A stretch of 64,000 nt of DNA from an uncultured Candidatus Saccharibacteria bacterium (GTDB lineage Bacteria > Patescibacteriota > Andersenbacteria > UBA10190): positions 2,297 through 66,296 of the forward strand of contig CAZLVG010000001.1 of NCBI GenBank assembly GCA_964562905.1, in the 5' to 3' direction. The notes under the pieces are model-generated. The model saw nothing but the letters and a program-made list of their open reading frames with translations, searched no databases and was not told the origin of the DNA. This document shows, piece after piece, positions 1-64,000 of this stretch. A program made the translations under genes and the position numbers. Positions within the stretch are counted from its first letter, which is position 1; each line of letters opens with the position of its first letter.

Positions 1-1
1 G

Positions 2-1039
2 GTCAGCGCCGACATCGCGGCCGGCTCTTTTATTTTCAGAGCTACCGGCAGCACGGTTGAATTCGACGGTTATGTCAAGGCGCTGGGAGCCAAAGCGGCC
101 TTTAAGGAAACCGTTTTGCCGAAGCTGGAAAAAGGAGACACCCCGCAGCTTCAGGAACTGCTTCCGGAACAACACTTTACCCAGCCGCCTCCCCGATATT
201 CAGAGGCAACGCTGGTTAAAGCCCTGGAAGAACACGGTATAGGCCGTCCCAGCACATACGCTCCCACCATTGACACTATCCAGCGCAGAGATTACGTCAT
301 CAAAAACGAAGATAAAAAATTTCAACCGACCGAGGTGGGCGCTTTAGTAACCAACCTCCTGAAAGAACATTTCCCGGATATAGTTGATACCAAATTCACC
401 GCCGGTATGGAAAATGACCTAGACCTGGTTGCGGCCGGTGATAAACAGTGGCAGCCCGTTATCAGGTCTTTTTATGAGCCATTTCACGCCAACTTAGAAA
501 AAAAGGAGCGTGAGATAAACAAGAAGGAGTTGACTCAGGAGAAAACGGGTGAATCCTGCCCGGAGTGCGGAGGAGAGCTGGCTATCAAGCTAGGCCGTTT
601 CGGCAAGTTCAAGGCTTGTACCGGATTTCCCGAGTGCAAATACACCGAGCCCGTAGGCGAAGAAAAGGAACTGCAACAACAGAACAATAATGAAGTCTGT
701 CCCGACTGCGGTCGGCAGCTGGTGGTCAGACGAGGCCGCTTCGGTCCCTTCATGGGCTGTTCAGGTTACCCAGACTGCAAACACATCAAAAAGATAGAGA
801 AATCCACCGGCGTACTTTGCCCCCAATGCAACCAGGGGGAAATCGTCGAAAAAACCTCCCGGCGAGGCCGCCTTTTCTACGCCTGCAATCAGTACCCGCA
901 CTGCAAAAACGCCTTTGCCAACAAGCCCACGGGCCACCAATGCCCGCAGTGTGGCAGTTTGTTAGTAAGCGGAGCTCAAAACACCGTCCGCTGCTCCGAC
1001 AAGCAGTGCCAGTTTCAAAACCCCGGCAACTCTACCTAA
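2..1039 (+). CDS. topA: DNA topoisomerase I, C-terminal part (5' end lies upstream of the window)
   Basis: The frame is open from position 2 (VSADIAAGSFIFRATGSTVEFDGY...). It carries the conserved TopA motif EATLVKALEEHGIGRPSTYAPTI. Four C4 zinc-ribbon repeats follow (CPECGG...C..C, CPDCGR..., CPQCNQ..., CPQCGS...). Confidence 0.9.
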   Translation, partial: VSADIAAGSFIFRATGSTVEFDGYVKALGAKAAFKETVLPKLEKGDTPQLQELLPEQHFTQPPPRYSEATLVKALEEHGIGRPSTYAPTIDTIQRRDYVIKNEDKKFQPTEVGALVTNLLKEHFPDIVDTKFTAGMENDLDLVAAGDKQWQPVIRSFYEPFHANLEKKEREINKKELTQEKTGESCPECGGELAIKLGRFGKFKACTGFPECKYTEPVGEEKELQQQNNNEVCPDCGRQLVVRRGRFGPFMGCSGYPDCKHIKKIEKSTGVLCPQCNQGEIVEKTSRRGRLFYACNQYPHCKNAFANKPTGHQCPQCGSLLVSGAQNTVRCSDKQCQFQNPGNST

Positions 1040-1082
1040 GAAACACCAGCCCACCCGCCTACCATGGCTTGCGGGTGCAGGT

Positions 1083-1195
1083 ATAGCTATCACATTACGC
1101 CATGCCGCTCTGCAAATAAACGGGTGGCGCGGGCGGGGGGTGCGGGGCCGCGATAAGGACGCGCTAATAAGCATAGCGGCCTTGCAAATGTTGCC
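1083..1195. mobile_element. MITE-like repeat, copy 1 (intact left TIR, degenerate right TIR)
   Basis: It shares atagctatcacattacgccatgccgctct plus aaataaacgggtggcgcg and a GC-rich core with the elements at 6659, 53539 and 60541. It lies in the convergent intergenic spacer between topA and parB. Confidence 0.6.
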
Positions 1196-1232
1196 TCTAT
1201 ATTATCTCCGCTTTTTTTAATTACCCGGCCCT

Positions 1233-2654
1233 TTACACGTCATCCTCTCCCTGCGGCAGCGGCTTGGTGCCCAACAAACGTCCCAACAACTCATTGACAT
1301 CGCCCCGGCTATAACACCTGAACCTTATTTCGTAATGGTTCTTCTCCGGGCTGAAACTGACACGGGCATTATATCCGTAGCGGTCTTCCAACTCTCCACT
1401 GTATTTGGACTCAAAAGGAGTACGGCCGCCCCGGCTGCGGCGGGCGGAGTCGTCCACCTCCATAGCTCTCTGAATACGCCTGGCTCGCGTCTCCGCCTTG
1501 CGCACAGTCAGTCCTTCAGCTACCAGATGGGAATAAAAGCGTTTTTGTTTCTCTTCGTCGGGAATCATAAGTATGGCCCGGGCGTGACCGGCCGAAATCA
1601 CGCCGTCAGTCAGTCCCTGGCGAATAACTTTCGGCAACTGCAATACGCGTAGCATATTAGTAATGCTGACCCGGCTGCGCCCGATACGCTCTCCTATTTC
1701 ATGATGCGTCATGCCGTACTCATCGCACAACCGTTTATACGCCATTGCCTCCTCCACGGGATTCAAGTTTTCCCGCTGAATATTCTCTATCAGGGCCATT
1801 TCCAGCCGCGTGGAGTCCTCCCCCACCCCCCGGCGCACCACGCAGGGTACGCGCTCCCAGCCCAACTGCTGGGCAGCTTTTAACCTTCTCTCACCGGCCA
1901 CCAGCTGATATTTATCACCATGCCTCCTGACCACCAGCGGCTGCAAAATGCCGTGCTGGGCGATAGAATCCATCAGCTCCTGCATCTCCGCTTTATCAAA
2001 GTGCCGCCGCGGCTGGGTAGGATTGGTTTCTATGTCCCTAATTATCACGCTCCGCACCTTCTCCTCGTGCTTATCCCAGGCAGCGCCCTTCCTATCCTCC
2101 GAGCTGACCACGTTATCAAGCAGCTCTTCATCCGGCTGCCGCGCGCTGCCGGCCGGGGTGCCTTCACCCTCTTTTTCCCGCTCTTCCCCTCCTCCGGAAG
2201 TTTCCTCTTCCTCGCCGCCATCCACGGTCAAAGGGGTTACTAACGGTTGTTTGGGCCGTAATGTTTTCTCTTCTTCCGCTCCCGCTTCCGTTCCGCTGTC
2301 CTCCTTCTCTTCCTCCTTCGTCCGCGTCTGCACGTCCTGCATCTTACGTTTCGCCGGACTGGACTTTCCCGACCGGACGGAAGTCCCGTCTCTTGCCTCG
2401 CTCTCCGCTTGCCCTGACGCCGGGGACGAATCCTCGCCCACCACGCTTACCCTCTGTCCTGCGCCTTTCTTATTAGCAGCAGCTTCCCCCTCTCCACCGT
2501 TCTCCTCTCCACCAGTGTGTCCGCTGCCGGCCGCGTCATTTGTCCGTAGCTCCTTTTCCTCTTCCTCAAGGCGATCCACTACGTCATCGGCGCTGTCCAC
2601 GCCCAGCCTGGGAATAAGAGACTTAAGTCCTCCTTTGAACATTCTTTTTCTCAT
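1233..2654 (-). CDS. parB: ParB/Spo0J partition protein with long acidic low-complexity N-terminal extension
   Basis: ParB box LQPLVVRRHGDKYQLVAGERRLKAAQQLG and an HTH region. About 200 aa of Gly/Glu/Ala-rich sequence precede the ParB domain. It overlaps parA by 4 nt. Confidence 0.85.
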   Translation of the reverse strand: MRKRMFKGGLKSLIPRLGVDSADDVVDRLEEEEKELRTNDAAGSGHTGGEENGGEGEAAANKKGAGQRVSVVGEDSSPASGQAESEARDGTSVRSGKSSPAKRKMQDVQTRTKEEEKEDSGTEAGAEEEKTLRPKQPLVTPLTVDGGEEEETSGGGEEREKEGEGTPAGSARQPDEELLDNVVSSEDRKGAAWDKHEEKVRSVIIRDIETNPTQPRRHFDKAEMQELMDSIAQHGILQPLVVRRHGDKYQLVAGERRLKAAQQLGWERVPCVVRRGVGEDSTRLEMALIENIQRENLNPVEEAMAYKRLCDEYGMTHHEIGERIGRSRVSITNMLRVLQLPKVIRQGLTDGVISAGHARAILMIPDEEKQKRFYSHLVAEGLTVRKAETRARRIQRAMEVDDSARRSRGGRTPFESKYSGELEDRYGYNARVSFSPEKNHYEIRFRCYSRGDVNELLGRLLGTKPLPQGEDDV

Positions 2655-3415
2655 GAATATAAATTTAATAATTCTTCTGAAAGATACTGATAAGCTTTAG
2701 CCCCGCGGGACCTGCCCGCGTAGTTAATTATACACTGCCCCGCGCTGGGCGCCTCCGCCAGCTCCGTATTGCGCGGAATAACGCTTTCAAACACGTGGCC
2801 GGGAAAGGTCTTGCGCACTTGGCGCACCACTTTTCTGGCCATAGACACTCTCCTGTCATACATAGTCAGTAGCGCCCCTAAAACCTGCAGCCGGGGGTTT
2901 AGGTGCGACCGCACCAGCTCCACCGTCTGCAAGAGCTGCTCCAGGCCTTCCAGCGCCAGATATTCGCACTGCACGGGTATGAGCAAACGATCGGCCGCCA
3001 CCAAGCCATTAATGGTCAGCAAACCCAGGCTGGGAGGACAATCCACCAGGATAAATTCAAAATGATCCTTCAACGGCTTAAGAGCCCGGCGCAGCCGATA
3101 TTCCCGGTAAGGCCGCTGCATCAGCTCTATAGCCGCGCCGGCTAAGTTAGGAGTGGAAGCTATCAGATTAAGATTCTGAACAGCGGTGGGCTGCAGGGCC
3201 CGCAAAGCACTCTCCTGGCCCGTCAGCACCTCGTACAAAGTGACAGACTCGGCCGACAGCCGCACCCCTACCCCGGTAGTAGCGTTAGCCTGCGGATCCA
3301 GGTCAATGACCACGGTGGGATAGCCGGCTGCCGCTAAGTAGCCACCCAAATTAACGCTGGTGGTCGTTTTGCCCACGCCCCCCTTCTGATTAGTGATGGC
3401 TACCACTTCCGCCAT
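2651..3415 (-). CDS. parA: ParA/Soj family ATPase
   Basis: Deviant Walker A motif VAITNQKGGVGKTTTSVNLG, typical ParA length (254 aa), and operon arrangement with parB. Confidence 0.9.
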   Translation of the reverse strand: MAEVVAITNQKGGVGKTTTSVNLGGYLAAAGYPTVVIDLDPQANATTGVGVRLSAESVTLYEVLTGQESALRALQPTAVQNLNLIASTPNLAGAAIELMQRPYREYRLRRALKPLKDHFEFILVDCPPSLGLLTINGLVAADRLLIPVQCEYLALEGLEQLLQTVELVRSHLNPRLQVLGALLTMYDRRVSMARKVVRQVRKTFPGHVFESVIPRNTELAEAPSAGQCIINYAGRSRGAKAYQYLSEELLNLYS

Positions 3416-3573
3416 GGCTACGAAGAGAAGGAATTTGCCGCTATATTAATCAGCATACTGCTATTATTGTAATATAACTGCCGGCTTTTACACAACAACC
3501 CTTTCAGTAAGCGCTTTTCCACAAGAAGGACAGCTACAAAGCTTGGCAACTATTCCTATCTCCTTGCGATCAG

Positions 3574-3610
3574 TAATTCGTAACTCGTAACTCGTAATTC
3601 GTAATTCGTA
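3574..3610. repeat. Tandem heptamer array (TCGTAAT/TCGTAAC) x ~5.5
   Basis: Direct reading shows gtaattcgtaactcgtaactcgtaattcgtaattcgtaa. Its reverse complement matches motifs at 39961 and 60723. Confidence 0.8.
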
Positions 3611-3632
3611 AAAAAAACTTCCTTGATTTTCC

Positions 3633-3858
3633 CCTCCCTTGATCATTACTATCTACACATCTTATGACTATGTTGAGCCACTACAGCCATATTGAGGTAA
3701 ATCGGTTAATCCAGATGTTTTAAGAACGCTTAATTAAGGCAAGATTACATACGCCTTGTTTAAGCGAATAACGTTTCTCTGCTCTATAATTGGCCTAACA
3801 GTAGCTTTGTTATGCCTCCTAATAGACTTGTGTAGATAGTAATGCCCTTGATGGGGGA
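3633..3858. repeat. AT-rich spacer bounded by a 16-bp inverted repeat (candidate replication origin or regulatory region)
   Basis: cattactatctacaca (3644-3659) pairs with tgtgtagatagtaatg (3829-3844). Each arm is flanked by a direct cccttgat. The intervening ~165 bp are markedly AT-rich relative to the window. Confidence 0.4.
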
Positions 3859-3944
3859 ATTTAAGGGGAGAAAATTAGGGAGCAGTTATCCGGTATTTCC
3901 TTGCTAGTTAGCTCTTTTAATGTAAGCTATCATACTTGCATGCG

Positions 3945-4031
3945 GCCGCGGTGACGGAATTGGCAGACGTGATGGCCTCAAAAGCCATTGGGAGCAATCC
4001 CGTGAGAGTTCGAGTCTCTCCCGCGGCACCA
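3945..4031 (+). tRNA. tRNA-Leu(CAA), class II with long variable arm, CCA encoded
   Basis: Acceptor stem GCCGCGG/CCGCGGC. Anticodon stem-loop ATGGC-CTCAAAA-GCCAT gives anticodon CAA. There is a long variable arm and a T-arm GAGAG-TTCGAGT-CTCTC. The 3' end is ACCA. Confidence 0.9.
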
Positions 4032-4106
4032 GTTGGATAAGTTCACCCCGACAAGGCGGCCGGGTGCCGCCGGGCGGGGGCGAAAGTCTTCCGCCGGACG
4101 TCATAC

Positions 4107-5258
4107 CTATAAGAACACATACATCAGCACCAGGGCCGCGGCTAAAAGCCAGGCTATGGTAAAACCGGTGAAAGGCAGCACCGTGGCAAAAACGGCCACC
4201 AGGACCAGTGCCACCACGCCTTTGGAAACAGCCAGCGCCATCTCCAGCGCCACCACGTACTGCAAAGCCCCGACTTGCCTCCCCTGCTTATACAGCCGGT
4301 ACCACATGGGGATCCTAATGCCTATGAAGGCCGTTTTTGACAGGGTGTCCGTCAGTAAAACTCTAAGCGGGGTGGAAGATACAGGACGAAACAGATAGCC
4401 CAGTATCATGAAAGGCATGTGCATCCTTATAATATTCTTCCTGGAAAAGCGGTCACTTATCTCACCGACAAAGAAGCCCACCAACATCATTACCAACACG
4501 TTCAGGGAAGCCACCAGGCCCAACCGCGCCGCGCCGCCTAGAATAATGAACATGAAAATGGGCCAGAGTACCATATCAATCAGATTTTCTCCCCACCCTA
4601 TCATGGTCAGCACCATCTTACGGTGCCGGGGGGAAGCGATAATACGCCAAGGAGTGCCGTAGTTAAACTTCAGGCGGCGGTAATCCTCTTTGGTACGCAG
4701 CAGCGGGAACACGGCTAATAAGGCCAGGCAGGCGGCGGCCACAAACAACACCGGAAAACCGAAATGAGCGGCGATCAGACCGCCGGCCAGCGGGCCCAGC
4801 ACTCCCGCGCCCCTGCTTAGCGCGTACAACCAGGACAGTTCCGTCCCTTGGTTGTTCGCTTCGCTAAACAGGCAGACTTCGGTGTGGTAGGCCGGCCAGT
4901 AAAACAGCTTGAACAAAGTCAGTAATATCCAGGCGACCCAAAACAATCCCGGCAGCCACGGCAGCGAGGCCAGCGTCAGAAAATAAATAACAAAAAGGGG
5001 CATGGCAAGGGAAAGCGAGCGTTCCGATCCGAACCGGCCCACGAATTTCCCTCCCAGCGGCATGAGGACCGCGTACAGGGCGTAGTGAAGGGCGTAATAA
5101 AAAGCTATCTTGGACAGGGTAATACCCTCTTGGTAAAAAAAGACTGGCTCAAAGATCAGTATCAGCGCGCTGGCAAACGAAAAAAGAACAGTAAACGCGT
5201 ACAGCTCTTTCATTTCCCGTCTGGGCCTGACAGCGAACAGCCGGTAAAAAATGTTCAT
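4107..5258 (-). CDS. MFS-type transporter (polytopic membrane protein)
   Basis: About 12 hydrophobic segments. The MFS-like loop motif GGKFVGRFGSER lies between TM2 and TM3. Confidence 0.6.
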   Translation of the reverse strand: MNIFYRLFAVRPRREMKELYAFTVLFSFASALILIFEPVFFYQEGITLSKIAFYYALHYALYAVLMPLGGKFVGRFGSERSLSLAMPLFVIYFLTLASLPWLPGLFWVAWILLTLFKLFYWPAYHTEVCLFSEANNQGTELSWLYALSRGAGVLGPLAGGLIAAHFGFPVLFVAAACLALLAVFPLLRTKEDYRRLKFNYGTPWRIIASPRHRKMVLTMIGWGENLIDMVLWPIFMFIILGGAARLGLVASLNVLVMMLVGFFVGEISDRFSRKNIIRMHMPFMILGYLFRPVSSTPLRVLLTDTLSKTAFIGIRIPMWYRLYKQGRQVGALQYVVALEMALAVSKGVVALVLVAVFATVLPFTGFTIAWLLAAALVLMYVFL

Positions 5259-5293
5259 TGCCGTCTAGTATAACATTCTGCTAACTTAACCCC

Positions 5294-6619
5294 ATGAAAA
5301 AAGAGTCTCAAAAAACAAAGCCTTACCGCCTGGCTTTCGTGGGAGCCGGCTACGTAGGGCTGGTTTCCGGCACCTGCCTGGCGGAGGTGGGCCACAGCGT
5401 TATCCTGGTCGATAACAATAAAGAAAAAATAGCCCGGCTAAAGCGAGGAGGCATCCCTATCTATGAACCGGGTCTGGAAAGGCTGGTGCGCAAAAACGCG
5501 AAAGCGGGCCGTCTTACCTTTACCACCAACTTGCCGTCCGCCATCAAGAAGTCAGAGGTTATCTTCATCGCCGTCAACACCCCTCCCCTGCCAGACGGCC
5601 AGGCGGATCTGTCCTACGTGGCCGGCGCGGCGCGGCAGATAGCGCAGGCGGCCAACTCTTACAAGGTTATTGTGGATAAGAGTACGGTTCCCGTGCAAAC
5701 CGGCGAAAGAGTGCTGGAAACTATTAAGCAGCACAACCAAAAAACCGTTGACGTGGACGTGGTCAGCAACCCTGAATTCCTGCGGGAGGGCTCCGCCGTT
5801 GAAGATTTTCTCCAGCCTGACCGCATAGTGGTGGGCGTGGATAACAAACGGGCGGAGAAAATCATGCGTGCTGTCTACCGCCCCTTTAAAGCGCCGTTTA
5901 TCGTGACGGATGTGAAAAGCGCCGAACTCATAAAGCACGCCAGCAATTCTTTCCTGGCCACTAAAATCTCGTTCACCAACGCTCTGGCCCGCCTCTGCGA
6001 GCTGTCAGGCGCTAACATTGACCAAGTGGTTAAAGGCATGGGGCTGGACCAGCGCATCGGCCGCCACTTCCTCAAAGCCGGGCTGGGCTACGGGGGAAGT
6101 TGTCTTCCGAAGGACGTATCGGCCTTTATCTCCATAGCGAGGGAGCTAGGCTACAACTTCGGCCTGCTGAAAGAAGTTGCTAAAATAAACAACCGGACCC
6201 GCAGTCTGTTCATGCGTAAGATAAATCGGGCCCTGTGGGTTATTAAGGGCAGGACCGTAGCCGTGTGGGGACTGGCCTTCAAACCGAACACCGACGACAT
6301 GCGCAACGCGCCCTCCATAGAGATTGTCAACCAACTGCACGCTGACGGCGCCGCCATTCAGGCTTATGATCCACAGGCAAACCAGACAGCCAAAGCCGTT
6401 TTAGGCAATAAAGTGCGCTATAAGAAAAATATGTATGACGCCTTAAAGGGCGCCGACGCCCTGGTGATAGTAACCGACTGGGACGAGTTCAAGGAAGTTG
6501 ACTGGGACAAAGCCGCCTCACTGCTTGACAATCCTATCATCATTGACGGCCGTAACATGTATGAGCCCCAGGAGATGGAGAAGAAAGGATTGGTGTATCA
6601 CAGCGTGGGACGAGGATAA
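5294..6619 (+). CDS. ugd: UDP-glucose 6-dehydrogenase
   Basis: N-terminal Rossmann motif FVGAGYVGLVSG, catalytic-Cys region GGSCLPKD, and 441 aa, typical of the UDP-glucose/GDP-mannose dehydrogenase family. Confidence 0.9.
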   Translation: MKKESQKTKPYRLAFVGAGYVGLVSGTCLAEVGHSVILVDNNKEKIARLKRGGIPIYEPGLERLVRKNAKAGRLTFTTNLPSAIKKSEVIFIAVNTPPLPDGQADLSYVAGAARQIAQAANSYKVIVDKSTVPVQTGERVLETIKQHNQKTVDVDVVSNPEFLREGSAVEDFLQPDRIVVGVDNKRAEKIMRAVYRPFKAPFIVTDVKSAELIKHASNSFLATKISFTNALARLCELSGANIDQVVKGMGLDQRIGRHFLKAGLGYGGSCLPKDVSAFISIARELGYNFGLLKEVAKINNRTRSLFMRKINRALWVIKGRTVAVWGLAFKPNTDDMRNAPSIEIVNQLHADGAAIQAYDPQANQTAKAVLGNKVRYKKNMYDALKGADALVIVTDWDEFKEVDWDKAASLLDNPIIIDGRNMYEPQEMEKKGLVYHSVGRG

Positions 6620-6658
6620 ATCCAGTCGTTAATCTTTAGGAGCCGGCCAGGCAGTTGC

Positions 6659-6787
6659 ATAGCTATCACATTACGCCATGCCGCTCTATACGCGTGACGG
6701 GTCCTTATCGCGGCCCTGCGCCCCCACGCCGCGGTGCAGTGGCTCCGGGGCGCGGGGGACCCCGCGCGCCGCGCCACCCGTTTATTT
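6659..6787. mobile_element. MITE-like repeat, copy 2 (single TIR, inverted relative to copy 1)
   Basis: It begins atagctatcacattacgccatgccgctct and ends gcgccacccgtttattt, which is the reverse complement of aaataaacgggtggcgc in copies 1 and 3. The core is GC-rich and palindromic. It lies in the convergent spacer between ugd and the nucleotidyltransferase. Confidence 0.55.
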
Positions 6788-6844
6788 ATTGTTATCCGCC
6801 TTCGCCGGCTGGCGAACGGCAAAGTCAAAGATTTAACCGCTAAA

Positions 6845-7534
6845 TCAGGAATATTCGGAAAGCTTTCTGTGTGCCTCTTCCAACTGCTCCTTGTCATTGA
6901 CCGGCAGCCACCAGTCCGCTTCCACCACTTTTATTTTTTTACCTTTTTCCGCCATCATCTTCATCCATACGTCCGGAGTCTCATACTCCCCCCGGGCCGA
7001 AGGAGACACTTCCACCTCAAAGAAGCTCTGCTCCATCACCATCGCCCCGTTCCAGGCCAGATCCGACACGAACTCTTTCGGTTTTTCCACAGATTTGACC
7101 AGATACCCGCTTTCATCCGTAACCAGAATGCCCCAGTTTTCCGGATTGCTAACTCTTGACGCCAGCACCGCCAAGTCATACTGAACCAGCTCCCGCAGAC
7201 CCCGCGGCCCGAAAATATCATCCCCTACCATCCCCAGCCACCGGCCTTTGACCAGGTGCTTAGCCGCCCCAAAGGCGTGCGCCAAGCCCAGCTGTTCTTC
7301 TTGAACAACAAAAGTAATCGGGCGTCCTTCGTATCTCTTTGTTTTAAAATGTTCCCGTATAGCTCTTTCATGGGGGCCGCCGACAACAAAAATGAGCCGG
7401 TCTACCTCTGCCGGCAGCATGCGCAGCGCGTGCTCCACCACCGGCCGGGCGGCCACCGGCAACAACTGTTTCGGTCCTTCATAATACTTGGCCATCCGCG
7501 TCCCCTTGCCGGCCATCAGCACCACCGCCTGCAT
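6845..7534 (-). CDS. Sugar-phosphate nucleotidyltransferase (NTP-transferase family)
   Basis: N-terminal motif MAGKGTRM...PKQLLPV, typical of RmlA/GlmU-type nucleotidyltransferases. Length is 229 aa. Confidence 0.75.
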   Translation of the reverse strand: MQAVVLMAGKGTRMAKYYEGPKQLLPVAARPVVEHALRMLPAEVDRLIFVVGGPHERAIREHFKTKRYEGRPITFVVQEEQLGLAHAFGAAKHLVKGRWLGMVGDDIFGPRGLRELVQYDLAVLASRVSNPENWGILVTDESGYLVKSVEKPKEFVSDLAWNGAMVMEQSFFEVEVSPSARGEYETPDVWMKMMAEKGKKIKVVEADWWLPVNDKEQLEEAHRKLSEYS

Positions 7535-7568
7535 AGCAGCGCCCCAGTCAATCTCTTACCATAAAACT

Positions 7569-8990
7569 CTAGCCGCTGGGGGTGGGGGTAGCGGAAGGCA
7601 AGGGGGACCCCCAAGGGGTAATATTGAACTTACAGGTGGTATCTGCAGACATTATAAACTTAATAGACTCCTCCTTCTGGCCGGCCACAATAAGCTCCTT
7701 CTCCTGGCCAGCCACCCGCCAACAGCTCCATTCCTGATCGTAACCCCTGTACGGGGGAAGATCTTCTCCCACACTACCACGCAAAATCACTGCCTGGCCC
7801 GACGGCACATTTGTCTCGCAACGCCGGCCCGCCTGGGGGCCAACGGTGCCCAACTCCACCTTTGGCGCCGGCAGCCAGCAGTCTATTATCACCACATCAC
7901 TTGCTGTACTCCCTGTAACCGTCGCGTACAAGCCCGAAGCCCAGGACATGGGGTATCGATTCTGCCAGGCTGGGTAGGCTTTTAGTACCGGGTTGGGAGG
8001 AGGAGTGGGCGCGGCACACGTTAGCTTACAATCGCTTACCACGTGCTTTGCCACCACGCATGTGTGTCTAGGATTCCCGCTCTCATCCTTCTCATAAGAA
8101 CAACTTGCGGAAGCCGTGGCAGGTCTGCTACGGTAACTACTGTTGCACCTGAAGGCGGGCATGTCGCCGTCCTCCGGCGGCATACAAGGCGACTCGCACC
8201 AGATCTTCTCTGCAGCCTTTCTCTCCGCATGCTCCACTACCTCTGACGCTTTACAATCGTCTGAAAATCCCGCGAGCCTGCACGCCCTCTTCTCGGCTTT
8301 CTCCCTGGCTATTCTATACGCTTCCCGCGGATCTCGCAGAGGCTTATCATTTGACCCCGTTCCCACCAAAAGGTCCGTAGTATTGGTACCAGCGTTATAG
8401 CCATAGTCCGACTCCGGACAGTTTACCACCACGTAGTCGTCGGAGGGCGGCTCCGGCACGCACTCATAATTGCAATCGCACCCCCCAAAAACTTCCCCCG
8501 TCACCGCCACGGAAGCCACCCCCTCCTCCACTTGTCGTTGGAAGCCGCCATCCTCCCAATCTACCCCCTTCACTTCTGGATTATCACAACTGGCACTGCC
8601 TTGCCTTAGGCAGGAGTCTCCACACTTGTCACTATAATCAGGCTTGTTCACTTTGGATTCCACTCGGCTGCACAATTCTTCTTTAGCTTTATCCAGGGCG
8701 TTGCCTTGAGCCTCTTCTATCAACTTCATCCAAATTATATCGGCAACATCGTCCTCACCCGTACCCGCTGGCAAGCCAGGCCAGGACGCCTCACCTTCTG
8801 CCGCTACCGTTTCAGTTTCCGCATGCGTGTCGCTACAAGAAAGAGGCGGCAACGCTGTCTTAAGCTGTCTGGCGTATCTCTCCCAGCCAGCCACATAGAC
8901 CACCACTACCACAACCCCAACTACAAGCAGGCCCAAAACTACAGGCTTAAGAAACAATAAATTATTCCTCTTTTTCCGTCTCGTCGTCAT
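7569..8990 (-). CDS. Cys-rich secreted/membrane-anchored hypothetical protein
   Basis: N-terminal TM anchor (LLVVGVVVVVVYVAGW). About 30 Cys lie in the extracellular part. No family is recognised. Confidence 0.5.
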   Translation of the reverse strand: MTTRRKKRNNLLFLKPVVLGLLVVGVVVVVVYVAGWERYARQLKTALPPLSCSDTHAETETVAAEGEASWPGLPAGTGEDDVADIIWMKLIEEAQGNALDKAKEELCSRVESKVNKPDYSDKCGDSCLRQGSASCDNPEVKGVDWEDGGFQRQVEEGVASVAVTGEVFGGCDCNYECVPEPPSDDYVVVNCPESDYGYNAGTNTTDLLVGTGSNDKPLRDPREAYRIAREKAEKRACRLAGFSDDCKASEVVEHAERKAAEKIWCESPCMPPEDGDMPAFRCNSSYRSRPATASASCSYEKDESGNPRHTCVVAKHVVSDCKLTCAAPTPPPNPVLKAYPAWQNRYPMSWASGLYATVTGSTASDVVIIDCWLPAPKVELGTVGPQAGRRCETNVPSGQAVILRGSVGEDLPPYRGYDQEWSCWRVAGQEKELIVAGQKEESIKFIMSADTTCKFNITPWGSPLPSATPTPSG

Positions 8991-9086
8991 TTTTCAGGTG
9001 GAGGGCTAACCATACGCTATTTATTTCTCATTCCTTATCCACAGAAGAGCTCGCCATGAAGATTAAGTATAGCACGTTTTTTTTGG

Positions 9087-12000
9087 CTACACCGCCGGGG
9101 CGGGACTTGCTTGGGGAACCACGGGCATAAGGTCAACCTTGAGTTGAAGCTTGGCGTCGCGGGCAGAGGTAATTTGAACATTGTCCCGGGTAAAAGGCGC
9201 GTAGCCCGGCTTGGACACCGTCACCGTGTAACGGCCGGGCGGCGGCAGAGCGAAAAAGCGCCCGCGGTTGTCCGCCACGCGCGTCATGACCAGGCGGTTG
9301 GTCCCCCGCTCGTACAACCTGACCACCGCCAGGCCCAGCGGCACGTGGCTGACAGCGTCCCGCACCAGGCCATAGGACGGCTGCCGGCGCGCTTCCGACA
9401 CGATCTTGGCCACCACCAGCAACACGTACCCCAGCTCCAGGGTAAGAAACAGAGAACCGGGCGACATCAACAGCAATACCGTATTAAGCAAGGAACCGGC
9501 GATAAACACGGGCCAAGACAGCCGGTGGCCTTGGTACTGCGCCGCCTGCCATAAGCCCAGCCAGCGGGCTCTGAACGAGCCCACCGCCTCGCCGGTGGGC
9601 TTTAGGGGAATAACCAGATCTATCGGCTTACCTTCATCAACAATACTCAATTTTCCACCCGTGTATACCACCTCGCCTTCTTTAGCCTCAAAAGCCGAGG
9701 CCGCGGGCGCGAAGGCGAAACCTTCCGCCCTGACGGCTAAAGTGTATTCCCCCGGTGGCAGCGCCACGGCAAATAGACCTTTAGTGTTAGTGTAGAGCTT
9801 GCGCTTAACATTCTTGAGGCGATTATAAACTGTCACCCGCGCCCCTACCACTGGCTCCCCCGTCCGGTGATGCACCACCCGGCCATGATGCCAGGGGCCT
9901 TTGCGCCCCCGCAGCAAGGAAACCGCTTTTTCCAAGCGCCTCTTCCCCACCAGTTGCCCGAGGCGCTCCAGCAGGGAAATAAGGCCGGCCAGCAGTGATA
10001 CCGCGAACAAAGCTATATCCAACGGCCGCAGCACCAGGGAGATCAACGGCGGCGTCTCACGGACAGGCTCCACCAACTCCTCCTGTTCCTCTTCAACGCC
10101 GGCCGCCTCTTCCGGCAAGGCTCTGGTCACCACGGTAACCGTGTCGCTGTCCGCCAGCCCCTCCGCGTCCCGGACCACCAAGCTGAATATGTAAACCTCA
10201 CTCTCGCCCACCGCCCTGAAAGACGAAGTGGCGGCATCAGACGAGCTCAAATCAACCACGGGGCCGTCCAGCTGGCGCCACTGGTAACTCAATGGCGTGC
10301 CCTCGGGGTCGCGGGAGTCCGTGCCGTTTAAAATGACCAGGTCATCAGAACTTACCACCTGGTCTTCGCCGGCATCGGCTTCCGGAGGCAAATTTTTCGG
10401 AGTAGGGGAAGGAGAAAGCCGCGGCCCGGACGGCGAGGGGGAGGCGGCGGGGGAGGCAGGCACGGACGCCCCGGGAGAGGCTGGCGCCGGCCCGGTGGGG
10501 GCGGGCGCGGGGCTGGCCGGCAACGCCGGCGAAGCGGTGACCGCCCGCGCGCTGGGCGCCCAGGCTTCATTGCCGTAACTGTCCGTGGCATACAACTTGA
10601 ATGAATAGCGAGTGTTGGAAGATAACCCCGTCACCGTGGTACCCGTCGCGTCAACATCAGCCATCGTCTCGTCGTCTTCCTTGTCCCACTTCTGTGACGC
10701 GCGCTCCAGCACCGCCGCGTGGTCAGTGCCATAATACAGTTCATAAGTAAAGGAGTTGCTGTCCGTCGCCCGGCTCCAGGTCAACTGCACCGAGTCGGTA
10801 CCGGCCTGCGACACTTGGAAACCGGATAAAGAAGAAGGGGCGGCATTATCCACCTGGAAGGTATCGCTGATTGTTACTTCGCCCAAACCGGCGTCATCCC
10901 GCGGAATGACACGCAGGCGGACCGATGACGGTTCGCCCACGATGGGCCCGCCGGTATTCAAGGTGGACTGCGTATCCCACTTAAGCGTCACCTTCACGCT
11001 GCCCTCGTTAGTGTCTATAGCATTGTCTGTTCCCACTTGATAGCCATTACCGTTGGACAGGTCAGCCGATCCCTTGTCCGTACTGGCAGAGGTCAGCCAG
11101 GGCTTGTACCAGTGATCACCGTCCAGCGAGTACTGCACCCGCAATTTGGTCTGGTCCCGGTCGCCATCCGATACAGTAGTGGCAAAGGTGACGGTACCGG
11201 AGCCGTCGGTGCTCTGGGATATACTCGACGGCGCCGTAGCCGCCGGCGCGGCCGCCGTGCGCTCGTACCAGTACACGGTGCCCCGGTGGTGGTCGCCCGC
11301 CACGATATCAAAATCATTGTCGCCGTCAAGGTCGGACACGGCCACTCCCAGCACGCTCTGCAGGGAGCTGGTTATGGTTTTTTTGGTAAATGATTCGCTG
11401 CCGTCGTTATCAAACCAGTAAATACTGTTATCATCCTGGGCCGCGGCCACGATATCCTCATCGCCGTCCTCGTCCAAATCAACCGGGACGGCCGTTACCG
11501 CGTCCACGCTGGTGGCCACTTCTCCGCGCTGAAAGGCGTAAAAGTCAAGGTTCCGATACAATAACAGCATGTCGCCGGCCGGCTCCGCCGCGATGATGTC
11601 CCGCTTGCCGTCGCCATTAACATCGGCTGTGTCCAGGTATGTCTGCCCGGTGTTCGAGTCATCAATATCAATACGTGACCAACTGTACCCGTCAGCGGTG
11701 GACCAGCGCTGCAAGCCGGCGCTGCCGCCGGTGATTATGTCGTTATAACCGTTGGCGTTCACGTCGGCAATAGTAATGGCCGTCACGCCGGTGCCGGTGC
11801 CCATGGTGGAAGAGGTAAAAGTGCCGGAGCCGTTATTCATCCAACGTTCCAGCGTTACCTGTTCCCCGGCAGTGGTGGCTGTTACCACGTCTGGCGCGCC
11901 GTCACCGTCAATATCTCCGGCGTAAGCCTTACCCTGGCCGCCCGTTCCGATATCGGTACCGGAAAACTCAACCTCGCCCGTATTGCGGTACCAGCGCACG

Positions 12001-12434
12001 CTGGGCTGGGCGCTGGTAAAAGTAACCAGCAGGTCCTGGGCTCCGTCGCCGTCCAGATCAACCACCCGCACCCGCTCACTGTCTACGTCGTCCACCAGCT
12101 TAGCGGTAAACGTGCCGTCGTCATTGTTGATGTACACTTTTACCCCGTCCAGTCCGGCCGTTACCACATCCACGTCACCGTCATCATCTATGTCAGACGC
12201 CGCCACGCCCAATACCCCCACCGCTGACGTTTCCACTCCCATGACGTGCGCGGTGAAGTCCAGCGCTCCGGCCGGCCGCGGTACGGATAGAAACCGTATG
12301 CCGCCATAGGCCAGCGCCGCTGCCAAGCCCAGCGACAGCACGATCCTTAGCGCCGGCAAAGCTGAGACCCAGTGTGGACTAATCCGCCGGATGCTAAGGC
12401 TGGCCCTCTGTTTCCGCACTTGTCCGTTCATCAT
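9087..12434 (-). CDS. Giant surface protein with FG-GAP/VCBS-like repeats, FN3-like domain, Pro/Ser/Ala linker, TM segments and CarboxypepD_reg-like domains
   Basis: Repeated DxDGDGxxD/FG-GAP-like motifs (DIDDDGDVDVV, DLDGDGAQDLLV, DVNGDGKRDII, DLDEDGDEDIV, DLDGDNDFDIV). An FN3-like stretch (LSGFQVSQAGTDSVQLTWS...YSFKLYATDSYGN). A linker PAPAPTGPAPASPGAS. Two CarboxypepD_reg-like modules (GARVTVYN...GEYTLAVRAEGF and RLYERGTN...GRYTVTVSKPGY). Confidence 0.7.
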   Translation of the reverse strand: MMNGQVRKQRASLSIRRISPHWVSALPALRIVLSLGLAAALAYGGIRFLSVPRPAGALDFTAHVMGVETSAVGVLGVAASDIDDDGDVDVVTAGLDGVKVYINNDDGTFTAKLVDDVDSERVRVVDLDGDGAQDLLVTFTSAQPSVRWYRNTGEVEFSGTDIGTGGQGKAYAGDIDGDGAPDVVTATTAGEQVTLERWMNNGSGTFTSSTMGTGTGVTAITIADVNANGYNDIITGGSAGLQRWSTADGYSWSRIDIDDSNTGQTYLDTADVNGDGKRDIIAAEPAGDMLLLYRNLDFYAFQRGEVATSVDAVTAVPVDLDEDGDEDIVAAAQDDNSIYWFDNDGSESFTKKTITSSLQSVLGVAVSDLDGDNDFDIVAGDHHRGTVYWYERTAAAPAATAPSSISQSTDGSGTVTFATTVSDGDRDQTKLRVQYSLDGDHWYKPWLTSASTDKGSADLSNGNGYQVGTDNAIDTNEGSVKVTLKWDTQSTLNTGGPIVGEPSSVRLRVIPRDDAGLGEVTISDTFQVDNAAPSSLSGFQVSQAGTDSVQLTWSRATDSNSFTYELYYGTDHAAVLERASQKWDKEDDETMADVDATGTTVTGLSSNTRYSFKLYATDSYGNEAWAPSARAVTASPALPASPAPAPTGPAPASPGASVPASPAASPSPSGPRLSPSPTPKNLPPEADAGEDQVVSSDDLVILNGTDSRDPEGTPLSYQWRQLDGPVVDLSSSDAATSSFRAVGESEVYIFSLVVRDAEGLADSDTVTVVTRALPEEAAGVEEEQEELVEPVRETPPLISLVLRPLDIALFAVSLLAGLISLLERLGQLVGKRRLEKAVSLLRGRKGPWHHGRVVHHRTGEPVVGARVTVYNRLKNVKRKLYTNTKGLFAVALPPGEYTLAVRAEGFAFAPAASAFEAKEGEVVYTGGKLSIVDEGKPIDLVIPLKPTGEAVGSFRARWLGLWQAAQYQGHRLSWPVFIAGSLLNTVLLLMSPGSLFLTLELGYVLLVVAKIVSEARRQPSYGLVRDAVSHVPLGLAVVRLYERGTNRLVMTRVADNRGRFFALPPPGRYTVTVSKPGYAPFTRDNVQITSARDAKLQLKVDLMPVVPQASPAPAV

Positions 12435-14871
12435 TATTGTTCACCACAAAATTTATCATGCGCCCTTCCACATAAATAACTTTTGCCAGCTTCCCTTTCT
12501 CCAAATATTTCCTGACGTTAGCCAGCTGTTCTGCCCGCCGCTGAAGTAGCTGGCGGGAATCGCCCGCGGCCGCCTTAACCTCTCCCCTCACCCGGCCGTT
12601 AACCTGCACCGGCAAACTCACCTCCGTGGCCGCCAGCTTGTCCTCGTCATACTCCGGCCAATCGGCCCGGCTAACAGAAGGCTTATGGCCTGCCTTTTCC
12701 CACAGCTCCTCCGCCAAATGCGGGGCAAAGGGGGATAAAAGGATAATAAATGTCTCCCAGGTCCGGCGGGCCACCACCGGCTGCTCTTCCAGTTCGTTCA
12801 ACATCTCCATCATAGCCGCCACGGCCGTATTGAACTTTAGCCTGTCAATCCCCTCTGTCACCCGTTTGACCGTCCGCTGAAGCGCCAGGTCTACTTCTGC
12901 CGGCACGTCATTTTTGTCGGCAACTCTTTCCCCTACTTGCCAGACACGGTCAAAGAATCTCCTCACCCCTCTAACGCCGGCAGTATTCCACTCCACCGCC
13001 TTCTCAAAGGGACCTATAAACATCTCGTACGTCCGCAGCGTATCGGCGCCAAACTGCTGTGCCACTTCATCCGGATTGATCACGTTGCCCCGCGATTTTG
13101 ACATCTTAACGCCTGCCTTCCCCAGCACCATGCCGTGCGAGGTGCGCTTGGTATAAGGTTCACTGCTTGGCACCAAGCGCAAATCGTACAAAAACTTATG
13201 CCAAAATCTGGAATACAGTAAATGTAAAGTGGTGTGCTCCATGCCGCCATTGTAAAGATCCACCGGCATCCAATACGCCATAAGCTTCCCGCCGGCCAAC
13301 TCCTGGTCATTGCGGGGGTCGGTATACCGCAGGTAATACCAGGACGACCCAGCCCAGTTAGGCATGGTGTCGGTTTCCCGCCGGCCCTTTCCTCCGCAGG
13401 TTGGGCATGAGGCGTTAACCCACTCGGCCACGTTGGCCAAAGGAGAGCGGCCGGTATCAGTTGGTTCGTACCGCTCAACTTTAGGCAGCTCCACCGGTAA
13501 ATCTTCCTCGGGAACGGGAACTTCACCACATTCGTTGCAATAAATGATAGGAATCGGCTCGCCCCAATAGTGCTGCCGGGAAAACACCCAGTCCCTTAAA
13601 CGATAGGTAACTGCCCTCTTCCCCCTGCCCCTCTCCTCCAAATAATCCATGACCTTCTCTTTGGCTTCACTAGTCTTAAGACCATTCAAAAATCCTGAAT
13701 TAACCATTCGGCCCTCGCCCTCTTCCACCTGCTCTGTCTTGGTTATGGGCAAATCGTCGCCGCCTGGTCCGACCACCACGCGTTTTATCGGAAGTCCTAC
13801 GGCCTGGGCGAAGTCAAAATCCCGCCTGTCGTGCCCGGGCACCCCGACTACGGCCCCCGTACCCACATAAGCCAGGACAAAATCTGCTACCCAGATGAGC
13901 ATTTTCTCGCCCGTCAGGGTGTTCTTGGCTGAATATCCGGTGAACACGCCCGTCTTTCTTCCGCCTTCCTCCTGTCTCTCCAGTTCGGACTTGCGCAAAG
14001 CCGCTTTGACGTATTCAGTTATCTTGTCCCTGTTTTCCGAAGGTAGCTCCCCTTTGATTATCTTCTTTACCCAATCATGCTCCGGCGCCAACACCACAAA
14101 AGTGGCGCCGAAATTAGTGTCCGGCCTGGTGGTAAAACAGGTAATGCCGCGTCCAGTCCCGCCGACTTCGTACGTTATTTCCATTCCCTCGCTGCGGCCG
14201 ATCCAGTTTTTTTGTTGCTCTTTCACCCGCCGGGGGAAGTCCACTTCTTCCAATCCCGCCAGCAATTTATCCGCGTAAGCCGTAATGCGCAGCATCCATT
14301 GCTCCATCTCGCGTCTCTCAACTCGGCCTTCACATCTTTCGCACGCACCGCCTGCCACCTCTTCGTTCGCCAGTCCAATTTTGCAGGATGGGCACCAGTT
14401 AATAGGAGCTTTCTGCTTGTAGGCCAGCCCGTTTTTATATAACTGCAGGAAAATCCACTGTGTCCATCGGTAATAACCAGGATCCGTGGTATTTATTTCC
14501 CGAGTCCAGTCAAAAGAAAAACCCAATGATTTCAGCTGTTTCCGGAAGGTGTCGGTATTTCTCCGAGTCGCCTGGGCGGGATGGATGCCGGTCTTAATAG
14601 CGTAATTTTCCGTGGGGAGACCAAAAGCGTCCCAGCCCATGGGGAATAAAACATTGTAGCCTTCCATGCGGCTCTTTCTGGCTACTACGTCCAGCGCCGT
14701 ATAACCGCGACAATGCCCGACGTGCAGACCGTCACCGGAAGGATAGGGAAATTCCACCAGAATATATTTTTTAGGCTTGCTAGAAAAATCTTCGGCTGTA
14801 AAGATCCCCCTTTCCTCCCAGTACCTCTGCCATTTTTTTTTGATTATTTTTGGATCGTACCTCGCGGACAT
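12394..14871 (-). CDS. leuS: Leucyl-tRNA synthetase
   Basis: N-terminus KKWQRYWEERGIF, HIGH motif PYPSGDGLHVGHCRGY, and KMSKS motif VKMSKSRGN. Length is 825 aa. Confidence 0.95.
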   Translation of the reverse strand: MSARYDPKIIKKKWQRYWEERGIFTAEDFSSKPKKYILVEFPYPSGDGLHVGHCRGYTALDVVARKSRMEGYNVLFPMGWDAFGLPTENYAIKTGIHPAQATRRNTDTFRKQLKSLGFSFDWTREINTTDPGYYRWTQWIFLQLYKNGLAYKQKAPINWCPSCKIGLANEEVAGGACERCEGRVERREMEQWMLRITAYADKLLAGLEEVDFPRRVKEQQKNWIGRSEGMEITYEVGGTGRGITCFTTRPDTNFGATFVVLAPEHDWVKKIIKGELPSENRDKITEYVKAALRKSELERQEEGGRKTGVFTGYSAKNTLTGEKMLIWVADFVLAYVGTGAVVGVPGHDRRDFDFAQAVGLPIKRVVVGPGGDDLPITKTEQVEEGEGRMVNSGFLNGLKTSEAKEKVMDYLEERGRGKRAVTYRLRDWVFSRQHYWGEPIPIIYCNECGEVPVPEEDLPVELPKVERYEPTDTGRSPLANVAEWVNASCPTCGGKGRRETDTMPNWAGSSWYYLRYTDPRNDQELAGGKLMAYWMPVDLYNGGMEHTTLHLLYSRFWHKFLYDLRLVPSSEPYTKRTSHGMVLGKAGVKMSKSRGNVINPDEVAQQFGADTLRTYEMFIGPFEKAVEWNTAGVRGVRRFFDRVWQVGERVADKNDVPAEVDLALQRTVKRVTEGIDRLKFNTAVAAMMEMLNELEEQPVVARRTWETFIILLSPFAPHLAEELWEKAGHKPSVSRADWPEYDEDKLAATEVSLPVQVNGRVRGEVKAAAGDSRQLLQRRAEQLANVRKYLEKGKLAKVIYVEGRMINFVVNNNDERTSAETEGQP

Positions 14872-14886
14872 AGTTTTCAGTATACT

Positions 14887-16209
14887 CTAATGTAGCAGCT
14901 TGCGTGCTACCTCCACGCGCCGCTTTACTTCCTTCTCAAATCCTTCTTCGCCCGGACAGTAATAAATATTTTCCTGTATTTCATCCGGACGGTACCGCTG
15001 TTTAACCACATGGCCGGGGAAATCATGAGGATATTTGTAACCTACGCCCCGGCCGTGCTTTTTCATGTCCTCCACTGGCGCGTTGGTAATATGTCCGGGA
15101 GGCCGGGCATTACCGTACTTTTCCACATCTTCCTTAGCCGCTTCCTTGGCCGCGTACACGCTGTTGCTCTTGGGAGCAGACGCCAGGTAAGTGGCCGCTT
15201 GCGCCAGGGCAAACTCTGCTTCCGGCAGTCCTACCCACTCCAGTGTTTGCGCCGCCGAGACTGCCACCATTAAAGAGTGCGGGTCGGCGTTGCCGATATC
15301 CTCGGAAGCGAAGATAAGCATGCGCCGCATGATAAATTTAGGGTCTTCCCCAGCCGCCAGCATACGAAAAAGATAAAACAGCGCCGCGTCGGGATCGGAG
15401 CCCCGCAGGCTTTTGATAAAAGCGGAAATGGTATCGTAGTGGACGTCTCCGGCTTTATCGTATTGAACAACGGTGTGTTGCGCGGCCGCTTCCACCTGCC
15501 GCCGGCCGATTTTACCTTCCCGCGTCGTTACTGCCGCTCTTTCAAGCACATTAAGCGCCCGGCGGGCGTCGCCTCCGGACATTTCCACCAACAGCTTCCC
15601 GGCCGCCGCCGATAAAGTAATTCCGGCATCGGCACCTTCGCCCAGCACAGACAGAGCGCGCTTTATTATCTTTTTCATAGCTGCCGGCCCCAACGCCTCC
15701 AACCGCACTACCTGCGCCCGGGACACCAAAGCCTTTATCACCTCAAAATAAGGGTTTTCCGTGGTCGCCCCCACTAAAGTAACCGTGCCCTCTTCCACGG
15801 CAGGCAGCAACACATCCTGCTGTGCCTTATTAAAACGGTGTATTTCATCCACTATCAGTACCGTCCTTTGGCCCAACCGCTGTCGGTTGCCAGCCGCGTC
15901 AATCACTTTCCGTAAATCCTTAACTCCGGCTGCCACGGCGCTTACTCTTTCCGGCGCTGCCTTCATTCTGTCCGCGATAAGGTAAGCCAGTGTGGTCTTG
16001 CCCGCCCCCGGCGGGCCCCATAGGATAAGCGATCCTGCCTGCCCCCGCTCCACGGCCCGGCGCAGCGCGGTGCCGGAACCCAATATCTTTTTCTGCCCCG
16101 CGAAGTCACCCAGCTTCCGCGGCCTGACCCGCGCGGCCAACGGCCGGCCCTGGCTTCGGTCGGAACTAGGCCAAAAATCATTATGTCGTTCTGCGGCAGT
16201 TCGCTTCAT
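14887..16209 (-). CDS. rarA: Replication-associated recombination protein A (AAA+ ATPase)
   Basis: Walker A motif [13 protein letters not shown]. The MgsA/RarA C-terminal region ([31 protein letters not shown]) is present. Confidence 0.9.
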
Positions 16210-16228
16210 ATCCTAAAAATACAAGTAA

Positions 16229-17794
16229 TCAGCGGTAACAGCGAACCGAGAATAAACTTTCTTTTTGGCTTACCTCCCGGAAAGATGCGTCGCCCGCCGG
16301 CTTCAAACTGCGATCGAGCACGTTATACACCAGACAGGATCCTTTTTGGACCGCTAGCGAACCGTACTCAACTGGAATGTCTTTATTGTCAATCAAACGG
16401 CGGTAAAAACCGACATCCGCCCAGTTAATACTTCCGTGCTTGTCATCCGACACAACTATTTCTTCCGGCCGCTGTCGCACGGCCGCCCGCAGCGCTTCCT
16501 TAAAGCCATAACCATTAAAAGCCTCCACGCTTTTGCCCGGATAAACCGTAAAATAGTTAGCCGTAAAAGCCGACGCCTCCAGCGCCAGTAAAACGAATAC
16601 GGCGGCAACCAATAATGTCTTCCCTCGGCTAAAAGTTTTCAGAATGTACGCCAGGCCATAACCGGAAACAATCAATATAATAAGCCCCATGCTCATGGTG
16701 CGCGTCACGTGTCCCGTGCCCGCGGTTAAGGTTAACGCCGCCGCGGTGGGCGCGGCGGCTAAGTTTAGCAGCAAAAACACGCCGTACCTATCCTTATCAG
16801 AACGTTTTTTCCAAAGAAATGCTGCCAGTCCCATCATAAAGAGCACAAAGACCGTTACCAATAACTCCCCTCCGTAGCCAATGGCGTGTCTTAGATTAGA
16901 GTCACCTTCCAAAAGCAAATAATAAGGGCCAAAATGACGGATGTAGTTAACAATGAAAGTCATAATTTTATACGGCCAATCCACGGCGGATGAATAAAGG
17001 TAAGTTATAGACTTAAAGCGGGCGGTCAGAGCGCCCGGGTGGGACAGCAGAAAATACAGGTAAGGCGTCACCGCGGCGGTAAAGGCCGCCGCCACCAGCC
17101 AGGCCTTCTTGATCCGGCGCCGACGCGCGTACACCAACACCCACGCCAGAAACATGGCCCAAGTCAAAAGCCGCCTCGGGGAATGGGTGTATATTGACAG
17201 GCCCATAAAAAGGCCGGCCAGCGCCTGGTACCATAAATTTCGTACGCCTCCGTTACGATGATACGCCAGGTACAAAAACAACAAGGCGTACACCACTACC
17301 GTCAACTCTGACACAGTTTCAAAGGCAACGCGCGACATAGTGAAAAACCACGGCAGAAAAGCGGCGGCGGCTAAAGTGTACAAAGTTACTATTCTGCTTC
17401 TGAACATCTGGTGCAGCAGAATGCCCGTCCCCACCCAAAAAGCCAGAAAAAATGCCGCGCTGGTAGCCCGCAGGGTAAATTCCGACGGTCCGAACAGATA
17501 AAACATCAGCGCGGCGCCGCATATATAAATCGGATTCTTGTACTCCCCGAACGCTTTGAAATACAAGGGGAGGAAGGCGCCGTGTTCATCCCGTCCGGTC
17601 TCGGCCACCAGGATTGCGTTATAACCAATGGAAGTCTCGTCCGCGTACAATCCCCTGGGAACACTGTCCAACTGCCACCCATGGACAAATAATGTTAACA
17701 GCAACAGCGCCAGTAAAGCCGCGCCGAACCATATTTTGCCGCTATTGAATATAGGCACCATCGGACTACTTAGTTCTTTAACCGTTCGTTTCAT
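16229..17794 (-). CDS. GT-C fold glycosyltransferase (GT39/PMT_2, ArnT-like) polytopic membrane protein
   Basis: Motif DETSIGYNA near the first periplasmic loop. More than 10 TM helices. Arrangement resembles ArnT/PMT_2. Confidence 0.7.
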   Translation of the reverse strand: MKRTVKELSSPMVPIFNSGKIWFGAALLALLLLTLFVHGWQLDSVPRGLYADETSIGYNAILVAETGRDEHGAFLPLYFKAFGEYKNPIYICGAALMFYLFGPSEFTLRATSAAFFLAFWVGTGILLHQMFRSRIVTLYTLAAAAFLPWFFTMSRVAFETVSELTVVVYALLFLYLAYHRNGGVRNLWYQALAGLFMGLSIYTHSPRRLLTWAMFLAWVLVYARRRRIKKAWLVAAAFTAAVTPYLYFLLSHPGALTARFKSITYLYSSAVDWPYKIMTFIVNYIRHFGPYYLLLEGDSNLRHAIGYGGELLVTVFVLFMMGLAAFLWKKRSDKDRYGVFLLLNLAAAPTAAALTLTAGTGHVTRTMSMGLIILIVSGYGLAYILKTFSRGKTLLVAAVFVLLALEASAFTANYFTVYPGKSVEAFNGYGFKEALRAAVRQRPEEIVVSDDKHGSINWADVGFYRRLIDNKDIPVEYGSLAVQKGSCLVYNVLDRSLKPAGDASFREVSQKESLFSVRCYR

Positions 17795-17835
17795 ACTCTG
17801 ACCTTACAACACCCGGCTGCCCGCGCCAATGTGGT

Positions 17836-19245
17836 ATGCTGGGGCCTAGCAAGTTTATGGCTCCAATTAATAAAACTTTTGCCGCGCTTCTCCTGGTAAT
17901 AACCTTGCTGGGTCTGGGCCTGCGGCTCGTACGCTATGACTCGGTACCGCCTTTTACCGAGACGGCCGATGAGTTTATCTATCCCTGGTACGGGATGTCG
18001 CTACTAAAAGAGGGTGTGCCTACCAGTTGGTCCAATTTTGCCGCTTATGAAGAATTTGAAGAAGTTGAAATATGGGGTCAATACTACCGCCTGGTGACTC
18101 CTTATCTGGACAAACCGCCCTTATATCCGCTGATCACCGGCGGCGCTGCGCTCATGACAGGAGCCTCTGCTTTTTCTGACGTGCGCCTTGCGGTATTAAG
18201 ACTTATACCGATAGCGTTGAGTGTAGTCACTATATTTTTGACTGGTCTTGTCGGACGGCGCTATTTCGACCGTAACACAGGTCTTTTGGCCGCTGCTTTG
18301 TACGCCACGATCCCAACCGTAGTTTTATCTAACAGACTTTCCGTCGCCGAAAACCTGCTAACCCCCCTCGTTCTGGCAGGCTTATTCCTGCTGGCCGGCC
18401 GGTTAAAGACAGAATTATCGCGCGCGGCCCTGATATTGCTAGGCTTGCTGTCGGGCCTGGCCGTTTTGACCAAACAAACCGGTCTGGCGCTGGCGGCGGT
18501 TTTTTGCTGCTTTTTTCTGTCGCGACGGCAGTGGAAAAGAGCTTTATTCATGGCCTTAGCCGCCTTGGCATCCCTGGAGATTTATTTTGCTTTCGCCGCC
18601 TATTATGACTGGCAGTTATTCGCCAGCGTTGTGCGTGAGTTCAGCGGCTATCACACCGCCGGCGCACCCGAAATAGCTTACGCGATTTTCCGCCTGCCCC
18701 TGGTCGGCCACGGCGGAGGCCTCTTCTTTGACGGCGCCGTGCTGGCCGGCTACATTCTGCTGTTTGCCTCTCCTTTTTGGCTGCTTAATGAACACAAAAA
18801 AGGTCTCTCCTATCTCCAAACGTCCCTGCTGCTTGGTTTTCCCTTTATTTATACGATTGTTTTGGGCCTTATGGAATCAGGACATAAGTCAGCCTACTTT
18901 TTCGGTTGGCACCTGTACCCTCTCTTTCCTTTTTTAACACTGTTACTGGCCAAGGCTATGCTGGACCTGTGGCAGCGGCCGGACATCTTAAAGGCGGCCT
19001 TCTTGTACCTTGTCTTGGGGTCATCCACTGTTAGTTTTCTTCTGTTCCTTTTTCCGCGTTTTCAAGACTGGTGGCAGTTTATTCTCACTGTTATGTTCGC
19101 GGCCGCCGCTGTGTTTTTTCTGTCGCCCCGCCCCAAAGACCGTCGCGCTTTGCTGACAGTCAGTTTTATCATTTTTATGGCCGTTAATATTACGACGGTG
19201 CTGTTCGCGTTCCACCTTTATCCCAGCGGGCCGCAGCCTCTTTAA
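17836..19245 (+). CDS. GT-C fold glycosyltransferase (PMT_2-like) polytopic membrane protein
   Basis: ADEF motif in the first loop and multiple TM helices. It is divergent from the previous GT-C gene. Confidence 0.6.
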   Translation: MLGPSKFMAPINKTFAALLLVITLLGLGLRLVRYDSVPPFTETADEFIYPWYGMSLLKEGVPTSWSNFAAYEEFEEVEIWGQYYRLVTPYLDKPPLYPLITGGAALMTGASAFSDVRLAVLRLIPIALSVVTIFLTGLVGRRYFDRNTGLLAAALYATIPTVVLSNRLSVAENLLTPLVLAGLFLLAGRLKTELSRAALILLGLLSGLAVLTKQTGLALAAVFCCFFLSRRQWKRALFMALAALASLEIYFAFAAYYDWQLFASVVREFSGYHTAGAPEIAYAIFRLPLVGHGGGLFFDGAVLAGYILLFASPFWLLNEHKKGLSYLQTSLLLGFPFIYTIVLGLMESGHKSAYFFGWHLYPLFPFLTLLLAKAMLDLWQRPDILKAAFLYLVLGSSTVSFLLFLFPRFQDWWQFILTVMFAAAAVFFLSPRPKDRRALLTVSFIIFMAVNITTVLFAFHLYPSGPQPL

Positions 19246-19254
19246 GCCGACTGC

Positions 19255-20889
19255 TTGACGCCGCCTATGCGCCCGCTTATCAGATGGATAGATAAGCACG
19301 CGGCAGTGATAATGGCCGCCATAGCGGCGCTTTACCTGGTTTACGCGGGCGCGTTGAGCGCGATGGATCACTTCGGCCTGCGCACCCAGCTGTCCGATCT
19401 GGGGCATATGGAGCAGGCTATTTGGCAGATAACCCAGGGGGACCCGGCCATGACACAGTCGGATCCCGCGCTTAACCTGCCGCGGATGCGGGTGCACGCC
19501 AATGTGATTTTTTATCTTATCGCGCCTTTTTACGCCCTTTTCCCCTCACCTGTCACTCTGTTGCTTCTGGGCACGGCCGCGGTGGCTTCCGCGGGCTTCC
19601 TGTTTTTTCTGCTGGCGCGCCATGTCTTAAACAGCCATTCGCTGGCGCTTCTCTTCGGCGTTGCCTTCCTGGCTAATCCGCTGGTCCAGGAAGCCAACCT
19701 TTACGATTTTCACCCCATAGTGCTGGCTTTCCCGCTTTTTCTGGCCGTCCTGCTGTTCCAGGAAAAACGCCAGTGGGCCGGTTATTGGCTAGCTTTGCTG
19801 CTGCTCCTGTCCGTCAAGGAAACCCTGCTGCCGGTGGCAGCCGCCATAGGCGTGTATGTGACCATCCGCTCCTCTAAAAAACACGGTCTTATAACCATAC
19901 TGGCCGCCGCCACGTACTTCTTCGCGCTAAGCGAACTGCTGCCGCTGGCAACCGGCTTCCCCGTGGCGGAGCTTCAGCCTAGATTTGATTATTTGGGCGC
20001 CACTCCCAAAGAAGCCCTGGTTAAGGCCTTGACCAGCCCGGGCGAGCTGCTGGGGGTAGTACTGCCACGTGATAAGTTAACCTATCTGGCCTATCTGGCA
20101 CCACAAGGCAGCTTCCTGGCCGTTCTTTCACCCCTGGCCGCCTTGTGGGCTCTGCCCCCCATTGCGTTCAACCTGCTTGACCTCCTTGGCTTCCAGGTCC
20201 GAATCACCGGCGCGTACCACTCCGGCCTGGTAATCACTGCCGCGTATGCCGCCGCTCTTTACGGACTGCGTTTTGTCAGCCGCCGGCGGCCTGGCTGGTC
20301 TCGCGGCCTGATAGGACTGTTTGTCCTGCAAGCGGCGGCTATCTCCCTGGTCATGAGCCCGACCCCTTACGGACTGCTGTCGTCTTGGCGAGACTTCCGT
20401 TTAAACCACGACTACGACAAATTTGCCGACATCGCCACTCTTATCCCTCCCCGCGCCGCTCTGTCCACCCAGAACGGCCCCGCCGCCCACCTGGCTGCCC
20501 GCGATATTGTTGTCAAATATCCCCATAACACCCAGGCTGTGGATTATATCCTGCTGCACGTACATGATCCCACCAACTGTAACAACGGGATGTTTTTTGC
20601 CGACAGCCCGTCGGTGGCTTTTCCATCATGGACCGGTAAGTATAAAAAAGAGACACTTGACCCGGCCTTCGCTGAAAACGATTTCGGGGTCTTGGCTTAC
20701 CGTCCGCCCTGGTATTTGTTTAAACGCGGCCACAACCGCCAGCTTAACGCTAAGGCGTACGAAAAAGCTATGAAAGACCTGCGCCGGTACCCGCCTTACG
20801 CGGTAAAGCGTCAGCTTAAGTGTAATTCCGTCGACAGGTTGCAGGAGCTATATGCCGAACAGTTGTCTCGTGTTGGTCTGGGTAGCTAA
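19255..20889 (+). CDS. DUF2079-like integral membrane protein (glycosylation-associated)
   Basis: N-terminal signature HFGLRTQLSDLGHMEQAIWQ, typical of DUF2079. The protein is polytopic and sits 9 bp after the GT-C gene. Confidence 0.55.
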   Translation: MTPPMRPLIRWIDKHAAVIMAAIAALYLVYAGALSAMDHFGLRTQLSDLGHMEQAIWQITQGDPAMTQSDPALNLPRMRVHANVIFYLIAPFYALFPSPVTLLLLGTAAVASAGFLFFLLARHVLNSHSLALLFGVAFLANPLVQEANLYDFHPIVLAFPLFLAVLLFQEKRQWAGYWLALLLLLSVKETLLPVAAAIGVYVTIRSSKKHGLITILAAATYFFALSELLPLATGFPVAELQPRFDYLGATPKEALVKALTSPGELLGVVLPRDKLTYLAYLAPQGSFLAVLSPLAALWALPPIAFNLLDLLGFQVRITGAYHSGLVITAAYAAALYGLRFVSRRRPGWSRGLIGLFVLQAAAISLVMSPTPYGLLSSWRDFRLNHDYDKFADIATLIPPRAALSTQNGPAAHLAARDIVVKYPHNTQAVDYILLHVHDPTNCNNGMFFADSPSVAFPSWTGKYKKETLDPAFAENDFGVLAYRPPWYLFKRGHNRQLNAKAYEKAMKDLRRYPPYAVKRQLKCNSVDRLQELYAEQLSRVGLGS

Positions 20890-21636
20890 CTCAACCCTAT
20901 CAAGCGGCACCCTTCTTAGTTCCGCTACTTTTCGAGCCACCAATTCCACATAGGCCGGCTCGTTGCGTTGCCCCCGATAAGGCTCCGGCGCCAGGAAAGG
21001 GCAGTCCGTTTCCAACAACATTCTGTCCAAAGGAACCACGCGGGTCGCCTCGGCCGCCTCCCCGGCATTCTTGAAAGTCACTACCCCGTTGAAAGCAAGA
21101 TACATGCCTAATTCAAGATACTCCTCCGCCTGCCGGCGGCTGCCGTTGAATGAGTGCATCACGCCTGGGGGCAGCTGGTCCTGGCTGTAAGAAGCCAACA
21201 GTTTGATGACTTCATCGTGCGCATCAATATCATCGCCGCTCCTTACATGAAAAACGATCGGCAGGCCATGCGATCGCGCCAGCGCCATAAAACCGGTCAG
21301 TGCCTTTAACTGCTTCGGCAAATTTCCCCCCCGATACAAGTCAATCCCTACCTCGCCCACTGCCTTAACCTCTTCTTCCCGCGCCAGCCCGCGCAGCCGC
21401 CTCCAGTCGCCCTCTTCCAAATCTTCCGCCTCGCTCGGGTGAACCCCCACCGTTGCCCCTACTCCCACACCCTGACCGCGGTACTGCCGCGCTAGACTAA
21501 TAGCCTTCTCGCTGCTCGCCACGCCCGTACCCACCTCAACCCAGCCTCCAACCCCGGCTTCCCGCGCCCTGCTAATAACCTCTTCCCTGTCACCGTCAAA
21601 CTGGGGAAAAGCGACGTGCGCGTGGCTGTCAATCAT
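20848..21636 (-). CDS. tatD: TatD family metal-dependent hydrolase
   Basis: Start MIDSHAHVAF, with the conserved His/Glu/Asp ligands of the TatD TIM-barrel family. Confidence 0.85.
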   Translation of the reverse strand: MIDSHAHVAFPQFDGDREEVISRAREAGVGGWVEVGTGVASSEKAISLARQYRGQGVGVGATVGVHPSEAEDLEEGDWRRLRGLAREEEVKAVGEVGIDLYRGGNLPKQLKALTGFMALARSHGLPIVFHVRSGDDIDAHDEVIKLLASYSQDQLPPGVMHSFNGSRRQAEEYLELGMYLAFNGVVTFKNAGEAAEATRVVPLDRMLLETDCPFLAPEPYRGQRNEPAYVELVARKVAELRRVPLDRVELATQTNTRQLFGI

Positions 21637-21637
21637 C

Positions 21638-21901
21638 CTAGCTCTCCCCCGCCCTTACTATCAGCCATAAATTCCTCACATACACCAATATACCCACACT
21701 CTGCCCCGCGATAAACACCGGATCCCTTATGTGTACAGCGTAAACCAGCAACCCCATGCCCCCCGCCAGGCTCAAATACCAAAAAGCTTTGGGTATCACC
21801 GACCGTCCCTGCTTCTCCGACACTACCCACTGCACAAAAAAACGCATAAAAAAGGCCGCCTGCGCCCCAAAACCCAGCCACAACCACAAATCTTCAGGCA
21901 T
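21638..21901 (-). CDS. Lipid-A-disaccharide synthase N-terminal domain (LAB_N) small membrane protein
   Basis: Signature W..LGF.AQA.FF.RF.VQW..SEK...S..P..FW..SL.G......Y......VF..GQ......Y.RN. This domain is typically coupled to polyprenyl-phosphate GT2 enzymes. Confidence 0.75.
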   Translation of the reverse strand: MPEDLWLWLGFGAQAAFFMRFFVQWVVSEKQGRSVIPKAFWYLSLAGGMGLLVYAVHIRDPVFIAGQSVGILVYVRNLWLIVRAGES

Positions 21902-22586
21902 ACTTTCCGAAGCCTTTCGCCCGGCGCACTTTAATCAAGCCCGCCGCCGCGCGCCATATCCTATTCCTGATACCGTATTTTGAACGCCCATGCCTCCTGG
22001 GAAAATGCCGCACCGTGTGCTGGGCAACCCTAAAACCAGCCGCTGCCATCAAGAAAGGGAAAAACCTGTGGGCCCCCTCGAAAGCATCAAGACAGGCTAC
22101 CACCTTCCGGTCAAATACCCGCAGCGGACAGCCAATGTCGCGAAAGTCGTCTTTCAAAACCAACCGCTGCGCCGCGTTAGCTATCCACGAAGACGCCTTC
22201 CTAACCAGTGAATCCCGCCTTCTTTCCCTCCACCCTACCACCGCGTCGTACCCCTCTTCCAGCCTTTTAAACATGGCCGGAATGGCAGCCACGTCGTCTT
22301 GGAGATCCCCATCCAAAGTAACTATTACCCTGCCCGCCGCCGCCCGAAAACCAGCCAACAAAGCCGCTGTCTTTTTCTTGTTATTCTCAAATCTAATGAC
22401 CCGCGCCGCGCCGTCTCCAATCTCATCCAAACGATTACAAGTGGCGTCACTCGACCCGTCATCCACAAAAATAACCTCGTACCCGCCGGCCAGCCCCATC
22501 CCGCTCAAAACTTTTTTTATCTGGTCAAAAAGCGGCTGCACCGAATCCTCCTCGTTATACACTGGAACCACCACGGAAATATCCAT
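21894..22586 (-). CDS. GT2 polyprenyl-phosphate glycosyltransferase (DPM1/GtrB-like)
   Basis: Start ISVVVPVYNEE and motif VIFVDDGSSD, typical of the GT-A fold dolichyl/undecaprenyl-phosphate sugar synthase family. Confidence 0.85.
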   Translation of the reverse strand: MDISVVVPVYNEEDSVQPLFDQIKKVLSGMGLAGGYEVIFVDDGSSDATCNRLDEIGDGAARVIRFENNKKKTAALLAGFRAAAGRVIVTLDGDLQDDVAAIPAMFKRLEEGYDAVVGWRERRRDSLVRKASSWIANAAQRLVLKDDFRDIGCPLRVFDRKVVACLDAFEGAHRFFPFLMAAAGFRVAQHTVRHFPRRHGRSKYGIRNRIWRAAAGLIKVRRAKGFGKYA

Positions 22587-22615
22587 ACCCTAATATAAAC
22601 ACCACTTCCCCGCTT

Positions 22616-23056
22616 ATGCTATCCTTCACTCACACCATCTTGAGTCTTCCCCTGGCCGACCTCTTCCACAATCCCGCCGCCATCTTCCTCGCCGCCTTCC
22701 TTCTCCACCTAGCCGCCGACGCCATCCTCCACTGGAACGTGGATCCGACCAGGCGGCCCTATCCCTACAAGTTCGTGGCTCTTGACGTGCTATCCGGCCT
22801 CGCCCTGGCCCTGCCCATCGCCGCCGGCCGCTGGCCAGTCCTGTCCACCCTGGCTGCCATTGCCGGCGGCAACGCGCCCGACGCCATTCACTCTTTGTGG
22901 TACATCTTTAAGCCCACCAAGTACAGCAAATATATTCATTGGCTAGAACCCTTCCTCTCCTTCCACAAAAAAATCCAGCGCGAGACCACCAGTGTCCCCC
23001 TCGGCCTAGCCTCGCAAATAATCCTCATCGCCCTGGCCCTTTCTCTCGTCTTATAA
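22616..23056 (+). CDS. Hypothetical small membrane protein
   Basis: Three to four hydrophobic helices and no recognised motif. Confidence 0.4.
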   Translation: MLSFTHTILSLPLADLFHNPAAIFLAAFLLHLAADAILHWNVDPTRRPYPYKFVALDVLSGLALALPIAAGRWPVLSTLAAIAGGNAPDAIHSLWYIFKPTKYSKYIHWLEPFLSFHKKIQRETTSVPLGLASQIILIALALSLVL

Positions 23057-23391
23057 TCCAAAACCCGGTACACTAATCCCGTGCCAAACAACAACAAACC
23101 CGCCACCAAAGGATGGCGTCCGCGAAGCCGCCGGCGAGCTAGCCGAAGCCGTTAAGATTGGCTTTGATCGCACGGCCACCAAAGACGATTTAGCGACACT
23201 TGACAAGAGAGTCGATGGCCCAGACAAGAAAGTTGACAATCTTGATAAGAAGTTCGGCAGACTCGCGCGCGGCCAAAAAGCCATGCTTGGCATTCTGGAC
23301 GAGAACAACAAACTGCCTAAAGAAATACGTCGTCTACCCGAACGCGTCGCTCGCCTCGAGCGATCAGTCTTCCACCGCTGATAACTCTACG

Positions 23392-24444
23392 TTAACCCGC
23401 TAGTTCTTCGCCAGTCTTAGAAGTTGACACTAAGTCATTAACAAAAGCACTCACTACCACCGCCGCCGGCACCGCCAGCAGCACCCCCACTACCCCTACC
23501 AGCCTCGCCCCCAAGAGCACCGCCAAAATCGTCACCAACGGATTTAAGCCCGTTGCCTTGCGCATGATGAAAGGAATCAGCAGGTGATTTTCCGCCTGCT
23601 GTACCAGCAGGTAGAACAACGCCACCCCCAAGCCCAACAGCCACGACTGGGTAAACCCAACCAAGACCGCCGGCACCGCCGCTATTATCGGCCCCATAAT
23701 CGGCACCAACTCCAGTACCCCCGCCACCAAACCCAACAGCAGTGAATACGGCACTCCCATAATCCACAAACCAGCCGCTACCGTAACGCCGACTATCACC
23801 CCCAGCGACAGCTGAGCCACTACCCAGCGCCCCATCACTCTCTGCGTCCGGTCAATCACCATTTCCACGTAAGCCAAATGTCTAGCCGGCACCACCATGC
23901 GGAACGGCTTTTTTACCGCCTCTTTGTCCACTACCAAATACAAAGCGATCACGAACATGAAAATCAGCGTAAACACCCCGGAGAACACCGTGCGCGTCTG
24001 TCGAAACAGCCCCGCCCCTACATTGGTCAAGTCCTTCCCCACTCCGGCCAGCGCCTGCTGCCACGCGCTGACGGCTCCCCTAACTTCCCCCGTAGAAGGA
24101 ATCAAGCCCCGAACGCTCAAATACTCCATCAAAGCCGGCAGGGCATGGGACAACTGCGTCAACTGCTCCGTCAGCGGCGGTATGATCAGCGATACCACCA
24201 CCGCCGCCACCACTAGCACCAGCCCGTACACCAGCGCCACCGACACCGCCCTTGGCACCAGGTACCTCTCCAGCCTGTCAGCTACCGGCCGGATGGCGCT
24301 GGCCACCACCACCGACGCGAACAACATCAGTAGAAAATCAAATATTATGTATATGAACCAGAAGCTTATCAGCACCAGAACAACCCTGAAGACCGTTCCC
24401 GTCGAGATATCCACGTTACTGTTAGCTTTTGGATTAACAGTCAT
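23392..24444 (-). CDS. AI-2E family transporter (UPF0118/PerM-like)
   Basis: 8-TM architecture with the C-terminal conserved stretch (LNPLVTILAVLLGARLVGVVGVLLAVP) characteristic of the AI-2E family. Confidence 0.75.
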   Translation of the reverse strand: MTVNPKANSNVDISTGTVFRVVLVLISFWFIYIIFDFLLMLFASVVVASAIRPVADRLERYLVPRAVSVALVYGLVLVVAAVVVSLIIPPLTEQLTQLSHALPALMEYLSVRGLIPSTGEVRGAVSAWQQALAGVGKDLTNVGAGLFRQTRTVFSGVFTLIFMFVIALYLVVDKEAVKKPFRMVVPARHLAYVEMVIDRTQRVMGRWVVAQLSLGVIVGVTVAAGLWIMGVPYSLLLGLVAGVLELVPIMGPIIAAVPAVLVGFTQSWLLGLGVALFYLLVQQAENHLLIPFIMRKATGLNPLVTILAVLLGARLVGVVGVLLAVPAAVVVSAFVNDLVSTSKTGEELAG

Positions 24445-24453
24445 GGTTAAATA

Positions 24454-25737
24454 TTAACCCGTTCGCAACTGCTGTTCAAAAACATCGGGCGAGGATTGCG
24501 GCCCCAGCACAGCCACCGCCCGCTGGTCTGTCCGCAGCAATGCTCGCGCCGTGCTCTGAATTTCCCGCGCCGTTACTGATAAAATTCTTCGTTCTATATC
24601 ATCCGGCGTCATCACTTTCTTCTGCAACAGTTCCTGCATTCCCGCAAATACAGCCAGGGAATTGGTTTCCTCCAGCTCCAGCGCCAGCCGGCCTTTTATC
24701 ATCTGCCTGGCCTTGTCTATTTCGGCCTGCGCCACCGCCTCCTGCATAATCCGGTCATACTGCCGCAAGATAAGCTTGAGGGCAAAACCGGCCTTATCGG
24801 TACGCAACCCAGCCTGCGTTTCAAATCCGCCGGTATCCGTAAGATTTTCCGAAGAAGTACGCAGGGAGTAAGCCAGACCCTTGTTTTCTCTTACTTCCAT
24901 AAACAAACGGCTGCTCATGCCGCCGCCCAGAATGACAGCCAGTACTTCAGTGGCCCACCGGCGTTCATCCCTCAGCGACGTGCCGGGCACACCCACTATC
25001 AAATGAGTCTGGTCCAGGGAAGACCTGTTTTCAAAGACAAGCCGCTGGGTTGGCCCTGCTCGCGCCCGCTCCGGTTTTGTTTCCTTACCGCGGGGAAGAC
25101 CCCGAAACCATCCCTCTATCTTGGATAGGATCCCGCGTTCTCTGAAGTTGCCCGCGACGACCACCACCGTGTTGCCCGTATGGTAGTGGCATCCCGTGTA
25201 ATTCAGAAAATCGTTTCTGGTAAACCGGGCTACCGTCTCTGGTGTTCCGTCGACCCGGCGCCCCAATGGATGTCCGCCGAACAGCGCCCGGCGCCAAAGA
25301 TGATTAACATGCCTCATCGGGGCATCCGTATGCATTTTAATCTCCTCCATAATAACTCCCCTCTCGCGCTCTATCTCGCGGGACGGGAAAACGGAATTAA
25401 GCAGAATGTCCGCCACGACATCCCCAGCCAAGTCCAGATGATCCTGAGCAGCCTTTACGTAATATCCCGTTACTTCTTCGCCTGTAAAAGCGTTATATTC
25501 CGCTCCCATATTGTCCAAGGTTTCGGCAATCTCCAGCTTGTCAGAGCGTTTACGGGTCCCCTTAAAAAACATATGTTCCAGAAAATGCGAAAGTCCGCTT
25601 TGCTTTTCTTTTTCATAACGGGAGCCCACACCGATCAACACCAGTAGGGTAAACGCCTTACCTTCCGTGCGCGGCAACAGCAGCACGCGCAAGCCGGACG
25701 GCAACCTCTTTTTTACTACCGGGAAATCTTCAGCCAC
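24454..25737 (-). CDS. M16 family zinc peptidase (insulinase-like)
   Basis: Inverted zinc-binding motif HFLEHMFFKGT (HxxEH) and the downstream Glu region. Length is 427 aa. Confidence 0.85.
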   Translation of the reverse strand: MAEDFPVVKKRLPSGLRVLLLPRTEGKAFTLLVLIGVGSRYEKEKQSGLSHFLEHMFFKGTRKRSDKLEIAETLDNMGAEYNAFTGEEVTGYYVKAAQDHLDLAGDVVADILLNSVFPSREIERERGVIMEEIKMHTDAPMRHVNHLWRRALFGGHPLGRRVDGTPETVARFTRNDFLNYTGCHYHTGNTVVVVAGNFRERGILSKIEGWFRGLPRGKETKPERARAGPTQRLVFENRSSLDQTHLIVGVPGTSLRDERRWATEVLAVILGGGMSSRLFMEVRENKGLAYSLRTSSENLTDTGGFETQAGLRTDKAGFALKLILRQYDRIMQEAVAQAEIDKARQMIKGRLALELEETNSLAVFAGMQELLQKKVMTPDDIERRILSVTAREIQSTARALLRTDQRAVAVLGPQSSPDVFEQQLRTG

Positions 25738-25760
25738 GCCTTCAACTTCGCGCTTTAAAC

Positions 25761-27077
25761 TTAACTGCCGAGTTTGCCGCTTACTACCCCCGGCACTTCG
25801 GCCAGCGGCACCCTCTCCTGTTCCATGGTGTCCCTGTCCCTGATGGTGACCGCTTTATCCTCTAACGTTTCAAAATCCACTGTCACGCACCAAGGAGTGC
25901 CTACCTCATCCTGACGCCGGTAGCGCTTGCCTATGGACTGCGTCACGTCATAGTCACAACTGAATTTTCCGGCCAGTCCGCGAGCCAGCGGCTCGGCCAC
26001 TTCCAGCAGTTTATCCTGGCGGGACAGCGGCAATACCGCCACCTGGTAGGGCGACATCCTGGCCGGGAATTTCATTACTACCCGCTTCTCCTGCCCGCCC
26101 TTGGCCGAAGGCGCCTTTTCTTCACGGTAGGCCGACACCATCATAGCCAACACAGTGCGGTCCACCCCAAAAGTGGGCTCCACCACATGCGGTACGAACT
26201 TCTCTCCCGTCTCCGGATCGGTATAACTCATGTCCCGGCCCGACTTTTCCATGTGCAAGCGCAAGTCATAATCAGCCCGGTAAGCCAAGCCGTAGAGTTC
26301 CTGCCTGCCGAAAGGAAAGTTAAACTCCAGGTCTACCGTCCGACGGGAATAGAAGGCCCTCTCCTCCTTGGAAATCTCGTGTTCATGAATTTTACTACCG
26401 TCAATGCCGCAAAGATTGACCCACTTGTGCATTTCTTCCAGCCATCTGTCAAACTGCGGCCGCCACTTTTCCGGACGTATGAAGTACTCAATTTCCATCT
26501 GTTCAAACTCACGCGTGCGGAAAATAAAGTTGCGGGGGGTAATTTCGTTGCGGAACGCTTTACCGAGTTGCGCTATGCCGAACGGAATTCTGTGCCGCCC
26601 GGACGCCAGCACCAGCGGGAAATTAACCAGCATGCCCTGAGCCGTTTCCGGACGTAAATACACCACCGAGGAATCGTCTTCCTTGGGACCCAAGAAAGTC
26701 TTGAACATCATATTAAAGGCCACCGGCTCCGTAAAGCTGTCTGCGGCCCGGCAACGCGGGCAAGGAGCGGACATATCTATCTCGTCGGACCGATAGCGGC
26801 GGCGGCACTGCCTGCATTCCGTAAGGGGATCGCTGAACTCGTCGAGATGGCCGCTGGCTTCCCATACTTTGGGATTCATTATCAGTGCGGAATCCAAACC
26901 AACCACGTCCAGCCGCCGGCGCACAAACATGTCCCACCACGCCTGCTTAATATTGTTTTTTAGCAACACGCCCAACGGGCCGTAATCCCAGCTGCTAGCT
27001 AAACCACCGTAGATTTCCGACCCGGGAAAAACAAACCCCCGCCTTTTGGCCAAAGAAACAATTTTTTTCATGTCCAT
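25761..27077 (-). CDS. glyQS: Glycyl-tRNA synthetase (alpha2 type)
   Basis: N-terminus IVSLAKRRGFVFPGSEIYGGLASSWDYGPLGVLLKNNIKQAWW is the canonical GlyRS class II motif 1 region. Length is 438 aa. Confidence 0.9.
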   Translation of the reverse strand: MDMKKIVSLAKRRGFVFPGSEIYGGLASSWDYGPLGVLLKNNIKQAWWDMFVRRRLDVVGLDSALIMNPKVWEASGHLDEFSDPLTECRQCRRRYRSDEIDMSAPCPRCRAADSFTEPVAFNMMFKTFLGPKEDDSSVVYLRPETAQGMLVNFPLVLASGRHRIPFGIAQLGKAFRNEITPRNFIFRTREFEQMEIEYFIRPEKWRPQFDRWLEEMHKWVNLCGIDGSKIHEHEISKEERAFYSRRTVDLEFNFPFGRQELYGLAYRADYDLRLHMEKSGRDMSYTDPETGEKFVPHVVEPTFGVDRTVLAMMVSAYREEKAPSAKGGQEKRVVMKFPARMSPYQVAVLPLSRQDKLLEVAEPLARGLAGKFSCDYDVTQSIGKRYRRQDEVGTPWCVTVDFETLEDKAVTIRDRDTMEQERVPLAEVPGVVSGKLGS

Positions 27078-27157
27078 GCCCTTAACTTACCAGTTTATGC
27101 TCCTCCACCTAAAGTAAACTGGCCGGCCTCCAAAAACAATGTTTACGTCCTGCGCCA

Positions 27158-27682
27158 CTACACATTCCAGGGCATTTGCCTCTCGGCCGGCATCCCTCGC
27201 CGGCGGCGCGCCTCCCGTTGCAAGTCCTTGGTAATTTCGCGATACCGTTCGTCGCGCGCCCGTGCCAACTCATGTTCCCGCCTCCGCCAGCTGGTGTCAA
27301 ATCCCCGCTCCGCCTCCTTTTTTCTTAACTCAAACCTTTTCCTGGCTTTTTCCTCGGCTCGCTCTTCTCCCAAAACACCCGCTTTCCGCTCGTAATAACT
27401 AGCTATACTTTGCTTTTGTCGGCGCAGCTTACCTTTCAACTCGCCCCTCGCCTTTCGTCTATCTTTTACTAGCCGCCTGCGCTTGGCCTGATAATTTTCT
27501 CTAGCCTCGCGCCTTCGTTTCCGCTTCTTCACCTCGTAACTGCTAAGGCTCCCGGCCAGGGGATTTAGCTGCTGTATCGGTCCGGGCGGCCCCAGGCGGC
27601 CCTTCCACGCGCGATCCTCCGAGCCGAGCCCTTCTCTTGGTGAAGAGCTAAGACCGAATAATCTGGAGATAAAGCCGGGCAT
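27158..27682 (-). CDS. K/R/E-rich hypothetical protein (predicted coiled-coil/charged)
   Basis: About 45% charged residues (KKRKRRREARENYQAKRRRLVKDRRKARGELKGKLRRQK...). No TM segment. It is followed 4 bp later by the stop of the upstream gene. Confidence 0.45.
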   Translation of the reverse strand: MPGFISRLFGLSSSPREGLGSEDRAWKGRLGPPGPIQQLNPLAGSLSSYEVKKRKRRREARENYQAKRRRLVKDRRKARGELKGKLRRQKQSIASYYERKAGVLGEERAEEKARKRFELRKKEAERGFDTSWRRREHELARARDERYREITKDLQREARRRRGMPAERQMPWNV

Positions 27683-27686
27683 GGCT

Positions 27687-29669
27687 CTACTGAACTCTCC
27701 CTTTGCCCGGCGCCGCCGTCTCCGTGTCCGGAAACGACGGCAAAGTTGCGCTTATGGCTTCGTCCGTAAACTGGTCCACCGCCGTCAGGTTAGTCTTATT
27801 GAGCAACGGCACGCTTTCTCCCCTCTTGTTCTCGCCCGGTGTGATAGCTACCTGCATATGCAGTTCCTGGTAAGGAACAGCTTTGCCTGTCAATCCCTCC
27901 ATGTAAGGAACAGTCCACTTAAGAGTCCCGGTGCGTTCATTAAATTCAAATTGTCCCGCAGTTTTATACATCTGACCCGTGTAGCTGACGCCATCCGGCA
28001 AAACGGCCGTCAGGCGCACGTCTCCCACATCATTCAGTGTTGATCCTATGCGCCAGCGGACAGTGTAAGTCGTTTCTTCGCCAACCTGCGGCGGCAGGGG
28101 GCCGGAGCTGATCAAACCCAAACGCCCGTCGTCATACAAGGCCGCGGCCTGTAAAATTAGGTTCGTGCGCACCGAGATAACCGCCCGGTCGGAGATCACC
28201 CGGCGCGGCTGTCCGGCCGGGGCCGGCAGGTCGGGGCTGTCCACGGTAGCCGTCGTTACCAGCACGTGGTTCTTGGCTTCCGCAGTATCGGCCAGCGTGT
28301 CGGTATCAAAAACGGAGAAAGAGTAGTTGACGGTTCCCTCCTGCTGCGGCTGCAGCACGGCTAATTCGGGCACCGTGGCCGCGGACCAGAAAATCTTTTT
28401 CTCCACCGGATCGTAAAAGCCGGATGACAGCTCCAGAGAGACGGGATTAAAGCTGGCGCCTTCAAACTTCACTTCCACGATCACGTCCTTAAGACCCACC
28501 GTGCCCACGTTGCGGTAGCGAACCTCTCCCGATATTCTGCTCCCCGCCCGTACAGCAACGGGCTGCGTGCTGCCGTTGTAAACCTGCTGCACTACCACTT
28601 CGGAAGTTGAAATATTTACCACGTGGCTAAGCTCACGCTGCACGAAATTTTCCCCTCGCTGCGAAATACCCGCCTCAAAATCTATCACCCGTTTTTCACC
28701 AGTCTGTCCCTCTACATAGAATACCAGCGTCAGCTCCTTATCCCCCAACGGCTCTAACCGAGACAGACGCCAACTGGAATCCACCGTGGAAAAACCGGGC
28801 GTAAAATCAATATCTTCCAAAGCCAGTTGTACTCCCGGAGCAGGTTTCACCTGCAAATACACGCCTTCCAGGGCTCTGCCGCTTAAATTACGCACCATCA
28901 CGCTGGACATAACGCGCTCGCCGCTGGCCGCGTCATCAGCAATGTTAAGCGAGACGTCCAAAGGCAGAGCCGTAATGGTAGTCGCCTTGGCTGCCGTTTT
29001 AGGAAACCTGCCGCTGGGAAAATTCTCGGGCGTCAGTACTAACTTGGTTCGGACCGTAGCCGTCTCATTCTGCTCTCCAATCAACTGTCCTCTGACTATG
29101 AGCTCTCCCTCTTCCCCGCTATTCAAGCGGCCTATTTTAAACACTATCTGCCTCCCTGAACGTTCAATTTCCTTGCTGGCGCTACGATAAGTGAAACCGC
29201 GGGGCACGTCTACCACCAGCTCCACGTCCAGCCAATTAACCCGGCTGGCATTGCCGTAAGAGATGCGGTACACAATTTCGTCACCGGCGGTGAACTCCGG
29301 CGGAGCCCCTACCTCCAAGACCACCTGGTTTTTCGTAACCGTCCTCGCCGACCTGTACATAACCGTAGCGGCGACGGCCACAATCATAATTATCAACAGC
29401 AGAGCCAGTATGCCTGAAAACCGCAATACTCTGCCCCACCGCTTCGCCCTGATCAAAGACAGATTTTTAAACTTGAGCGCGTTAAGAATGTCTGACGCTT
29501 TTTGAGGTTTTACTACCGGTCGCTGCCTCTTTACGCCAAGACGTTGGAGCTCTTCCTGCCTGTGACGCACTTCCTCCGACTGCTCTCTGGCGTATAAGTC
29601 ACGGCGAATAACGCCCAGCTCATCCCCCCTGTCTTCTTCTTTTCTCTTCTCTTCTTCCTCGCCTGCCAT
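27687..29669 (-). CDS. Membrane-anchored surface protein with DUF11/CARDB-like repeats
   Basis: Charged cytoplasmic N-terminus, a single TM (ILALLLIIMIVAVAATVMY), then about 550 aa of beta-rich repeats resembling conserved-repeat-domain surface proteins. Confidence 0.5.
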   Translation of the reverse strand: MAGEEEEKRKEEDRGDELGVIRRDLYAREQSEEVRHRQEELQRLGVKRQRPVVKPQKASDILNALKFKNLSLIRAKRWGRVLRFSGILALLLIIMIVAVAATVMYRSARTVTKNQVVLEVGAPPEFTAGDEIVYRISYGNASRVNWLDVELVVDVPRGFTYRSASKEIERSGRQIVFKIGRLNSGEEGELIVRGQLIGEQNETATVRTKLVLTPENFPSGRFPKTAAKATTITALPLDVSLNIADDAASGERVMSSVMVRNLSGRALEGVYLQVKPAPGVQLALEDIDFTPGFSTVDSSWRLSRLEPLGDKELTLVFYVEGQTGEKRVIDFEAGISQRGENFVQRELSHVVNISTSEVVVQQVYNGSTQPVAVRAGSRISGEVRYRNVGTVGLKDVIVEVKFEGASFNPVSLELSSGFYDPVEKKIFWSAATVPELAVLQPQQEGTVNYSFSVFDTDTLADTAEAKNHVLVTTATVDSPDLPAPAGQPRRVISDRAVISVRTNLILQAAALYDDGRLGLISSGPLPPQVGEETTYTVRWRIGSTLNDVGDVRLTAVLPDGVSYTGQMYKTAGQFEFNERTGTLKWTVPYMEGLTGKAVPYQELHMQVAITPGENKRGESVPLLNKTNLTAVDQFTDEAISATLPSFPDTETAAPGKGRVQ

Positions 29670-29679
29670 ACTGTCAATT

Positions 29680-30435
29680 CTACCGCAAAATCGCTGCTTG
29701 TGGCACGGTTAGGGATACAACGTATTCGCGCCAGGCTCTAACCAGTTGCTTAGCCTGCTCGGAGGACAAGGATATGTTGAGCGCTTTTTCTGGATATTCA
29801 GAGACATACCGTAGAACTTTCAGCATGTCAGGCGTCAGCGACGACCTGGCCCGCGACATTACGCTGAGGCTGTTTCGGCGAACAGACAGGCAGGACAAGC
29901 AGAACCAGCTACCCTGTCCGGGGTCCAACACCACCGCTTCCGAGGGGATCTTCGTCCGGCAACGCTGACAACGGCCAAGCAGCGGCAGCACGCCGGCCTC
30001 TCGCAATGATAACAAAACCAGAGCTGTCTCCAGAAGGCACCTCTTGGCGTAGGGTAGGGAGGGCCACAGTTCACATGCCTGCAGCAGCGCGTCATAAAGC
30101 CTGGCATAGACAGCTTCCTCCTCCAGAACATTCATCATGACATGTACTACCCTCTGGACGCCCTTTACCGCCTCCTGGTCGTCGTGCAGGGGTCTGAAAT
30201 ACTGCTGCGTATCCGCCGCCTGCAGAAAAAAACGTCCCTGGCTGCCTGTCACCAGTGCCACTACCTGCGTCAACGGCTCACCATGCCCGCCCCGCCGGGA
30301 CGGTATACGGCGCACCCCCTTAGCCACCACTTTTATGATGCCTTTTTCCCTGCTAAACAACGTCATCAGCCTGTCGGCCTCGCCCACGCTGCGCCGGGAC
30401 AGTACCAGTGCCTGCAATTTATCCCGATACACCAC
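29680..30435 (-). CDS. recO: DNA repair protein RecO
   Basis: N-terminal OB-fold signature ALVLSRRSVGEADRLMTLFSREKGIIKVVAKG and a C-terminal Cys4 zinc motif (CQRC...CLSC). Confidence 0.8.
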   Translation of the reverse strand: MVYRDKLQALVLSRRSVGEADRLMTLFSREKGIIKVVAKGVRRIPSRRGGHGEPLTQVVALVTGSQGRFFLQAADTQQYFRPLHDDQEAVKGVQRVVHVMMNVLEEEAVYARLYDALLQACELWPSLPYAKRCLLETALVLLSLREAGVLPLLGRCQRCRTKIPSEAVVLDPGQGSWFCLSCLSVRRNSLSVMSRARSSLTPDMLKVLRYVSEYPEKALNISLSSEQAKQLVRAWREYVVSLTVPQAAILR

Positions 30436-30447
30436 CTCTTCACCCCC

Positions 30448-33375
30448 TTATGACACTTTGACCACGCCAAGGTGCGTCCCTCGGCCGTCCACTTCAAAGT
30501 AACCGCCAGTCTGTTTCTCCCCGCTTGCCTCCTCCACTTTGTCTGCCTGCAAGGCGGAAGTAATTTCGTTACGATGCTCCTTGAAGGCCCGTCTTAACTG
30601 TTCATCTTCTGTGCTGAACAACAATATTATACGATCATTTAAGGTGTAACCGGCTTGGCGCCGTAATACCTGACCGCGCCGCACTACCTCCCGCGCCACC
30701 CCTTTTCGCCACAAGTCGGGTGTTATAACACAGTCAACTTCCACTGCCACCGGTGGCCTGCCCCCGAGGGAGTAACTTTCCATTCCCTCGCTTGGCTCCT
30801 CAATATAGGCCAGCTCTCCCACGTTTACCTCTTCCCTGACCAGTTCGGCAATCTCCTCGGGAAGTTCAGCTTCGCCCTTCCTTCGGTGTACTTTCATACC
30901 GCGTAGCGGCTGCCTTACTTTGCCCACCCCGCGCTTTACCCTGTCTGCCAGGCCAGCGTATGCGTACTCCTGCGCCGTTCGCATCAGCCGCCGCAACTGC
31001 CTGGTTTCTTCAATTACTTTTTTGTCAGCCGGCTGCCAATCCGTAAGATGAACTGACAAAGGCACTTTTTTGTTTAAGCCGACAACTAGATGCTGGTACA
31101 TTGCTTCCGCGGAAAAGGGCAGTAAAGGTGCCAACACTCCCGACAAGCGGACTAGGACGTCATACAAGGTCCGCAAGGCCTGCTTGTCGCCCGCCACAAA
31201 CCTGGAACGTGAGCGTCTGATATACCAGTTAGACAGGTCTTCCACCACGGGCCTGACGGCCCGGGCGGCCGTCACGTAGTCGTACCTGCTCAAGGCAATA
31301 TCAATCTTCTCGGCCAGCTGTTCCACCTGGCCCGCAATCCACATGTCCAGCGTGTGTCTGCCACCTTCTCTTCCCGTTGGCTCAAACTTGTGTAAGTCGG
31401 CATAGGTTAAGAAGTAGCGGTAACTGTTCCACAAAATCAACATAGTTTTGCGGTAGTGATCCGTCATGTCGTCTTCCGACACGCTCATATCTTCGCCGTA
31501 CATTATGGGACTGGACATAAAGTACAGGCGCAACGTCTCGCCACCGTATTTCTTTATTATTTCCTTGGGGTCAGGGTAATTGTTATACGATTTTGACATT
31601 TTACGGCCGTCGTCGCCTTTCATCACGCCCGTAACCACCGCGTTCCTGAAAGCCGGAGATTGCCACATAGCGCCTGCTATAACATGCAGGTAGTAAAACC
31701 ATCCCCGCAGCTGACCAGTGTATTCCACCACAAAATCAGCCGGGAAGCTGTCTTTGAATTCTCGCCTGTTTTCAAAGGGAAAATGCCGCTGGGCCGCCGG
31801 CATGGAGGCCGATTCAAACCATACGTCAAGTACTTCCTTAACCCGGACCATCCGGCCTGTACACGAGCAGTCCCAGGTAATTTCATCAATATCCGGACGG
31901 TGCAAGTCAGCTACTTTTTTACCCGACGCCCTCTCAATTTCTTCAACAGAACCCTTAACCTGTACACGGCCGCAAGCAGCGCACTTCCAAACCGGAAGCG
32001 GCGTGCCCCAGTAACGGGAACGAGACAGGCACCAGTCGGGGGCAGTTCTAAGATTGTAAGCAAACCTCCCCTGCTTAAAATGCTCCGGCACCCAGTTCAC
32101 TGCCTCATTCTCCTGCAGAAGCCGGCTGCGCAGCCCGTCCAGGCGCATATACCATGCCCGCTGTGCCCGATAGATTAGAGGAGTTTCACAGCGATAGCAA
32201 AAAGGGTAAGAGTGTTTTATGGCGCCTTTATCAAACAGCAACCCGCGCGCGGACAGACGATCAACTATACCCGGGTCAGCCTCCTTGTAATAAACGCCCC
32301 GCCAAGGAGGTAGTTCGCTGGAAATCATGCCTTCTTCATTCACGGTCACAAAAACGCTCAAGCCTTCTTTCTGCCCCAGATCAAAATCGTCCTGGCCGAA
32401 AGCAGGAGCTATATGCACCACGCCAGTTCCTTCTTCCGTAGTCACGAAAGACGCCGGGTACACTTGGAAATCGTTATCTCCCCTGGGTCCATACGGAAAC
32501 AAGGGTTCATATTTTAAGCCCACCAGTTCTTTGCCTTCAAACTCGCTGGTTATTTCCTGAAGCCTGTCCTTGTACCTTTCATACGCAGTCCGCGCCAGCA
32601 CAACCTTTTGACCGTCATCAGCAATTGCCTCCACATACTCAACTTCAGGATCAACCGCCAAAGCTCTGTTAGCCGGCAAGGTCCAGGGGGTAGTCGTCCA
32701 AGCCAAAAAATACCGGTTGCGTCCGCGCTCTTTGAATTTAACCGTCACCGCTGGATCTTCTACTTCCCGGTAAAAACCTTCATCCATAGTAATCTCAAAC
32801 TTGGACAAAGGCGTGGCGCAGCGCGGGCAATATAAAGAGGAACGCACCCCTTCATAAATGAAATCTTTTTCGTACAACTGCTTAAAGATCCATATCACTG
32901 ACTCCATGTAGTCCCTGTCCATGGTCCTGTACGCTCCTTTCATGTCCACCCAACGGCCTATATGATTGACGTACCAGTGCCATTCCGAAGACACATCCGA
33001 CACGTAATCCCGGCAGGCCGACACAAACTTGTCCACGCCCAGCTCTTCAATATCCTTCTTGCTTTTTATACCCAGCTTTTTTTCCACTTGCGTTTCCGCC
33101 GGCAAGCCGTGGCAATCCCAGCCCCACACCCGCCGTACCCGCTTGCCCTTCATGGTCTGGAACCGGGGTATGATATCCTTGGCGATGCTGGGCAACAAGG
33201 TGGCGTAATGAGGAATACCGGTCACGAAGGGAGGACCGTCGTAAAAAGAATAACTGTTGTCCTTAGGACGTTGCCTAATCGATTCTTTAAAAACGCCAGT
33301 TTCCTCCCACAGCTTCAGAATTTCTTCCTGCATCTCAAAAAGATCCAGGTCTTGTTTTAACGGCTTGAATTTCAT
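30448..33375 (-). CDS. ileS: Isoleucyl-tRNA synthetase, type 2 (eukaryote/archaea-like)
   Basis: Motif SFYDGPPFVTGIPHY (type-2 HIGH-region signature), WDCHGLP and KMSKS. Length is 975 aa. Confidence 0.9.
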   Translation of the reverse strand: MKFKPLKQDLDLFEMQEEILKLWEETGVFKESIRQRPKDNSYSFYDGPPFVTGIPHYATLLPSIAKDIIPRFQTMKGKRVRRVWGWDCHGLPAETQVEKKLGIKSKKDIEELGVDKFVSACRDYVSDVSSEWHWYVNHIGRWVDMKGAYRTMDRDYMESVIWIFKQLYEKDFIYEGVRSSLYCPRCATPLSKFEITMDEGFYREVEDPAVTVKFKERGRNRYFLAWTTTPWTLPANRALAVDPEVEYVEAIADDGQKVVLARTAYERYKDRLQEITSEFEGKELVGLKYEPLFPYGPRGDNDFQVYPASFVTTEEGTGVVHIAPAFGQDDFDLGQKEGLSVFVTVNEEGMISSELPPWRGVYYKEADPGIVDRLSARGLLFDKGAIKHSYPFCYRCETPLIYRAQRAWYMRLDGLRSRLLQENEAVNWVPEHFKQGRFAYNLRTAPDWCLSRSRYWGTPLPVWKCAACGRVQVKGSVEEIERASGKKVADLHRPDIDEITWDCSCTGRMVRVKEVLDVWFESASMPAAQRHFPFENRREFKDSFPADFVVEYTGQLRGWFYYLHVIAGAMWQSPAFRNAVVTGVMKGDDGRKMSKSYNNYPDPKEIIKKYGGETLRLYFMSSPIMYGEDMSVSEDDMTDHYRKTMLILWNSYRYFLTYADLHKFEPTGREGGRHTLDMWIAGQVEQLAEKIDIALSRYDYVTAARAVRPVVEDLSNWYIRRSRSRFVAGDKQALRTLYDVLVRLSGVLAPLLPFSAEAMYQHLVVGLNKKVPLSVHLTDWQPADKKVIEETRQLRRLMRTAQEYAYAGLADRVKRGVGKVRQPLRGMKVHRRKGEAELPEEIAELVREEVNVGELAYIEEPSEGMESYSLGGRPPVAVEVDCVITPDLWRKGVAREVVRRGQVLRRQAGYTLNDRIILLFSTEDEQLRRAFKEHRNEITSALQADKVEEASGEKQTGGYFEVDGRGTHLGVVKVS

Positions 33376-33383
33376 CTTCCGCT

Positions 33384-34064
33384 TTACGCTTTACCCCGGC
33401 GCACTGTCTCTTCCTTTCTTTCCTTATTGGCTAAACCTCCCGCTGGTGAAGGCTCCTTCTGAACCATCTCCTGATAAACCTTCGTCAGCTTTTTCACCCG
33501 GCGTTTCCAGGCTCCCCTGTCAGAGCCTTCCAGAGGCATCACCACCACCCGGCTTTCAGGATAGCCGTGCCGCTTGGTTAATGTCTTTTTATCCTCGGAA
33601 GAACCAACTATTATCCGCTTAGCTCGCTTGCAAAGCCTACTGAAGGCCACTCGGGTCCCCAGCATAAATGAACGGACAAATAAATTACTCTCACTTTTTC
33701 CCCGCGGCACGTAATGAAAAGTCGTAACTATACGCCCAGGATACAAATACGGAATCAGTCCTTCGGGAGAATGGAATACGTCCAGCCGGGCTGCTGCTAG
33801 AAAAGAAGAAATCAGCATGTGAGAATACACTACGGGCAAGTAGCGACGGTACTGAATGAAAGGAAAACGCTTTATAACCACGTTGGACCTAGCGAATTTT
33901 TTGGTACTTTTCATGCGCTTGTCAAAAAAAAGCACCCAAGTGTGTTCCTTTTTTTTATCGGCGTCTATCAAATTCATAATCAGTTCTTCCGTATAACGAG
34001 CGATCTTGGGGTCATATCTTTTGTGCTGGCGCAGTATTATGTGCGCGTCAATTCCTATTCTCAT
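33384..34064 (-). CDS. Glycosyltransferase family 4-like N-terminal domain protein (C-terminal catalytic half missing; possible pseudogene or truncated GT)
   Basis: Start MRIGIDAHIIL, typical of GT4. The inter-domain segment KRAKRIIVGSSEDKKTLTKRHGYPESRVVVMPLEGSD is then followed by a K/R-rich tail instead of the GT-B C-terminal domain. The annotated ORF start at 34283 is probably too far upstream. Confidence 0.45.
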   Translation of the reverse strand: MRIGIDAHIILRQHKRYDPKIARYTEELIMNLIDADKKKEHTWVLFFDKRMKSTKKFARSNVVIKRFPFIQYRRYLPVVYSHMLISSFLAAARLDVFHSPEGLIPYLYPGRIVTTFHYVPRGKSESNLFVRSFMLGTRVAFSRLCKRAKRIIVGSSEDKKTLTKRHGYPESRVVVMPLEGSDRGAWKRRVKKLTKVYQEMVQKEPSPAGGLANKERKEETVRRGKA

Positions 34065-34282
34065 AGATATGAGGCCAGTATATAGGACTTGCTCCTTCAA
34101 GCCAAGTATGAGTCCGGCGGAGCCGCGGCCAGAGAAGCGACGGACAGGCGGAGAGAATCTCTTATAAAAGGGGGCGGGGAGGCCGGCGCGGCCGGCCGCC
34201 GTCCGAACTCGCTCGCCAGGCTCAAGCCAGCTCCGCTCCGGACGGACCGATAAAAGGCAGACGAGGCACAGGTCCTGCACCA

Positions 34283-35992
34283 TTACATCACATCAGGCTT
34301 GCTAATGCCCAAAAGGTCAAAAACACGTCCCAAGACAGCGCGCGCCGCCAGCACCAGCTGCAACCGACTGCTGGCTATTCTTTTATTGTCAGCCGCCAGC
34401 ACAGGCACATGGCGGTAAAAAACGTGCAGGGCGCGGGCCATATCCCTGGCATAGTAAGCCAATAAATGAACATTATGAGTGTTCACAATGTCTTGAACAA
34501 TTTCCGGAAAACGGTACAGTTGTCGTATCAGTTCCAGCTCCAGGGTGTGGGTCAGGGCAGGCCTGTCCGTAAGTTCCATCCTGTATCCAATCTGGTCTAT
34601 TATCCCTTTTTCCTTAGCGCGCCGCAGAATGGACTGTAAGCGTACATAAGCGTACTGGAGGTAATAGACGGGATTACGCTCGCTGCGCTCTTTGGCTAAG
34701 TCCAAGTCAAGATCCATGTGCGAGTCCAGCCGGTGTTGTACCAAGAAGAATCGCGCGGCGTCGTAACCTATCTCCCGTATAAGGTCCTGGGGGGCGAACA
34801 CCTCGCCTTTTCTCTTGGAAAGCCTGACTGGCTTGCCTTGGCGCACCAGGCCGAACCACTGGGACACCACCAAATGCAGCTTGCTCGTATCGTTGCCCAA
34901 CATTTCTAGCGCCGCTTTTAACTTAGGCAAATGACCCTGGTGATCCGCTCCCACCACCGTCACTATGACATCAAAACCTCTGTTATATTTATCCTGGTGA
35001 TAACCTATATCCGGTGCTATGTAAGCGTACTGCCCGTCACTTTTGACCAGTATCCTGTCTTTGTCGTCTCCGAACAATGTCGTCTTTAGGTACACCGCGC
35101 CGCCTTTGCTAAAAGTTACCCCCCGCTTTTGCAACTGCTGCACTGTCTTTTCTATTACGCCTCTCTCGCGCAGTTCTTTCTCGCTGGTCCATACGTCAAA
35201 ATGTATCTTGAGGACATCGGCCACGGTCTTCTTTATCAGTTCCAGTACCTCTTCCGCCGCTTGCTCCCCTGCTTGCTGCACTATTTCTTTATCATCAAGG
35301 TCACGGGGCACAAACTCTTTGCCTTCGTCTTCCCGCCACTTTTCACCTATATCCCTGGCTAACTCCTTCACGTATTCCCCCTGATACAAGTCCCCTGGTA
35401 GCTCTACGTCATACCCGCTCTCTTGCAATAGTCTCAACAGCACCGACCGTCCTAGGCGCGTGATCTGACTGCCCGCGTCATTTATGTAATACTCCCTGGT
35501 CACATTGTAGCCAGCGCATTCCATAACCCGTCCCAGCGTGTCCACGCTGAAAGCCGTGCGGCAATTGGCCAGAGTTAAGGGGCCAGTGGGGTTAGCCGAA
35601 ATGAATTCCAGGTTTATTCTTTTGCCGCGGCCGATGTTGATGCCGCCACAAACATCTTCCTCAATGACGTTATCTAGCCGCGAAGTTAGCCAGCCGACAT
35701 TAAGACGGATATTCAGGAACCCGCGTTTGGCTGCCGTGAGACGGCCCACGTACATCTTCTTGGGCATGTGCCGCGCTATGGCCTTCACGATTTCCAGGGG
35801 TTGTTTACTCCGGATAAGCGGAGCTAGCCGCAGAGCCACGGGACTGGCGTAGTCGCCCCGTTCGCGGTTATCCTGCCACTCCACTGTCACCTCTGGCCAC
35901 TGCTTCCCCCATGCCGGCAGCTCGCCTGCCTGTACGGCTGCCCGCACGCCTTCCTGGATATCCTGCCTTAACGCTTCTTTAAGATTCAGCAT
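34283..35992 (-). CDS. argS: Arginyl-tRNA synthetase
   Basis: Motif FISANPTGPLTLANCRTAFSVDTLGRV (HIGH-like region of ArgRS) and C-terminal DALR anticodon-binding domain motifs. Length is 569 aa. Confidence 0.9.
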   Translation of the reverse strand: MLNLKEALRQDIQEGVRAAVQAGELPAWGKQWPEVTVEWQDNRERGDYASPVALRLAPLIRSKQPLEIVKAIARHMPKKMYVGRLTAAKRGFLNIRLNVGWLTSRLDNVIEEDVCGGINIGRGKRINLEFISANPTGPLTLANCRTAFSVDTLGRVMECAGYNVTREYYINDAGSQITRLGRSVLLRLLQESGYDVELPGDLYQGEYVKELARDIGEKWREDEGKEFVPRDLDDKEIVQQAGEQAAEEVLELIKKTVADVLKIHFDVWTSEKELRERGVIEKTVQQLQKRGVTFSKGGAVYLKTTLFGDDKDRILVKSDGQYAYIAPDIGYHQDKYNRGFDVIVTVVGADHQGHLPKLKAALEMLGNDTSKLHLVVSQWFGLVRQGKPVRLSKRKGEVFAPQDLIREIGYDAARFFLVQHRLDSHMDLDLDLAKERSERNPVYYLQYAYVRLQSILRRAKEKGIIDQIGYRMELTDRPALTHTLELELIRQLYRFPEIVQDIVNTHNVHLLAYYARDMARALHVFYRHVPVLAADNKRIASSRLQLVLAARAVLGRVFDLLGISKPDVM

Positions 35993-36074
35993 ACTTTATA
36001 AGTATAACCAGAAAGCGTTAAAAAACCCCATTACTCATCCTGGTAACGGGGTGAACGAACAGAAATAGCCTTGG

Positions 36075-37181
36075 TCAGACGCGCCGAAGCTTCTGCTCGT
36101 AACGAACCCTTCGGCAGCGCTGAAAACCGTATTTATGCAACCGGCAGTCGCCGCCCCGGCAAGCCTTCTGGCACTCGTCCTTGGTACGCTGGCCCAAGAA
36201 GGAAGTGTCTAGGGACATTTTGACCAGACTGGCCACCGTCTCCAGCGACAGGCGGGTAACGGGGTACTCAAAGTGCTCCGTGCCGTTGTGCAGCTGGCCG
36301 TAAGGCTTGGCGTAATACCATCGGCCTTCCCGGTACGGTACGCCCTCGCCGCGCAACTTCTCCCAGTCGCGCTCCCGGACGTCGTCTTGAGCTTCCTGCT
36401 CGGCAATATTCACCGCCTGGGCCAAGTCGTCCAAGTTAAGGTTGGCTTTGTTGTTGGTGAAAACGTGAATATGACCGTCAGGATCCTGCTGTACCACGAC
36501 GTCGGCTTTAAACCAGGCGCGGGCGGCCGTACTCACGTGCCAGTTGTGGTCCTCGTCGGCGGGAACCGCCACCACTACCAGCCGCAGCTCTTTTCCTTTC
36601 GGGCCATTTATGGTCTCGTGTCTTCCCTGCCGGCGAATGAGCTGCGCCGCCCTGTGAAACACTTCCTGGTCCCACACAAACATCCTCACCAGGTCCTTCA
36701 GGTGCTCAATCACCCTGTGCTGCTCTGGCTCCGTGAAGGTGCCGCCGCTGGCTTCGGCCAGGTGGCGCCGCCAGCGAAACAGCAGGCGCGTCAAGGAATA
36801 TACGTCATAAGGGTGCCGCGCTTCCACGGCCTCCCTGCGCCCAGGATTCATCTGCCCGCCGGTTTCAGCAAAGTTGCAGAAAGCCACCATCTGCCTCCAC
36901 CAGGGGGCTTTCTCAACCAGGTTGAGGGCCTTGGCTACCAGCGCCAGGCAACAGCCCTTCTTGCGTCCTTCTCCCGTGTCAGGGTCGGGGTGCTCATCAA
37001 AAGGACCGCCGCCCACCCCCAGCCACAGCCTCCCGTCGGGACAGTATTTGTCCAGGAAAGCTCTGTCTCCGTATTCCTCTACGGCCACTAAAGCCGCAAC
37101 TTCCTCCAGGTGAGGGTAAGCATGCAGCTCCACTGGCACATTCTCCGCGGCCACCGAGATTTCACAGGTCACCGTGTCCAT
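36075..37181 (-). CDS. Hypothetical protein with C-terminal Cys cluster (zinc-ribbon-like)
   Basis: No family recognised. Contains LGVGGGPFDEHPDPD and C-terminal CQKACRGGDCRLHKYGFQRC. Confidence 0.4.
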   Translation of the reverse strand: MDTVTCEISVAAENVPVELHAYPHLEEVAALVAVEEYGDRAFLDKYCPDGRLWLGVGGGPFDEHPDPDTGEGRKKGCCLALVAKALNLVEKAPWWRQMVAFCNFAETGGQMNPGRREAVEARHPYDVYSLTRLLFRWRRHLAEASGGTFTEPEQHRVIEHLKDLVRMFVWDQEVFHRAAQLIRRQGRHETINGPKGKELRLVVVAVPADEDHNWHVSTAARAWFKADVVVQQDPDGHIHVFTNNKANLNLDDLAQAVNIAEQEAQDDVRERDWEKLRGEGVPYREGRWYYAKPYGQLHNGTEHFEYPVTRLSLETVASLVKMSLDTSFLGQRTKDECQKACRGGDCRLHKYGFQRCRRVRYEQKLRRV

Positions 37182-37319
37182 CGCTATCTCCCTTCAAATT
37201 CGGGGGCGCCAAAAAATTCCCAAAGAAACTGCCTCTTTGGGTTGGGTAAGAACAACTTGTCAAGCTACTCAAGCTGCCTCAAGCTACCTCGACAAGTTAC
37301 TATTATATGCTACAACAGG

Positions 37320-37868
37320 TCATCTTGTCAAGGGAGGCACCTCGCTGGGCGCTTTCCGCGGTCCAGGCTGCTGGCTAACCGCGTACCAATGCTTGTACAC
37401 ATCAGACTTAACCTTCAAAGGTCCATTAATATGCCGCAGATGCAGCTCCACGTTCTGGCTGCCGGCTGTGTTTAAACCTAAAGAGCCGGTGTTAGTAAGC
37501 AGCCGTTCCATAATGGTTTCGTTCACCGTTATATCTGTAATGTAGTCGTGACGCACCGTAACCATACGCTTATGCAACAGCCCCTCTCTGGACATAACGC
37601 GGCTGTCAGTAACGGCGTAATGCACGAAGAAAGTCAGGTAGAGCGCCGGCACCACCATCAAAACGGCCACCAGAAGTAACAACACGCCCAGCAGCGGGAT
37701 CCAAAAGGACAGCGCTACCGCCGCTCCTGCCAGTAACAACACTGGCAGCCACCAGAAGACAAACAGATACCTGCCGCTTACGCCGAAAGTGCGCAACACT
37801 TTCTCACCCGGCATCAGAAATTTTTTCCAGTACCGTTCGTGCCGTTGGTGGCCCATACGGTAAAGCAT
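37320..37868 (-). CDS. Bacterial PH-domain (bPH_2/YdbS-like) membrane protein
   Basis: Two N-terminal TM helices followed by a PH-like beta domain. Architecture typical of the YdbS/YdbT family. Confidence 0.55.
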   Translation of the reverse strand: MLYRMGHQRHERYWKKFLMPGEKVLRTFGVSGRYLFVFWWLPVLLLAGAAVALSFWIPLLGVLLLLVAVLMVVPALYLTFFVHYAVTDSRVMSREGLLHKRMVTVRHDYITDITVNETIMERLLTNTGSLGLNTAGSQNVELHLRHINGPLKVKSDVYKHWYAVSQQPGPRKAPSEVPPLTR

Positions 37869-37990
37869 ATAAGGCTTACCCCTTCAAGCCAAGGGCGTCC
37901 CGCCGGTCTTAAGCCAGCCTATCTCCGCCTGGACCGGGACACGGGGACAGCCGGAGCGCGAGTCCCACGTATATAACTTTCTTTTTTTGA

Positions 37991-38458
37991 GTGAGGGAGC
38001 ACAATAGAAACATGCCCACCCTGGCTTACAACCGCCGGGCTAAATTTGACTACCACCTCCTGGAAACACTGGAGGGAGGGCTGGCGCTGCTCGGCACTGA
38101 AGTAAAATCGGCTAAAGCCGGCAATCTAAGCCTGCGCGGAGCTTTCGTGACCATACACCATAATGAAGCTTACCTTACCAACGCCACCATACCGCCCTGG
38201 CAGGTAAAAAATACGCCCCGCGGCTACGATCCCGCCCGCCCGCGCAAAGTACTGTTGAAAAGAAGTGAGCTTAAGCACCTTATCGGCAGTAAACAATCAA
38301 AAGGCTTGACAGTTATCCCTATAAGCGTTTATACTAAAGGACCGCGCGTAAAGCTTGAACTGGCACTGGCCCGGGGAAAAAAGAAGCATGACCGCAAACT
38401 GGAGAAAAAGGAAAGAGACATCCGGCGCGAGGTGGCCAGAACGTTGCGCGGAAAATAG
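37991..38458 (+). CDS. smpB: SsrA-binding protein
   Basis: Motif NRRAKFDYHLLETLEGGLALLGTEVKS. Length 155 aa. It lies immediately upstream of the tmRNA. Confidence 0.95.
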   Translation: MREHNRNMPTLAYNRRAKFDYHLLETLEGGLALLGTEVKSAKAGNLSLRGAFVTIHHNEAYLTNATIPPWQVKNTPRGYDPARPRKVLLKRSELKHLIGSKQSKGLTVIPISVYTKGPRVKLELALARGKKKHDRKLEKKERDIRREVARTLRGK

Positions 38459-38859
38459 GGGCGCGTTATGGCCTCGACGGGTTGTTGTTTACCCAATCTG
38501 CGTGCTGTGTGCTGTGAGCCGCTCACATAAATAAAAGGGTTCACCAAAGTTCAAGTGCGAACTTATTTAAGCGGGTGAAGACGGCTTTGGCCCCTTCATT
38601 TGCTACCGCTGCCGCTTAAACACCGGCAGCCATCGCCTCGCTCCTGCCGCCGGGCGCGAGCAGCGGTGCCAGATCAGGCGGATAGGGCGGTTTGGTTTGA
38701 GAGACAAGCTGCCTGACTTAAAGCACATTCTCCTCACGTGCGCCTGAAGTCTTTGCCGGTCTGTTGCTGCCCGCGTACGTAAAACTGCCAGACCGGCTAC
38801 GCGCGTAGATGATTGCGTATCCACATCCCGCACGCGAGTTCAACTCTCGCCGCGTCCAC
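38459..38859 (+). ncRNA. ssrA: tmRNA (ssrA)
   Basis: The 5' end GGGCGCGTTATGGCCTCGACGGG matches the tmRNA 5' consensus. The 3' tRNA-like end has T-arm GCGAG-TTCAACT-CTCGC. Acceptor 3' strand CGCGTCC pairs with 5' GGGCGCG, including the G3:U70 alanine identity pair. Discriminator A is followed by CC. An internal reading frame ends ...FATAAA-TAA, resembling a proteolysis tag. Confidence 0.85.
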
Positions 38860-39416
38860 CGACCTTCGCTCTCCATCTTTGGCGGAGGGTGCCGTCCACA
38901 GCCTCCGAGCTTTAGCAAGGAGCGACGGACGGCTGCAATAATTGCATGCGGCAATATGTTTATGTATTGCGGAATAACAGAAAAGATCAGCAAACAGATA
39001 GCCTGAATAAAAGGCTGCAGCAACATAACCAAGGTGCGTTCCAGCAACAACAGATAGTAGGCCTTGGTACGTCCATTGGTTCTGCGGATTCAGAACAAAG
39101 AAGGAAGCGCTAATCTTCGAAAAATATCTTAGGGGCGGTTCAGGCGCCATGTTCAGGTATAGGCATTTAGCGCCAAAACAGTAACCCCTAGGCTTCGCTT
39201 TCCGTAAGCCAGCGGCTAGTTTTGACAAATCCAGCCCTAAGCCGAATGAAGCTTAAGATGAACGATAACATAACGGAGATACTGGCATTTCCTGGAAAAG
39301 GAGAGTTTTTTCGCTTTGCCTCCCGGTCGGCTTTCCACAGCCTCCCGGCCGGCAGCGCGCGAGATTTTTCAAGCCCGCGACTATAATACCCAGGACATTT
39401 AAGTTACGGTTACTGT

Positions 39417-39917
39417 GTGTTTAAGTTCTGCCCGCGCTGCCGGAGAAAAATACGGAAAAGGCGCGACCGCTACGAATGTGCGAGCTGCGGGTTTTGTCTT
39501 TTTGTTAACCCGCCGGCCGCTGTGGCCGCCATAATTTACGACAACCAAAGACAAGTTCTGCTAACGCGAAGGGCCCGCTCCCCGCGCCGGGGATATTGGG
39601 AACTGCCGGGCGGTTTTGTTAACACCGGCGAATCGGCGGAGGAGGCGCTGCGGCGCGAAGTGCGCGAAGAGCTGGGAATATATTTGAAGTCCAGCCGTTA
39701 TCTGTGCTCCCGCCCTAATGTGTACCGCTACCGGAAAATGACTTACCGCCCGTTGGACCTGTTCTTCACCGCGCCGCTGCCGCCGGCAGCTAACATTGCC
39801 CCAGACCAAAGTGAGGTGTCCCGCTGGCGCTTGTTCCCCCCGCCGGAGGTGCCCTGGTCCAACATAGCCTTTAAATCCTACCGGCCCGTGCTGCGCCGCT
39901 GGTTCCAGCCGTCTTAA
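39417..39917 (+). CDS. NUDIX hydrolase with N-terminal zinc ribbon
   Basis: CPRC...CASCG zinc ribbon, then NUDIX box GGFVNTGESAEEALRREVREELGI. Confidence 0.85.
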   Translation: MFKFCPRCRRKIRKRRDRYECASCGFCLFVNPPAAVAAIIYDNQRQVLLTRRARSPRRGYWELPGGFVNTGESAEEALRREVREELGIYLKSSRYLCSRPNVYRYRKMTYRPLDLFFTAPLPPAANIAPDQSEVSRWRLFPPPEVPWSNIAFKSYRPVLRRWFQPS

Positions 39918-39960
39918 GGGACGCAACCGCGCCTGCACTTCCGCCCCGCCAATACAAATC

Positions 39961-39990
39961 ACGAGTTGCGAATTACGGATTACGAACCAC
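39961..39990. repeat. Dispersed ACGAGTT(A/G)CGAATTACG motif copy (upstream of infC)
   Basis: acgagttgcgaattacggattacgaacc matches the heptad arrays at 3574 and 60723. Confidence 0.6.
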
Positions 39991-39994
39991 AAAT

Positions 39995-40576
39995 TTGCTA
40001 AAAAAGCCAACTTCGGCTATAGTAGCCAACATGCCCAGCAGGCGCAGACGCTTCCGGTCGCGACCCAAACCGCAACCCCAAAAACCTCCCGTTAATCAGG
40101 AGATAAAAGCTCCTGAAGTGAGGCTGGTCGGCCGGGATGGACAGCAACATGGCGTGGTACCTTTAAAAGAAGCGCGCGTTCAGGCGGCCCAACAGGGCAC
40201 GGACCTGGTCATGGTGGCTGAAAAGGCCGATCCCCCGGTAGTGCGTCTTATGGATATAGGCAAGCACATGTACGAAAAAAGAAAGAAACAAGCTAAACAA
40301 AAAACAAAAAGCAAGGGGGGAGATATCAAGGGAATACGTATAGGTTTTCAAATGGGACAGCACGACTGGGAGAACCGTACCAAGCAAGCAGCTAGATTCC
40401 TTGAACAAGGCAATAAAGTCCGCCTGGAGATCCGGCTGCGCGGGAGAGAACGAGGACGGCTTGCCTTAGCTGAGAAAACCATGCAAGAATTCATAGCCGC
40501 CATACCGGCCGGCGCTAAAATTGAGGATACCATCAGCAAATCACCGCGGGGGCTGAATGTCCTTCTGGTCAGATAA
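39995..40576 (+). CDS. infC: Translation initiation factor IF-3
   Basis: Motifs EVRLVGRDGQQHGVVPLKEA...VMVAEKADPPVVRLMD and C-terminal domain IKGIRIGFQMGQHDWENRTKQAARFLEQGNKVRLEIRLRGRE. It has a basic N-terminal extension. The true start may be a non-ATG codon. Confidence 0.85.
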   Translation: MLKKPTSAIVANMPSRRRRFRSRPKPQPQKPPVNQEIKAPEVRLVGRDGQQHGVVPLKEARVQAAQQGTDLVMVAEKADPPVVRLMDIGKHMYEKRKKQAKQKTKSKGGDIKGIRIGFQMGQHDWENRTKQAARFLEQGNKVRLEIRLRGRERGRLALAEKTMQEFIAAIPAGAKIEDTISKSPRGLNVLLVR

Positions 40577-40669
40577 GAGTAAGGAAGCGGTCGCGGCTTT
40601 TCCCCCGACAACCAGTTAATTCAGCCCCATAACCTGGCTTAAAAGATGTCTAACTCCACCGGACTATAA

Positions 40670-40867
40670 ATGATGAAGCAGAAAACTAACCAAGCGGCTC
40701 GCAAGCGTTTTACAATGTCAGCCAGAGGCAAGGCTAAACGCCGTCCCGTGCATCAATCCCACTTTAACGGCAAGGACACGGGGGAAGAAACCCGGCACAA
40801 ACACGTCTCGGCTCCGGTTTCGCCGGCCGACAGGCAGCGTCTTAGAAATCTGCTGCCCTACCAATAA
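40670..40867 (+). CDS. rpmI: 50S ribosomal protein L35
   Basis: 65 aa, basic, with motif KQKTNQAARKRF, in the conserved infC-rpmI-rplT order. Confidence 0.8.
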   Translation: MMKQKTNQAARKRFTMSARGKAKRRPVHQSHFNGKDTGEETRHKHVSAPVSPADRQRLRNLLPYQ

Positions 40868-40894
40868 ATTTTCTTAATCCTTATCGTCAACACC

Positions 40895-41293
40895 ATGCCC
40901 AAAGCCAAAAGAAGCGCGACCAAAAGAGCCCGGCACAAAAAATGGCTTAAGCGAGCCAAGGGGTACCGCGGATCCCGCAGTCGGGTGTTCAAGAGAGCGA
41001 AAGAAGCCGTGCTGAAGGCCGGCCAGCACGCCTACCATGACCGCCGCAAGAAGAAAAGTGTCCAGCGCGGCACCTGGCAGATCCGAATCAACGCCGCCGT
41101 CCGCGAGCACGGTATGTCCTACGCCCGTTTTATCCACGGCTTGCGCCAGGCCGGCATCTCGCTGGACCGGAAAGTCCTGTCCCACCTGGCCGGTCGGCAG
41201 CCAGAGATATTTGCCAGGATAGCAAAAACGGCCAAGAGTGAAACCGAGGGCCGGCCAGAGCCCAGCAGGCGTGCGCCGGCAAAAAGAGGTTGA
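40895..41293 (+). CDS. rplT: 50S ribosomal protein L20
   Basis: Start MPKAKRSATKRARHKKWLKRAKGYRGSRSRVFKRAKEAVLKAGQHAYHDRR and ...WQIRINAAVREHGMSYARFIHGL. Confidence 0.95.
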   Translation: MPKAKRSATKRARHKKWLKRAKGYRGSRSRVFKRAKEAVLKAGQHAYHDRRKKKSVQRGTWQIRINAAVREHGMSYARFIHGLRQAGISLDRKVLSHLAGRQPEIFARIAKTAKSETEGRPEPSRRAPAKRG

Positions 41294-41320
41294 CGGCTTG
41301 CCTGCGAAAAGCCGCTGCTG

Positions 41321-43645
41321 ATGAGCAAAATATTAGTAACCGGCGGAGCAGGATTTCTGGGCAGCCATCTGTGCGACCGGCTAGTACAACGCGGAGATGA
41401 AGTCATATGTGTGGACAACTTTTTCACCGGCCAGAAAAGAAACATCACCCACCTGCTGAAAAACCCTTTGTTCGAGCTTATACGCCACGACATCGTGGAG
41501 CCACTGGCGGTGGAAGTAGACCAGATTTACAACCTGGCCTGTCCGGCCTCGCCGGTACATTACCAGCACAACCCCATCAAAACCATAAAAACTTCCACGG
41601 TGGGCATGGTTAACATGCTGGGGCTGGCCAAGCGCGTGGGAGCTCGGCTGCTGCAGACATCCACCTCGGAAGTTTACGGAAATCCCGCTGTCCACCCCCA
41701 GCCTGAAACGTATTGGGGGAACGTCAATCCTATAGGAACCCGCTCCTGTTACGATGAAGGCAAGCGCGTAGCCGAAACCCTGTGCATGGATTACCACCGG
41801 CAGAACCATGTTGATATTCGCATTGCCCGGATTTTCAATAGCATCTTAGCCAATGAAACAGTCTTACTATTCAACAACAAGCACATTCACACAGAGTCAA
41901 TAGAAAAATACGTCGATTCTCACCTAGCCTCGCGCCTGGATCCGAACCCGCCACGCGTACTGATCCCCACGTTTGATCCCAGATCATGCCGAACCCGCTT
42001 AGCAGAGGCAAGCGCAGTCACCAAACACCGATGCAGAACCGATTGTTATGAACTCTCACTCCGCTACGGCAGAAACGTCAAAGTCACTGGAGATCACAGC
42101 GTGTTCACCCGAGGACAAAACGGAAGGCCCACGGCAATACCAGTACGCCAGCTGAGTGTTGGTGATTACGTAGCCATCCCGGCAAAGCTGCCGGTAGTCG
42201 AGCAAAACCGCCAACGCGTAGAGCTTGGTGAAGCCCTGCTCCGGTCACTACCAGATACCGAATTATGGGACTACGCAGTACGTGCTACAACTCTTCAAAA
42301 AGTCATTACAGAACGGCGAAACGAAATCATAAAAATTATAGAAAAAAGCAGGCGATTTAACGCCGAACGGCAGCGCAATGCTTACACATGCGCCTACAAT
42401 AAATACCGACGAAGATCACTCCTGCCACTCTATGTGCTCAAACGTCTCCGCATTTCAGTACCCAAAGAAGGCAAAATTCGCGTGTACAAATCCGGCGCAC
42501 ACATCTGGCTTCCCGCCACCATCAATGTCACACCCGATCTACTGTGGTTGATCGGCCTTTTCATCGCGGAAGGAACATCTCACTTCCAGAAAGGAAAGAG
42601 CGCGTTTATATCCCTCTGCTCCGACGAGCACCTACTCAAACGAGCACAAAAAATTCTTGAAGCGCTTGGTTGCCATGTTGTGTATCGTCCTGCCTATGAT
42701 AATAAGGGACCGTCTATCTTTGCGCACTCAAAACTTCTGTACTTTCTGTTTGACCACGTCCTAGACATCTTACCCGACAAGCAGTTCCCAGCCTGGATTA
42801 TGCAACTACCACTCTCAAAAATAAAGCACGTCCTAGAAGGATACCGCGAGGGAGACGGCACGCACAGTGGTAAAAAAATAGGCAGCGAACTCTGTTTCAA
42901 CACTACGAGCAAAAACCTGGCAGACCAGTTAACCTATACCCTTCTACGCTTTGGCATTGTCGCTTCAGTTGGCAAGTACAACACTACCTTCAGAAAGCGC
43001 TATGAGAACCGGCGGTTCCCATTTTATAGAATAACTATTTGTGCGCTAGACAATTTCGATATACTCAGTTGGGACAGCAAAGTTCAACAAACCCTCAACG
43101 CCAAAAGAACTGGCGATATCGTGTGGTCAAAAATCAGAAGCATTAAACCAGTCGCCAGATCAGCCTACGTGTACGATTTCACCGTCCCAGGCTCTGAAAA
43201 TTTTATTGCCGGCAATGGGATATTTTGCCACAACACCTACGGTCCCCGTATGCACCCGGCAGACGGCCGCGTCGTCAGTAATTTCATCATGCAAGCTCTG
43301 GAGGAAGCGCCCCTCACGGTTTACGGAGACGGCAGCCACACCCGCTCTTTTTGTTACGTGGATGACATGGTAGAGGCTCTTACAAGGCTCATGGATCAAG
43401 AAAAGGAGACGGGGCCGGTTAATCTGGGTAACCCCGAAGAAACTTCCATGCGGGAGCTGGCCCGCCTAATCATAAAATTGACTCGCAGCCGCTCTCCCAT
43501 CTCCCGTCATCCCCTGCCGGCCGACGATCCCCAAAAACGGCGCCCCGACATAACGAAAGCCGGACAAATTATTAACTGGCGGCCGGGCACTTCCCTAAAG
43601 GCGGGTTTGCAAAAAACTATTGCTTACTTTAAGAGCTTGCCGTAA
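41321..43645 (+). CDS. UDP-glucuronate decarboxylase / UDP-xylose synthase-like extended SDR, interrupted by an in-frame intein (host protein ~309 aa + 465-aa intein)
   Basis: N-extein: [19 protein letters not shown]...YDEGKRVAE...RIARIFN. C-extein: [49 protein letters not shown]. The two exteins are contiguous in UXS/RmlB-like homologs (ARIFNTYGPRM). Confidence 0.85.
41840..43234 (+). mobile_element. Intein with LAGLIDADG homing-endonuclease domain, inserted in the UXS-like gene
   Basis: Block [11 protein letters not shown] (Ser1), block [12 protein letters not shown], two LAGLIDADG motifs ([11 protein letters not shown] and [11 protein letters not shown]), C-terminal blocks [22 protein letters not shown], and +1 Thr. 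The insertion point lies within the conserved RIFN|TYGPR substrate-binding motif. Confidence 0.85.
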
Positions 43646-43654
43646 TTTCCTGGC

Positions 43655-44179
43655 CTATTTCAGCAAGCAGTCTGGTCCGGGCGGCAACAGCTTCATCTGT
43701 TTACTTTGCGCCAGTATGGCTTGAGTTTTGTTGTCAACCAGCACCAGCCGCACGTTTTCTCCCTGGGATTCAGCCAGCACCTCGCCGTCACAAGGCACCA
43801 TCAGGCTGAAACTACCTGACGAAAGCTGCTCCGGACTTAAGTTGCCTACCTTTAAACTGACTCGGGGCAGCCGCAGCATCAACGCGGACGACTGGCTGCG
43901 GATGGCGGACACGTTCTCAGCCAAGCTGACTGTCACCGGCACCCCGGGCAGCAAGCGGGTAGTAGATGTTTCCAGGACGCCTATCTCGTAAGTAAGCGAG
44001 GCTCCTCTTATGGAAAGACCTCCCACCTGCAAAGCCAACCACACCAACACCAGCAGCGCCGCCACGCTCACGCCCCCTGCCAGGTAATATTTGTTCATAG
44101 TCGCTCCTCTTTTTTCAGCTCTCTTAAAAATGTATACCTTAGGCGTCGCTCGCGCAACCAGGGAGCGTGCACGTTCCAT
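43655..44179 (-). CDS. Hypothetical secreted/membrane-anchored protein
   Basis: N-terminal TM anchor (AALLVLVWLALQVGG). No recognised domain. Confidence 0.4.
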   Translation of the reverse strand: MERARSLVARATPKVYIFKRAEKRGATMNKYYLAGGVSVAALLVLVWLALQVGGLSIRGASLTYEIGVLETSTTRLLPGVPVTVSLAENVSAIRSQSSALMLRLPRVSLKVGNLSPEQLSSGSFSLMVPCDGEVLAESQGENVRLVLVDNKTQAILAQSKQMKLLPPGPDCLLK

Positions 44180-45063
44180 GGCGACTCAAAACGCTTAAAA
44201 AGGCGGCGGATCAGCCTGGCTTTGGGCATGTCCGGCGCTTCCTGCTGCGCCAGCAGGCGGCCTTCTTTGCGCGCCACCGCGAAGAAATCCCGGCGCGTTG
44301 TCCATGACGCCAGTACCATCAGAGTAGGAACCATCATCAGCACGGCGTACGCCGCCAGGTTCACGCCTAATAGTAAATCATACAATCCGTGTAGAAACCA
44401 CGGGATGACGAAGGCCAGAAAATAAAATTTGCGCGGGCGCCATAAATCCAGCGCAGCCCGGGCCAGCCAAGCGCCCATCAGACCTCCGAAACTTACGTGG
44501 GCCAGCGTGGAGACAAGGAACCGCAAAAAGAAAACGAACACCAGCGTGTCGTAACTGCCCGCCGTAAACAGATTGAGGAAATACAGCGTGTTTTCCAGCG
44601 TGGCAAATCCCAGCCCCGCCGCTATACCCACCACCAGTCCGTCAAAAACCTGGTCAATAGACTTGCTGCGGACGATCCACAGCCGCAGTAATACGTACCT
44701 CAAACCCTCTTCCACCATGGCCACCATCAGAAAAGCGCCCACCGCCGGCAACACAATATCCAGCGGGCTGCGCAACGGCGTAATCGCTCCCACAAAATAA
44801 TGGGAGGTGGCCGGCGACAGCTGATGCCACAGCTGCGACAGCCATTTTTCCGCCCGGAAAGCCGGCCAGACCAGCACCAGACCGGCGGCGAAAGCGCCGG
44901 CTACCAGAGTGGCGGGAACGGGCCGGTCACTGCGCCTCAGATACCACAACCAGATGAATAGCGTGGCTGGCAGTAAACTTAGGAGAAAAGCGATGATGCC
45001 TATAGCCAGTCCCGGCGGCAGATAAATAGCGGGAGTCACGCCGTTAAGTATAACACCGGTCAA
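44095..45063 (-). CDS. PrsW-family intramembrane metalloprotease-like protein
   Basis: Polytopic membrane protein with the MVEEGLRY (EExxK/R-type) and GFATLEN motifs characteristic of the PrsW/CAAX protease superfamily. Confidence 0.55.
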   Translation of the reverse strand: MTGVILNGVTPAIYLPPGLAIGIIAFLLSLLPATLFIWLWYLRRSDRPVPATLVAGAFAAGLVLVWPAFRAEKWLSQLWHQLSPATSHYFVGAITPLRSPLDIVLPAVGAFLMVAMVEEGLRYVLLRLWIVRSKSIDQVFDGLVVGIAAGLGFATLENTLYFLNLFTAGSYDTLVFVFFLRFLVSTLAHVSFGGLMGAWLARAALDLWRPRKFYFLAFVIPWFLHGLYDLLLGVNLAAYAVLMMVPTLMVLASWTTRRDFFAVARKEGRLLAQQEAPDMPKARLIRRLFKRFESPWNVHAPWLRERRLRYTFLRELKKEERL

Positions 45064-45183
45064 AATAACCCGCTACGCCACGGCCTAAAAAGCGCCTAAA
45101 AAGCGGCGGCTGTCTTTTTTTCTCCTATACCCTTTTCCCCGCCGCTATTTCCACCCGCCAGGCGGGAATGGTCAACCCAAAAT

Positions 45184-45588
45184 TCAAAGGGAAGACGACT
45201 TAAACACTTCCGGCCGATAGGGTTTCAGCCTGACCACTTTAACCTCTTCCTTGCCCGCGCGTTCAAGTAGACGGCGTACGGTATCGTCATCCGGCTTCTG
45301 GTCGTACCCGAGAGCCAGAACGTCAAACTCCAGTTCCTCTAGGAGACGGTAGGGACGAGGGTTAGGCCACTCGTCACCTAACAAAGCTTTACGCACAACG
45401 GACAGAGCTAATACTTTTTCAAGACGGACCCGTTGCGGCAGTCTTGGTTCTCTCCTTTTCACGTGCCTGATATAACTGTCCCGCGCTACTACCACCGTCA
45501 GGCGGTCTCCCCATGCCAAAGCTTGGCGGAAAAAATAACGGTGGCCCGCGTGCAAGGAGTCAAAAGTCCCGAACACCAGCACCGTCAT
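45184..45588 (-). CDS. Cytidylyltransferase-like nucleotidyltransferase (small, 134 aa)
   Basis: The GTFDSLHAGH (T/HxGH) motif at the N-terminus is typical of the FAD synthetase/CTP-transferase-like family. Confidence 0.6.
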   Translation of the reverse strand: MTVLVFGTFDSLHAGHRYFFRQALAWGDRLTVVVARDSYIRHVKRREPRLPQRVRLEKVLALSVVRKALLGDEWPNPRPYRLLEELEFDVLALGYDQKPDDDTVRRLLERAGKEEVKVVRLKPYRPEVFKSSSL

Positions 45589-45914
45589 TCAGGATTTTTT
45601 CTAAAAACGCGGTCATACGAGGCATAATCACGAGTGAGGTGCCTAGTCCTTTTCAACCTCTGCTCATCAATAGACCGCAGCATTTCTGTATTGATAAGCG
45701 GCGCGCCTTCCTTCACGGTCGCCGGCGGACCGGGATCACGCCGCAGTCTGGTCCACGCATAATTATATACCAGCCAAAGACCTATCCCGGCAAACATGAC
45801 GGCTAACAAATATCTGAAGCGCGAGTCCGCTAATACCAACCACAGGGACGCCCCGGCGTTTTTCACGCGTCCGTACCAGCCGCGTAGCCAGTCTTTATTT
45901 CTAACGTTGTTCAT
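45585..45914 (-). CDS. Hypothetical small membrane protein
   Basis: One TM segment (FRYLLAVMFAGIGLWLVY). It is translationally coupled to neighbours. Confidence 0.4.
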   Translation of the reverse strand: MNNVRNKDWLRGWYGRVKNAGASLWLVLADSRFRYLLAVMFAGIGLWLVYNYAWTRLRRDPGPPATVKEGAPLINTEMLRSIDEQRLKRTRHLTRDYASYDRVFRKNPE

Positions 45915-46470
45915 TTTTCTGTAGATAAAAAACTATTGACATATCCAGATTAAAGTTCTGGCCCTCGCCAGGCCTAATAAGTAAAGAGTCTATTTGCACC
46001 AACCCTTGTATATGCTCCATGGCCTCCAAGTACCGCAGCAGCATGGACGGTCGGGCCGAGGCTGACACTGAGATAGTGAGAGGGAAGATGGGTACACTGT
46101 GGCCTTCTTGATCCTTAAGGTCATGACCTTCCCTGATATTGACCACGTCAATTTCCAGGCCGGTACGTTGCGCCACGCTTTCCACGCGCTCCAGCACCTG
46201 AATAGTGTCCCTATCTTGGGGAACTACCACCGCTAGCCGTTCCAGGGAGCCTTTTTCCCTCTTTATACCCTCTGCCAGCTTTTCCGCGCGTTCTTTCACG
46301 TCCGCCGCCTGCTTAATCTGGGAACGGCTTCTTTGTACCATGGTGGCCATGGCGGCCGCCTTTCTCCACAAGTACGGCTGGACCGCCATCAGGCCGGCCG
46401 CCACCAGGACAGTGACAACCAACACCCGCAGACGCTTCCTTACCCGGGGGCGCAAGTTATTGATCCACAT
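45901..46470 (-). CDS. pilO: PilO-like type IV pilus assembly protein (set 2)
   Basis: N-terminal TM then periplasmic coiled-coil and ferredoxin-like domain. Position after pilM-pilN. Confidence 0.55.
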   Translation of the reverse strand: MWINNLRPRVRKRLRVLVVTVLVAAGLMAVQPYLWRKAAAMATMVQRSRSQIKQAADVKERAEKLAEGIKREKGSLERLAVVVPQDRDTIQVLERVESVAQRTGLEIDVVNIREGHDLKDQEGHSVPIFPLTISVSASARPSMLLRYLEAMEHIQGLVQIDSLLIRPGEGQNFNLDMSIVFYLQKNEQR

Positions 46471-47110
46471 AGTCCTCCTTAAGCGTTAAAGTAAATTCAT
46501 AGGGCGCGTTGACAGGATTCAACAGGTTAGCGCGAGGAGCTTTCACGTCTTTTACCCAGGGCAGCTCGCCAAGCCGTTCTTCAAAAACCACCAGCGAACT
46601 GCGCGCCACAGAGGAACCGGAGAAATAAATGGTATTGCTCTCGCGGTCGGCTTCTAATCTCCCAATGATTATGCCGGACGGAACAATATCCAGCAAGTCG
46701 GGAATAATATCGGACCAAACCAGTCTTTCCCGCCCCAGGGAATCTATAACTTCCAACAAGCTGTTATACCTTTTTACCTCACTTTTCTTTCTGTCGTAAG
46801 CGGCGACCTGCCGCCCCAGTTCAGACTCCGCCGTTCTGTTGGACGTTAAGTTGGCAAAACCCCACAAGCCGACACTGACCGCCGCCGCCAACAACGCCAG
46901 GGACAAGAGTCCGACTGCCACCGCGCGCGCAAAACGAGTCACAGCGTTCAGCGTAACTTCCTGGCGCAAGCTCCAACGCCTAGCGGGAGGCAGCAGGTTC
47001 ATCTGTTTTTGCGCCATAGCGTCAAGGTTAGTCCCCCAAGTTTTCGTCTCTAAGAGCCAGGCCGATGGCCGTAGTAAAATGCATGGCGTCAGCCGTGGAG
47101 ATGTTGGCAC
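46457..47110 (-). CDS. pilN: PilN-like type IV pilus assembly protein (set 2)
   Basis: Short cytoplasmic N-terminus (NLLPPARR motif region), one TM, periplasmic domain. Overlaps pilM and pilO. Confidence 0.6.
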   Translation of the reverse strand: MPTSPRLTPCILLRPSAWLLETKTWGTNLDAMAQKQMNLLPPARRWSLRQEVTLNAVTRFARAVAVGLLSLALLAAAVSVGLWGFANLTSNRTAESELGRQVAAYDRKKSEVKRYNSLLEVIDSLGRERLVWSDIIPDLLDIVPSGIIIGRLEADRESNTIYFSGSSVARSSLVVFEERLGELPWVKDVKAPRANLLNPVNAPYEFTLTLKEDYVDQ

Positions 47111-48140
47111 CTCCCGTCGTTACTTTCCCTCCCACGTTAGTCCAGGGACTGCCTAGCTGTACAGGAACTCCGGAAAAAATCTTTCCGAACTCCCCGGTCA
47201 TGCCGCTTAAATTAGATCCGCCGCCGGCCAGCAGTATAGCTCTTACCCTTTCCTCGGGCGGCAGTTGCACCACCATCTCCTTAACCACCCGCTCCACCTG
47301 CCGTATCAGCTCCAGCACTCCTTCTTTCAAAACTTCCCTAAGTTGCGTGCCCTCTTTCCCGGCTGGCCCCGCGGCTGACTTTTTCTCGGCCGCTTCGGAC
47401 AAGGATAGGCCGAGCCTGGCGGCCAGCCGCCGCGTAAGGTCGTCGCCCCCCGTCTGAATGCTGGCCGTATACCGCATGGCACCACGGTCAAAAAACACCA
47501 CGTTAGTCGAGGTAGCGCCCAGATCAATAACCAGCACACCCCGTATGTCCGCCGCTTCCTCTCTTGACCGAGGCAGCAGGCAGCGTACCACCGACCTGGC
47601 TTCTAGCTCCAGCGCCATGACATTCAAACCCAAGCCGTCCAGCACAGCCAACAAAGGATCAACAACTTCGCGCTGAGCCACGCCTACCAGTACCTGGTGG
47701 TAGCGGCCTTCCCGCGACGAGTCCACCGGTTCCCAGTCAAGATAAACCTTGTCTAGGTCAAAAGGGATGTGGCGCCTGATCGCCCAACGTACAGCCTCAT
47801 CAGCTTCCCGTTCTTTCATAGTAGGCAAATCAATAACCCGCAGAAAAGATTGCATCTCTGGTATGGAAGCTACCGCGTATTTTTCTTTCACCGGTAAAGG
47901 GGAACAACGGGTCATAGCTTGGCCGAGTGCTTTAGTAACGGCTGGTATGTCTTGCACTATTCCTCTTCGCATAAGACGGGGAGCCAGCGGCGACCAGCAC
48001 ACCGTGCGCAATAGCGGATAATCCCCGCCCGTCACCTCGGCCACCTTTATGGACTTGTCAGAGATGTCTATACCAATCATAGAATTCCGTCGGGAACCGA
48101 CATGCCTGACGACAGCTCGGCATCCCACTGCTCTATCCAT
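47028..48140 (-). CDS. pilM: PilM type IV pilus assembly ATPase-like protein (set 2)
   Basis: Actin-like fold motifs IGIDISDKSIKVAEV and LVIDLGATSTNVVFF. Length 370 aa. Confidence 0.85.
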   Translation of the reverse strand: MDRAVGCRAVVRHVGSRRNSMIGIDISDKSIKVAEVTGGDYPLLRTVCWSPLAPRLMRRGIVQDIPAVTKALGQAMTRCSPLPVKEKYAVASIPEMQSFLRVIDLPTMKEREADEAVRWAIRRHIPFDLDKVYLDWEPVDSSREGRYHQVLVGVAQREVVDPLLAVLDGLGLNVMALELEARSVVRCLLPRSREEAADIRGVLVIDLGATSTNVVFFDRGAMRYTASIQTGGDDLTRRLAARLGLSLSEAAEKKSAAGPAGKEGTQLREVLKEGVLELIRQVERVVKEMVVQLPPEERVRAILLAGGGSNLSGMTGEFGKIFSGVPVQLGSPWTNVGGKVTTGGANISTADAMHFTTAIGLALRDENLGD

Positions 48141-48418
48141 AACTCCAAGCGATCAATCAAGTCCGTGGACAGGTCCAAAGTATTCGCCGGCTGCTCGACT
48201 GTCCCGGGCGGCTCCAGATACAACAAGGTTAAAACCAGATACAGCCCCAGCAGTAATACCAAAACGGCGGCCATAATGTCTAGAGCGTGGCTGTGGCCGG
48301 TCAACACCCAGCGCCCAACCGAACGAAACTTGTTCTTGAGCTTGTGGGTTAAGCGCAACCAGTTCTCTTTATCCGTGAGTAGTTTTACGTCAATCTTCAT
48401 AACCACTTTCTTGACCAT
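48077..48418 (-). CDS. Hypothetical small membrane protein (low confidence)
   Basis: 113-aa ORF with one TM (IMAAVLVLLLGLYLVLTLLYL), lying between the two pilMNO sets and overlapping the pilM start by about 60 nt. Confidence 0.3.
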   Translation of the reverse strand: MVKKVVMKIDVKLLTDKENWLRLTHKLKNKFRSVGRWVLTGHSHALDIMAAVLVLLLGLYLVLTLLYLEPPGTVEQPANTLDLSTDLIDRLELWIEQWDAELSSGMSVPDGIL

Positions 48419-49070
48419 CGCCCTCTTCGGCCAATATGGATATCACCGCTTGCGCGCTAAGATGCCCTGTTTTTTGCGGCTGCTGGCTGTCTTTTTCGGA
48501 CGAGCCGGGCGGTCCGCCGGGCGGCGCCGGCAGTCCCGCTCCGAGTGGCCTTTTGACCGACTCTCTCACTGTAAACTGCCAGTCAGCCACCTGTACCAAG
48601 TACGGCTGGTACTCCAGATAATGGAGCCAGCGCAGCGTATTTTCAGGGTCGCCGGCAGCGACAAGATGCATCCTAACTTCTCGCAAAGGCCCTGATGGTT
48701 TTATTATGTTGCCTTTTTCATCTTTCTTTATCTCTTCTTCCACATCCGGTATGGTCAGTCTGACATTGAAATCAGCAGCAGATTTTTCCAGTCTCCCTAT
48801 CACACTGCTCAAGTCGTCCCGACGAGGCACGAAGGCCAAAATACGGTTGATATCGTGCCGGCGGTCAGCCAGCTTCTCCTCCAGCTCCGTCAGGCGGCTG
48901 GCGCTGGCCAGGCTTTGCTCCAGCGCCGACCGGAGGCTGGCCGCGGCGCGCCGCTTATCTTGAATAAAGGAATGCAGTCCCAGCACCACTCCCAGTAGCG
49001 CCAGGATCAGTACGGCCTCAACTACTCTCCATATTATCAGCTGCTTGATTGTCCGCTTGGCCAGCAACAT
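48390..49070 (-). CDS. pilO: PilO-like protein (set 1)
   Basis: TM then coiled-coil (LTELEEKLADRRHDINR). Position after pilN. Confidence 0.6.
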   Translation of the reverse strand: MLLAKRTIKQLIIWRVVEAVLILALLGVVLGLHSFIQDKRRAAASLRSALEQSLASASRLTELEEKLADRRHDINRILAFVPRRDDLSSVIGRLEKSAADFNVRLTIPDVEEEIKKDEKGNIIKPSGPLREVRMHLVAAGDPENTLRWLHYLEYQPYLVQVADWQFTVRESVKRPLGAGLPAPPGGPPGSSEKDSQQPQKTGHLSAQAVISILAEEGDGQESGYED

Positions 49071-49076
49071 ATTCTC

Positions 49077-49604
49077 CTACCTTCTGTGTAATTTAAAGGA
49101 AAAAGTGGGCTCCGGCTCCAGGGCAAAATTACGCAGCGGCGCTTCCACTTGCCGCACCCAGTCTAGCCCTTTCAGCTTTTGCTGGTATTCTACCACCGCC
49201 TGGCGTTCGGAAGCGGTTCCGTTAATAACCAGTACTGAAGGTTCTTCTTCGTGAACCTCTAAGCCGGTCAGGCGCAAAGCCGGCGGCATAATCTCTAACG
49301 CGTCCTCCACACTGTCCGACCAGGGCTGGTAACTTACACGTCGCTGCTCAAACTCGCGCAGTAACCGGTTAACTTCCTCCACCTCCCTGACCACCTCGGA
49401 GTGAAAACCATCTCCTTCCGTTTTGCTGCCAGCCATCCCTTCTTCGATCTGCTGAAAAACCACAAAGATAGCCGCCAGTGCTCCTACCAGCAGCAGCAAC
49501 AGCAGGTAGATCCTGTTTAAAAAGCGTCCCAAGCGGCACAAGTATAAACGCCTGGTGCGCTTTCTCAGAAGAGGTTTAGGCAGGAGGTTTATTTCTTTAC
49601 TCAT
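49077..49604 (-). CDS. pilN: PilN-like protein (set 1)
   Basis: N-terminus EINLLPKPLLRKR (PilN N-terminal PilM-binding motif), one TM, periplasmic domain. Confidence 0.7.
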   Translation of the reverse strand: MSKEINLLPKPLLRKRTRRLYLCRLGRFLNRIYLLLLLLVGALAAIFVVFQQIEEGMAGSKTEGDGFHSEVVREVEEVNRLLREFEQRRVSYQPWSDSVEDALEIMPPALRLTGLEVHEEEPSVLVINGTASERQAVVEYQQKLKGLDWVRQVEAPLRNFALEPEPTFSFKLHRR

Positions 49605-49629
49605 ACGTTACCGCCGCAACTGCTCCTAC

Positions 49630-50655
49630 TTATTCTACCTGCCTAAGAGACAGGCCTAAGGCAGTGGAAAAGTGCACTGACTCTCGTAATGACAAGGGTA
49701 TCTTCTTCTTAGCCGATTTTAAAGGCAAGATATTGACCCAGGGATTGCCGCGCTGCACATGGACGTTATCAAAAAAGCGCAGAAAAACCCGATCTAGTCC
49801 AGGAAAGTTAGCGCCGCCGCCGGTTAACAATATCTCTCTGACCTCGTGCTGCTCGTCAATACTGTTATAAAACTCCACAATGCCCAATATCTCCATAACC
49901 AACCCTTCCTGCGCCGCTCGCATTCTCTCTGCCATCAAGGCTGCCTCTTCCTCCGGCAGCTCCTCTTCCCTAGGAAAAGACAACTCTTTAGCCTCGCGGG
50001 CAGGCAACGCTTTGAGGAGGTCCTGTCCCCCCCGCTGCAAACTAGCCGTAAACCGAATAGTCCCGTGGTCATGAATCACCACGTTGGTAGCTGTCCCCCC
50101 CAAATCAACCAGTAACAGGCCCTGATGAGCTTTAAGCTCTCGCGAAACCAAAGCCCGCACAATGGCCTGACTTTCCAGCTCCAGCGCCGCCACGTCCAGC
50201 TGTAACTCATACAGAACCTCTAACAGCGGATCTACCACCTTTTTCTGAGCTGCTCCCACCAACACCTCCTGCTTACCTTCAACCACTTTATGCCCCGACT
50301 TAACAGGCTGCCAGTCAACATATACGTTCTCCAGTCCAAAGGGAATATGCCGCGCCACTTCCCACGGCACTGCTTCTTCTATCTCCTCCGGGTCCATAAT
50401 GGGCAACTGCGTCACCCGCAAAAATGACTGCGTTTCCGGCACGGAAACCGTTACCGGATCGTCCCACGACAACAGCCGGCAATATTTCCTAGCCCGGGAC
50501 AGTGTCTTTTTTAAAATGGAAGGTTGTTGTATTACGCCCCGCTCAATAACTCCGTTAGGGATTGGTTGCCAGCAGTGGGCCAGCAGCCGACGTGGAGAAC
50601 TTTCCGACAGCTGAACCACCTTCACGGAACGGTCCGATATGTCTAGGCCTATCAT
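49630..50655 (-). CDS. pilM: PilM (set 1)
   Basis: Motifs MIGLDISDRSVKVVQL and LLVDLGGTATNVVIHDHG. Length 341 aa. Confidence 0.85.
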   Translation of the reverse strand: MIGLDISDRSVKVVQLSESSPRRLLAHCWQPIPNGVIERGVIQQPSILKKTLSRARKYCRLLSWDDPVTVSVPETQSFLRVTQLPIMDPEEIEEAVPWEVARHIPFGLENVYVDWQPVKSGHKVVEGKQEVLVGAAQKKVVDPLLEVLYELQLDVAALELESQAIVRALVSRELKAHQGLLLVDLGGTATNVVIHDHGTIRFTASLQRGGQDLLKALPAREAKELSFPREEELPEEEAALMAERMRAAQEGLVMEILGIVEFYNSIDEQHEVREILLTGGGANFPGLDRVFLRFFDNVHVQRGNPWVNILPLKSAKKKIPLSLRESVHFSTALGLSLRQVE

Positions 50656-52064
50656 TGCACCTCCTCCCAGGAAATAAACTTATACTGCCCGGTGGTGGGG
50701 AAATAAGGCGGGGGTAAGTATAGCATGTTGGGATCGTACTCGGAGACCCCTTCCTGGTAGCCGCTGACTACCGTGCCGTCAGAGTCAACCCAACTGGTGA
50801 CGGGCACCAAGTTACTGGCTATCATGCCGTAGCGGGTGATCCTGGTTTTCAGTCGGTGCTCTCCATAATAATAGTACCGGCGGCCGAACCTCCCTTTCTG
50901 GGCTATATAAGCACCGTCCAGCTGCAGGTAATCGGGAGCGGCGGAATAAGGAATGAGCACGTGGCGCTGGGCTATAGCTCCCAGCGCGCGCGAGCCGTCC
51001 TTCACCCCGCCATAGCTGATGTCACCATTAACAATAATGTCCACGTTAGTGCCGGGCGCGTCGGGAAATCTGCCCGCGGCCACCGTAACGCGGTCCCTTA
51101 CTTCTCCTTCCATCCACAGCGTATCTTCCACATATATCACGCCCCCGGACGGCACCAACTGTGTTCCCAAAAAGGTTTCCTGGCCGATATCGTGCGAAGT
51201 CCATTGCCAGCCCGTCTCCGGAAACCACGACCATATGTTTGACCCTTTACTGTTCACTTCGTACATGGAGTAAGTGTTGTCCGCGTTAAAAACCAGATGG
51301 TAGCCATAATTACCTGAAGTACCGTAATAAGTGCCGGCCTGCTGCGCCAGGTCTTTCATGTCCAGCAGGTCCAGCGTCAACGAAGCGTAATCCACCACCG
51401 GCACCGGAAATTCCCATAAATCCCGCATCTCCCCGCTTCCCCACACCCCCGGCTTCTCTTCGTAGTCGCACCCGTGATGCGGCTGGCAAATGTAAGTTTC
51501 TTTAGCGCTGGCCATTAGGCTCTCCGAATAACCGTCCATCCTTATCCCTCCGTTAGCGTGTACCGGACCGTTTATCTCGCCGCCGTACCACACGTCACTG
51601 TTGGTTATAGACGAGTACCGCGCCAGCGACTCTTTGCCATACCGTGCCTTTAGGGTAACTTCCCGGCTTGGCTGGCTGGACGTGGTGCCTACTGACTGGA
51701 TCATAACCACGTCACTCCCGGACAGTGACTGAAACGTAACCTCAAAGGAGCCCAGCACCCCCGCGTATTGATCTTCCACTTCCCGTGTTTCGGAGGAAAA
51801 ATCTTCCGTGCTGTGCGCCAGCCGCCAGCGGCCGTAGTTGAGACCGGCTTCCGCGATCTGAAAAGCCAGCTCGTCGCCGGACTGCAGTACGGCCTCGTGG
51901 TAAGTGCGGCTGACTAAGCCCGCCAGGCCCGTAAAAATGACCACGAACATAACTACGAATACCAGTGTCATTATCAGCACGCCGCCTCGCTGGCGGCTAA
52001 CGCCGCCGGAAGCTCCTGCGCCAAAGCAATCCCTCAAGAAGGACATGAATATATAATAACACAC
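50652..52064 (-). CDS. PilX-N-like minor pilin / pilus-associated protein
   Basis: N-terminus QRGGVLIMTLVFVVMFVVIFTGLAGL followed by AFQIAEAGLNYGRW (PilX_N-like). The C-terminal domain is large and beta-rich. Confidence 0.6.
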   Translation of the reverse strand: MCYYIFMSFLRDCFGAGASGGVSRQRGGVLIMTLVFVVMFVVIFTGLAGLVSRTYHEAVLQSGDELAFQIAEAGLNYGRWRLAHSTEDFSSETREVEDQYAGVLGSFEVTFQSLSGSDVVMIQSVGTTSSQPSREVTLKARYGKESLARYSSITNSDVWYGGEINGPVHANGGIRMDGYSESLMASAKETYICQPHHGCDYEEKPGVWGSGEMRDLWEFPVPVVDYASLTLDLLDMKDLAQQAGTYYGTSGNYGYHLVFNADNTYSMYEVNSKGSNIWSWFPETGWQWTSHDIGQETFLGTQLVPSGGVIYVEDTLWMEGEVRDRVTVAAGRFPDAPGTNVDIIVNGDISYGGVKDGSRALGAIAQRHVLIPYSAAPDYLQLDGAYIAQKGRFGRRYYYYGEHRLKTRITRYGMIASNLVPVTSWVDSDGTVVSGYQEGVSEYDPNMLYLPPPYFPTTGQYKFISWEEVQ

Positions 52065-52086
52065 CGCGGTTATTCAAAAACCGCGG

Positions 52087-53547
52087 TTACCGCCACGTGG
52101 AAAACCAGAACAGTTTTTCGTACAAATCATGCGGTAAAAAGAAGCCGTACGTTAAGGGACTGAACACTAAAAACATAGCCGCCGCCGCTCCCAGCAGTAC
52201 ATAATAATAGGGGGGCTGCTTCATCAAGCTCCCTTTTCTGAAAAACCCGGTTCCGTCCAACCAGAGCAGACCCGCCAGTAAAGCGAACAAAAGAGGCGTA
52301 AGGTAATGATAAAGAAACAGCGCCCGCGGTACGCGCGCCAAAGGTACATAAGAGATAATATAACCGGCCAGCGGAATGAAAACGGCTTTATTATAGCCGT
52401 CAGAACCTAACCTTTTCAGAGATTCCAATTTATAAGCCGCGAAAAAATCTCTTATTTGTTTACTCCGCCTGTACAGGAATGAATAACACATGCCAAGCAG
52501 TGAAATAATCAACAGAGCGCCTATGCTCCACCAGACAACCAGATTACCCAGAAAATAAATGGAGGCTACGCGGCCTTCACCGCCGCTTTGCGTCCAGTAA
52601 AAAACGGGGGTGCCGACATACGGCCAACTCCACCAGCGACTGGCATCCGGATGGGTAGCTTCAAGGTTGTAGTTAGCGTCAAACATGATCCGATGTAATT
52701 CTATCGTTTCTTTGACAAAAGTTACGGGCAGCCAACCTTCGTCCCACTGCGGTACCCGCCAGGCATCTCCCGGTCCGGACTGTGTGAGCAAAGCAAAATG
52801 CAGCGCCCAGCCTGCCCCGTAGACAGTCAGGCCGCTGGCCGCGATTAGCAGAGCAACTGCCAGATAACGAGCTAACATCTTGTAAGATGAGACATTAAGC
52901 ACGCGCCAGGCCAGTATTACCGCCAGCACACCCGCGGCCACCAAGCCGGTAAACTTCGCGCCTACGGCCAGTCCGGCCAAGGCTCCTGCCGCGCACGCGC
53001 GCCACGCCCATCTCTGCCAGTGAAAAGGACTTTTCCTGAATGATTTTTCCATCCCCAAGTAGGCGCTTAGACAACCAAAAACAGCTACCAGCAGCACGCC
53101 GTCCAGGGATATTACGCGATTTTGCACGGTCAGAGCGTTATCAAATATAACCATCATGCTCCCTAAAAAAGCTGCCGCCTGTCCGGCTCCCAACTGTCTT
53201 AACAATATAAAAATCACGAGCGGCAGCAACATTCCCATAAGCGCCGGTACGGCCCGCAGTCCGATAGGAGACACAGCACCGTACCTCTGCCCTATATTGG
53301 AAAACGACAAGTCTCCCTCATAACCAGCCAGTTTAGCGGCGCCCGCCACCAGCAGCTTGGCGTGGGGCGGATGGATATCAAAAAATCTCTCTCCCGTACA
53401 GCAGTAGGCCGTAACGAACTTTCCAAAATGAACCTCGTCAAAAACCACTTGCCGCGGATAGCTTAGCCACATAAATTGAGTGGCCGCGGCCAGCGCGAGG
53501 ATAACCAACAATAATTTGAACCGCTGCGACATAAGTACAGATATCAC
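52087..53547 (-). CDS. Protein O-mannosyltransferase family (GT39/PMT) GT-C glycosyltransferase
   Basis: Strong PMT signature VFDEVHFGKFVTAYCCTGERFFDIHPPHAKLL (loop-1 DE motif). About 11 TM helices. Confidence 0.8.
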   Translation of the reverse strand: MISVLMSQRFKLLLVILALAAATQFMWLSYPRQVVFDEVHFGKFVTAYCCTGERFFDIHPPHAKLLVAGAAKLAGYEGDLSFSNIGQRYGAVSPIGLRAVPALMGMLLPLVIFILLRQLGAGQAAAFLGSMMVIFDNALTVQNRVISLDGVLLVAVFGCLSAYLGMEKSFRKSPFHWQRWAWRACAAGALAGLAVGAKFTGLVAAGVLAVILAWRVLNVSSYKMLARYLAVALLIAASGLTVYGAGWALHFALLTQSGPGDAWRVPQWDEGWLPVTFVKETIELHRIMFDANYNLEATHPDASRWWSWPYVGTPVFYWTQSGGEGRVASIYFLGNLVVWWSIGALLIISLLGMCYSFLYRRSKQIRDFFAAYKLESLKRLGSDGYNKAVFIPLAGYIISYVPLARVPRALFLYHYLTPLLFALLAGLLWLDGTGFFRKGSLMKQPPYYYVLLGAAAAMFLVFSPLTYGFFLPHDLYEKLFWFSTWR

Positions 53548-53655
53548 ATTATGCCATGCCGCTCTTCAAAATAAACGGGTGGCGCGGGGTGGAGGGTGCA
53601 GGGCCGTGCCAGGGCCCGTTATAAGTATAGCGGCATGGCATAATGTTACCTCTGT
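53539..53655. mobile_element. MITE-like repeat, copy 3 (complete, both TIRs)
   Basis: The perfect TIR tcacattatgccatgccgct ... agcggcatggcataatgt is embedded in longer imperfect terminal similarity (agatatcacattatgcc... / ...ggcataatgttacctctgt). The element is near-identical to the reverse complement of the 60541-60656 copy. Confidence 0.75.
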
Positions 53656-53821
53656 AGATGTTTATTTTATGCGACAGTATTATTTTCCTCCACTGTCGTC
53701 AACGGCCATGTCTGTGCTCTGCGCTAATTAATCTAACTACGTCAAGCGCTAGCCGCTGGCTGTCCGGGCTAGACCGTCGGTACCGGCTGGCAACCGCCGC
53801 CGTAACGACCGCCGGCTGAAA

Positions 53822-55639
53822 TCAAGGCGAGGGCGAAGGGCTGGGAGAGGGCGAAGGGCTGGGAGAGGTGTCATCGTCAACTATAATTACCCCGGCCGGC
53901 GGGCCTAAAGACACGCTGTGGGCGTGGCTAAAGGCGCGGGCCAACGCCGCCGCGAAGTCTTCGTCCCCCTCCACCTGATCGTCGCCCTCCACCGCCGCCG
54001 GCACCGTTTGACTTAAGGAACCGCCCGGTTCAAAGGTGAGCGTGATGTCACTGCCGCTGTAATCGCCATCCGACCGCGCGGCCGACCCGTCCTGAAATTC
54101 CAGCCGGACGGTCAACGTATCATCCACCGATGACGACAAAGACACCTTAAAAGCAATCGGCGTGCTGTCGGAGGCATCCCCTTCAGTCACCGGCAGCGGG
54201 TTGGACAATACTACGTCAGGATCGGCTGGGTCCACGTTCTGAACGGTCACCGCTACCGGAGAGAGAACTTCTTCCGCCGCGCAAGTGCCGGCCGGACCCT
54301 GGCAGCTGCCGCCGACCACGCTGCAGCCGGAGGGACCTTCAGCGACCACTTGAGTCTCGCAGCCGCTCTCCCATCCCCCCCAGTACCAGCTGCAGCCGGC
54401 GTCATCGGCGCAAATAGTGCGGCAGGTGCCGCCAGCGCCGCACATTTCACCCGCGGGACAGTCAGTGTCCTGTGAGCAAGCCGCGTCGCTTGATGATACA
54501 TGGCACTCTTCACCGTTAGCGCACCAGCTCCTGTCCGAATCCACCAGCGGGTCGGGTTCCGGACACGCCATCGGGCCACATTCCAGTCCGGGGCAGGCCC
54601 CGCCGGCGTCATATCCCCCCCGGCAGGAAGCCGACGCGCCTCCGCCGGACGCCGCCCGGCAATCAGGCGTCCACGTGGTCCGGCACTGGCTGACTACCCG
54701 CCAGCGGCCGCAGCCAGTAAAGGTGCCGGAATCTATATATTGGCAGTCAGTAACACAGCTGCCCGGGCAGTCCAGCGAGGTGGCACAGCTGTCCTGTTCG
54801 CAAAACATAGCAGTATCGTCGGCCGGTCCTCCTTCGTCATAGGAAGCGAAAGTAAGCTCGTACCAGTCATTTTCGTAACAGTAACCGTTAAAACAGGCGC
54901 TGCCGGCCGGACAAGTCCAGTCCGGACAGCTAGCCGTGGGGCAAGTACCGCTAAGCGGGCACAGCGCTCCCGTACCGCACCACGTACCGGGCCGGCAAGA
55001 CTCCCCTTGGACCGGCAAATCCGGCGCCGTCACTCCGCAAAAGCCGGTCAGGGGGCACAGCTGCCCGTCGTCGCACAGCAGGCCCGGCGTGCAAGCGGTA
55101 CCCGAAGTCGGCGGCCCCGGTCCCGGCGGAGGGTCGCACACCCCCGTGGAAACGTCGCAATCGCGCCCGTCGGGACATGAAACACAGGAGGCGGGCCGTC
55201 TTTTCTCCGTCACGTAAGTTACGGTCCGCACGTCACGCGCCTCTCCTCCGGCTGTGGTCCAGGCCACTTCTATCTCAACCTTTTTAAAATCCTCCGCTTC
55301 ATCAGCAGTCAGCGGGTCATCCACATAGGCAATACTGGTTGTCATCTGATACTGTTCATTATCCCGGCTAACCGTCTGCGGAGCCGCGTCTATCACTCCC
55401 TCCGGCTCTGCCGGGTCCGGGGACGTATAGCCCACGTCGCTGTAAGGCAAGGAGTCGATGTACCCTTTCTGCTCGTTCAAAATGGACAGCGCCGACAACT
55501 GGCGCTCCGCTCCGGTAAGCAGGCGCGTAGTCAGAACGGAAAGTCCCAGCACACTGACGCTCACAAACCCGATAATAAAGACTGACACCAACACGCCGAC
55601 AAGGCTCTGTCCTCTACAAACTTCCCCTGTGTCCTTCAT
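53822..55639 (-). CDS. Cys-rich cell-surface protein with C-terminal Calx-beta domain and (SP)n tail; pilus-associated adhesin candidate
   Basis: N-terminal hydrophobic anchor. About 60 Cys in repeated CxxGxxC modules. Calx-beta motif DYSGSDITLTFEPGGSLSQTVPAAVEGDDQVEGDEDF. The C-terminus is SPSPSPSPSPSP. It is co-oriented directly upstream of the PMT gene. Confidence 0.6.
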   Translation of the reverse strand: MKDTGEVCRGQSLVGVLVSVFIIGFVSVSVLGLSVLTTRLLTGAERQLSALSILNEQKGYIDSLPYSDVGYTSPDPAEPEGVIDAAPQTVSRDNEQYQMTTSIAYVDDPLTADEAEDFKKVEIEVAWTTAGGEARDVRTVTYVTEKRRPASCVSCPDGRDCDVSTGVCDPPPGPGPPTSGTACTPGLLCDDGQLCPLTGFCGVTAPDLPVQGESCRPGTWCGTGALCPLSGTCPTASCPDWTCPAGSACFNGYCYENDWYELTFASYDEGGPADDTAMFCEQDSCATSLDCPGSCVTDCQYIDSGTFTGCGRWRVVSQCRTTWTPDCRAASGGGASASCRGGYDAGGACPGLECGPMACPEPDPLVDSDRSWCANGEECHVSSSDAACSQDTDCPAGEMCGAGGTCRTICADDAGCSWYWGGWESGCETQVVAEGPSGCSVVGGSCQGPAGTCAAEEVLSPVAVTVQNVDPADPDVVLSNPLPVTEGDASDSTPIAFKVSLSSSVDDTLTVRLEFQDGSAARSDGDYSGSDITLTFEPGGSLSQTVPAAVEGDDQVEGDEDFAAALARAFSHAHSVSLGPPAGVIIVDDDTSPSPSPSPSPSPSP

Positions 55640-55650
55640 ATGCGGCTCGG

Positions 55651-56325
55651 TTATGGAAAGGCCGGAGCGGCCGGCGGCAGCGGAGGAGCGCTGCCGGCCG
55701 CGGTATCTCTTAACCGTCCCCGCCGCGGCGTGACCTGGGTTTTGATAACCGCCGCCGGCGGGTCCTGGTCCTCGTCGGCATCAACTAAAAAGGTAATCTC
55801 TACCCGATCAACCGCCTTTAAGTCGTAGGCGGGATCCACTGCCTGCGCGCCGGCCCCGCCCAGCGAATAATAAACCAACAGCGGCTTGGCTTGCGCCGCG
55901 TTCCTGAAGCCGCGGGCCAGCACCTGCGGCGACTCGGTCCCCGTGCCTCCCATTTCCGTCACTCGGCGCATAAGTTTATCGCCGTCCACCCAGTACTGCA
56001 CCATCTCCGGCTCACTGTCGTCGTCGGCGTTGGTGTATATCACTATCTCTCCCGGGCCGGCGCGCCTTAACCACCTTTCCGCCTCACCGCTGAATTGGCC
56101 GTCATCGTCAAAATCCACGTTGCCGGCGTTGCGGATAGCGTCGCTCATCCTGTCCATTTCCGCCTTGGCCTCTTCCACTATCCTGCCCTGCTCTATCTGA
56201 AAGCGCGAGATACCCGCCACCCTCACCGCCAGCGCGAACAAGGCCGTCAACACCAGCGCGCCCGCCGCCGCCACCAGCAATACCTCAATAAAGGTCAGGC
56301 CTCTTTTGTCATTCTCAATCATCAT
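55651..56325 (-). CDS. Type IV pilin-like protein (prepilin N-terminal cleavage/methylation domain)
   Basis: Class III signal KRGLTFIEVLLVAAAGALVL (G|LTFIE). Confidence 0.8.
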   Translation of the reverse strand: MMIENDKRGLTFIEVLLVAAAGALVLTALFALAVRVAGISRFQIEQGRIVEEAKAEMDRMSDAIRNAGNVDFDDDGQFSGEAERWLRRAGPGEIVIYTNADDDSEPEMVQYWVDGDKLMRRVTEMGGTGTESPQVLARGFRNAAQAKPLLVYYSLGGAGAQAVDPAYDLKAVDRVEITFLVDADEDQDPPAAVIKTQVTPRRGRLRDTAAGSAPPLPPAAPAFP

Positions 56326-57172
56326 CCAGAATTCTCACCTGGCGCGTGCTAACGGTCAGGTTAGCGTTAACGGGATCGCTAAGCACGGCCTGGAAGCTTT
56401 CATTCCCCTCCGGCTCGGTATCAGCCACGATATCCACCATAATCATCTTTGACGTCTGGCCGGGATCAAAGACCACCGTCTCCGTTTTGGACACATAATC
56501 CTGGCCGGCCGTCGCCGAATCGGGCTGGGTGGCAAAATCAACCGTCACCCGCAGGGGATACTCATGGGACAGAACCACGGTCAGCGGAGCCTGATTATCG
56601 TCGGGCGGGTCGCCTTCATTAACGCTTAACGGCGAAGACGGATCAAATTTAACGTTCGGCAACGAGGTGGTCAGGCCCAGCGCCCCGCATTCCACGTCCA
56701 GTTCATGATCCCAGGACCTGACATAATACCGCGTTCCGCCTACCGCCCCGGTCATGTCCGCGGCTTCGGCCGTAATAAGCTGGCATCTTCGCTCCACCGT
56801 CAAATCATGGCCCAGCGAGGACACCTTAAGCGGAACCCCCGCTCCGCCAGGCTGAAACGACAGCTCGGCAGCGCCGATAATATTACCGCTACTGTCTGAC
56901 ACCGCCCGCACCAGCGAACCTTCACTTATCAGGCCGGTCGGCGCGTAGGTCCCGCTATTTAAAAGAAACAAAGTGTACTCTACTCCCGCTTCCGCTATGT
57001 GAAAGGCTTGTTCTTCCTGCTCCTGGTCGACTACCTGGTGCGACTGCCTGACCGCGAAGTTCAGCCAGGCCGTTACCACCACCAGCAATATCACCAAGAA
57101 CATCAACGTTATGGTCATCACCGCTCCCCGCTGGCCGCGCCGCGCTCGGGCCCGTCTTCCGTAGTCCAGCAT
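56315..57172 (-). CDS. PilX-N-like pilin with Calx-beta domain
   Basis: N-terminus QRGAVMTITLMFLVILLVV...AFHIAEAGVEY and C-terminal Calx-beta-like motif VDFATQPDSATAGQDYVSKTETVVFDPGQTSKMIMVDIVADTEPEGNESFQ. Confidence 0.6.
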   Translation of the reverse strand: MLDYGRRARARRGQRGAVMTITLMFLVILLVVVTAWLNFAVRQSHQVVDQEQEEQAFHIAEAGVEYTLFLLNSGTYAPTGLISEGSLVRAVSDSSGNIIGAAELSFQPGGAGVPLKVSSLGHDLTVERRCQLITAEAADMTGAVGGTRYYVRSWDHELDVECGALGLTTSLPNVKFDPSSPLSVNEGDPPDDNQAPLTVVLSHEYPLRVTVDFATQPDSATAGQDYVSKTETVVFDPGQTSKMIMVDIVADTEPEGNESFQAVLSDPVNANLTVSTRQVRILDDD

Positions 57173-57177
57173 AGTGT

Positions 57178-57798
57178 TTACTCCTCTATTACCTCTCCTA
57201 AATTAGTTTTTAGGTTGCGCAGCTGCACCTGCGACATTACTTCCACCGGATCCGGTTCCTGATTAGGATCAACATCTATAATAAGGCGAAATTGCAGGTA
57301 TTTTACCTCCGTTACGTCCGAAGACGATAAAGGCTCGCTGTCGGCCGGGTAATCGCCGGAATAATAAATAAAAATGGGCGTAGCCCCGTTGCGCACGGCG
57401 CCCACCGCCGTGGATACCTCTTCCGTATTTTCATCATAAACTAGAGGATCTCCCCCTGGTACGATCACCCCTCGCTTAAGGTCAGTCCCCTCCAGCTCGT
57501 AACGTATTCTTTCAGTAAGTCCGTCCTGGTCCACGTCGGAATAAAAAACTATCTTTTGCGGCTGTGCCGCGGCCAGCGGATAAGCGCCCGTGTCGGACAC
57601 GCGCAGCTCCCTCAACGACTTAGACAGCCGCTTTAAATGTACCCTGGCCGACTCCGTGGAACTGGCTTGCATAAACACTAAACGCGACAGAGGATATCCC
57701 GCGGCCATTAAGCGCAACAGCGCTACCAGAATAACAGAGCTGAAAAAAGCCACCAGTATCACTTCAATAAACGTGACTCCTGGTGATGGCCGGCTCAT
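57178..57798 (-). CDS. Type IV pilin-like protein
   Basis: Class III signal SPGVTFIEVILVAFFSSVILVALL. Confidence 0.8.
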   Translation of the reverse strand: MSRPSPGVTFIEVILVAFFSSVILVALLRLMAAGYPLSRLVFMQASSTESARVHLKRLSKSLRELRVSDTGAYPLAAAQPQKIVFYSDVDQDGLTERIRYELEGTDLKRGVIVPGGDPLVYDENTEEVSTAVGAVRNGATPIFIYYSGDYPADSEPLSSSDVTEVKYLQFRLIIDVDPNQEPDPVEVMSQVQLRNLKTNLGEVIEE

Positions 57799-59309
57799 TG
57801 CTGCAAGGTCATTTCAATCCTGGCTCGGGTGCTTCCTTCCGACACCGTGACTGTCTGCTGGCCTTCTTCAAACCCGGGCGCGCTCACCGTCAGCTCGTAA
57901 TCTCCCCCCGACGGCAAATCGCTGAACAGCACCTGTCCCACCGCGCCCGTGCCCAGTTCCTCGTCAATGCCCTGGCCTACCAGCCGGACGGTGGCGTTGT
58001 CCACCGGCTGCCCCTCGGGATCAACCACCGTCACGTGCAGCGAATAAGGGGTGTAGGGCACCAACGTTACCGTCATGTCCAGGTTGTCACCAGGATTGAC
58101 GTTCAAAGGCAGCACGAAGCTGGTCTCTTTTATATCGTAACCCGTCGCCGCCCCTGGGATGGTAAAGTCATACTGATCCCACACTAAGTCATCATAACCG
58201 GCCTGTCCCGCGTCGTCCGTGCTGCCGTCATGGTCCAGTACGTACACGTTATCTCCCTCGCCGTCCACCCCTATGGTTTTAGTGCCCCGCAAATTGTAGT
58301 CCAGGCTGACCGGCGTTCCGTCTTCTTCCCGCGTTGTTATAGAAAGGCCGGCCAGGCTATCTATGGCAAAGGTTTTACTGGTTACCTCGCCAATTATGAT
58401 GGACAGGTGGGCGTGGTCCGCGTCGGGCACGAAATCGACCGTGGTATCGTAAGTCTGCTCGGACGTGTAGCCGGGCGTGCTTACCGCCAGCTCATAACTG
58501 TCAGAACTTTCCGGCAGTCCCGGCAGCACCAGCCTGCCCTCGCTGTTGGTCTGGGTGTTTATATCAATGGGCGGGTCCACCGTCTCGTTCACTAGCCGCA
58601 CATCGGCTCCTTCTACCCCCTCGGCGGCGGCGTTCAAAGCCTGGAAATCCAAGGTGCCGCCCTCTTCTCCTCCCTCCATGCCCGGCGGCGCCACGTAGGT
58701 TACCAGCAAGACCGATCCTGTCTTGTTAGGCTGCTGCCAGGTAACTTCCACCCGGACCTGTTTGTAATCGGCGTTATACTCGTCTCCGGGCGGCGTGCCT
58801 TCACCGCCCTCACCGCACGCTCCCGTCACGTCACCGTGCGCCAGGTGAGCGTCCAGCGCCGAATCGGGCACCTGCAGCGTTCTCTCCGATGACGTGCCCG
58901 GCTTGTGGCAAATAGTTACCGTCTCTTCTCCCTCGCTGCTGCCGGCCGCTTGTCCGTCAAAGTAGTCGTCCACGTACCTGATGTCGGTATACACCGTGTA
59001 AGTTACGCCGCCGCGCTCCACCTGCTCTTCTTGTGGTATGCTGCCGCTGGGCACCCCGCCTTCCGTTCCCACCTCCGCGTAGGGAAGATTGCGCACCATC
59101 TCCATTCTCTCATTAGCCAGCGCCACCGCCATTATCCGTCGCTCTCCTTCCTGTACCGTGCGCAGATTAAGCACGAACAGTCCAAATATGCCCGTCAGGG
59201 TGGTACCAATAATAAAAGCGGCGATGAGCAATTCAATCAGCGTGAATCCCCTATCATTTGGCAGCTTGATAAAATAGCTTATTAACTTTGATAGCGGTTT
59301 AAATGACAT
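57795..59309 (-). CDS. Large pilin-like protein with CarboxypepD_reg-like domains
   Basis: Prepilin signal DRGFTLIELLIAAFIIGTTL. The 450-aa C-terminal region contains CarboxypepD_reg-like repeats (ATVRLVGQGIDEELGTGAVGQVLFSDLPSGGDYELTVSAPGFE). Confidence 0.75.
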   Translation of the reverse strand: MSFKPLSKLISYFIKLPNDRGFTLIELLIAAFIIGTTLTGIFGLFVLNLRTVQEGERRIMAVALANERMEMVRNLPYAEVGTEGGVPSGSIPQEEQVERGGVTYTVYTDIRYVDDYFDGQAAGSSEGEETVTICHKPGTSSERTLQVPDSALDAHLAHGDVTGACGEGGEGTPPGDEYNADYKQVRVEVTWQQPNKTGSVLLVTYVAPPGMEGGEEGGTLDFQALNAAAEGVEGADVRLVNETVDPPIDINTQTNSEGRLVLPGLPESSDSYELAVSTPGYTSEQTYDTTVDFVPDADHAHLSIIIGEVTSKTFAIDSLAGLSITTREEDGTPVSLDYNLRGTKTIGVDGEGDNVYVLDHDGSTDDAGQAGYDDLVWDQYDFTIPGAATGYDIKETSFVLPLNVNPGDNLDMTVTLVPYTPYSLHVTVVDPEGQPVDNATVRLVGQGIDEELGTGAVGQVLFSDLPSGGDYELTVSAPGFEEGQQTVTVSEGSTRARIEMTLQQ

Positions 59310-60516
59310 TGACCAGGTTGTAGATGGGTGAAATAACGGATACCGCCAGCGCTCCCACCGCCAGACCTATGAGCACCATCAGAATGGGCTCCATAATGGA
59401 AGTCAGGTTCTTCATGGTCTGGTCAACTTCACCTTCATAAAACTGCGCCGTCTCTTTCAATACTTGGTCCAACGCGCCCGTCTCTTCTCCTACCCTTATT
59501 ATATTAACGACAATCGGAGGAAACAGACGGCCGAAACCTTCCAGAAATTCACTTAATTCCTTGCCTCCCTTTACGTGCTCGCGCGCCTGCGCCAGCACGC
59601 GCGCGTAGCTAGGGTGGGGAGTGTTGGATCCCAGAATATCCAGAGCCTTAATGTAAGACACGCCGCTGGACAGCAGCGCGCCCAAGTTACGAGAAAAACG
59701 GGCTAAGTTTATCTCTTGCATGATAGGGCCAATCACCGGCGTATAGAGCAGCCCGTGCATGACAGCGGCCTTAACAGACTGCAGACGCAAAAGACCCCAG
59801 GCCGCGGCCACCAGAACAAACGCGCCTACGAAGAAAAGCAGCCAGTGAGCTTGAAAAGCGTCGCTGATGGCTATCAATATCCTGGTGGGCAGCGGCAGCT
59901 CCACGTCAAAACCTTCAAAGACCTCCACCAGCTTGGGCACCACGAAGAACATCATGGCCACCCCTACGGCAATAAGGGACAAAATAATCACTATGGGATA
60001 CATAAGGCCTCCCTTGACCGCCCGGCCCAGCTCATATTCTTTATGCAGCTGCTCCGCCAATACTTCTAAAGATTCTTGCAGCCGGCCGGTCGTCTCCCCT
60101 ACTCGCACAAAACTGACAAACAGCGGCGGAAACACATTAGGGAAAACCGACATCCCCTCGGCCAGCGTTTTGCCGCGGTCTATGTCACTGTGTAATGACT
60201 TCAAAGCCGTTCTCATGGCCCTACTACGGGTTTGCTCCTGTAAGGTCACCAGCGATCTTTTGACATCCAAGCCAGAACGCAACATGAGCGCGAAGTAGCG
60301 GGCGAACAGCGCGCGCTCCAGGGAGGATGCCCGGTTAAATAAGCCGGAAAAAACAGCCGCTCCCGGCAGCCGCTGTGCCTTTCTGCTGTAACTTGTCAGC
60401 AGTATACCCTCGCCTAACAGGTTCTGTCCCAAAACGGAGTGGTCGGGCGCCTCGCGCATCCCCCGCACTATCTCACCCGTCTTCTCCCGCCGTCCTTCAA
60501 AGGAATATATAGGCAT
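59299..60516 (-). CDS. pilC: Type IV pilus inner-membrane platform protein PilC (GspF family)
   Basis: Two GspF repeats, each with 3 TM. Motifs LEQ.G...AL..M.YP..I. Confidence 0.9.
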   Translation of the reverse strand: MPIYSFEGRREKTGEIVRGMREAPDHSVLGQNLLGEGILLTSYSRKAQRLPGAAVFSGLFNRASSLERALFARYFALMLRSGLDVKRSLVTLQEQTRSRAMRTALKSLHSDIDRGKTLAEGMSVFPNVFPPLFVSFVRVGETTGRLQESLEVLAEQLHKEYELGRAVKGGLMYPIVIILSLIAVGVAMMFFVVPKLVEVFEGFDVELPLPTRILIAISDAFQAHWLLFFVGAFVLVAAAWGLLRLQSVKAAVMHGLLYTPVIGPIMQEINLARFSRNLGALLSSGVSYIKALDILGSNTPHPSYARVLAQAREHVKGGKELSEFLEGFGRLFPPIVVNIIRVGEETGALDQVLKETAQFYEGEVDQTMKNLTSIMEPILMVLIGLAVGALAVSVISPIYNLVNVI

Positions 60517-60540
60517 CCCGGCAACAATTAATGCTAATAT

Positions 60541-60656
60541 ACAGAGGTAACATTATGCCATGCCACTATACTTGTGACGGGCTCTGGCGCGGCCCATGCA
60601 CCCCCGCGCCGCGCCACCCGTTTATTTAAAGAGTGGCATGGCATAATGTGATATCT
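60541..60656. mobile_element. MITE-like repeat, copy 4 (complete, both TIRs; inverted relative to copy 3)
   Basis: acagaggtaacattatgccatgcc...ggcatggcataatgtgatatct. It is about 90% identical to the reverse complement of copy 3, including the GC-rich core and the aaataaacgggtggcgc box. Confidence 0.75.
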
Positions 60657-60722
60657 ATAACTCACAGGTTTAAGTATAAATAATTATCCCTCCACCGACC
60701 AACCTCACCTCGCCCACACTAG

Positions 60723-60752
60723 CTACGAATTACGAGTTACGAATTACTGATT
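60723..60752. repeat. Dispersed heptad motif copy ACGAATTACGAGTTACGAATTACTG
   Basis: Near-identical to the reverse complement of 3574-3610, including the flanking attactgat. It lies immediately downstream of the pilB stop. Confidence 0.7.
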
Positions 60753-60760
60753 ACAAAACC

Positions 60761-62506
60761 TCATTCCCTGGCTACGCGCAACACTTCTTCTAAGCTGGTT
60801 ACTCCGCTGGCCACTTTCATAAAACCGTCCTCCACCATGCTTACCATGTTCTGTCCTTTGCGCGCCGCCTCTTCCAGCTGTCCAGAAGTAGTCTGCGGCT
60901 TTATTATCTGCTGCATTTCGGACGTTATTTCCATAACCTCGTAAATACCGATTCGCCCCTTGTAGCCGTCGTGACACCGCTGGCAGCCGCCCGCTTCGCC
61001 CGTCTTATAAAGCGGCATCTCCGTCCAGTCGGCATTGCTTTCAACTACTCCTTCCTTTCGTAAAACATTCAATACGCTGTCCATGTCAAACTCGTCCTGC
61101 AAATCTTTAACCAAAGCCGGCGTGAACTTCGACCGCCGCCGGCACTTGTCGCACAACCGTCTCACCAGGCGCTGGGCCAGAACTAGGTTTAAGGTGGAAG
61201 CCAGCAGAAAAGCTTCCACTTTCATGTCCCGCAACCGCGGCAAAGCGCCGGCCGCGCTGTTAGTGTGCAGCGTAGACAGCACTAGGTGCCCCGTCAGCGC
61301 CGCGTTAACGGCCAGCGAAGCCGTCTCCTCGTCCCGGATCTCACCTACCATAATAATGTCCGGGTCCTGCCGTACCAGCGACCGCAGGCCGTTGGCAAAC
61401 GTAAGCCCGATGCGGGAACGCACCTGGGTCTGATTAATGCGGGGCATACGGTATTCTATCGGGTCTTCAATAGTGCTGATGTTCACTTCCGAAGTGTTTA
61501 CCTCCTTCATAACCGCGTACAGCGTGGTGGTTTTGCCGGAACCGGTAGGACCTGTGACCAGTATCATACCGTGCGGGTGGTGAATGGCCTGGCGCAGTAC
61601 CTTTAACTGTTTTTTGTTTATTCCCAGGTCATCCAATCCCAGCCCCTGCCCTGATTCGTCCAACAGGCGCATTACTATTTTTTCACCGTCATAGACCGGC
61701 AGGGTGGACACGCGGAAGGCCACTTTGTAATTGTCGGACTCTATTTTAAAACGGCCGTCCTGCGGCAAACGGTGTTCATCAATTTTCAAATTAGCCAGCA
61801 CCTTCACCCTGGCCACCAGGCCGGGCAACACCGTCTTAGGCAGTATCAGCATATCCCGCAGAATCCCGTCTATACGGTAGCGAACGATAACTTTCTTCTC
61901 GGCGGGCTCTATGTGAATATCCGAGGCGCCTTCCAGAATGGCGTGCTTCAAAATTGCCTGGGCGATACGTATAACCGGCAGGTCGTCAGCCGATTCAACT
62001 TGCTCCCCCTGCTCCACTACATTTTTAAGTTCTTCGCCGACTACGTCTGAAAGCTCCGCCTTCAAGCTCTCTTGGTATTGGTTCAGCACGTTCTGTATGG
62101 AGGCAACGCTGGCCTGAGCCACCTCCACGGGCATGTCCACCTTTTTGCGCAAGAACTCCACCATTTGCCGATCGCTGGGGCTGGCCATGGCCACCCGCAG
62201 CCCTTTATCCGTCTGCTCGTAAGCTATGATCATGTGGCCGCGCGCCGTGGATTCAGGAAGAACGTTAAGCACTTCCCGCGGAACTCTCTTATCTCTCAAA
62301 TCAACGTAAGGCACCTGCGCCGCCTCCGCCTGAACTTTGGCCAAGTCTTCGCCGTCCACCAGGCCGCTGTCCACTAAAGCAGCCTGCCAGCCGGCACCGG
62401 CCTCCAGCTGCCGCTTTATCTCCTCCAGCTCTACCTCTTTCTTGAACAAATCTCTGCTAGCCAGCGTTTGCAGGATATTACCAATGGCGACAGTATCCTC
62501 TACCAT
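60761..62506 (-). CDS. pilB: Type IV pilus assembly ATPase PilB (GspE family)
   Basis: Walker A motif LVTGPTGSGKTTTLYA, Asp/His boxes, and tetracysteine CDKC...CQRC. An N-terminal GSPII_E_N domain is present. Confidence 0.95.
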   Translation of the reverse strand: MVEDTVAIGNILQTLASRDLFKKEVELEEIKRQLEAGAGWQAALVDSGLVDGEDLAKVQAEAAQVPYVDLRDKRVPREVLNVLPESTARGHMIIAYEQTDKGLRVAMASPSDRQMVEFLRKKVDMPVEVAQASVASIQNVLNQYQESLKAELSDVVGEELKNVVEQGEQVESADDLPVIRIAQAILKHAILEGASDIHIEPAEKKVIVRYRIDGILRDMLILPKTVLPGLVARVKVLANLKIDEHRLPQDGRFKIESDNYKVAFRVSTLPVYDGEKIVMRLLDESGQGLGLDDLGINKKQLKVLRQAIHHPHGMILVTGPTGSGKTTTLYAVMKEVNTSEVNISTIEDPIEYRMPRINQTQVRSRIGLTFANGLRSLVRQDPDIIMVGEIRDEETASLAVNAALTGHLVLSTLHTNSAAGALPRLRDMKVEAFLLASTLNLVLAQRLVRRLCDKCRRRSKFTPALVKDLQDEFDMDSVLNVLRKEGVVESNADWTEMPLYKTGEAGGCQRCHDGYKGRIGIYEVMEITSEMQQIIKPQTTSGQLEEAARKGQNMVSMVEDGFMKVASGVTSLEEVLRVARE

Positions 62507-62529
62507 CCGTATAGTGTACCATAAAACCC

Positions 62530-63276
62530 ATGGACGACCGCGCTCTGGAAGTGAAAGACCTCACCGTAAAGTTGGGGGGGCACACCGTACTTGATAACAT
62601 TAACTTCGCTGTGGAGGCGGGTTCCGTTACCGCCATCATTGGTCCTAACGGCGCCGGCAAGTCCGTATTGTTGAAAGCCGTGCTGCGCCTTACTCCCAAG
62701 GCCAGCGGCCGCGCGCGCATATTCGGAATTGACCATGAAAAATACCGGCAGGTCTCCCCCTTAGTTTCGTACATCCCGCAATCCCCCGCCTTTGATCCTG
62801 CCTTTCCCTTGACTGTGCAAGGACTTTTCTCTTTAAAATCCCTCCGCCCCTTAGGCATGAGTCGCGGCGAAAAGTTGCGCGCGGATGAGCTGCTGGATAT
62901 GGTGGGAGCCAAACACCTGTCGTCAAAACGGTTGAGCGCCCTGTCAGGGGGCCAGCTCCAACGCGTGCTGCTGGCTTACAGTCTTATGGACGAACCGAAG
63001 CTCCTGCTGCTGGACGAACCAGCAGCCGGTATAGACGTCAGCGGACAGGAAACTATCTATCCCCTGCTGGCCCGTATTCAGAAAAAAGAAAACCTTACTT
63101 TAATCATAGTCAGCCACGAATTGCAGATCGTTATGGAATACGCCAGCCAAGTGCTTTGCCTTAACAGGAAAATTCTTTGTGCCGGTCTGCCCCACAAAGT
63201 GCTGTCCAACGAAATACTGAAAAAAATGTACGGCACGGAAGTGCGGCACTTCACTCATAACCAGCACCATCTGTGA
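62530..63276 (+). CDS. Metal (Zn/Mn-type) ABC transporter ATP-binding protein
   Basis: Walker A motif GPNGAGKSVLLKA, ABC signature LSGGQLQRV, Walker B LLLLDEP. ZnuC-like, 248 aa. Confidence 0.85.
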   Translation: MDDRALEVKDLTVKLGGHTVLDNINFAVEAGSVTAIIGPNGAGKSVLLKAVLRLTPKASGRARIFGIDHEKYRQVSPLVSYIPQSPAFDPAFPLTVQGLFSLKSLRPLGMSRGEKLRADELLDMVGAKHLSSKRLSALSGGQLQRVLLAYSLMDEPKLLLLDEPAAGIDVSGQETIYPLLARIQKKENLTLIIVSHELQIVMEYASQVLCLNRKILCAGLPHKVLSNEILKKMYGTEVRHFTHNQHHL

Positions 63277-64000
63277 CCGCTGACTTTATCGTCATATTGT
63301 CACTGCCCTTCTTCCAGCGCGCCCTGGCAGTGGGGCTGATCCTGGGCGCCTTGATGGCACTGCTGGGAGTGATAGTGGTACTGCGGCGCCTGTCATTTTT
63401 TTCCGACGCCATCGGCCACTCCGCGCTGACCGGCATCGCGCTCGGCCTGCTGCTGCAGATCGACCCGTTTGTCAGCGCTTTTGTGTACACGCTGTTGGTG
63501 GCAGCGGCCATCTCGGGTGTGCGCCTGAAATCCCGCCTGCCGCTTGATTCCCTGCTGGGCGTCTTTTTTGCCGCCTCCGTGGCTCTGGGTGTGATTATCA
63601 TTCAACTTATACCCGGCTACCAGGCTAATCTTATAGCTTTCCTGTTTGGTGACATTCTGACCGTCAGCCGTTTTGACGTCATCCTCTCCCTGGCAGTGGC
63701 CGGCGCGGGGGCGCTGGTTATGCTGCTGGCCGGAAAAACGTTCGTGGCTATAGCTTTTGACGCCTCGCTGGCCCAAGCCGAAGGCGTGCCGGTAAGCGTC
63801 TATGAGCTGGTGCTCATGTTGCTGTTGGCGGCCGTAGTGGCTTTAGCCATAAAGTTCATCGGGGTTATTCTGGTCACGGCTATGCTTATCATTCCCGCCG
63901 CCAGCGCGCACAACATATGCCGCACCTTGTCCTCCATGTTCGTTGTCAGTGTGCTCATCGGCCTCGTCTCCGTAGCGGCGGGCATGACGGCCAGTGCCGC
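63273..64000 (+). CDS. ABC-3 family metal transporter permease (ZnuB-like), 3' end beyond window
   Basis: GTG start overlapping the znuC stop (GTGA). Polytopic membrane protein with motifs SFFSDAIGHSALTG and IIPAASA, typical of ABC-3 permeases. The frame is open to the window end. Confidence 0.8.
   Translation, partial: MTADFIVILSLPFFQRALAVGLILGALMALLGVIVVLRRLSFFSDAIGHSALTGIALGLLLQIDPFVSAFVYTLLVAAAISGVRLKSRLPLDSLLGVFFAASVALGVIIIQLIPGYQANLIAFLFGDILTVSRFDVILSLAVAGAGALVMLLAGKTFVAIAFDASLAQAEGVPVSVYELVLMLLLAAVVALAIKFIGVILVTAMLIIPAASAHNICRTLSSMFVVSVLIGLVSVAAGMTASA

Follow-up and report, generated by a model that had tools for sequence, protein, structure and literature searches.

The smpB-ssrA locus of the window

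The analysed stretch of DNA (64 kb, referred to below as the window) carries the smpB gene, followed directly by a tmRNA gene (ssrA), a 555-bp spacer (38862-39416) and a gene for a NUDIX hydrolase, all on the same strand. The smpB gene (38012-38458, + strand) encodes, from its ATG codon, an SsrA-binding protein of 148 aa (Pfam SmpB, E 4e-46; NCBIfam PRK05422, 161.9 bits at a cutoff of 130) with 63-77% identity to SmpB of Candidatus Andersenbacteria. An alternative in-frame start codon, GTG, is present at 37991. The TAG stop codon of smpB occupies positions 38456-38458 and the tmRNA begins with the very next base, 38459, as had been stated in an earlier note on this DNA.

The ssrA gene (38459-38861, + strand) was confirmed as a real and ordinary one-piece tmRNA gene. 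Its match to the Rfam family RF00023 covers all 374 model positions (1-374) and scores 97.5 bits, above the gathering score of 47 (E 8e-37), in agreement with the earlier description of a canonical tmRNA. The acceptor stem, composed of 5' GGGCGCG and 3' CGCGUCC, contains the G3:U70 pair, the T-arm GAGUUCAACUCUC is aligned to the model, and the alignment also spans the pseudoknot-rich body of the molecule, where the posterior probability is low and several pairs are non-standard. The 3' end reads ...ACC-G, with CCA encoded in part. The tag reading frame (38557-38619, + strand) comprises the resume codon GCG, 20 codons (ANLFKRVKTALAPSFATAAA) and a TAA stop codon; both the frame and the tag sequence are conserved among relatives, e.g., ANLFSRVK(T/A)AFAPSFAPAFA. 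With an nhmmer profile made from 12 CPR tmRNAs, the window copy included, the window tmRNA scored 288.9 bits. Of the two programs proposed in the earlier note for verification of the gene, Infernal gave the positive result described above, while ARAGORN reported no tmRNA in the window. The latter outcome is a false negative, the gene being detected by Infernal, and it is consistent with the tmRNA having been called unannotated.

Compared with the tmRNA/SmpB system in general (RF00023), the window locus has the full-length one-piece form, the tRNA-Ala-like acceptor with G3:U70, the T-arm, an adjoining smpB and a tag ORF ending in ...AAA. The differences, none of them essential, are the partly encoded CCA, the 20-residue lineage-specific tag and the miss by ARAGORN. 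The sole promoter-like site in the region 37850-39500 is located within the 3' part of smpB (38306-38335, + strand): it is a sigma-70-like sequence, TTGACA-18 nt-TATACT, with 11/12 matches to the consensus, which makes it a candidate promoter of ssrA.

The gene flanking the spacer on the other side (39417-39917, + strand) encodes a NUDIX hydrolase (Pfam NUDIX, E 1.5e-24) with an N-terminal CxxC...CxxC zinc ribbon. The protein is weakly NudC-like, with a weak match to NCBIfam NAD(+) diphosphatase. The gene lies outside the cassette described below, and it is missing from the equivalent position in a syntenic relative (locus L162).

A GIY-YIG pseudogene and leader remnant in the spacer

The spacer had previously been described as a gene-free stretch of about 550 bp. 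The length was accurate, but the stretch is not gene-free, since it contains a frameshifted gene of the GIY-YIG nuclease superfamily and a structured leader. The pseudogene (38946-39184, + strand; Pfam PF01541) was detected by tblastn as two halves in different frames, (i) frame 1, 38946-39035 (MRQYVYVLRNNRKDQQTDSLNKRLQQHNQG), and (ii) frame 3, 39038-39181 (VPATTDSRPWYVHWFCGFRTKKEALIFEKYLRGGSGAMFRYRHLAPKQ), with the stop codon at 39182-39184; the reading frame is interrupted by a frameshift at 39036-39037. The frameshift-corrected protein of 79 aa scores 39.6 bits with PF01541 (cutoff 22.6), compared to 53-60 bits for intact members, and is 41-51% identical to most of the aligned intact members (35% to one of them). 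A second lesion, in which 3-4 codons near 38990 were lost in frame, has removed the "YIG" strand: in an alignment with 12 relatives, the window protein has a 4-column gap where 12/12 have Y.G. The "GIY" tyrosine (Y6), R23, H27 and E59 are retained and aligned to invariant columns.

Other assemblies of the locus were sought by exact-protein look-up, which returned a single 1.3-kb contig ending inside the tmRNA in the case of SmpB, and none in the case of the NUDIX protein or a 55-aa ORF. Since the pseudogene is not covered by a second assembly, an error of assembly could account for the frameshift. The YIG deletion is less likely to be an artefact of this kind, being in frame.

The sequence between ssrA and the pseudogene (38862-38945, + strand) represents a truncated leader of a GIY-YIG cassette, as recognized with a covariance model (R1) and by alignment with the leaders of loci L125, L143 and L162. 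It begins directly past the tmRNA end with ACCTTCGC at 38862 and contains a hairpin (38863-38870/38881-38888) followed by a composite hairpin GCCGTCC (38891-38897)/GGACGGC (38927-38933) with the loop core GAGCTTTAGCAA; the z-score of its fold is -3.26. Of the features typical of family leaders, the window leader has hairpin 3 and opens with the (A)C(C)TTCGC motif at the 3' end of the RNA gene, but it lacks the complete structure with hairpin 2, the linker and the long-range stem. Relative to canonical leaders, the segment of hairpins 1-2 and the linker is mostly gone (hairpin 2 and the linker in full), and about 45 nt found in L125 and L143 are absent. With filters off and 801 nt searched, model R1 aligned to positions 38850-38970 at 20.1 bits (E 6e-5); 66 model positions were deleted in this alignment. 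This match was obtained by the filter-free local search alone: there was none in the whole window with default filters, and nhmmer profiles of the canonical leader, of its 5' part and of hairpin 3 did not detect the window leader. Taken by itself, the window leader is weak evidence. The annotation of the window can be corrected at two points: the tmRNA was missed by a standard finder, and the seemingly empty spacer holds a pseudogene with a leader remnant.

A family of GIY-YIG cassettes at tRNA and tmRNA 3' ends

Intact cassettes of this type are about 0.35-0.45 kb long and consist of a leader and a stand-alone GIY-YIG ORF of 78 aa from the SLX1/UPF0213 branch. They start one nucleotide past the 3' end of a tRNA or tmRNA gene (discriminator or CCA), on the same strand. 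The generality of this position rule was assessed in 61 metagenomic loci, which represent an unbiased set; the scan was seeded with an alignment of six closer sequences. In 53 of the loci, the GIY start lies 65-350 nt downstream of the end of an RNA gene on the same strand, a tRNA gene in 34 loci and a tmRNA gene in 19. The same arrangement was found in a 3.6-Mb contig, in a "Bacteroidetes" MAG and in the window, where the tmRNA ends at 38861 and the GIY ORF starts on the same strand at 38946. The hosts comprise numerous ultra-small (CPR) bacteria together with a small number of others, and the 78-aa GIY-YIG genes number in the thousands, mostly in Patescibacteria. When compared with known structures, the family profile matched UPF0213 proteins (1zg2, E 1.8e-10; 1ywl, E 1.3e-6) and SLX1 (6seh, E 4e-3). 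The protein clades track the 3'-terminal sequence of the RNA gene across differing tRNA types. Neither Rfam 15 nor the searchable literature was found to contain a description of GIY-YIG cassettes at tRNA/tmRNA 3' ends, and the family has apparently not been described before.

The leaders are mostly 65-250 nt long, with a canonical length of about 120-130 nt, and form three covarying hairpins as well as a long-range stem, which pairs with a stretch made up of the last bases of the RNA gene and the first bases of the leader. In the leader alignment, 92.5% of the cells are paired, compared to 34-45% in slid controls, and 17 of the 26 pairs change on both sides, the observed value being reached in 0/500 shuffles. 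A conserved G:U pair is included in the structure. Complementarity at the junction has a mean length of 8.6 nt, compared to 5.1 nt in shuffles (p<=0.05 at 47 of 66 loci). The 3' arm of one leader hairpin is a copy of the RNA gene terminus, and hairpin 2 copies the terminus in 32 of 67 leaders, tracking the RNA type; every leader contains the target terminus once as a copy and twice as a complement, and these segments follow the target sequence across tRNA types. The TTCGC trailer is present at 31 of 39 tRNAs located ahead of a GIY gene, compared to 3 of 64 tRNAs without one. About 30 additional leaders were identified with the leader model, every one of them before a GIY ORF.

A low-threshold Rfam scan of six intact leaders matched no family, HDV-like and other self-cleaving ribozymes included. 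The cassette's own promoter was considered as a possible content of the AT-rich linker and rejected, since just 13 of 67 leaders were found to contain a sigma-70-like site, with no constant position. As the sigma-70 scan may not fit CPR promoters, the cassette's lack of a promoter is no more than suggestive.

Of 69 loci, 16 have a right-hand direct repeat of the RNA 3' end at p<=0.05, compared to 3.5 expected, and nine of these repeats are near perfect. At least nine loci thus have the cassette enclosed between the RNA gene 3' end and a near-perfect repeat of it, 15-24 nt in length. The repeat follows those copies that are the most complete, and most loci are without a detectable one. The idea put forward in the earlier note, that direct repeats of the tmRNA 3' end can bracket elements at this site, is thus borne out by intact relatives. 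In the window, no such repeat of the tmRNA 3' end was found past the ORF (p = 0.88 and 0.96).

Comparison of this junction in related genomes, also suggested earlier, revealed filled, empty and decayed sites after the tmRNA. In L162, the gene order is ArgRS...SmpB-tmRNA-leader-intact GIY-infC, and the GIY protein is 49-51% identical to the window remnant. A GIY ORF is situated 120-170 nt past the tmRNA in L001, L003, L004, L006, L009 and L016, a broken GIY copy is present in L007, and none follows the tmRNA in L002, L005, L013 and L018. Filled and empty sites are interleaved among the relatives. Decay of the GIY gene after the tmRNA is a recurring fate, because L007 provides a second decayed copy in this position. 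Partial tRNA 3' fragments were identified directly ahead of the leaders in L082, L088, L149 and L156, and tandem modules also exist, as do tandem leaders in L087 and L106. Junctions of excision or integration, circular forms and near-identical pairs of filled and empty alleles were not seen in the comparative data.

In the sampled loci, the 78-aa GIY-YIG genes follow a family rule: they are placed at tRNA/tmRNA 3' ends, behind a covarying leader that pairs with the terminus. The rule helps to explain the quick turnover of tRNA/tmRNA 3' flanks in these reduced genomes and the abundance of genes annotated there as "GIY-YIG nuclease family protein", and it points gene callers to likely sites of small ORFs and pseudogenes.

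Proposed origin of the spacer and alternative explanations

We propose that smpB and ssrA are followed here by the dead copy of a small cassette that had inserted at this site. The cassette would be a selfish element inserting at the 3' ends of those tRNA/tmRNA genes whose terminus matches its leader. It would owe its expression to read-through from the RNA gene, which is strongly transcribed, and the leader may serve in transcript processing or translation control, and possibly in the choice of target. The nuclease may supply a DNA break or nick driving short-homology recombination into new sites. The window copy would have decayed, its leader having been cut down, its frame shifted once, its YIG lost and its right-hand repeat being absent. 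That the spacer contains a decayed copy of a small cassette inserted at tRNA/tmRNA genes, a reading taken jointly with the cassette proposal, appears probable to us. Mobility is inferred from the comparative patterns described above. Against the proposal it counts that nucleases of the SLX1/UPF0213 type are not known to be sequence specific or to act as recombinases. If mobile, the cassettes would be among the smallest autonomous elements targeting tRNA genes and would rely on a type of nuclease to which site-specific insertion is not known to have been ascribed.

A more far-reaching version of the proposal is that the cassette is a new minimal mobile element of ~0.4 kb, in which the leader, as RNA or single-stranded DNA, base-pairs with the tRNA/tmRNA terminus and guides a 78-aa SLX1-like nuclease devoid of a DNA-binding domain or integrase, leaving an attachment-site-like duplication of ~20 nt. 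This reading fits the data because the copies and complements in the leader, as well as the protein clades, follow the target terminus across tRNA types; we regard it as a tentative suggestion that is rather unlikely to be correct in full. Less radically than by guiding insertion, the leader could act as a processing switch, or as a translation switch masking the ribosome-binding site, and in this way tie the expression of the selfish gene to the maturation of the tRNA that precedes it.

Among proteins with related domains, those of UPF0213 and SLX1 are cellular, and we know of no tRNA linkage, leader or flanking repeats in either case. Seg proteins are phage encoded, about 200 aa or more in length, and carry separate DNA-binding domains; to our knowledge, their genes are not anchored at the exact tRNA 3' end and have neither a covarying leader nor a flanking tRNA-end repeat. 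With UPF0213 (BH0048, PDB 1zg2; EF2693, PDB 1ywl) and SLX1 (PDB 6seh) the cassette protein shares a minimal GIY-YIG domain lacking a DNA-binding module. The cassettes resemble the GIY-YIG homing endonucleases of T-even phages, of which SegB of the T4 tRNA gene cluster is a free-standing example (PMC2330249, PMC13096335), in the intergenic position of a nuclease gene at tRNA genes, in the selfish, patchy distribution and in degeneration once spread stops. Islander integrase islands (PMC4383910) also target the 3' part of tRNA/tmRNA genes and have the intact gene on one side and a displaced 3' fragment on the other, as is the case in 9-16 cassettes. However, such islands comprise kilobases of DNA with a tyrosine integrase, whereas the cassette of about 0.4 kb encodes a 78-aa GIY-YIG protein only, and the window has no right-hand fragment. 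In the same group of organisms, GIY-YIG ORFs have been reported in non-intron insertions of CPR rRNA genes and judged unlikely to spread by homing (PMC11270868). They have in common with the cassettes the enzyme superfamily, the association with stable-RNA genes and the location outside recognisable introns, but reside inside 16S/23S genes at scattered, poorly conserved sites, whereas the cassettes abut tRNA/tmRNA 3' ends and have a conserved leader.

Several other explanations of the locus were weighed. The GIY-YIG gene of the window might still be functional, the frameshift being an assembly error or programmed and the missing YIG strand tolerated. The frameshift is single, most residues of the catalytic core (the GIY Tyr, Arg23, His27 and Glu59) are kept, and the site, from an uncultured source, is covered by one assembly; nevertheless, the in-frame deletion of the near-invariant YIG Tyr and Gly, the loss of hairpin 2 and the linker from the leader, the reduced Pfam score and the decay after the tmRNA in L007 make a functional gene highly unlikely. 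The protein might instead be a host housekeeping nuclease, a UPF0213 homolog sited after tRNA/tmRNA genes to allow co-expression or to act at RNA genes with high transcription, in which case the window would have lost a dispensable gene. This would agree with the homology to cellular UPF0213 and SLX1 families, with the constant orientation without an own promoter, and with the structured leader, conserved G:U pair included, which suits regulation at the RNA level. A housekeeping role is, however, hard to reconcile with the direct repeats of the RNA gene 3' end that bracket the cassette, the partial tRNA 3' fragments ahead of four leaders, the tandem modules, the occurrence of close protein relatives after different tRNA types, and the patchy presence, with pseudogenes, among close relatives, and we consider it quite improbable.

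The earlier note had interpreted the spacer as a possible remnant of an integrated element with an 11-bp repeat at its ends. A decayed inserted element is indeed what our preferred reading places there, but not an integrase-type island. The 11-mer CCACAGCCTCC does occur twice in the spacer, not at 38893 and 39329 (~435 bp apart) as given previously, but at 38896 and 39335, with a spacing of 439 bp, and it is part of a longer repeat, the 12-mer TCCACAGCCTCC, which starts at 38895 and 39334. Copy 1 (38895-38906, + strand) forms part of the 5' side of a leader hairpin, and the homologous positions in relatives read ACCGCAGCCTC in L125 and TCCGAAGCCTC in L162. Its reported likeness to the tmRNA 3' end is modest but real (CGTCCACCGACCTTCG against CGTCCACAG-CCTCCG, 13/16 matches, p about 0.03 versus shuffles); copy 2 (39334-39345) bears no such resemblance (p 0.9). 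These two copies would be the attL/attR remnants if the 3' end of the tmRNA gene had once hosted a tyrosine-integrase island, and integration into tmRNA genes is known to occur (PMC4383910). Yet no integrase was found in or beside the interval, which holds the GIY remnant only and has NUDIX and infC as neighbour genes, and no displaced tmRNA 3' fragment was detected in the 64 kb by profile, short BLAST or local alignment searches (nothing above 10 nt, apart from one 14-nt stretch with a mismatch). Moreover, copy 1 is a conserved hairpin position, copy 2 lies in 231 bp without homologs, and the 11-mer also arises by chance within a coding gene. An island of this kind is already largely refuted and would now be very surprising, and the 12-mer was rejected as an attachment site or as the ends of an element. 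The further 11-mer copies, exact at 37023 and with one mismatch at 36824, are both located inside a 368-aa minus-strand coding gene and were set aside as coincidental. As for the distal part of the spacer (39185-39416, 231 bp, no strand assigned), it might be an independent functional element, i.e., an sRNA, the NUDIX 5' UTR or an older remnant of a second leader, with the collinear repeats CTTCGCT.TCC and TCCACAGCCTCC reflecting a partial duplication. Two collinear repeats do join 38864-38906 to 39193-39345, relatives L087 and L106 carry tandem leaders, and an 11-nt inverted repeat (39349-39359/39433-39443) spans the NUDIX start. Against this stand the silence of the leader model on either strand, a fold no better than shuffles (z -0.45), the lack of a homolog among the fetched loci and the lack of a match in 39185-39416 to the inverted hairpin-3 motif of complete cassettes, so that neither an additional leader nor a hairpin-3 remnant in inverted orientation is supported there. 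A low-threshold Rfam search of the spacer also matched no family, HDV-like and other self-cleaving ribozymes included, so the small RNA envisaged earlier is not among known ones. An independent element in this part of the spacer is, in our opinion, unlikely.

Besides copy 2 of the 12-mer, the distal spacer contains the motif CTTCGCTTTCC at 39193-39203, a tandem repeat GCCTCCCGG(T/C)CGGC at 39318-39353, and an 18-mer, CCCGGCCGGCAGCGCGCG, at 39344-39361, which is found again in inverted orientation at 2140-2157 of the window.

A decayed GIY-YIG cassette behind the tmRNA gene

A full-length tmRNA gene (ssrA) was identified on the + strand at 38459-38861 by Infernal against Rfam (RF00023; 97.5 bits, E 8e-37, gathering score 47). 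Its first base is the position next to the smpB stop codon (38456-38458), as the earlier note had placed it, and the SmpB identity of the smpB product is unambiguous. The acceptor stem (5' GGGCGCG with 3' CGCGUCC) contains G3:U70, and the 3' end reads ACC-G; CCA is therefore incompletely encoded. The tag frame (+ strand) starts with GCG at 38557, reads ANLFKRVKTALAPSFATAAA before a stop, and is common to relatives, e.g. ANLFSRVK(T/A)AFAPSFAPAFA. A sigma-70-like site inside smpB (TTGACA, 18 nt, TATACT; 38306-38335) is, judged by its sequence, a candidate ssrA promoter. ARAGORN made no call at 38459-38861 despite the 97.5 bits obtained with Infernal, which fits the description of this gene as unannotated, and annotation pipelines that depend on ARAGORN would miss it. 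The tmRNAs of many related loci do get called by the program. The tmRNA of the window is genuine, and it is an ordinary one.

The 555-bp interval between the tmRNA and the NUDIX gene (38862-39416), previously described as gene-free, contains a small GIY-YIG nuclease whose halves lie in two separate reading frames, detected by six-frame translation and confirmed by tblastn. The frameshift-corrected product of 79 aa matches PF01541 with 39.6 bits (cutoff 22.6) and shares up to 51% identity with intact members of the family. It carries two lesions, a frameshift at 39036-39037, immediately 3' of ...HNQG, and an in-frame deletion that removes the 'YIG' strand's near-invariant Tyr and Gly; the stop codon is at 39182-39184 (+ strand). 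Directly behind the tmRNA lies a leader remnant (38862-38945, + strand; fold z-score -3.26), which begins with ACCTTCGC, as do the leaders of loci L105, L108, L127 and L162, and can be aligned to those of L125, L143 and L162. The leader covariance model recognised it only with filters off (20.1 bits, E ~6e-5 over 801 nt searched), in an alignment that leaves 66 model positions deleted. Leader remnant and GIY-YIG pseudogene together make the spacer copy a decayed member of a family of cassettes linked to the 3' ends of tRNA and tmRNA genes.

Set beside the two lesions, a functional GIY-YIG gene in the window is a minor alternative. The direct repeat on which an integrase scar had been proposed really occurs twice, at slightly different positions, as the 12-mer TCCACAGCCTCC at 38895 and 39334, both in the spacer. 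Copy 1 does bear a weak likeness to the tmRNA end, which matches the tendency of this family to mimic the terminus, and it corresponds to conserved positions of the leader hairpin. No right-hand repeat of the tmRNA 3' end was found at the window copy, and the classic integrase-scar reading was rejected here. The distal 231 bp (39185-39416), which include copy 2 of the 12-mer, yielded no homolog, fold signal or leader-model match; that this segment is an independent element is again a minor alternative. Other copies of the motif, at 37023 and 36824, are sited in a coding gene and were dismissed as coincidental.

GIY-YIG genes behind tRNA and tmRNA genes

SmpB shares 63-77% identity with proteins from MAGs of Candidatus Andersenbacteria (CPR/Patescibacteria lineage), and the order smpB, then tmRNA recurs in the closest relatives. 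An intact GIY-YIG ORF follows the tmRNA by 120-170 nt on the same strand in L001, L003, L004, L006, L009 and L016, a leader with a broken ORF is present in L007, and nothing occupies the flank in L002, L005, L013 and L018. P0106, the closest intact homolog tested, is encoded by L162, a syntenic locus (ArgRS ... SmpB - tmRNA - 132-nt leader - GIY - infC). By SmpB and tmRNA identity, genomes with and without the cassette interleave, and L002 and L005, whose tmRNAs are 96% and SmpB proteins 91% identical, share no alignable sequence directly 3' of the tmRNA end; the tmRNA 3' flank therefore turns over fast. Each of these two loci has its own, different simple hairpin there.

A profile search retrieved >7,800 relatives, typically 78 aa long, in which PF01541 is the sole domain, bar an occasional overlapping T5orf172 (PF10544). 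The 78-aa protein belongs to the UPF0213/SLX1 branch, and most relatives carrying a source name are from Patescibacteria. Eighty metagenome loci encoding such proteins, fetched without bias, were searched for RNA genes by aragorn and a profile of tmRNAs. Upstream sequence of at least 300 nt was available for 61 of them; in 53 of these 61, a same-strand tRNA (34) or tmRNA (19) ends 65-350 nt before the GIY start, most commonly at ~122-126 nt. Per ~1,000 genes, CPR genomes have ~45 for tRNAs and one for tmRNA, so that chance linkage is expected in <5%. Beyond CPR, a GIY gene lies 68-89 nt after tRNA-Ser (a 3.6-Mb contig; a 'Bacteroidetes' MAG).

Structure and covariation of the leader

Leader conservation begins at base 1 after the RNA gene, the point at which empty relatives diverge. 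The canonical leader comprises CTTCGC, hairpin 1, GCTTCGCG and hairpin 2, followed by an AT-rich linker, GCGAAGTGGTG, hairpin 3 with the loop RWAGCTTTAGCGAA, and the start codon. The three hairpins were recovered by RNAalifold. In addition, the last RNA-gene bases and the leader start pair with a downstream leader segment in a long-range stem that follows the terminus (CACCACTTCGC / GCGAAGTGGTG, CACACTTCGC / GCGAAGTGTG, CGCCTTCGC / GCGAAGGCG, CAGCCTTCGCCC / GGGCGAAGGCTG). Pairing, including this stem, holds in 92.5% of cells compared to 34-45% for slid partners; both sides changed in 17/26 base pairs, and the observed value was matched in 0/500 shuffles. A conserved G:U pair indicates that the sense strand folds. 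Mean junction complementarity was 8.6 nt versus 5.1 in shuffles (p<=0.05 in 47/66 loci), and in 32 of 67 leaders hairpin 2 reproduces this terminus in its 3' arm, varying with RNA type. A TTCGC trailer follows 31/39 tRNAs upstream of a GIY gene and only 3/64 other tRNAs, and is therefore part of the cassette rather than a trailer common to tRNAs.

Rfam contains no match to the leader. The covariance model, built from 22 leaders, found ~30 further ones, every one before a GIY ORF, and when run on 593 kb of SmpB loci, mostly from outside the CPR, it matched CPR loci only. Any sigma-70-like site is present in only 13/67 leaders, at inconsistent positions.

AAGGAGG(A) occurs 10-25 nt before the start codon in L162 (2357-2503) and in the tRNA-Ser-type leaders of L090, L108, L150, L151 and L155. 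Since it belongs to the tRNA-end-pairing segment or to hairpin 3 (3' arm), the leader structure apparently conceals the ribosome-binding site. The two CTTCG and three CGAAG segments of the leader could also pair in other ways. Four tandem hairpin-3 units (AGCCGCCATAGCTTCAGCGAAGGCGGCTTTTTCAT) follow the tmRNA 3' end in L158 (215-340), and one hairpin-3-like hairpin with a T-run follows tRNA-Ser in L111; hairpin 3 is thus also a repeatable, terminator-like module.

Signs of insertion and neighbouring repeats

A copy of the RNA gene 3' end lies within 100 nt after the GIY stop in 16/69 loci (3.5 expected). Nine of the 16 are near-perfect (15-24 nt, T-loop to acceptor end); three of these follow tmRNAs (L115, L149, L158), four have an inverted hairpin 3 copy ahead of the repeat, and no second full RNA gene was found at the nine sites. 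Partial tRNA 3' fragments immediately precede the leaders of L082, L088, L149 and L156, and both tandem leaders and tandem modules occur. Protein clades track the 3'-terminal sequence of the adjacent RNA gene, not RNA identity (one clade stands after tRNA-Ala, Gly, Ile and tmRNAs, all ending CACCA), and the nearest protein neighbour has the same RNA type in 42/68 cases versus 18.5 expected.

In L149 (1148-1500), L082, L088 and L156, 75-235 nt of other sequence separate a complete tRNA or tmRNA from a downstream partial copy of its own 3' end, fused to leader and GIY; this arrangement points to one insertion after another into a single RNA gene. Module arrays were observed in L167 (1077-1737; GIY - tRNA-Ser - GIY) and L114 (1031-1957; GIY - tRNA-Ala - GIY - tRNA-Ala), and a tandem pair of GIY ORFs in L110 (1501-1978).

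The cassettes form a family that shares a covarying leader; complete copies also have flanking repeats. We infer that the cassette is a selfish inserted element whose nuclease would drive recombination; it would be expressed by read-through, and the leader would act in processing, translation control or target choice. Beside the flanking repeats, a pure host function for the GIY-YIG gene is a minor alternative to the selfish element. Described neighbour systems are the Seg endonucleases that phages carry close to tRNA genes (PMC2330249), integrase islands situated in genes for tRNA and tmRNA (PMC4383910) and GIY-YIG ORFs in CPR rRNA insertions (PMC11270868). None has all four cassette traits: a minimal SLX1-like nuclease, exact tRNA/tmRNA 3'-end anchoring, a terminus-pairing leader and terminus repeats. 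Our literature search, of incomplete coverage, found no account of such a cassette, and an earlier description is possible.

A 457-nt spacer 3' of the intact GIY gene of L162 (2744-3200) contains two tandem units of ~170 nt. In each unit a strong stem (e.g. CCTCACGGATG...CATCCGTGAGG) is accompanied by the motif CGCTCCACATCCGTGARGC and by a hairpin, CCCCA...TGGGGGCCCC, so that the units form a structured repeat. The NUDIX gene of the window (39417-39917) encodes an N-terminal CxxC...CxxC zinc ribbon, and its product has weak NAD(+) diphosphatase similarity (NudC-like). Because this gene is missing at the same position in L162, it may have been inserted or rearranged in the window. An 11-nt perfect inverted repeat, CCGGCAGCGCG / CGCGCTGCCGG (39349-39359 and 39433-39443), spans its start codon (39417) and, from sequence alone, could form a regulatory hairpin. 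The 18-mer CCCGGCCGGCAGCGCGCG occurs exactly twice in the window, at 39344-39361, adjoining the second 12-mer, and at 2140-2157 (minus strand), inverted inside a 473-aa coding gene; three more copies exist at 3 mismatches, giving 5 matches versus 0.21 expected.

Follow-up and report, generated by a model that had tools for sequence, protein, structure and literature searches.

The precursor gene and its host enzyme

The locus lies in a 64,000-nucleotide stretch of DNA (the window) from an uncultured Candidatus Saccharibacteria bacterium placed by GTDB in the Andersenbacteria. An open reading frame with an ATG start codon 27 nt past the stop codon of rplT was found to encode a precursor in which two extein segments are separated by a long in-frame insert (Table 1). 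The original prediction had described a 774-aa reading frame carrying an extra segment of 465 aa at positions 41840-43234, and both coordinates and translation were in agreement with it. In the search for promoters and terminators, nothing above chance was found.

Table 1. Positions in the window of the precursor gene, its exteins and the intein motifs
Feature	Position	Strand	Remark
Precursor ORF, 774 aa, 87.9 kDa, UDP-glucuronate decarboxylase (UXS, predicted) with in-frame intein	41321..43645	+	Reading frame open through 774 codons
N-extein, aa 1-173, ends in ARIFN	41321..41839	+	
N-extein motifs: Rossmann GGAGFLG; STSE (hUXS1 T118/S119/E120); YDEGK (Y147/K151)	within 41321..41839	+	
Intein, precursor aa 174-638, 465 aa, 53.3 kDa, pI 9.8	41840..43234	+	
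Block A, Ser1 as N-terminal nucleophile, family-invariant	41840..41875	+	
Block B (VTGDHS, TxxH), Thr83 and His86 invariant in alignment A1	42071..42115	+	
Linker and putative DNA-recognition region, intein aa 126-229	42215..42526	+	Mean column identity 0.47, least conserved part
LAGLIDADG endonuclease core, intein aa 230-400	42527..43039	+	Mean column identity 0.64
LAGLIDADG motif 1, LIGLFIAEG, acidic residue Glu244	42548..42574	+	
LAGLIDADG motif 2, LEGYREGDG, acidic residue Asp339	42833..42859	+	
Block F, Asp446 invariant	43157..43213	+	
Block G, GNGIFCHN, penultimate His464 and terminal Asn465	43211..43234	+	
C-extein, aa 639-774 and stop codon; Thr+1 (43235-43237) of TYGPRM; DDPQKRR (hUXS1 R277)	43235..43645	+	

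When the spliced 309-aa extein was aligned to human UXS1 (hUXS1; 4gll/2b69), the match extended over residues 3-306 (E 8e-126, 423 bits), with a gap of one residue near position 230 as the only gap in the alignment and none at the splice junction. The human enzyme reads ARIFNT[F/Y]GPRM without interruption, so that the insert does separate ARIFN from TYGPRM, two motifs correctly taken by the original prediction to be contiguous in uninterrupted homologues. The Rossmann motif, the Thr/Tyr/Lys triad and the UXS-specific Ser119, Glu120 and Arg277 all aligned to hUXS1 residues, and the catalytic or signature roles of such residues in hUXS1, including Ser119, Glu120 and Arg277, have been described (PMC3438964). 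The Arg of GPRM was considered as the counterpart of the catalytic Arg277 and was rejected, as the hUXS1 numbering puts Arg277 in DDPQKR (PMC3438964). The best NCBIfam model for the spliced extein was a dTDP-glucose dehydratase (125 bits compared to a cut-off of 365), and no UXS-named model was present among the 12 listed families. No NCBIfam model reached its cut-off, and the assignment is therefore based on the match to hUXS1 and on the signature residues. By these, the host gene is a UDP-glucuronate decarboxylase (UDP-xylose synthase) of the extended SDR type, its activity being predicted.

Identity of the insert

The insert scored above the cut-off with Pfam Intein_splicing (PF14890; 76.9 bits, cut-off 35.8), Pfam LAGLIDADG_3 (PF14528; 51.1 bits, cut-off 22.5) and NCBIfam TIGR01443 intein_Cterm (33.8 bits, cut-off 15.6). 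Both Pfam results were significant, so the objection that the segment might lack similarity to Hint and LAGLIDADG domains fails. The AlphaFold2 model of the intein was obtained with a pLDDT of 91.8 and a pTM of 0.90, and Foldseek matched it to PI-PkoII, the TliVMA and PhoVMA inteins, PI-PfuI and PI-SceI. The central domain of the model resembled I-DmoI-DNA complexes (TMt 0.60-0.66) and also matched the endonuclease domains of PI-PkoII and PI-SceI.

Block A with Ser1, TGDHSVF, LIGLFIAEG, LEGYREGDG, FCHN and the +1 Thr were all present as predicted. Among 117 parsed homologues of approximately 50% identity, Ser1 and Thr+1 were kept in every one, the His-Asn pair in 116 and block B in 115, and the second refuting possibility, that homologues would be devoid of the block A and G residues, thus fails as well. 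Of the two acidic LAGLIDADG residues, the one in motif 2 was kept in 113 of the 117 homologues and the one in motif 1 in at least 93; a few family members carry AAG, AKG or GGG and have lost an acidic residue. In the present copy, Glu244 and Asp339 and all invariant endonuclease positions were intact. The mean column identity of the endonuclease core was 0.64 compared to 0.59 and 0.73 for the two Hint lobes, which shows that across the intein family the core is conserved to the same degree as the Hint lobes.

The insert is flush and in frame, and it combines Ser1, a block B TxxH, His-Asn followed by Thr+1 and a predicted Hint fold, as class-1 inteins do. Two motifs with an acidic residue at position 8, the core fold and a presence/absence polymorphism at a single site correspond to a double-motif LAGLIDADG endonuclease. 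Class-3 inteins lack an N-terminal nucleophile and rely on an internal Cys, found within a WCT triplet in block F; this class was ruled out, with Ser1 present and invariant and WCT missing from block F. These findings, from sequence profiles and the structural model, confirm that the insert is, as predicted, a class-1 intein of full size in which a double-motif LAGLIDADG homing endonuclease is nested. The original view that a UXS gene harbours a canonical LAGLIDADG intein of full size was upheld by profile scores above the cut-offs and by the match of the AlphaFold model to solved inteins. When an HMM built from alignment A1 was run on the six-frame translation of the window, it matched this intein only.

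The best solved match was PI-PkoII, the Pol-2 intein of the Thermococcus kodakarensis DNA polymerase (PDB 2cw7), with a sequence E of 6e-21, a Foldseek E of 8e-30 and a TMq of 0.72. Like the UXS intein, it is of class 1 and of full size and contains, besides a nested double-motif LAGLIDADG endonuclease, an additional region for DNA recognition (putative in the UXS intein); both presumably begin with Ser-Ile-Leu. In contrast, their identity is approximately 20%, their lengths are 537 and 465 aa, and PI-PkoII resides in an archaeal family-B DNA polymerase instead of an SDR sugar-nucleotide enzyme. PI-SceI, the experimental paradigm of intein homing, and the other VMA1/V-ATPase inteins TliVMA and PhoVMA are likewise bipartite, with a LAGLIDADG endonuclease inserted into the Hint domain (fold E 2e-18 to 1e-11), but are 12-17% identical to the UXS intein and reside in other host proteins. 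The crystal structures of TliVMA and PhoVMA are of C1A mutants and these inteins therefore use Cys1, whereas the UXS intein family has Ser1 and Thr+1 without exception.

Empty site and probable acquisition of the intein

A syntenic relative (L082) was found to have an uninterrupted UXS of 310 aa. When the two loci were aligned at the DNA level, a flush insertion of 1,395 bp was seen at exactly 41840-43234, where the empty site of L082 reads GTCGATGTGCGCATCGCCCGTATCTTCAAT directly followed by ACTTATGGCCCCCGCATGCACCCGGATGAC. The end-to-end alignment to hUXS1 together with the flush DNA insertion relative to L082 bore out the clean insertion and flush extein junctions expected at the outset. The borders of the insert showed neither terminal inverted repeats nor the flanking direct repeats of a target-site duplication, and a DNA transposon or insertion sequence was rejected on this ground.

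The 120 exteins closest to this one (70-82% identity) were all free of the intein, and those of them that are named belong to Andersenbacteria. In the intein-free relatives the RIFNTYGPRM motif was nearly invariant. The closest inteins (60-62% identity) reside in exteins merely 53-55% identical, and across 113 pairs there was no correlation between intein and extein identity (Spearman -0.06), indicating horizontal acquisition. The empty-site relative, the intein-free closest exteins and the discordance of intein and extein fit the mobile homing-endonuclease lineage originally proposed, and they point to acquisition of the intein lineage by this genome through horizontal transfer. Judging by the named extein relatives and the synteny with L082, the genome is probably that of an Andersenbacteria-like member of the CPR.

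An exact look-up of the precursor sequence gave no record, and the genome of the window was not among the scanned GTDB species representatives, in which the best intein match was 61% identical. The nearest relative among 5.8 billion proteins was approximately 62% identical, from which it follows that no recent donor was sampled and that the endonuclease of this copy could be inactive despite its intact motifs. When phage genomes were searched with tblastn, only matches of 27% identity to inteins of Bacillus phage helicases were obtained, and a phage vector is therefore not indicated. The GC content was 0.482 in the intein, 0.541 in the extein and 0.551 in the window, and the lower value could partly mirror the Lys/Asn/Ile-rich composition of the endonuclease, not a foreign origin.

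Distribution of the intein allele

The same intein at the same UXS site, with invariant Ser1 and Thr+1, was present in at least 120 protein clusters. In total, 341 species-representative genomes, from many bacterial phyla, other CPR lineages including Nealsonbacteria and Saccharimonadales, and two archaeal groups, were found to contain relatives of the intein. When 80 loci from these genomes were fetched, all of the 77 that were readable carried the intein at this UXS site. Rhodothermus marinus and Thermus composti, both with complete genomes from isolates, showed the identical architecture. The public names of the relatives were inconsistent: 'nucleoside-diphosphate-sugar epimerase/intein/homing endonuclease' was the JGI name of some, and others were named 'GDP-mannose 4,6-dehydratase', 'hypothetical protein' or, in truncated form, 'LAGLIDADG family homing endonuclease'.

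The UXS intein allele is common, although its class of host gene is atypical given the replisome bias of inteins. At least 77 further species of bacteria and archaea have this insert in the identical position, and it is thus an unremarkable representative of a known type. The original prediction had called the host gene unusual, which stands for the class of gene but not for the allele, present in at least 120 clusters and with a precedent in UDP-glucose dehydrogenase (PMC4760082). That such an intein would be unusual in a reduced genome was not supported, with other CPR lineages (Nealsonbacteria, Saccharimonadales) carrying it at the same site.

Inteins related at 35-40% identity were also found in SDR paralogues, where they occupy the homologous RxxN/xxGP position (slashes mark the junctions). 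One is a dTDP-glucose 4,6-dehydratase (P0264; RGSN/S..AHN/SIGPYQYPEK) and another an SDR protein (P0265; RIFN/../SFAPGM), both with Ser at +1; in a third, also an SDR protein (P0274), TYGRAL follows RPFN/../. These inteins belong to the same lineage and share the homologous site with the UXS intein but differ in their host enzymes.

Full-text literature searches on inteins in UXS or sugar epimerases found no published description of the UXS intein allele, and the literature search found no intein survey based on GTDB. InBase reportedly lists 'Ter Ndse' inteins, from a nucleoside-diphosphate sugar epimerase of Trichodesmium. Inteins in UDP-glucose dehydrogenase (COG1004) of Euryarchaeota have been described by Novikova et al. 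2016 (PMC4760082), the main text of which lists UDP-GlcDH and no epimerase, dehydratase or UXS intein. The UDP-glucose dehydrogenase inteins are similar in being hosted by a nucleotide-sugar pathway enzyme and not by a replication protein, but their host family and fold are unrelated and their insertion site is another.

Discussion

The reading that we favour, with a probability of about 0.88, is that a UXS gene is interrupted in frame by a class-1 intein with a monomeric double-motif LAGLIDADG endonuclease, which splices, homes and was horizontally acquired; we infer splicing, DNA cleavage and the target sequence. Translation would yield the 87.9-kDa precursor, in which the Hint domain would carry out an N-to-O acyl shift at Ser1 helped by Thr83 and His86 of block B. 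The N-extein would then move to the hydroxyl of Thr+1, cyclisation of Asn465 helped by His464 would free the 53-kDa intein, and an O-to-N shift would remake the ARIFN-TYGPRM peptide bond to give an active enzyme of 34.6 kDa. In homing, the free intein would cut intein-less UXS alleles in the conserved coding sequence of RIFNTYGPRM, and repair would copy the intein in. Ser1 and Thr+1, both oxygen nucleophiles, form a less reactive pair than pairs containing Cys, and splicing might therefore be slow or conditional.

We consider it unlikely, at perhaps one chance in five, that the intein still splices but has become immobile at a late stage of the homing cycle, with a dead endonuclease and its retention due to the fact that imprecise loss would destroy UXS. 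This agrees with the absence of any relative closer than 62% among the 5.8 billion proteins, with the status of this intein as a singleton within its extein clade and with the endonuclease decay seen as AAG, AKG or GGG in a few family members. It agrees less well with the retention here of Glu244, Asp339 and every invariant endonuclease position, with a core as conserved family-wide as the Hint domain and with an intact and confidently predicted fold.

Co-option of the intein as a post-translational switch, by which conditional splicing in response to temperature, pH, substrate or another signal would gate UDP-xylose production, is improbable. In its favour, the intein interrupts the motif that is conserved best in the enzyme, so that the precursor is presumably inactive, but inteins as a rule insert in conserved motifs. 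Conditional splicing is known for other inteins such as RadA (PMC4513877 and PMC5790916), and the strict invariance of the Ser1/Thr+1 pair would also be in keeping with regulation. However, no sign of regulation was seen in the data, and a selfish element fits the patchy occurrence, the empty sites of the nearest relatives and the conserved endonuclease.

Very improbable is an insert that does not splice and is either a permanent extra domain or the mark of a pseudogene, as nothing specific speaks for it, none of the residues that the four splicing steps require is missing or varies among homologues of approximately 50% identity, the frame is open through 774 codons and the conserved RIFN/TYGP motif of the enzyme would remain split. 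An assembly or binning chimera, in which an intein-bearing fragment of another organism was joined into the contig, would account for an intein GC of 0.48 below surroundings of 0.54-0.55 in a metagenome-assembled contig but is hardly credible, with junctions flush and in frame at the codon level, flanking exteins that share an Andersenbacteria-like type and their synteny with L082, and an identical architecture in hundreds of independent assemblies including the complete Rhodothermus marinus and Thermus composti isolate genomes.

The intein may belong to a broader picture, which we put forward tentatively and at somewhat less than even odds: a non-replicative intein allele, so far undescribed and of unusual success, that is fixed for the all-oxygen pair Ser1/Thr+1. 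It would have spread over many bacterial phyla, CPR lineages and two archaeal groups via the near-invariant coding sequence of RIFNTYGPRM and hopped between extended-SDR paralogues (UXS, RmlB and others) at the homologous position. If true, it would be a natural case of an intein that used target sites in paralogues to switch its host gene, and it could supply splicing domains that are free of cysteine and insensitive to redox state.

The accepted view of how inteins work is left unchanged by these findings. The gene should be annotated as an intein-containing UDP-glucuronate decarboxylase, and a clean pair of filled and empty sites is available in syntenic CPR-like genomes. The strictness of Ser1/Thr+1 and the copies in RmlB and other SDR paralogues are of possible value for the study of intein evolution and for protein engineering. 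The locus also shows that the hosts of a widely dispersed, domain-crossing intein include a metabolic cell-envelope enzyme, and not replication proteins alone.

Identity of the insert

The precursor ORF and its insert are listed below with the neighbouring smpB and tmRNA genes. The insert begins with [10 protein letters not shown], ends with NGIFCHN and is flanked by ...[10 protein letters not shown] and [12 protein letters not shown]..., and the coordinates and motifs given for it in the original prediction matched the ORF translation exactly. Its GC content was 0.482 compared to 0.541 in the remainder of the gene and 0.551 in the window.

Positions of the precursor gene, its insert and nearby features
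Feature	Position (nt)	Strand	Remark
smpB	37991-38458	+	adjoins tmRNA gene
tmRNA gene	38459-38861	+	Rfam, 97.5 bits
Precursor ORF	41321..43645	+	774 codons; translation of window
Intein	41840-43234	+	465 aa, precursor residues 174-638; translation

The Pfam profiles Intein_splicing (76.9 bits, cut-off 35.8) and LAGLIDADG_3 (51.1 bits, cut-off 22.5) both matched within the insert, and the Epimerase/GDP_Man_Dehyd domains of the precursor were split, one part on each side. NCBIfam TIGR01443 (intein C-terminal splicing region) matched residues 616-639 (33.8 bits, cut-off 15.6), and many intein-containing NCBIfam models matched the precursor in part. Among PDB sequences, the top match to the insert was PI-PkoII (2cw7, E 6e-21), followed by the TFIIB, V-ATPase, RadA, CDC21 and DnaB inteins. 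An AlphaFold2 model of the intein, with 24 diverse family members as input, was confident (pLDDT 91.8, pTM 0.90). Its fold was like that of PI-PkoII (Foldseek E 8e-30, TMq 0.72); the TliVMA and PhoVMA inteins, PI-PfuI and PI-SceI were also matched, as were I-DmoI-DNA complexes by the central domain. Judging by these matches of the predicted structure, a Hint fold and a double-motif LAGLIDADG fold are both present. Since Ser1 is present and the WCT triplet is absent, the insert is a class 1 intein and class 3 was ruled out. The profile matches above cut-off, which included both domain types that the original prediction had proposed to search for, the PDB relatives and the modelled fold bear out a canonical full-size LAGLIDADG intein.

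Host enzyme and genomic neighbourhood

Residues 3-306 of the spliced product (309 aa) aligned with human UDP-xylose synthase, hUXS1 (4gll/2b69, E 8e-126, 423 bits), with a sole gap of one residue near position 230 and none at the junction; ARIFNT[F/Y]GPRM is uninterrupted in the human enzyme, and the insertion between ARIFN and TYGPRM was clean, as predicted. Every active-site residue described for UXS (Thr118, Ser119, Glu120, Tyr147, Lys151 and Arg277; PMC3438964) was identical in the extein (STSE, YDEGK, DDPQKR). No NCBIfam equivalog reached its cut-off with the spliced extein, and the assignment of the host as a putative UXS therefore rests on the hUXS1 match and the signature residues. The intein interrupts a motif that ranks among the family's most conserved, directly after the Asn equivalent to hUXS1 Asn176, as the offset between extein and hUXS1 numbering is a constant +3.

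The precursor gene starts 27 nt past rplT, has argS, smpB, tmRNA, infC, rplT, PrsW and pilM as housekeeping neighbours, and is outside any polysaccharide gene cluster. The tmRNA gene was reported by Rfam and missed by ARAGORN. No further inteins were detected in the 64-kb window.

In three UXS homologues with lengths of 1,118-1,152 aa (P0024, P0033 and P0045), a second insert, about 332 aa long, separated ...PRS from CYDEGK, immediately ahead of the catalytic Tyr (the equivalent place in the window would be between codons 142 and 143, approximately nt 41746/41747). It has Cys first, Gly-Asn last, Cys at +1 and LAGLIDADG-like motifs inside. No recognised match was found in Pfam or PDB sequences, and NCBIfam gave weak matches to intein-containing DnaB (E 4.5e-6) and GyrA (E 9e-4). 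It probably represents another, divergent intein allele of UXS.

Empty site and probable horizontal acquisition

All of the closest 120 extein relatives listed (70-82% identity, 307-337 aa) lacked the intein; those named were mostly Candidatus Andersenbacteria, of the Parcubacteria group of Patescibacteria. A syntenic locus, L082 (GCA_043811915.1), shared the window's gene order (bPH, smpB, infC, rpmI, rplT, UXS, hypothetical, PrsW, cytidylyltransferase, pilM) and had an uninterrupted UXS of 310 aa. At 73% extein DNA identity, window positions 41321-41839 were collinear with positions 1-519 of the L082 gene, and the alignment resumed from 43235 onward at position 520. The intein DNA is thus a flush insertion of 1,395 bp, with no other base gained or lost at the site. 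The syntenic relative also has a 78-aa GIY-YIG domain ORF at positions 2716-2952 (L081/L082), between smpB/tmRNA and infC; the interval compares with the window region at about 38860-39990.

The closest inteins (60-62% identity) resided in exteins only 53-55% identical to that of the window, and the most similar intein-bearing exteins (65-68%) carried inteins only 43-53% identical. Intein and extein identities were uncorrelated among 113 intein-bearing homologues (Spearman -0.06). This discordance, together with the GC difference, indicates that an Andersenbacteria-like UXS gene acquired the intein horizontally through homing; the sampled homologues included no close donor. No direct or inverted repeats were found at the insert borders, and a transposon was therefore excluded. 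The empty site, flush insertion, intein-free closest relatives and uncorrelated identities agree with the predicted membership of a mobile lineage. RIFNTYGPRM, the protein motif across the site, was almost invariant among intein-free relatives, a plausible reason for one endonuclease lineage finding targets across phyla.

Conservation and distribution

A whole-precursor search gave at least 120 clusters (90% identity) of the same architecture, with proteins of 760-830 aa and 48-59% identity, from sources including Altiarchaeales, Nealsonbacteria, KSB1, Rhodothermus marinus, Thermus composti, Pyrinomonadaceae and Gemmataceae. In the 117 of 120 clusters that could be parsed, the insert (453-507 aa, median 465) was always between RIFN and T[YF]G, and Ser1 and Thr+1 were each present in 117/117. 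Terminal His-Asn was found in 116, the remaining one having Lys-Asn; homologues with the insert in this set thus retained the block A/G residues. Block B VTxDHS was found in 115/117, and the LAGLIDADG acidic residue in 113/117 for motif 2 and at least 93/117 for motif 1. In the 24-sequence family alignment, invariant positions included Ser1, Thr83, His86, Asp446 and Asn465, and Glu244, Asp339 and His464 were invariant or nearly so. Mean column identity was 0.64 in the endonuclease core, conserved to the same degree as the two Hint lobes (0.59 and 0.73), and lower in the linker (0.47). Selection on splicing plus endonuclease function would produce such a pattern.

In some members, mostly Actinomycetota, the penultimate His of block G was replaced by Lys, Arg or Ser (KN, RN, SN) with junctions otherwise intact (loci L016, L026, L051, L052, L056, L061-L063, L065, L067, L068, L071, L078 and L080). 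Public annotation of the family was inconsistent: some clusters carried the JGI label 'nucleoside-diphosphate-sugar epimerase/intein/homing endonuclease', the full-length R. marinus homologue (790 aa) went under 'GDP-mannose 4,6-dehydratase' or 'hypothetical protein', and newer RefSeq entries, only 598-610 aa long through N-terminal truncation, were called 'LAGLIDADG family homing endonuclease'.

When each GTDB species was represented by one genome and scanned with the intein alignment, 341 encoded relatives were recovered. The best 80 of these came from Planctomycetota, Omnitrophota, Rokubacteria/Methylomirabilales, Chloroflexota, KSB1, Bacillota, Thermus, Actinomycetota, Gemmatimonadota, Acidobacteriota, Armatimonadota and Nitrospiraceae, from the CPR lineages Nealsonbacteria and Saccharimonadales, and from the archaea Altiarchaeota and Methanosarcinales. 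The UXS site was identical in 77/77 of their loci with readable junctions. On these sequences the UXS intein is therefore a single widespread, site-specific allele, and its description as unusual, also for a reduced genome, was overstated.

Relatives in other host genes

Among 1.84 billion representatives searched exhaustively with HMMER, 2,595 relatives reached E <= 1e-3, of which 62 reached E <= 1e-30. Those that came next after the UXS copies (35-40% identity) occupied the homologous RxxN|xxGP position of other extended-SDR enzymes. They included P0264 (...RGSN|SIL...AHN|SIGPYQYPEK), whose spliced fragment scored 279 bits on the dTDP-glucose 4,6-dehydratase model, and the extended-SDR paralogues P0265 (RIFN|...|SFAPGM) and P0274 (RPFN|...|TYGRAL). 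Because of this shared position, intein hopping between paralogous host genes via similar target sequences is suggested as a lead.

Five related inteins (P0269, P0271, P0276, P0279 and P0304; 31-35% identity, starting SILPD...) were in small hosts of approximately 160-220 aa post-splicing, with junctions resembling ...F..YD|S...N|TNEE..; their exteins had no Pfam match at E 1e-5.

Proposed mechanism and significance

By established intein chemistry, Ser1 would undergo an N-to-O acyl shift assisted by block B Thr83 and His86, followed by transesterification onto Thr+1, cyclisation of Asn465 assisted by His464, and an O-to-N shift to re-form the ARIFN-TYGPRM bond. The 87.9-kDa precursor would yield a 34.6-kDa UXS and a basic 53.3-kDa intein (pI 9.8), and the free intein is predicted to cleave the intein-free allele by two-metal catalysis via Glu244 and Asp339.

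In the literature covered, which excluded subscription journals and InBase, no paper was found to describe an intein in UXS or any epimerase/dehydratase. The main text of a 2016 survey lists UDP-glucose dehydrogenase as the sole nucleotide-sugar enzyme with an intein (PMC4760082). The original observation was confirmed and its interpretation was right in substance. The UXS intein belongs to a textbook kind, and its novelty may lie in the host gene and allele, the breadth of its spread and the invariant Ser1/Thr+1 pair.

Follow-up and report, generated by a model that had tools for sequence, protein, structure and literature searches.

In CPR genomes the absence of PilQ is a general trait (PMC6744442), and the two pili of Saccharibacteria differ in their roles (PMC12206443); in Nanosynbacter lyticus TM7x they are made by two complete machineries encoded at separate loci, each having its own pilB and pilC. 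Thermus assembles two pili from one machine (PMC7203116). While earlier work has described type IV pili (T4P) in CPR bacteria, their lack of PilQ and minor pilins of modular build, a paired duplication of pilins and pilMNOX genes sharing one motor appears to be undescribed in the literature searched. Here, we describe such an arrangement in the main T4P cluster of a Candidatus Andersenbacteria (CPR/Patescibacteria) genome. A first-pass annotation of the window, i.e. the whole 64,000-nucleotide stretch of DNA that was analysed, had already recognised a T4P locus, and a CPR origin fits the label Candidatus Andersenbacteria carried by the source-named homologues of PilM and of the 470-aa protein described below.

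The cluster occupies positions 45585-62506 and is near-contiguous, with gaps being small or reading frames overlapping, and all its genes lie on the minus strand, as had been annotated. The order is pilB, pilC, six pilin-like genes with an interposed PMT-family glycosyltransferase gene, and two tandem pilM-pilN-pilO-X units. As the minor pilins and the pilMNOX genes are all paired, the locus comprises one PilB, one PilC, one PMT and two paralogous seven-gene modules behind the single PilB/PilC: module A with the 504-aa, 206-aa and 470-aa pilins and PilM1-N1-O1-X1, and module B with the 605-aa, 224-aa and 285-aa pilins and PilM2-N2-O2-X2. The only pilB in the window (60761-62506, 581 aa) encodes the extension ATPase (Pfam T2SSE E 7e-135, MshEN E 2e-14; 57-67% identity to orthologues at related loci), and the only pilC (59299-60516, 405 aa) encodes the platform protein (T2SSF, two repeats, E 8e-56) and overlaps the adjoining 504-aa gene by 11 nt. 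Both had been named correctly as flanking genes. The lower end, formerly set at 45901, moves to 45585 because each duplicated unit contains a fourth small gene (X1, X2); besides these two, the PMT gene and the 470-aa gene had been missed, and five prepilin-type genes had been counted in a pilin-like set that is real but has six members. The Pfam scan, which covered most window ORFs of at least 120 aa with few left out (e.g. 16229-17794), returned no secretin, PilT, PilD or short major pilin among these larger ORFs. The lack of pilQ noted earlier thus holds for the window scan, but it reflects the CPR as a whole and is not specific to this locus. Since the window is without major pilin, prepilin peptidase and PilT, we do not claim a complete pilus system, and a further pilB or pilC may be encoded outside the window.

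The first unit starts with pilM1 (49630-50655, 341 aa; PilM_2 E 6e-31), the product of which matches the PDB PilM chains 2ych, 3jc8 and 5eox at E 1e-17 to 1e-19. It is followed by pilN1 (49077-49604, 175 aa), having the PilM-binding motif INLLP at the N-terminus (found in 24/32 PilN1 orthologues), by a pilO1-like gene (48390-49070, 226 aa) and by X1 (48077-48418), encoding a small bitopic membrane protein of 113 aa. The second unit consists of pilM2 (47028-48140; ORF 370 aa; PilM_2 E 8e-33), which probably starts at 48080, resulting in 350 aa and an ATGA overlap with X1, of pilN2 (46457-47110; ORF 217 aa, motif MNLLP), probably starting at 47017 (186 aa), of a pilO2-like gene (45901-46470, 189 aa) and of X2 (45585-45914), again encoding a small bitopic membrane protein (109 aa). 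The two pilM-pilN-pilO sets reported at first pass are confirmed, the Pfam matches for PilN (E 0.0045 and 0.0022 for set 1 and 2) and PilO (E 0.0085 and 0.0071) being weak and all below the curated cut-offs. PilO1 and the PilO2 family are related with a probability of 98.9% in an hhalign profile comparison. The PilM-binding NLLP motif is kept in both PilN families and the flanking residues differ by set, PilN2 orthologues showing the set-specific form LNLLPxERRxxL. X1 gave no family match in profile searches including NCBIfam; its position is kept in relatives, and in the outgroup locus L038 a comparable gene of 103 aa comes after pilMNO. X2 is kept in 15 related loci.

Comparison of the two modules shows that the duplication is ancient. 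PilM1 and PilM2 share 42% identity, close to the 35-40% estimated earlier by eye, PilN1 and PilN2 28%, PilO1 and PilO2 23%, and X1 and X2 28% (E 0.002), ruling out the recent, near-identical pilMNO copy that had been named as the case depriving the second set of meaning. The duplication is wider than first described, because the pilins also form three paralogous pairs: the 206-aa and 224-aa pilins (29% identity over the full length of the 206-aa gene, E 8e-21), the 504-aa pilin and the N-terminus of the 605-aa pilin (36%, E 3e-14), and the N-terminal 90 aa of the 285-aa pilin and the 470-aa protein (33%, E 2e-11). In neighbour-joining trees, calculated without bootstrap support, PilM1 and PilM2 each fall into a clean clade, the topologies of the two largely agreeing, and the clades are sisters to one another, the closest other PilM among 1.84 billion cluster representatives standing apart from them (bit scores 216-430 within PilM1/PilM2 and 211 or less beyond). 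In the closest outgroup locus there is only one set, ordered 470-like, pilM, pilN, pilO, X; module A resembles this single-set arrangement of one outgroup locus and module B looks like a diverged copy. A tandem pilMNO created by misassembly or a chimeric metagenome bin would be conceivable for a metagenome-assembled contig, and the 100%-identity matches of PilM1 and the 470-aa protein do both lie on one 74.9-kb contig. The copies are only 23-42% identical, however, both PilM clades have matching tree shapes, and the same order is found in more than 20 independent metagenome-assembled genomes from different studies, which shows that the architecture is not a chance feature. We rejected the artefact on the grounds of this cross-genome conservation and assign it a negligible probability.

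A motif scan of the whole window finds the canonical Gly-1/Glu+5 signal in three genes only, encoding the 504-aa (G/FTLIE), 206-aa (G/VTFIE) and 224-aa (G/LTFIE) pilins, so the earlier count of prepilin leaders was right in kind (G/xTxIE) and too high in number; the remaining signals are non-canonical, the 285-aa and 470-aa proteins having PilX/GspK-type N-termini in which Glu+5 is missing and the 605-aa pilin starting with G/QSLVG, likewise without Glu+5. The module A minor pilin of 504 aa (57795-59309) combines a PilV/GspI-like N-terminus (N_methyl E 1.6e-6; weak NCBIfam PilV and GspI matches, with a weak GspI/PilV/ComGE signal overall) with two beta-sandwich CarboxypepD_reg domains (E 3e-22). 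The 206-aa minor pilin (57178-57798) is assigned by motif scan and by paralogy to the 224-aa gene. The 470-aa protein (50652-52064) gives a confident model of a GspK-type, ComZ-like tip pilin in which a large beta-solenoid accompanies the pilin head; the likeness to ComZ is structural only, at 12-14% sequence identity and a global TM-score of 0.32. The fold does not imply DNA binding, which by analogy with ComZ may nevertheless occur. Judged from orthologue comparisons, module A is conserved and slow-evolving, its pilins showing 50-61% median identity with full coverage at related loci (504-aa 50%, 206-aa 56%).

Alternatively, module A could form a short competence or secretion pseudopilus, similar to ComG or type II secretion and serving DNA uptake or protein export, and only module B an extended adhesive pilus: the 470-aa protein is ComZ/GspK-like, the 504-aa pilin has weak GspI/PilV/ComGE matches, a dependence of CPR genomes on DNA uptake has been proposed (PMC6744442), and Thermus comZ mutants remain piliated yet lose transformation (PMC6561018). 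On the other hand, the two bulky CarboxypepD_reg domains are commoner on exposed surface proteins, and within the window the locus is not accompanied by a ComEA or ComEC gene. We regard this as quite improbable, and it largely overlaps with the two-tip model set out below, differing in filament length only.

The module B pilins, in contrast to those of module A, have only 29-34% median identity to their orthologues with partial coverage, which makes this a hypervariable, adhesin-like module of fast-evolving pilins with swapped C-terminal domains. The 285-aa PilX/GspK-like pilin (56315-57172) carries a C-terminal Calx-beta domain (E 4.5e-16) absent from its counterparts of 141-190 aa in relatives; its PilX_N match (E 0.018) lies under the curated cut-off. 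The 224-aa minor pilin (55651-56325), identified by motif scan and paralogy to the 206-aa gene, has an N-terminal domain which in relatives is fused to C-terminal extensions yielding proteins of up to 959 aa. The PilV-like pilin of 605 aa (53822-55639) is composed of a pilin head (about residues 1-145), a Cys-rich module (152-453), a Calx-beta domain (496-590; E 9e-12) and an (SP)7 tail, read before as (SP)6; it contains 41 cysteines, not about 60, and 40 of them fall into the Cys-rich module. All 40 are invariant across four homologues (58-62% identity), in line with a disulfide-rich module, for which a family search gave no match; the AF2 model of the protein is of low quality (pLDDT 50) outside the Calx-beta domain. 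The C-terminal domains at this position vary among relatives, and close homologues of the Cys-rich gene number only four among 5.8 billion proteins searched; of the features singled out at first pass, the duplicated pilMNO recurs across genomes, and the Cys-rich gene does not belong to the conserved core. With two Calx-beta domains and the 40-cysteine module in the present genome, and the CarboxypepD_reg matches in module A, the earlier description of large modular minor pilins with adhesin-type domains, two of them with Calx-beta, is borne out. The Calx-beta domains may bind Ca2+, and the pilins might serve host attachment.

Between the pilin genes lies the single-copy gene for a PMT/GT39-family GT-C glycosyltransferase (52087-53547, 486 aa; PMT E 3e-39, PMT_4TMC E 1e-34), its translation containing the motif FDEVHFG. 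It is found in 25 related loci (median 45% identity), always adjoining pilin genes. The enzyme probably O-glycosylates pilins, with Ser/Thr/Pro-rich stretches, for instance the (SP)7 tail, as its targets.

We favour, with slightly better than even confidence, a model in which one motor builds two kinds of pilus with two tips and module-specific PilMNOX sets. Each minor-pilin trio would form a GspI/J/K-like priming complex ending up at the pilus tip and would rely on a dedicated PilMNOX membrane subcomplex seated on the common PilC/PilB motor, so that the cell would produce pili, or short pseudopili, bearing either of two tips. One tip would be the conserved beta-solenoid, which may bind DNA as ComZ does, and the other a variable adhesin for contact with surfaces or the host. 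The earlier proposal of two structures sharing one ATPase is strengthened by the three pilin pairs and the matching losses of the second pilMNO set (MNO2), the two distinct fibres themselves being putative.

These losses emerged from a natural-variation survey of 31 distinct related loci. MNO2 and the module B pilins are both present in 17 loci and both absent from four, MNO2 is intact without module B pilins in the locus in two (L012, L029), and module B pilins without MNO2 occur in none. Loss of MNO2 occurred twice, once in L017 and once in the branch of L021, L022 and L028; the module B pilins are gone in both cases, and to explain each combined loss two distinct deletions at a distance of about 5 kb are required. 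These counts are not independent, as loss events are few and the loci related. Two loci (L034, L035) keep only the 285-like and 224-like genes, PMT and MNO2, the 470-aa gene and MNO1 being absent, and two others (L018, L026) keep MNO1 with the 470-aa gene absent from its usual place. This pattern bears on a single mixed machine, in which both PilMNOX sets, having divided their roles as subunits, co-assemble into one hetero-oligomeric platform ring and six pilins form one composite tip on one kind of pilus. The operon-like array with overlapping or closely spaced frames and the single pilB, pilC and PMT in the window would suit such a machine, PilN and PilO are themselves old paralogues forming heterodimers in other systems (PMC13039148), and in a mirror-tree test of module-specific co-evolution the 224-aa pilin correlated no better with one MNO set than with the other. 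It is nonetheless unlikely: nested lineages have set 1 alone (L021, L022, L028, L030, L031, L017) or set 2 alone (L034, L035), so each set is sufficient by itself, MNO2 is missing only where B-type pilins are missing too, and PilM2-PilN2 gene fusions in some relatives point to pairing within the set.

The modules could alternatively be equivalent, interchangeable parts, used depending on conditions or for antigenic or host-range variation and with no fixed pairing of MNOX set and trio. PilM1 and PilM2 evolve at an equal rate (each median 54% identity to its own orthologues), L012 and L029 keep MNO2 with no B-type pilins in the locus, and Myxococcus runs three alternative minor-pilin/PilY1 sets on one machine (PMC7541494). 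Retention of both sets throughout the radiation at only 23-42% identity argues for distinct roles, however; moreover, the PilN motif has set-specific flanks, and B-type pilins never occur without MNO2 among the loci surveyed. We consider interchangeability a shade less probable than the mixed machine.

Pilin glycosyltransferases encoded beside pilin genes are also found in Pseudomonas, namely the O-antigen-ligase-like TfpO and the arabinosyltransferase-like TfpW. The present locus likewise has a GT-C-fold membrane glycosyltransferase within the pilin gene cluster, here of the PMT/GT39 protein O-mannosyltransferase family. With TM7x and other CPR T4P it shares the monoderm-type, T4aP-like pilB, pilC, pilM, pilN and pilO without PilQ (PMC12206443, PMC6744442), many divergent minor pilins, predicted pilin O-glycosylation, and PilX-type pilins, proposed to act as adhesins, in which the signals are non-canonical and the C-terminal domains enlarged. 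As in TM7x, two functionally different pili would be present on one tiny cell, as we infer from the genes; unlike in TM7x, the doubling is in tandem and confined to pilMNOX and the minor-pilin trio, with a single pilB/pilC in the locus, and the PMT-family enzyme and the ComZ-like solenoid pilin are fixed parts. The 470-aa protein resembles Thermus thermophilus ComZ (PDB 6qvi; PMC6561018) in its GspK-like head and ice-binding-protein-like beta-solenoid, in lacking a canonical prepilin signal and in being clustered with a GspI/PilV-like pilin, whereas ComZ/PilA2, the tip complex of a competence pilus, belongs to a diderm having PilQ and a single PilMNO set. The grafting of a C-terminal adhesion-type domain onto a pilin head is known from Streptococcus sanguinis PilB with its vWA module (bioRxiv 10.1101/2021.01.27.428410), the grafts here being CarboxypepD_reg, Calx-beta and the Cys-rich module. 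Myxococcus xanthus (PMC7541494) and Thermus (PMC7203116, PMC13039148) similarly use alternative priming or tip minor-pilin sets on one motor, so that one machine gives filaments of different function. Unlike in these systems, no PilY1-type protein was detected and no secretin is found in the window; and those organisms possess a single PilMNO set, whereas at the present locus duplication extends from the priming pilins to the alignment proteins.

The type IV pilus genes lie within a run of minus-strand genes (43.6-62.5 kb of the window) that overlap or are separated by very short gaps, their identities being derived from Pfam and NCBIfam profile scans. In the order of transcription, all on the minus strand, it starts with pilB (60761-62506; 581 aa; T2SSE E 7e-135, MshEN) and pilC (59299-60516; 405 aa; T2SSF E 8e-56, two repeats), followed by genes for a 504-aa pilin (57795-59309; G|FTLIE, two CarboxypepD_reg domains, weak PilV/GspI matches), a 206-aa pilin (57178-57798; G|VTFIE), a 285-aa protein (56315-57172; PilX_N-like N-terminus without Glu+5, Calx-beta E 4.5e-16), a 224-aa pilin (55651-56325; G|LTFIE) and a Cys-rich 605-aa protein (53822-55639; Calx-beta E 9e-12). 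Then follow a PMT/GT39-family glycosyltransferase, here called PMT (52087-53547; 486 aa; PMT E 3e-39, PMT_4TMC E 1e-34, FDEVHFG motif), a 470-aa protein with no family match (50652-52064), pilM1-pilN1-pilO1-X1 (48077-50655; 341/175/226/113 aa) and pilM2-pilN2-pilO2-X2 (45585-48140; 370/217/189/109 aa), X1 and X2 being small bitopic membrane proteins. The cytidylyltransferase-like gene, the PrsW protease gene and the 174-aa gene further downstream have no evident link to the pilus; their synteny is kept in relatives.

PilM1 and PilM2 are 42% identical (E 4e-83), PilN1 and PilN2 28%, PilO1 and PilO2 23%, with the two PilO families matching at 98.9% probability in a profile comparison, and X1 and X2 28% (E 0.002). 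The pilin-like proteins are paired as well: 206 aa with 224 aa over the full length (29% identity, E 8e-21), 504 aa with 605 aa over the N-terminal 100 residues (36%, E 3e-14) and 470 aa with 285 aa over the N-terminal 90 residues (33%, E 2e-11). The pilMNOX pairs and the three pilin-like pairs therefore make up two seven-gene modules, module A with the 504-, 206- and 470-aa proteins and set 1 of pilMNOX, and module B with the 605-, 224- and 285-aa proteins and set 2. The first-pass annotation had reported a duplication of pilMNO, which is real but wider than stated, including the X genes and the pilin-like genes. As judged from the sequence, one pilB, one pilC and one PMT are common to both modules. 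No second pilB or pilC was found elsewhere in the window by Pfam on most of the larger open reading frames, and both genes are likewise single in every related locus covering that side.

The T4aP-like, monoderm-type character of the system is supported by Pfam, identifying both a PilB-type extension ATPase and a PilC-type platform protein. PilM_2 scores above the curated cut-off in both PilM copies, and both match PilM chains in the PDB. Pfam matches of PilN and PilO are below cut-off (E 0.002-0.009), so these were assigned by position, topology and motif, the NLLP motif being found in PilN1 and PilN2. Canonical Gly-1/Glu+5 signals of the form G|(F/V/L)T(L/F)IE occur in three genes only in a six-frame motif scan of the whole window, with N_methyl over cut-off only in the 504-aa gene. 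In the PDB, neither sequence nor profile searches had a significant match to the 206-aa or 504-aa pilin or to either PilO family, and in permissive Pfam/NCBIfam scans the Cys-rich module, the X proteins and the 206-aa and 470-aa proteins matched no family. PilO1 (48390-49070, -) carries a Pro/Gly-rich, acidic tail in its C-terminal ~50 residues (PLGAGLPAPPGGPPGSSEKD...EEGDGQESGYED), which PilO2 lacks. Motif scanning of the 64-kb window and Pfam on most of its larger open reading frames found no short major pilin, PilD, PilT or secretin; the first three may be encoded in other parts of the genome. The earlier reading of the missing PilQ as a sign of a monoderm or unusual envelope is right as CPR-type reasoning but not peculiar to this locus, T4P genes without PilQ being a known and widespread CPR trait (PMC6744442). 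Promoter and terminator matches across the region are at chance level except for one hairpin with a perfect 9-bp stem (ACCGCGGTT...AACCGCGGT; 52063-52087, -) that follows the stop codon of PMT and precedes the start of the 470-aa gene, with a promoter-like match overlapping it.

Judging by the PilM tree, the duplication dates to the base of the sampled Andersenbacteria-like clade, or earlier. PilM sequences form two clean clades with largely matching topologies (neighbour-joining). When the top representatives of a library of 1.84 billion proteins are included, M1 comes out as sister to M2, and the pair stands apart from every other PilM, with scores of 216-430 bits within the group and 211 bits or less outside. 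A distant lineage as the donor of set 2 by horizontal transfer was rejected, since none of the 1.84 billion representatives is closer to either clade than M1 and M2 are to each other. Rejected as well were an assembly artefact, given 23-42% identity between the copies and the PilM tree, and a recent tandem duplicate, given the same identities and the two PilM clades; the second set is thus not the near-identical copy which, according to the first-pass annotation, would carry little functional meaning. L038, the outgroup locus closest to this clade, carries one set only, in the order 470-like - pilM - pilN - pilO - X. L038:2-3798 and L039 encode the nearest PilM outside Andersenbacteria (36% identity to M1, 30% to M2), next to a 470-like gene (33%, E 1e-53), pilN, pilO and a 103-aa X-like gene. 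Since this single-set outgroup has 470-like and X-like genes, the ComZ-like pilin discussed below and the small fourth gene predate the duplication, and, on the basis of that one locus, the 470-like gene plus a four-gene pilMNOX unit looks ancestral.

PilM1 has hundreds of homologues of 54-70% identity, the few with a source name being Candidatus Andersenbacteria, and scanning a single genome for each species gave 31 loci labelled mostly Andersenbacteria or generically ('bacterium', 'uncultured Candidatus Saccharibacteria'). We placed all proteins of the window on 36 related loci, of which 31 are distinct. The usual order is pilB - pilC - 504-like - 206-like - a large variable PilV-like gene - a PilX-like gene (~150 aa) - a 224-like gene, often fused to a large C-terminal domain - PMT - 470-like - pilMNOX1 - pilMNOX2. 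In the closest sequenced relative, GCA_043811915.1 (L001 and L037; PilM 70% identical), the cluster is divided after PMT: pilB through PMT are found at a contig end, with unrelated minus-strand genes after them, among these one for a Pel9A-like beta-helix protein, and the 470-like gene and both pilMNOX sets lie on another contig.

Single-set genomes are nested within the two-set radiation. Set 1 only is present in L021, L022 and L028 (also L030 and L031) and separately in L017, and the loci of this type covering the region read pilB - pilC - 504 - 206 - PMT - 470 - pilMNO1 with the module-B pilins absent; in L017, ~3 kb of non-pilin sequence separates the 206-like gene from PMT. Set 2 only is present in L034 and L035, with the order 285-like - 224-like - PMT - pilMNO2 and no 470-like gene, the contigs ending just upstream. 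Among the related loci, which are phylogenetically non-independent and record few loss events, pilMNO2 (MNO2) occurs with module-B pilins in 17 and without them in two (L012, L029), and where MNO2 is absent these pilins are present in none and absent in four. Module-B pilins and MNO2 were jointly lost in two separate branches, and as they are ~5 kb apart with module-A genes in between, each joint loss means two deletions. Alternatively, though less probably, the modules may be interchangeable spares; the two loci with MNO2 but no module-B pilins have to be set beside the absence of the reverse combination.

The modules also evolve at different rates, module-A pilins being conserved to the same degree as the motor. 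The median identity of the 470-aa protein, 61%, is that of PilB and PilC, and module-B pilins reach only 29-34% identity, often with just the N-terminal pilin head aligned. In mirror-tree and partial Mantel tests with 7-16 usable taxa, the 470-aa protein shows a slightly higher correlation with set 1, and the 224-aa pilin is correlated equally with both sets. These results favour none of the alternatives over another, be it one mixed machine built from both sets, interchangeable modules or a module A that forms a short competence pseudopilus.

The 470-aa protein, predicted by AlphaFold with a pLDDT of 89.6 (42-sequence alignment), shows in the model a long N-terminal helix (28-84), a four-stranded sheet, a large beta-solenoid and a last strand, so that a large beta-solenoid is inserted into a pilin fold of the GspK kind. 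ComZ is such a GspK-like pilin with an inserted solenoid; it is required for transformation, binds both DNA and its GspI-like neighbour PilA2, and was argued to cap the competence pilus (PMC6561018). The predicted likeness is one of architecture, DNA binding being a feature of ComZ, and we regard the 470-aa protein as ComZ-like in this structural sense. Support for the GspK fold is confined to the 470-aa protein and does not extend to the 285-aa protein, for which PilX_N scores 15.5 bits (E 0.018) compared with a cut-off of 25.5 bits; GspK and ComGG matches in the test for PilX/GspK-type proteins were at E 0.06-0.09. Read from the sequence, the N-termini of both proteins lack Glu+5. The Calx-beta domains of the 285-aa and 605-aa proteins are clear (59.4 and 45.5 bits vs a cut-off of 27 bits), and the two domains, putatively of the Ca2+-binding type, share 33% identity and both end in a DDD motif.

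The 605-aa protein contains 41 Cys, 40 of them within residues 152-453, often with C-x5-C spacing, and has only four homologues among 5.8 billion proteins searched (58-62% identity), one of them in the L001 genome with the gene order of the window. All 40 cysteines of the module are invariant in the four homologues, which suggests that the module is extracellular and held rigid by disulfide bonds. Glu+5 is retained in two of the homologues and in the related PilV-like genes at other loci (G|QS(V/L)(I/V)E). A sequencing error behind its absence in the window protein was rejected, as the position is a GGC codon and Gly is also found in the two other homologues; the loss is therefore real and inherited. 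Only some of the homologues carry the (SP)n tail. From five sequences alone, AlphaFold gave a poor model (pLDDT 50), credible for no more than the Calx-beta domain and the pilin-like secondary structure at the N-terminus. GC content rises to 62.6% at 54001-56000 compared to ~55% elsewhere, coinciding with this Cys/Gly/Pro/Ala-rich gene, which could result from its amino-acid composition or from a foreign origin of the module.

Membership of PMT in the PMT/GT39 family is supported by PMT (135.5 bits), PMT_4TMC (120 bits) and the loop-1 Asp-Glu motif. Its NCBIfam equivalog score of 26.7 is far below the cut-off of 800, so it is a family member and not an orthologue of the characterised enzyme. 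Its conserved place in the cluster and the Ser/Pro tails suggest O-glycosylation of pilins, these being its presumed substrate. At 17836-22586, a second GT-C glycosyltransferase, of the PMT_2 family (469 aa), is encoded close to a DUF2079 membrane protein (544 aa) and a GT2 glycosyltransferase (230 aa), and the GT2 could provide the polyprenol-phosphate sugar donor for PMT enzymes.

Outside the pilus locus, the window encodes a UXS-type NAD-dependent epimerase/dehydratase (41321-43645, +; 774 aa) split by an intein with a LAGLIDADG homing endonuclease (Intein_splicing E 2e-21, LAGLIDADG_3 E 2e-13), its orthologues at the same position in related loci having 310-312 aa and no intein. An 1115-aa protein with FG-GAP, PKD, fn3 and CarboxypepD_reg domains (9087-12434, -) and a 660-aa DUF11 protein (27687-29669, -) are probably surface-exposed. 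The only RNA family matches in the window are a tmRNA (38459-38861, +; Rfam 97.5 bits) and a tRNA-Leu(CAA) (3945-4031, +).

By analogy with GspI/J/K and with the minor-pilin priming complexes of T4P (PMC7541494, PMC7248040), each trio, composed of a PilV/GspI-like, a 206/224-type and a Glu+5-less PilX/GspK-like pilin, is expected to form a tip or priming complex and would be paired with its own PilMNOX subcomplex on the common PilC/PilB. This pairing is supported, not proven, by MNO2 being missing only where B-type pilins are also missing, by the joint absence of the 470-like gene and MNO1 in L034 and L035, by set-specific residues flanking the PilN NLLP motif and by PilM2-PilN2 fusions with GspL-like architecture in relatives. 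Such fusions (~540 aa) are found at L033:12331-13962 and in the proteins P0246, P0248 and P0251, the C-terminal half of P0246 being 32% identical to PilN2 of the window (E 2e-30). Tentatively, and with rather low confidence, we propose a model according to which PilM/N/O and X are selectivity modules in secretin-less bacteria, each recognising and loading its own minor-pilin priming complex, enabling a genome-reduced episymbiont to run two pili on one PilB/PilC. One tip would be conserved and ComZ-like and may capture DNA, the other would be a fast-evolving adhesin. A natural experiment for this model would be offered by the Andersenbacteria locus, with its two modules in tandem and the matching losses in particular lineages. 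If each PilMNOX set serves its own tip complex, PilMNO would gain a concrete role in choosing the pilins that start a pilus, and duplicating seven small genes instead of the whole machine would be a cheap route to two pili in a tiny genome. The conserved ComZ-like tip is possibly a candidate for DNA scavenging in CPR, and the hypervariable, disulfide-rich, probably glycosylated tip possibly one for host recognition. The locus yields a testable idea on the role of PilMNO in secretin-less bacteria. With uncultured organisms and functional steps that are all inferences, its practical value is limited.

That CPR have T4P but no secretin, that their PilX-type adhesin pilins can be enlarged and that one cell can have two pili are all known (PMC12206443, PMC6744442), as are alternative minor-pilin sets in Myxococcus and two pili from one machine in Thermus. 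Our searches of the open-access literature turned up neither a tandem pilMNO duplication in CPR nor a tandem, co-varying duplication of alignment genes and priming pilins that share one motor, with a PMT embedded among them and a ComZ-like pilin. Dual T4P of the Saccharibacteria type comprise two complete machineries with a pilB and a pilC each, whereas the window has one of each gene. Priming clusters of the Myxococcus type comprise several minor-pilin sets, each with a PilY1, and one PilMNO; Pfam/NCBIfam detected no PilY1 domain in the proteins of the pilus locus, and the window likewise has two pilin sets but differs in that PilMNO itself is duplicated.
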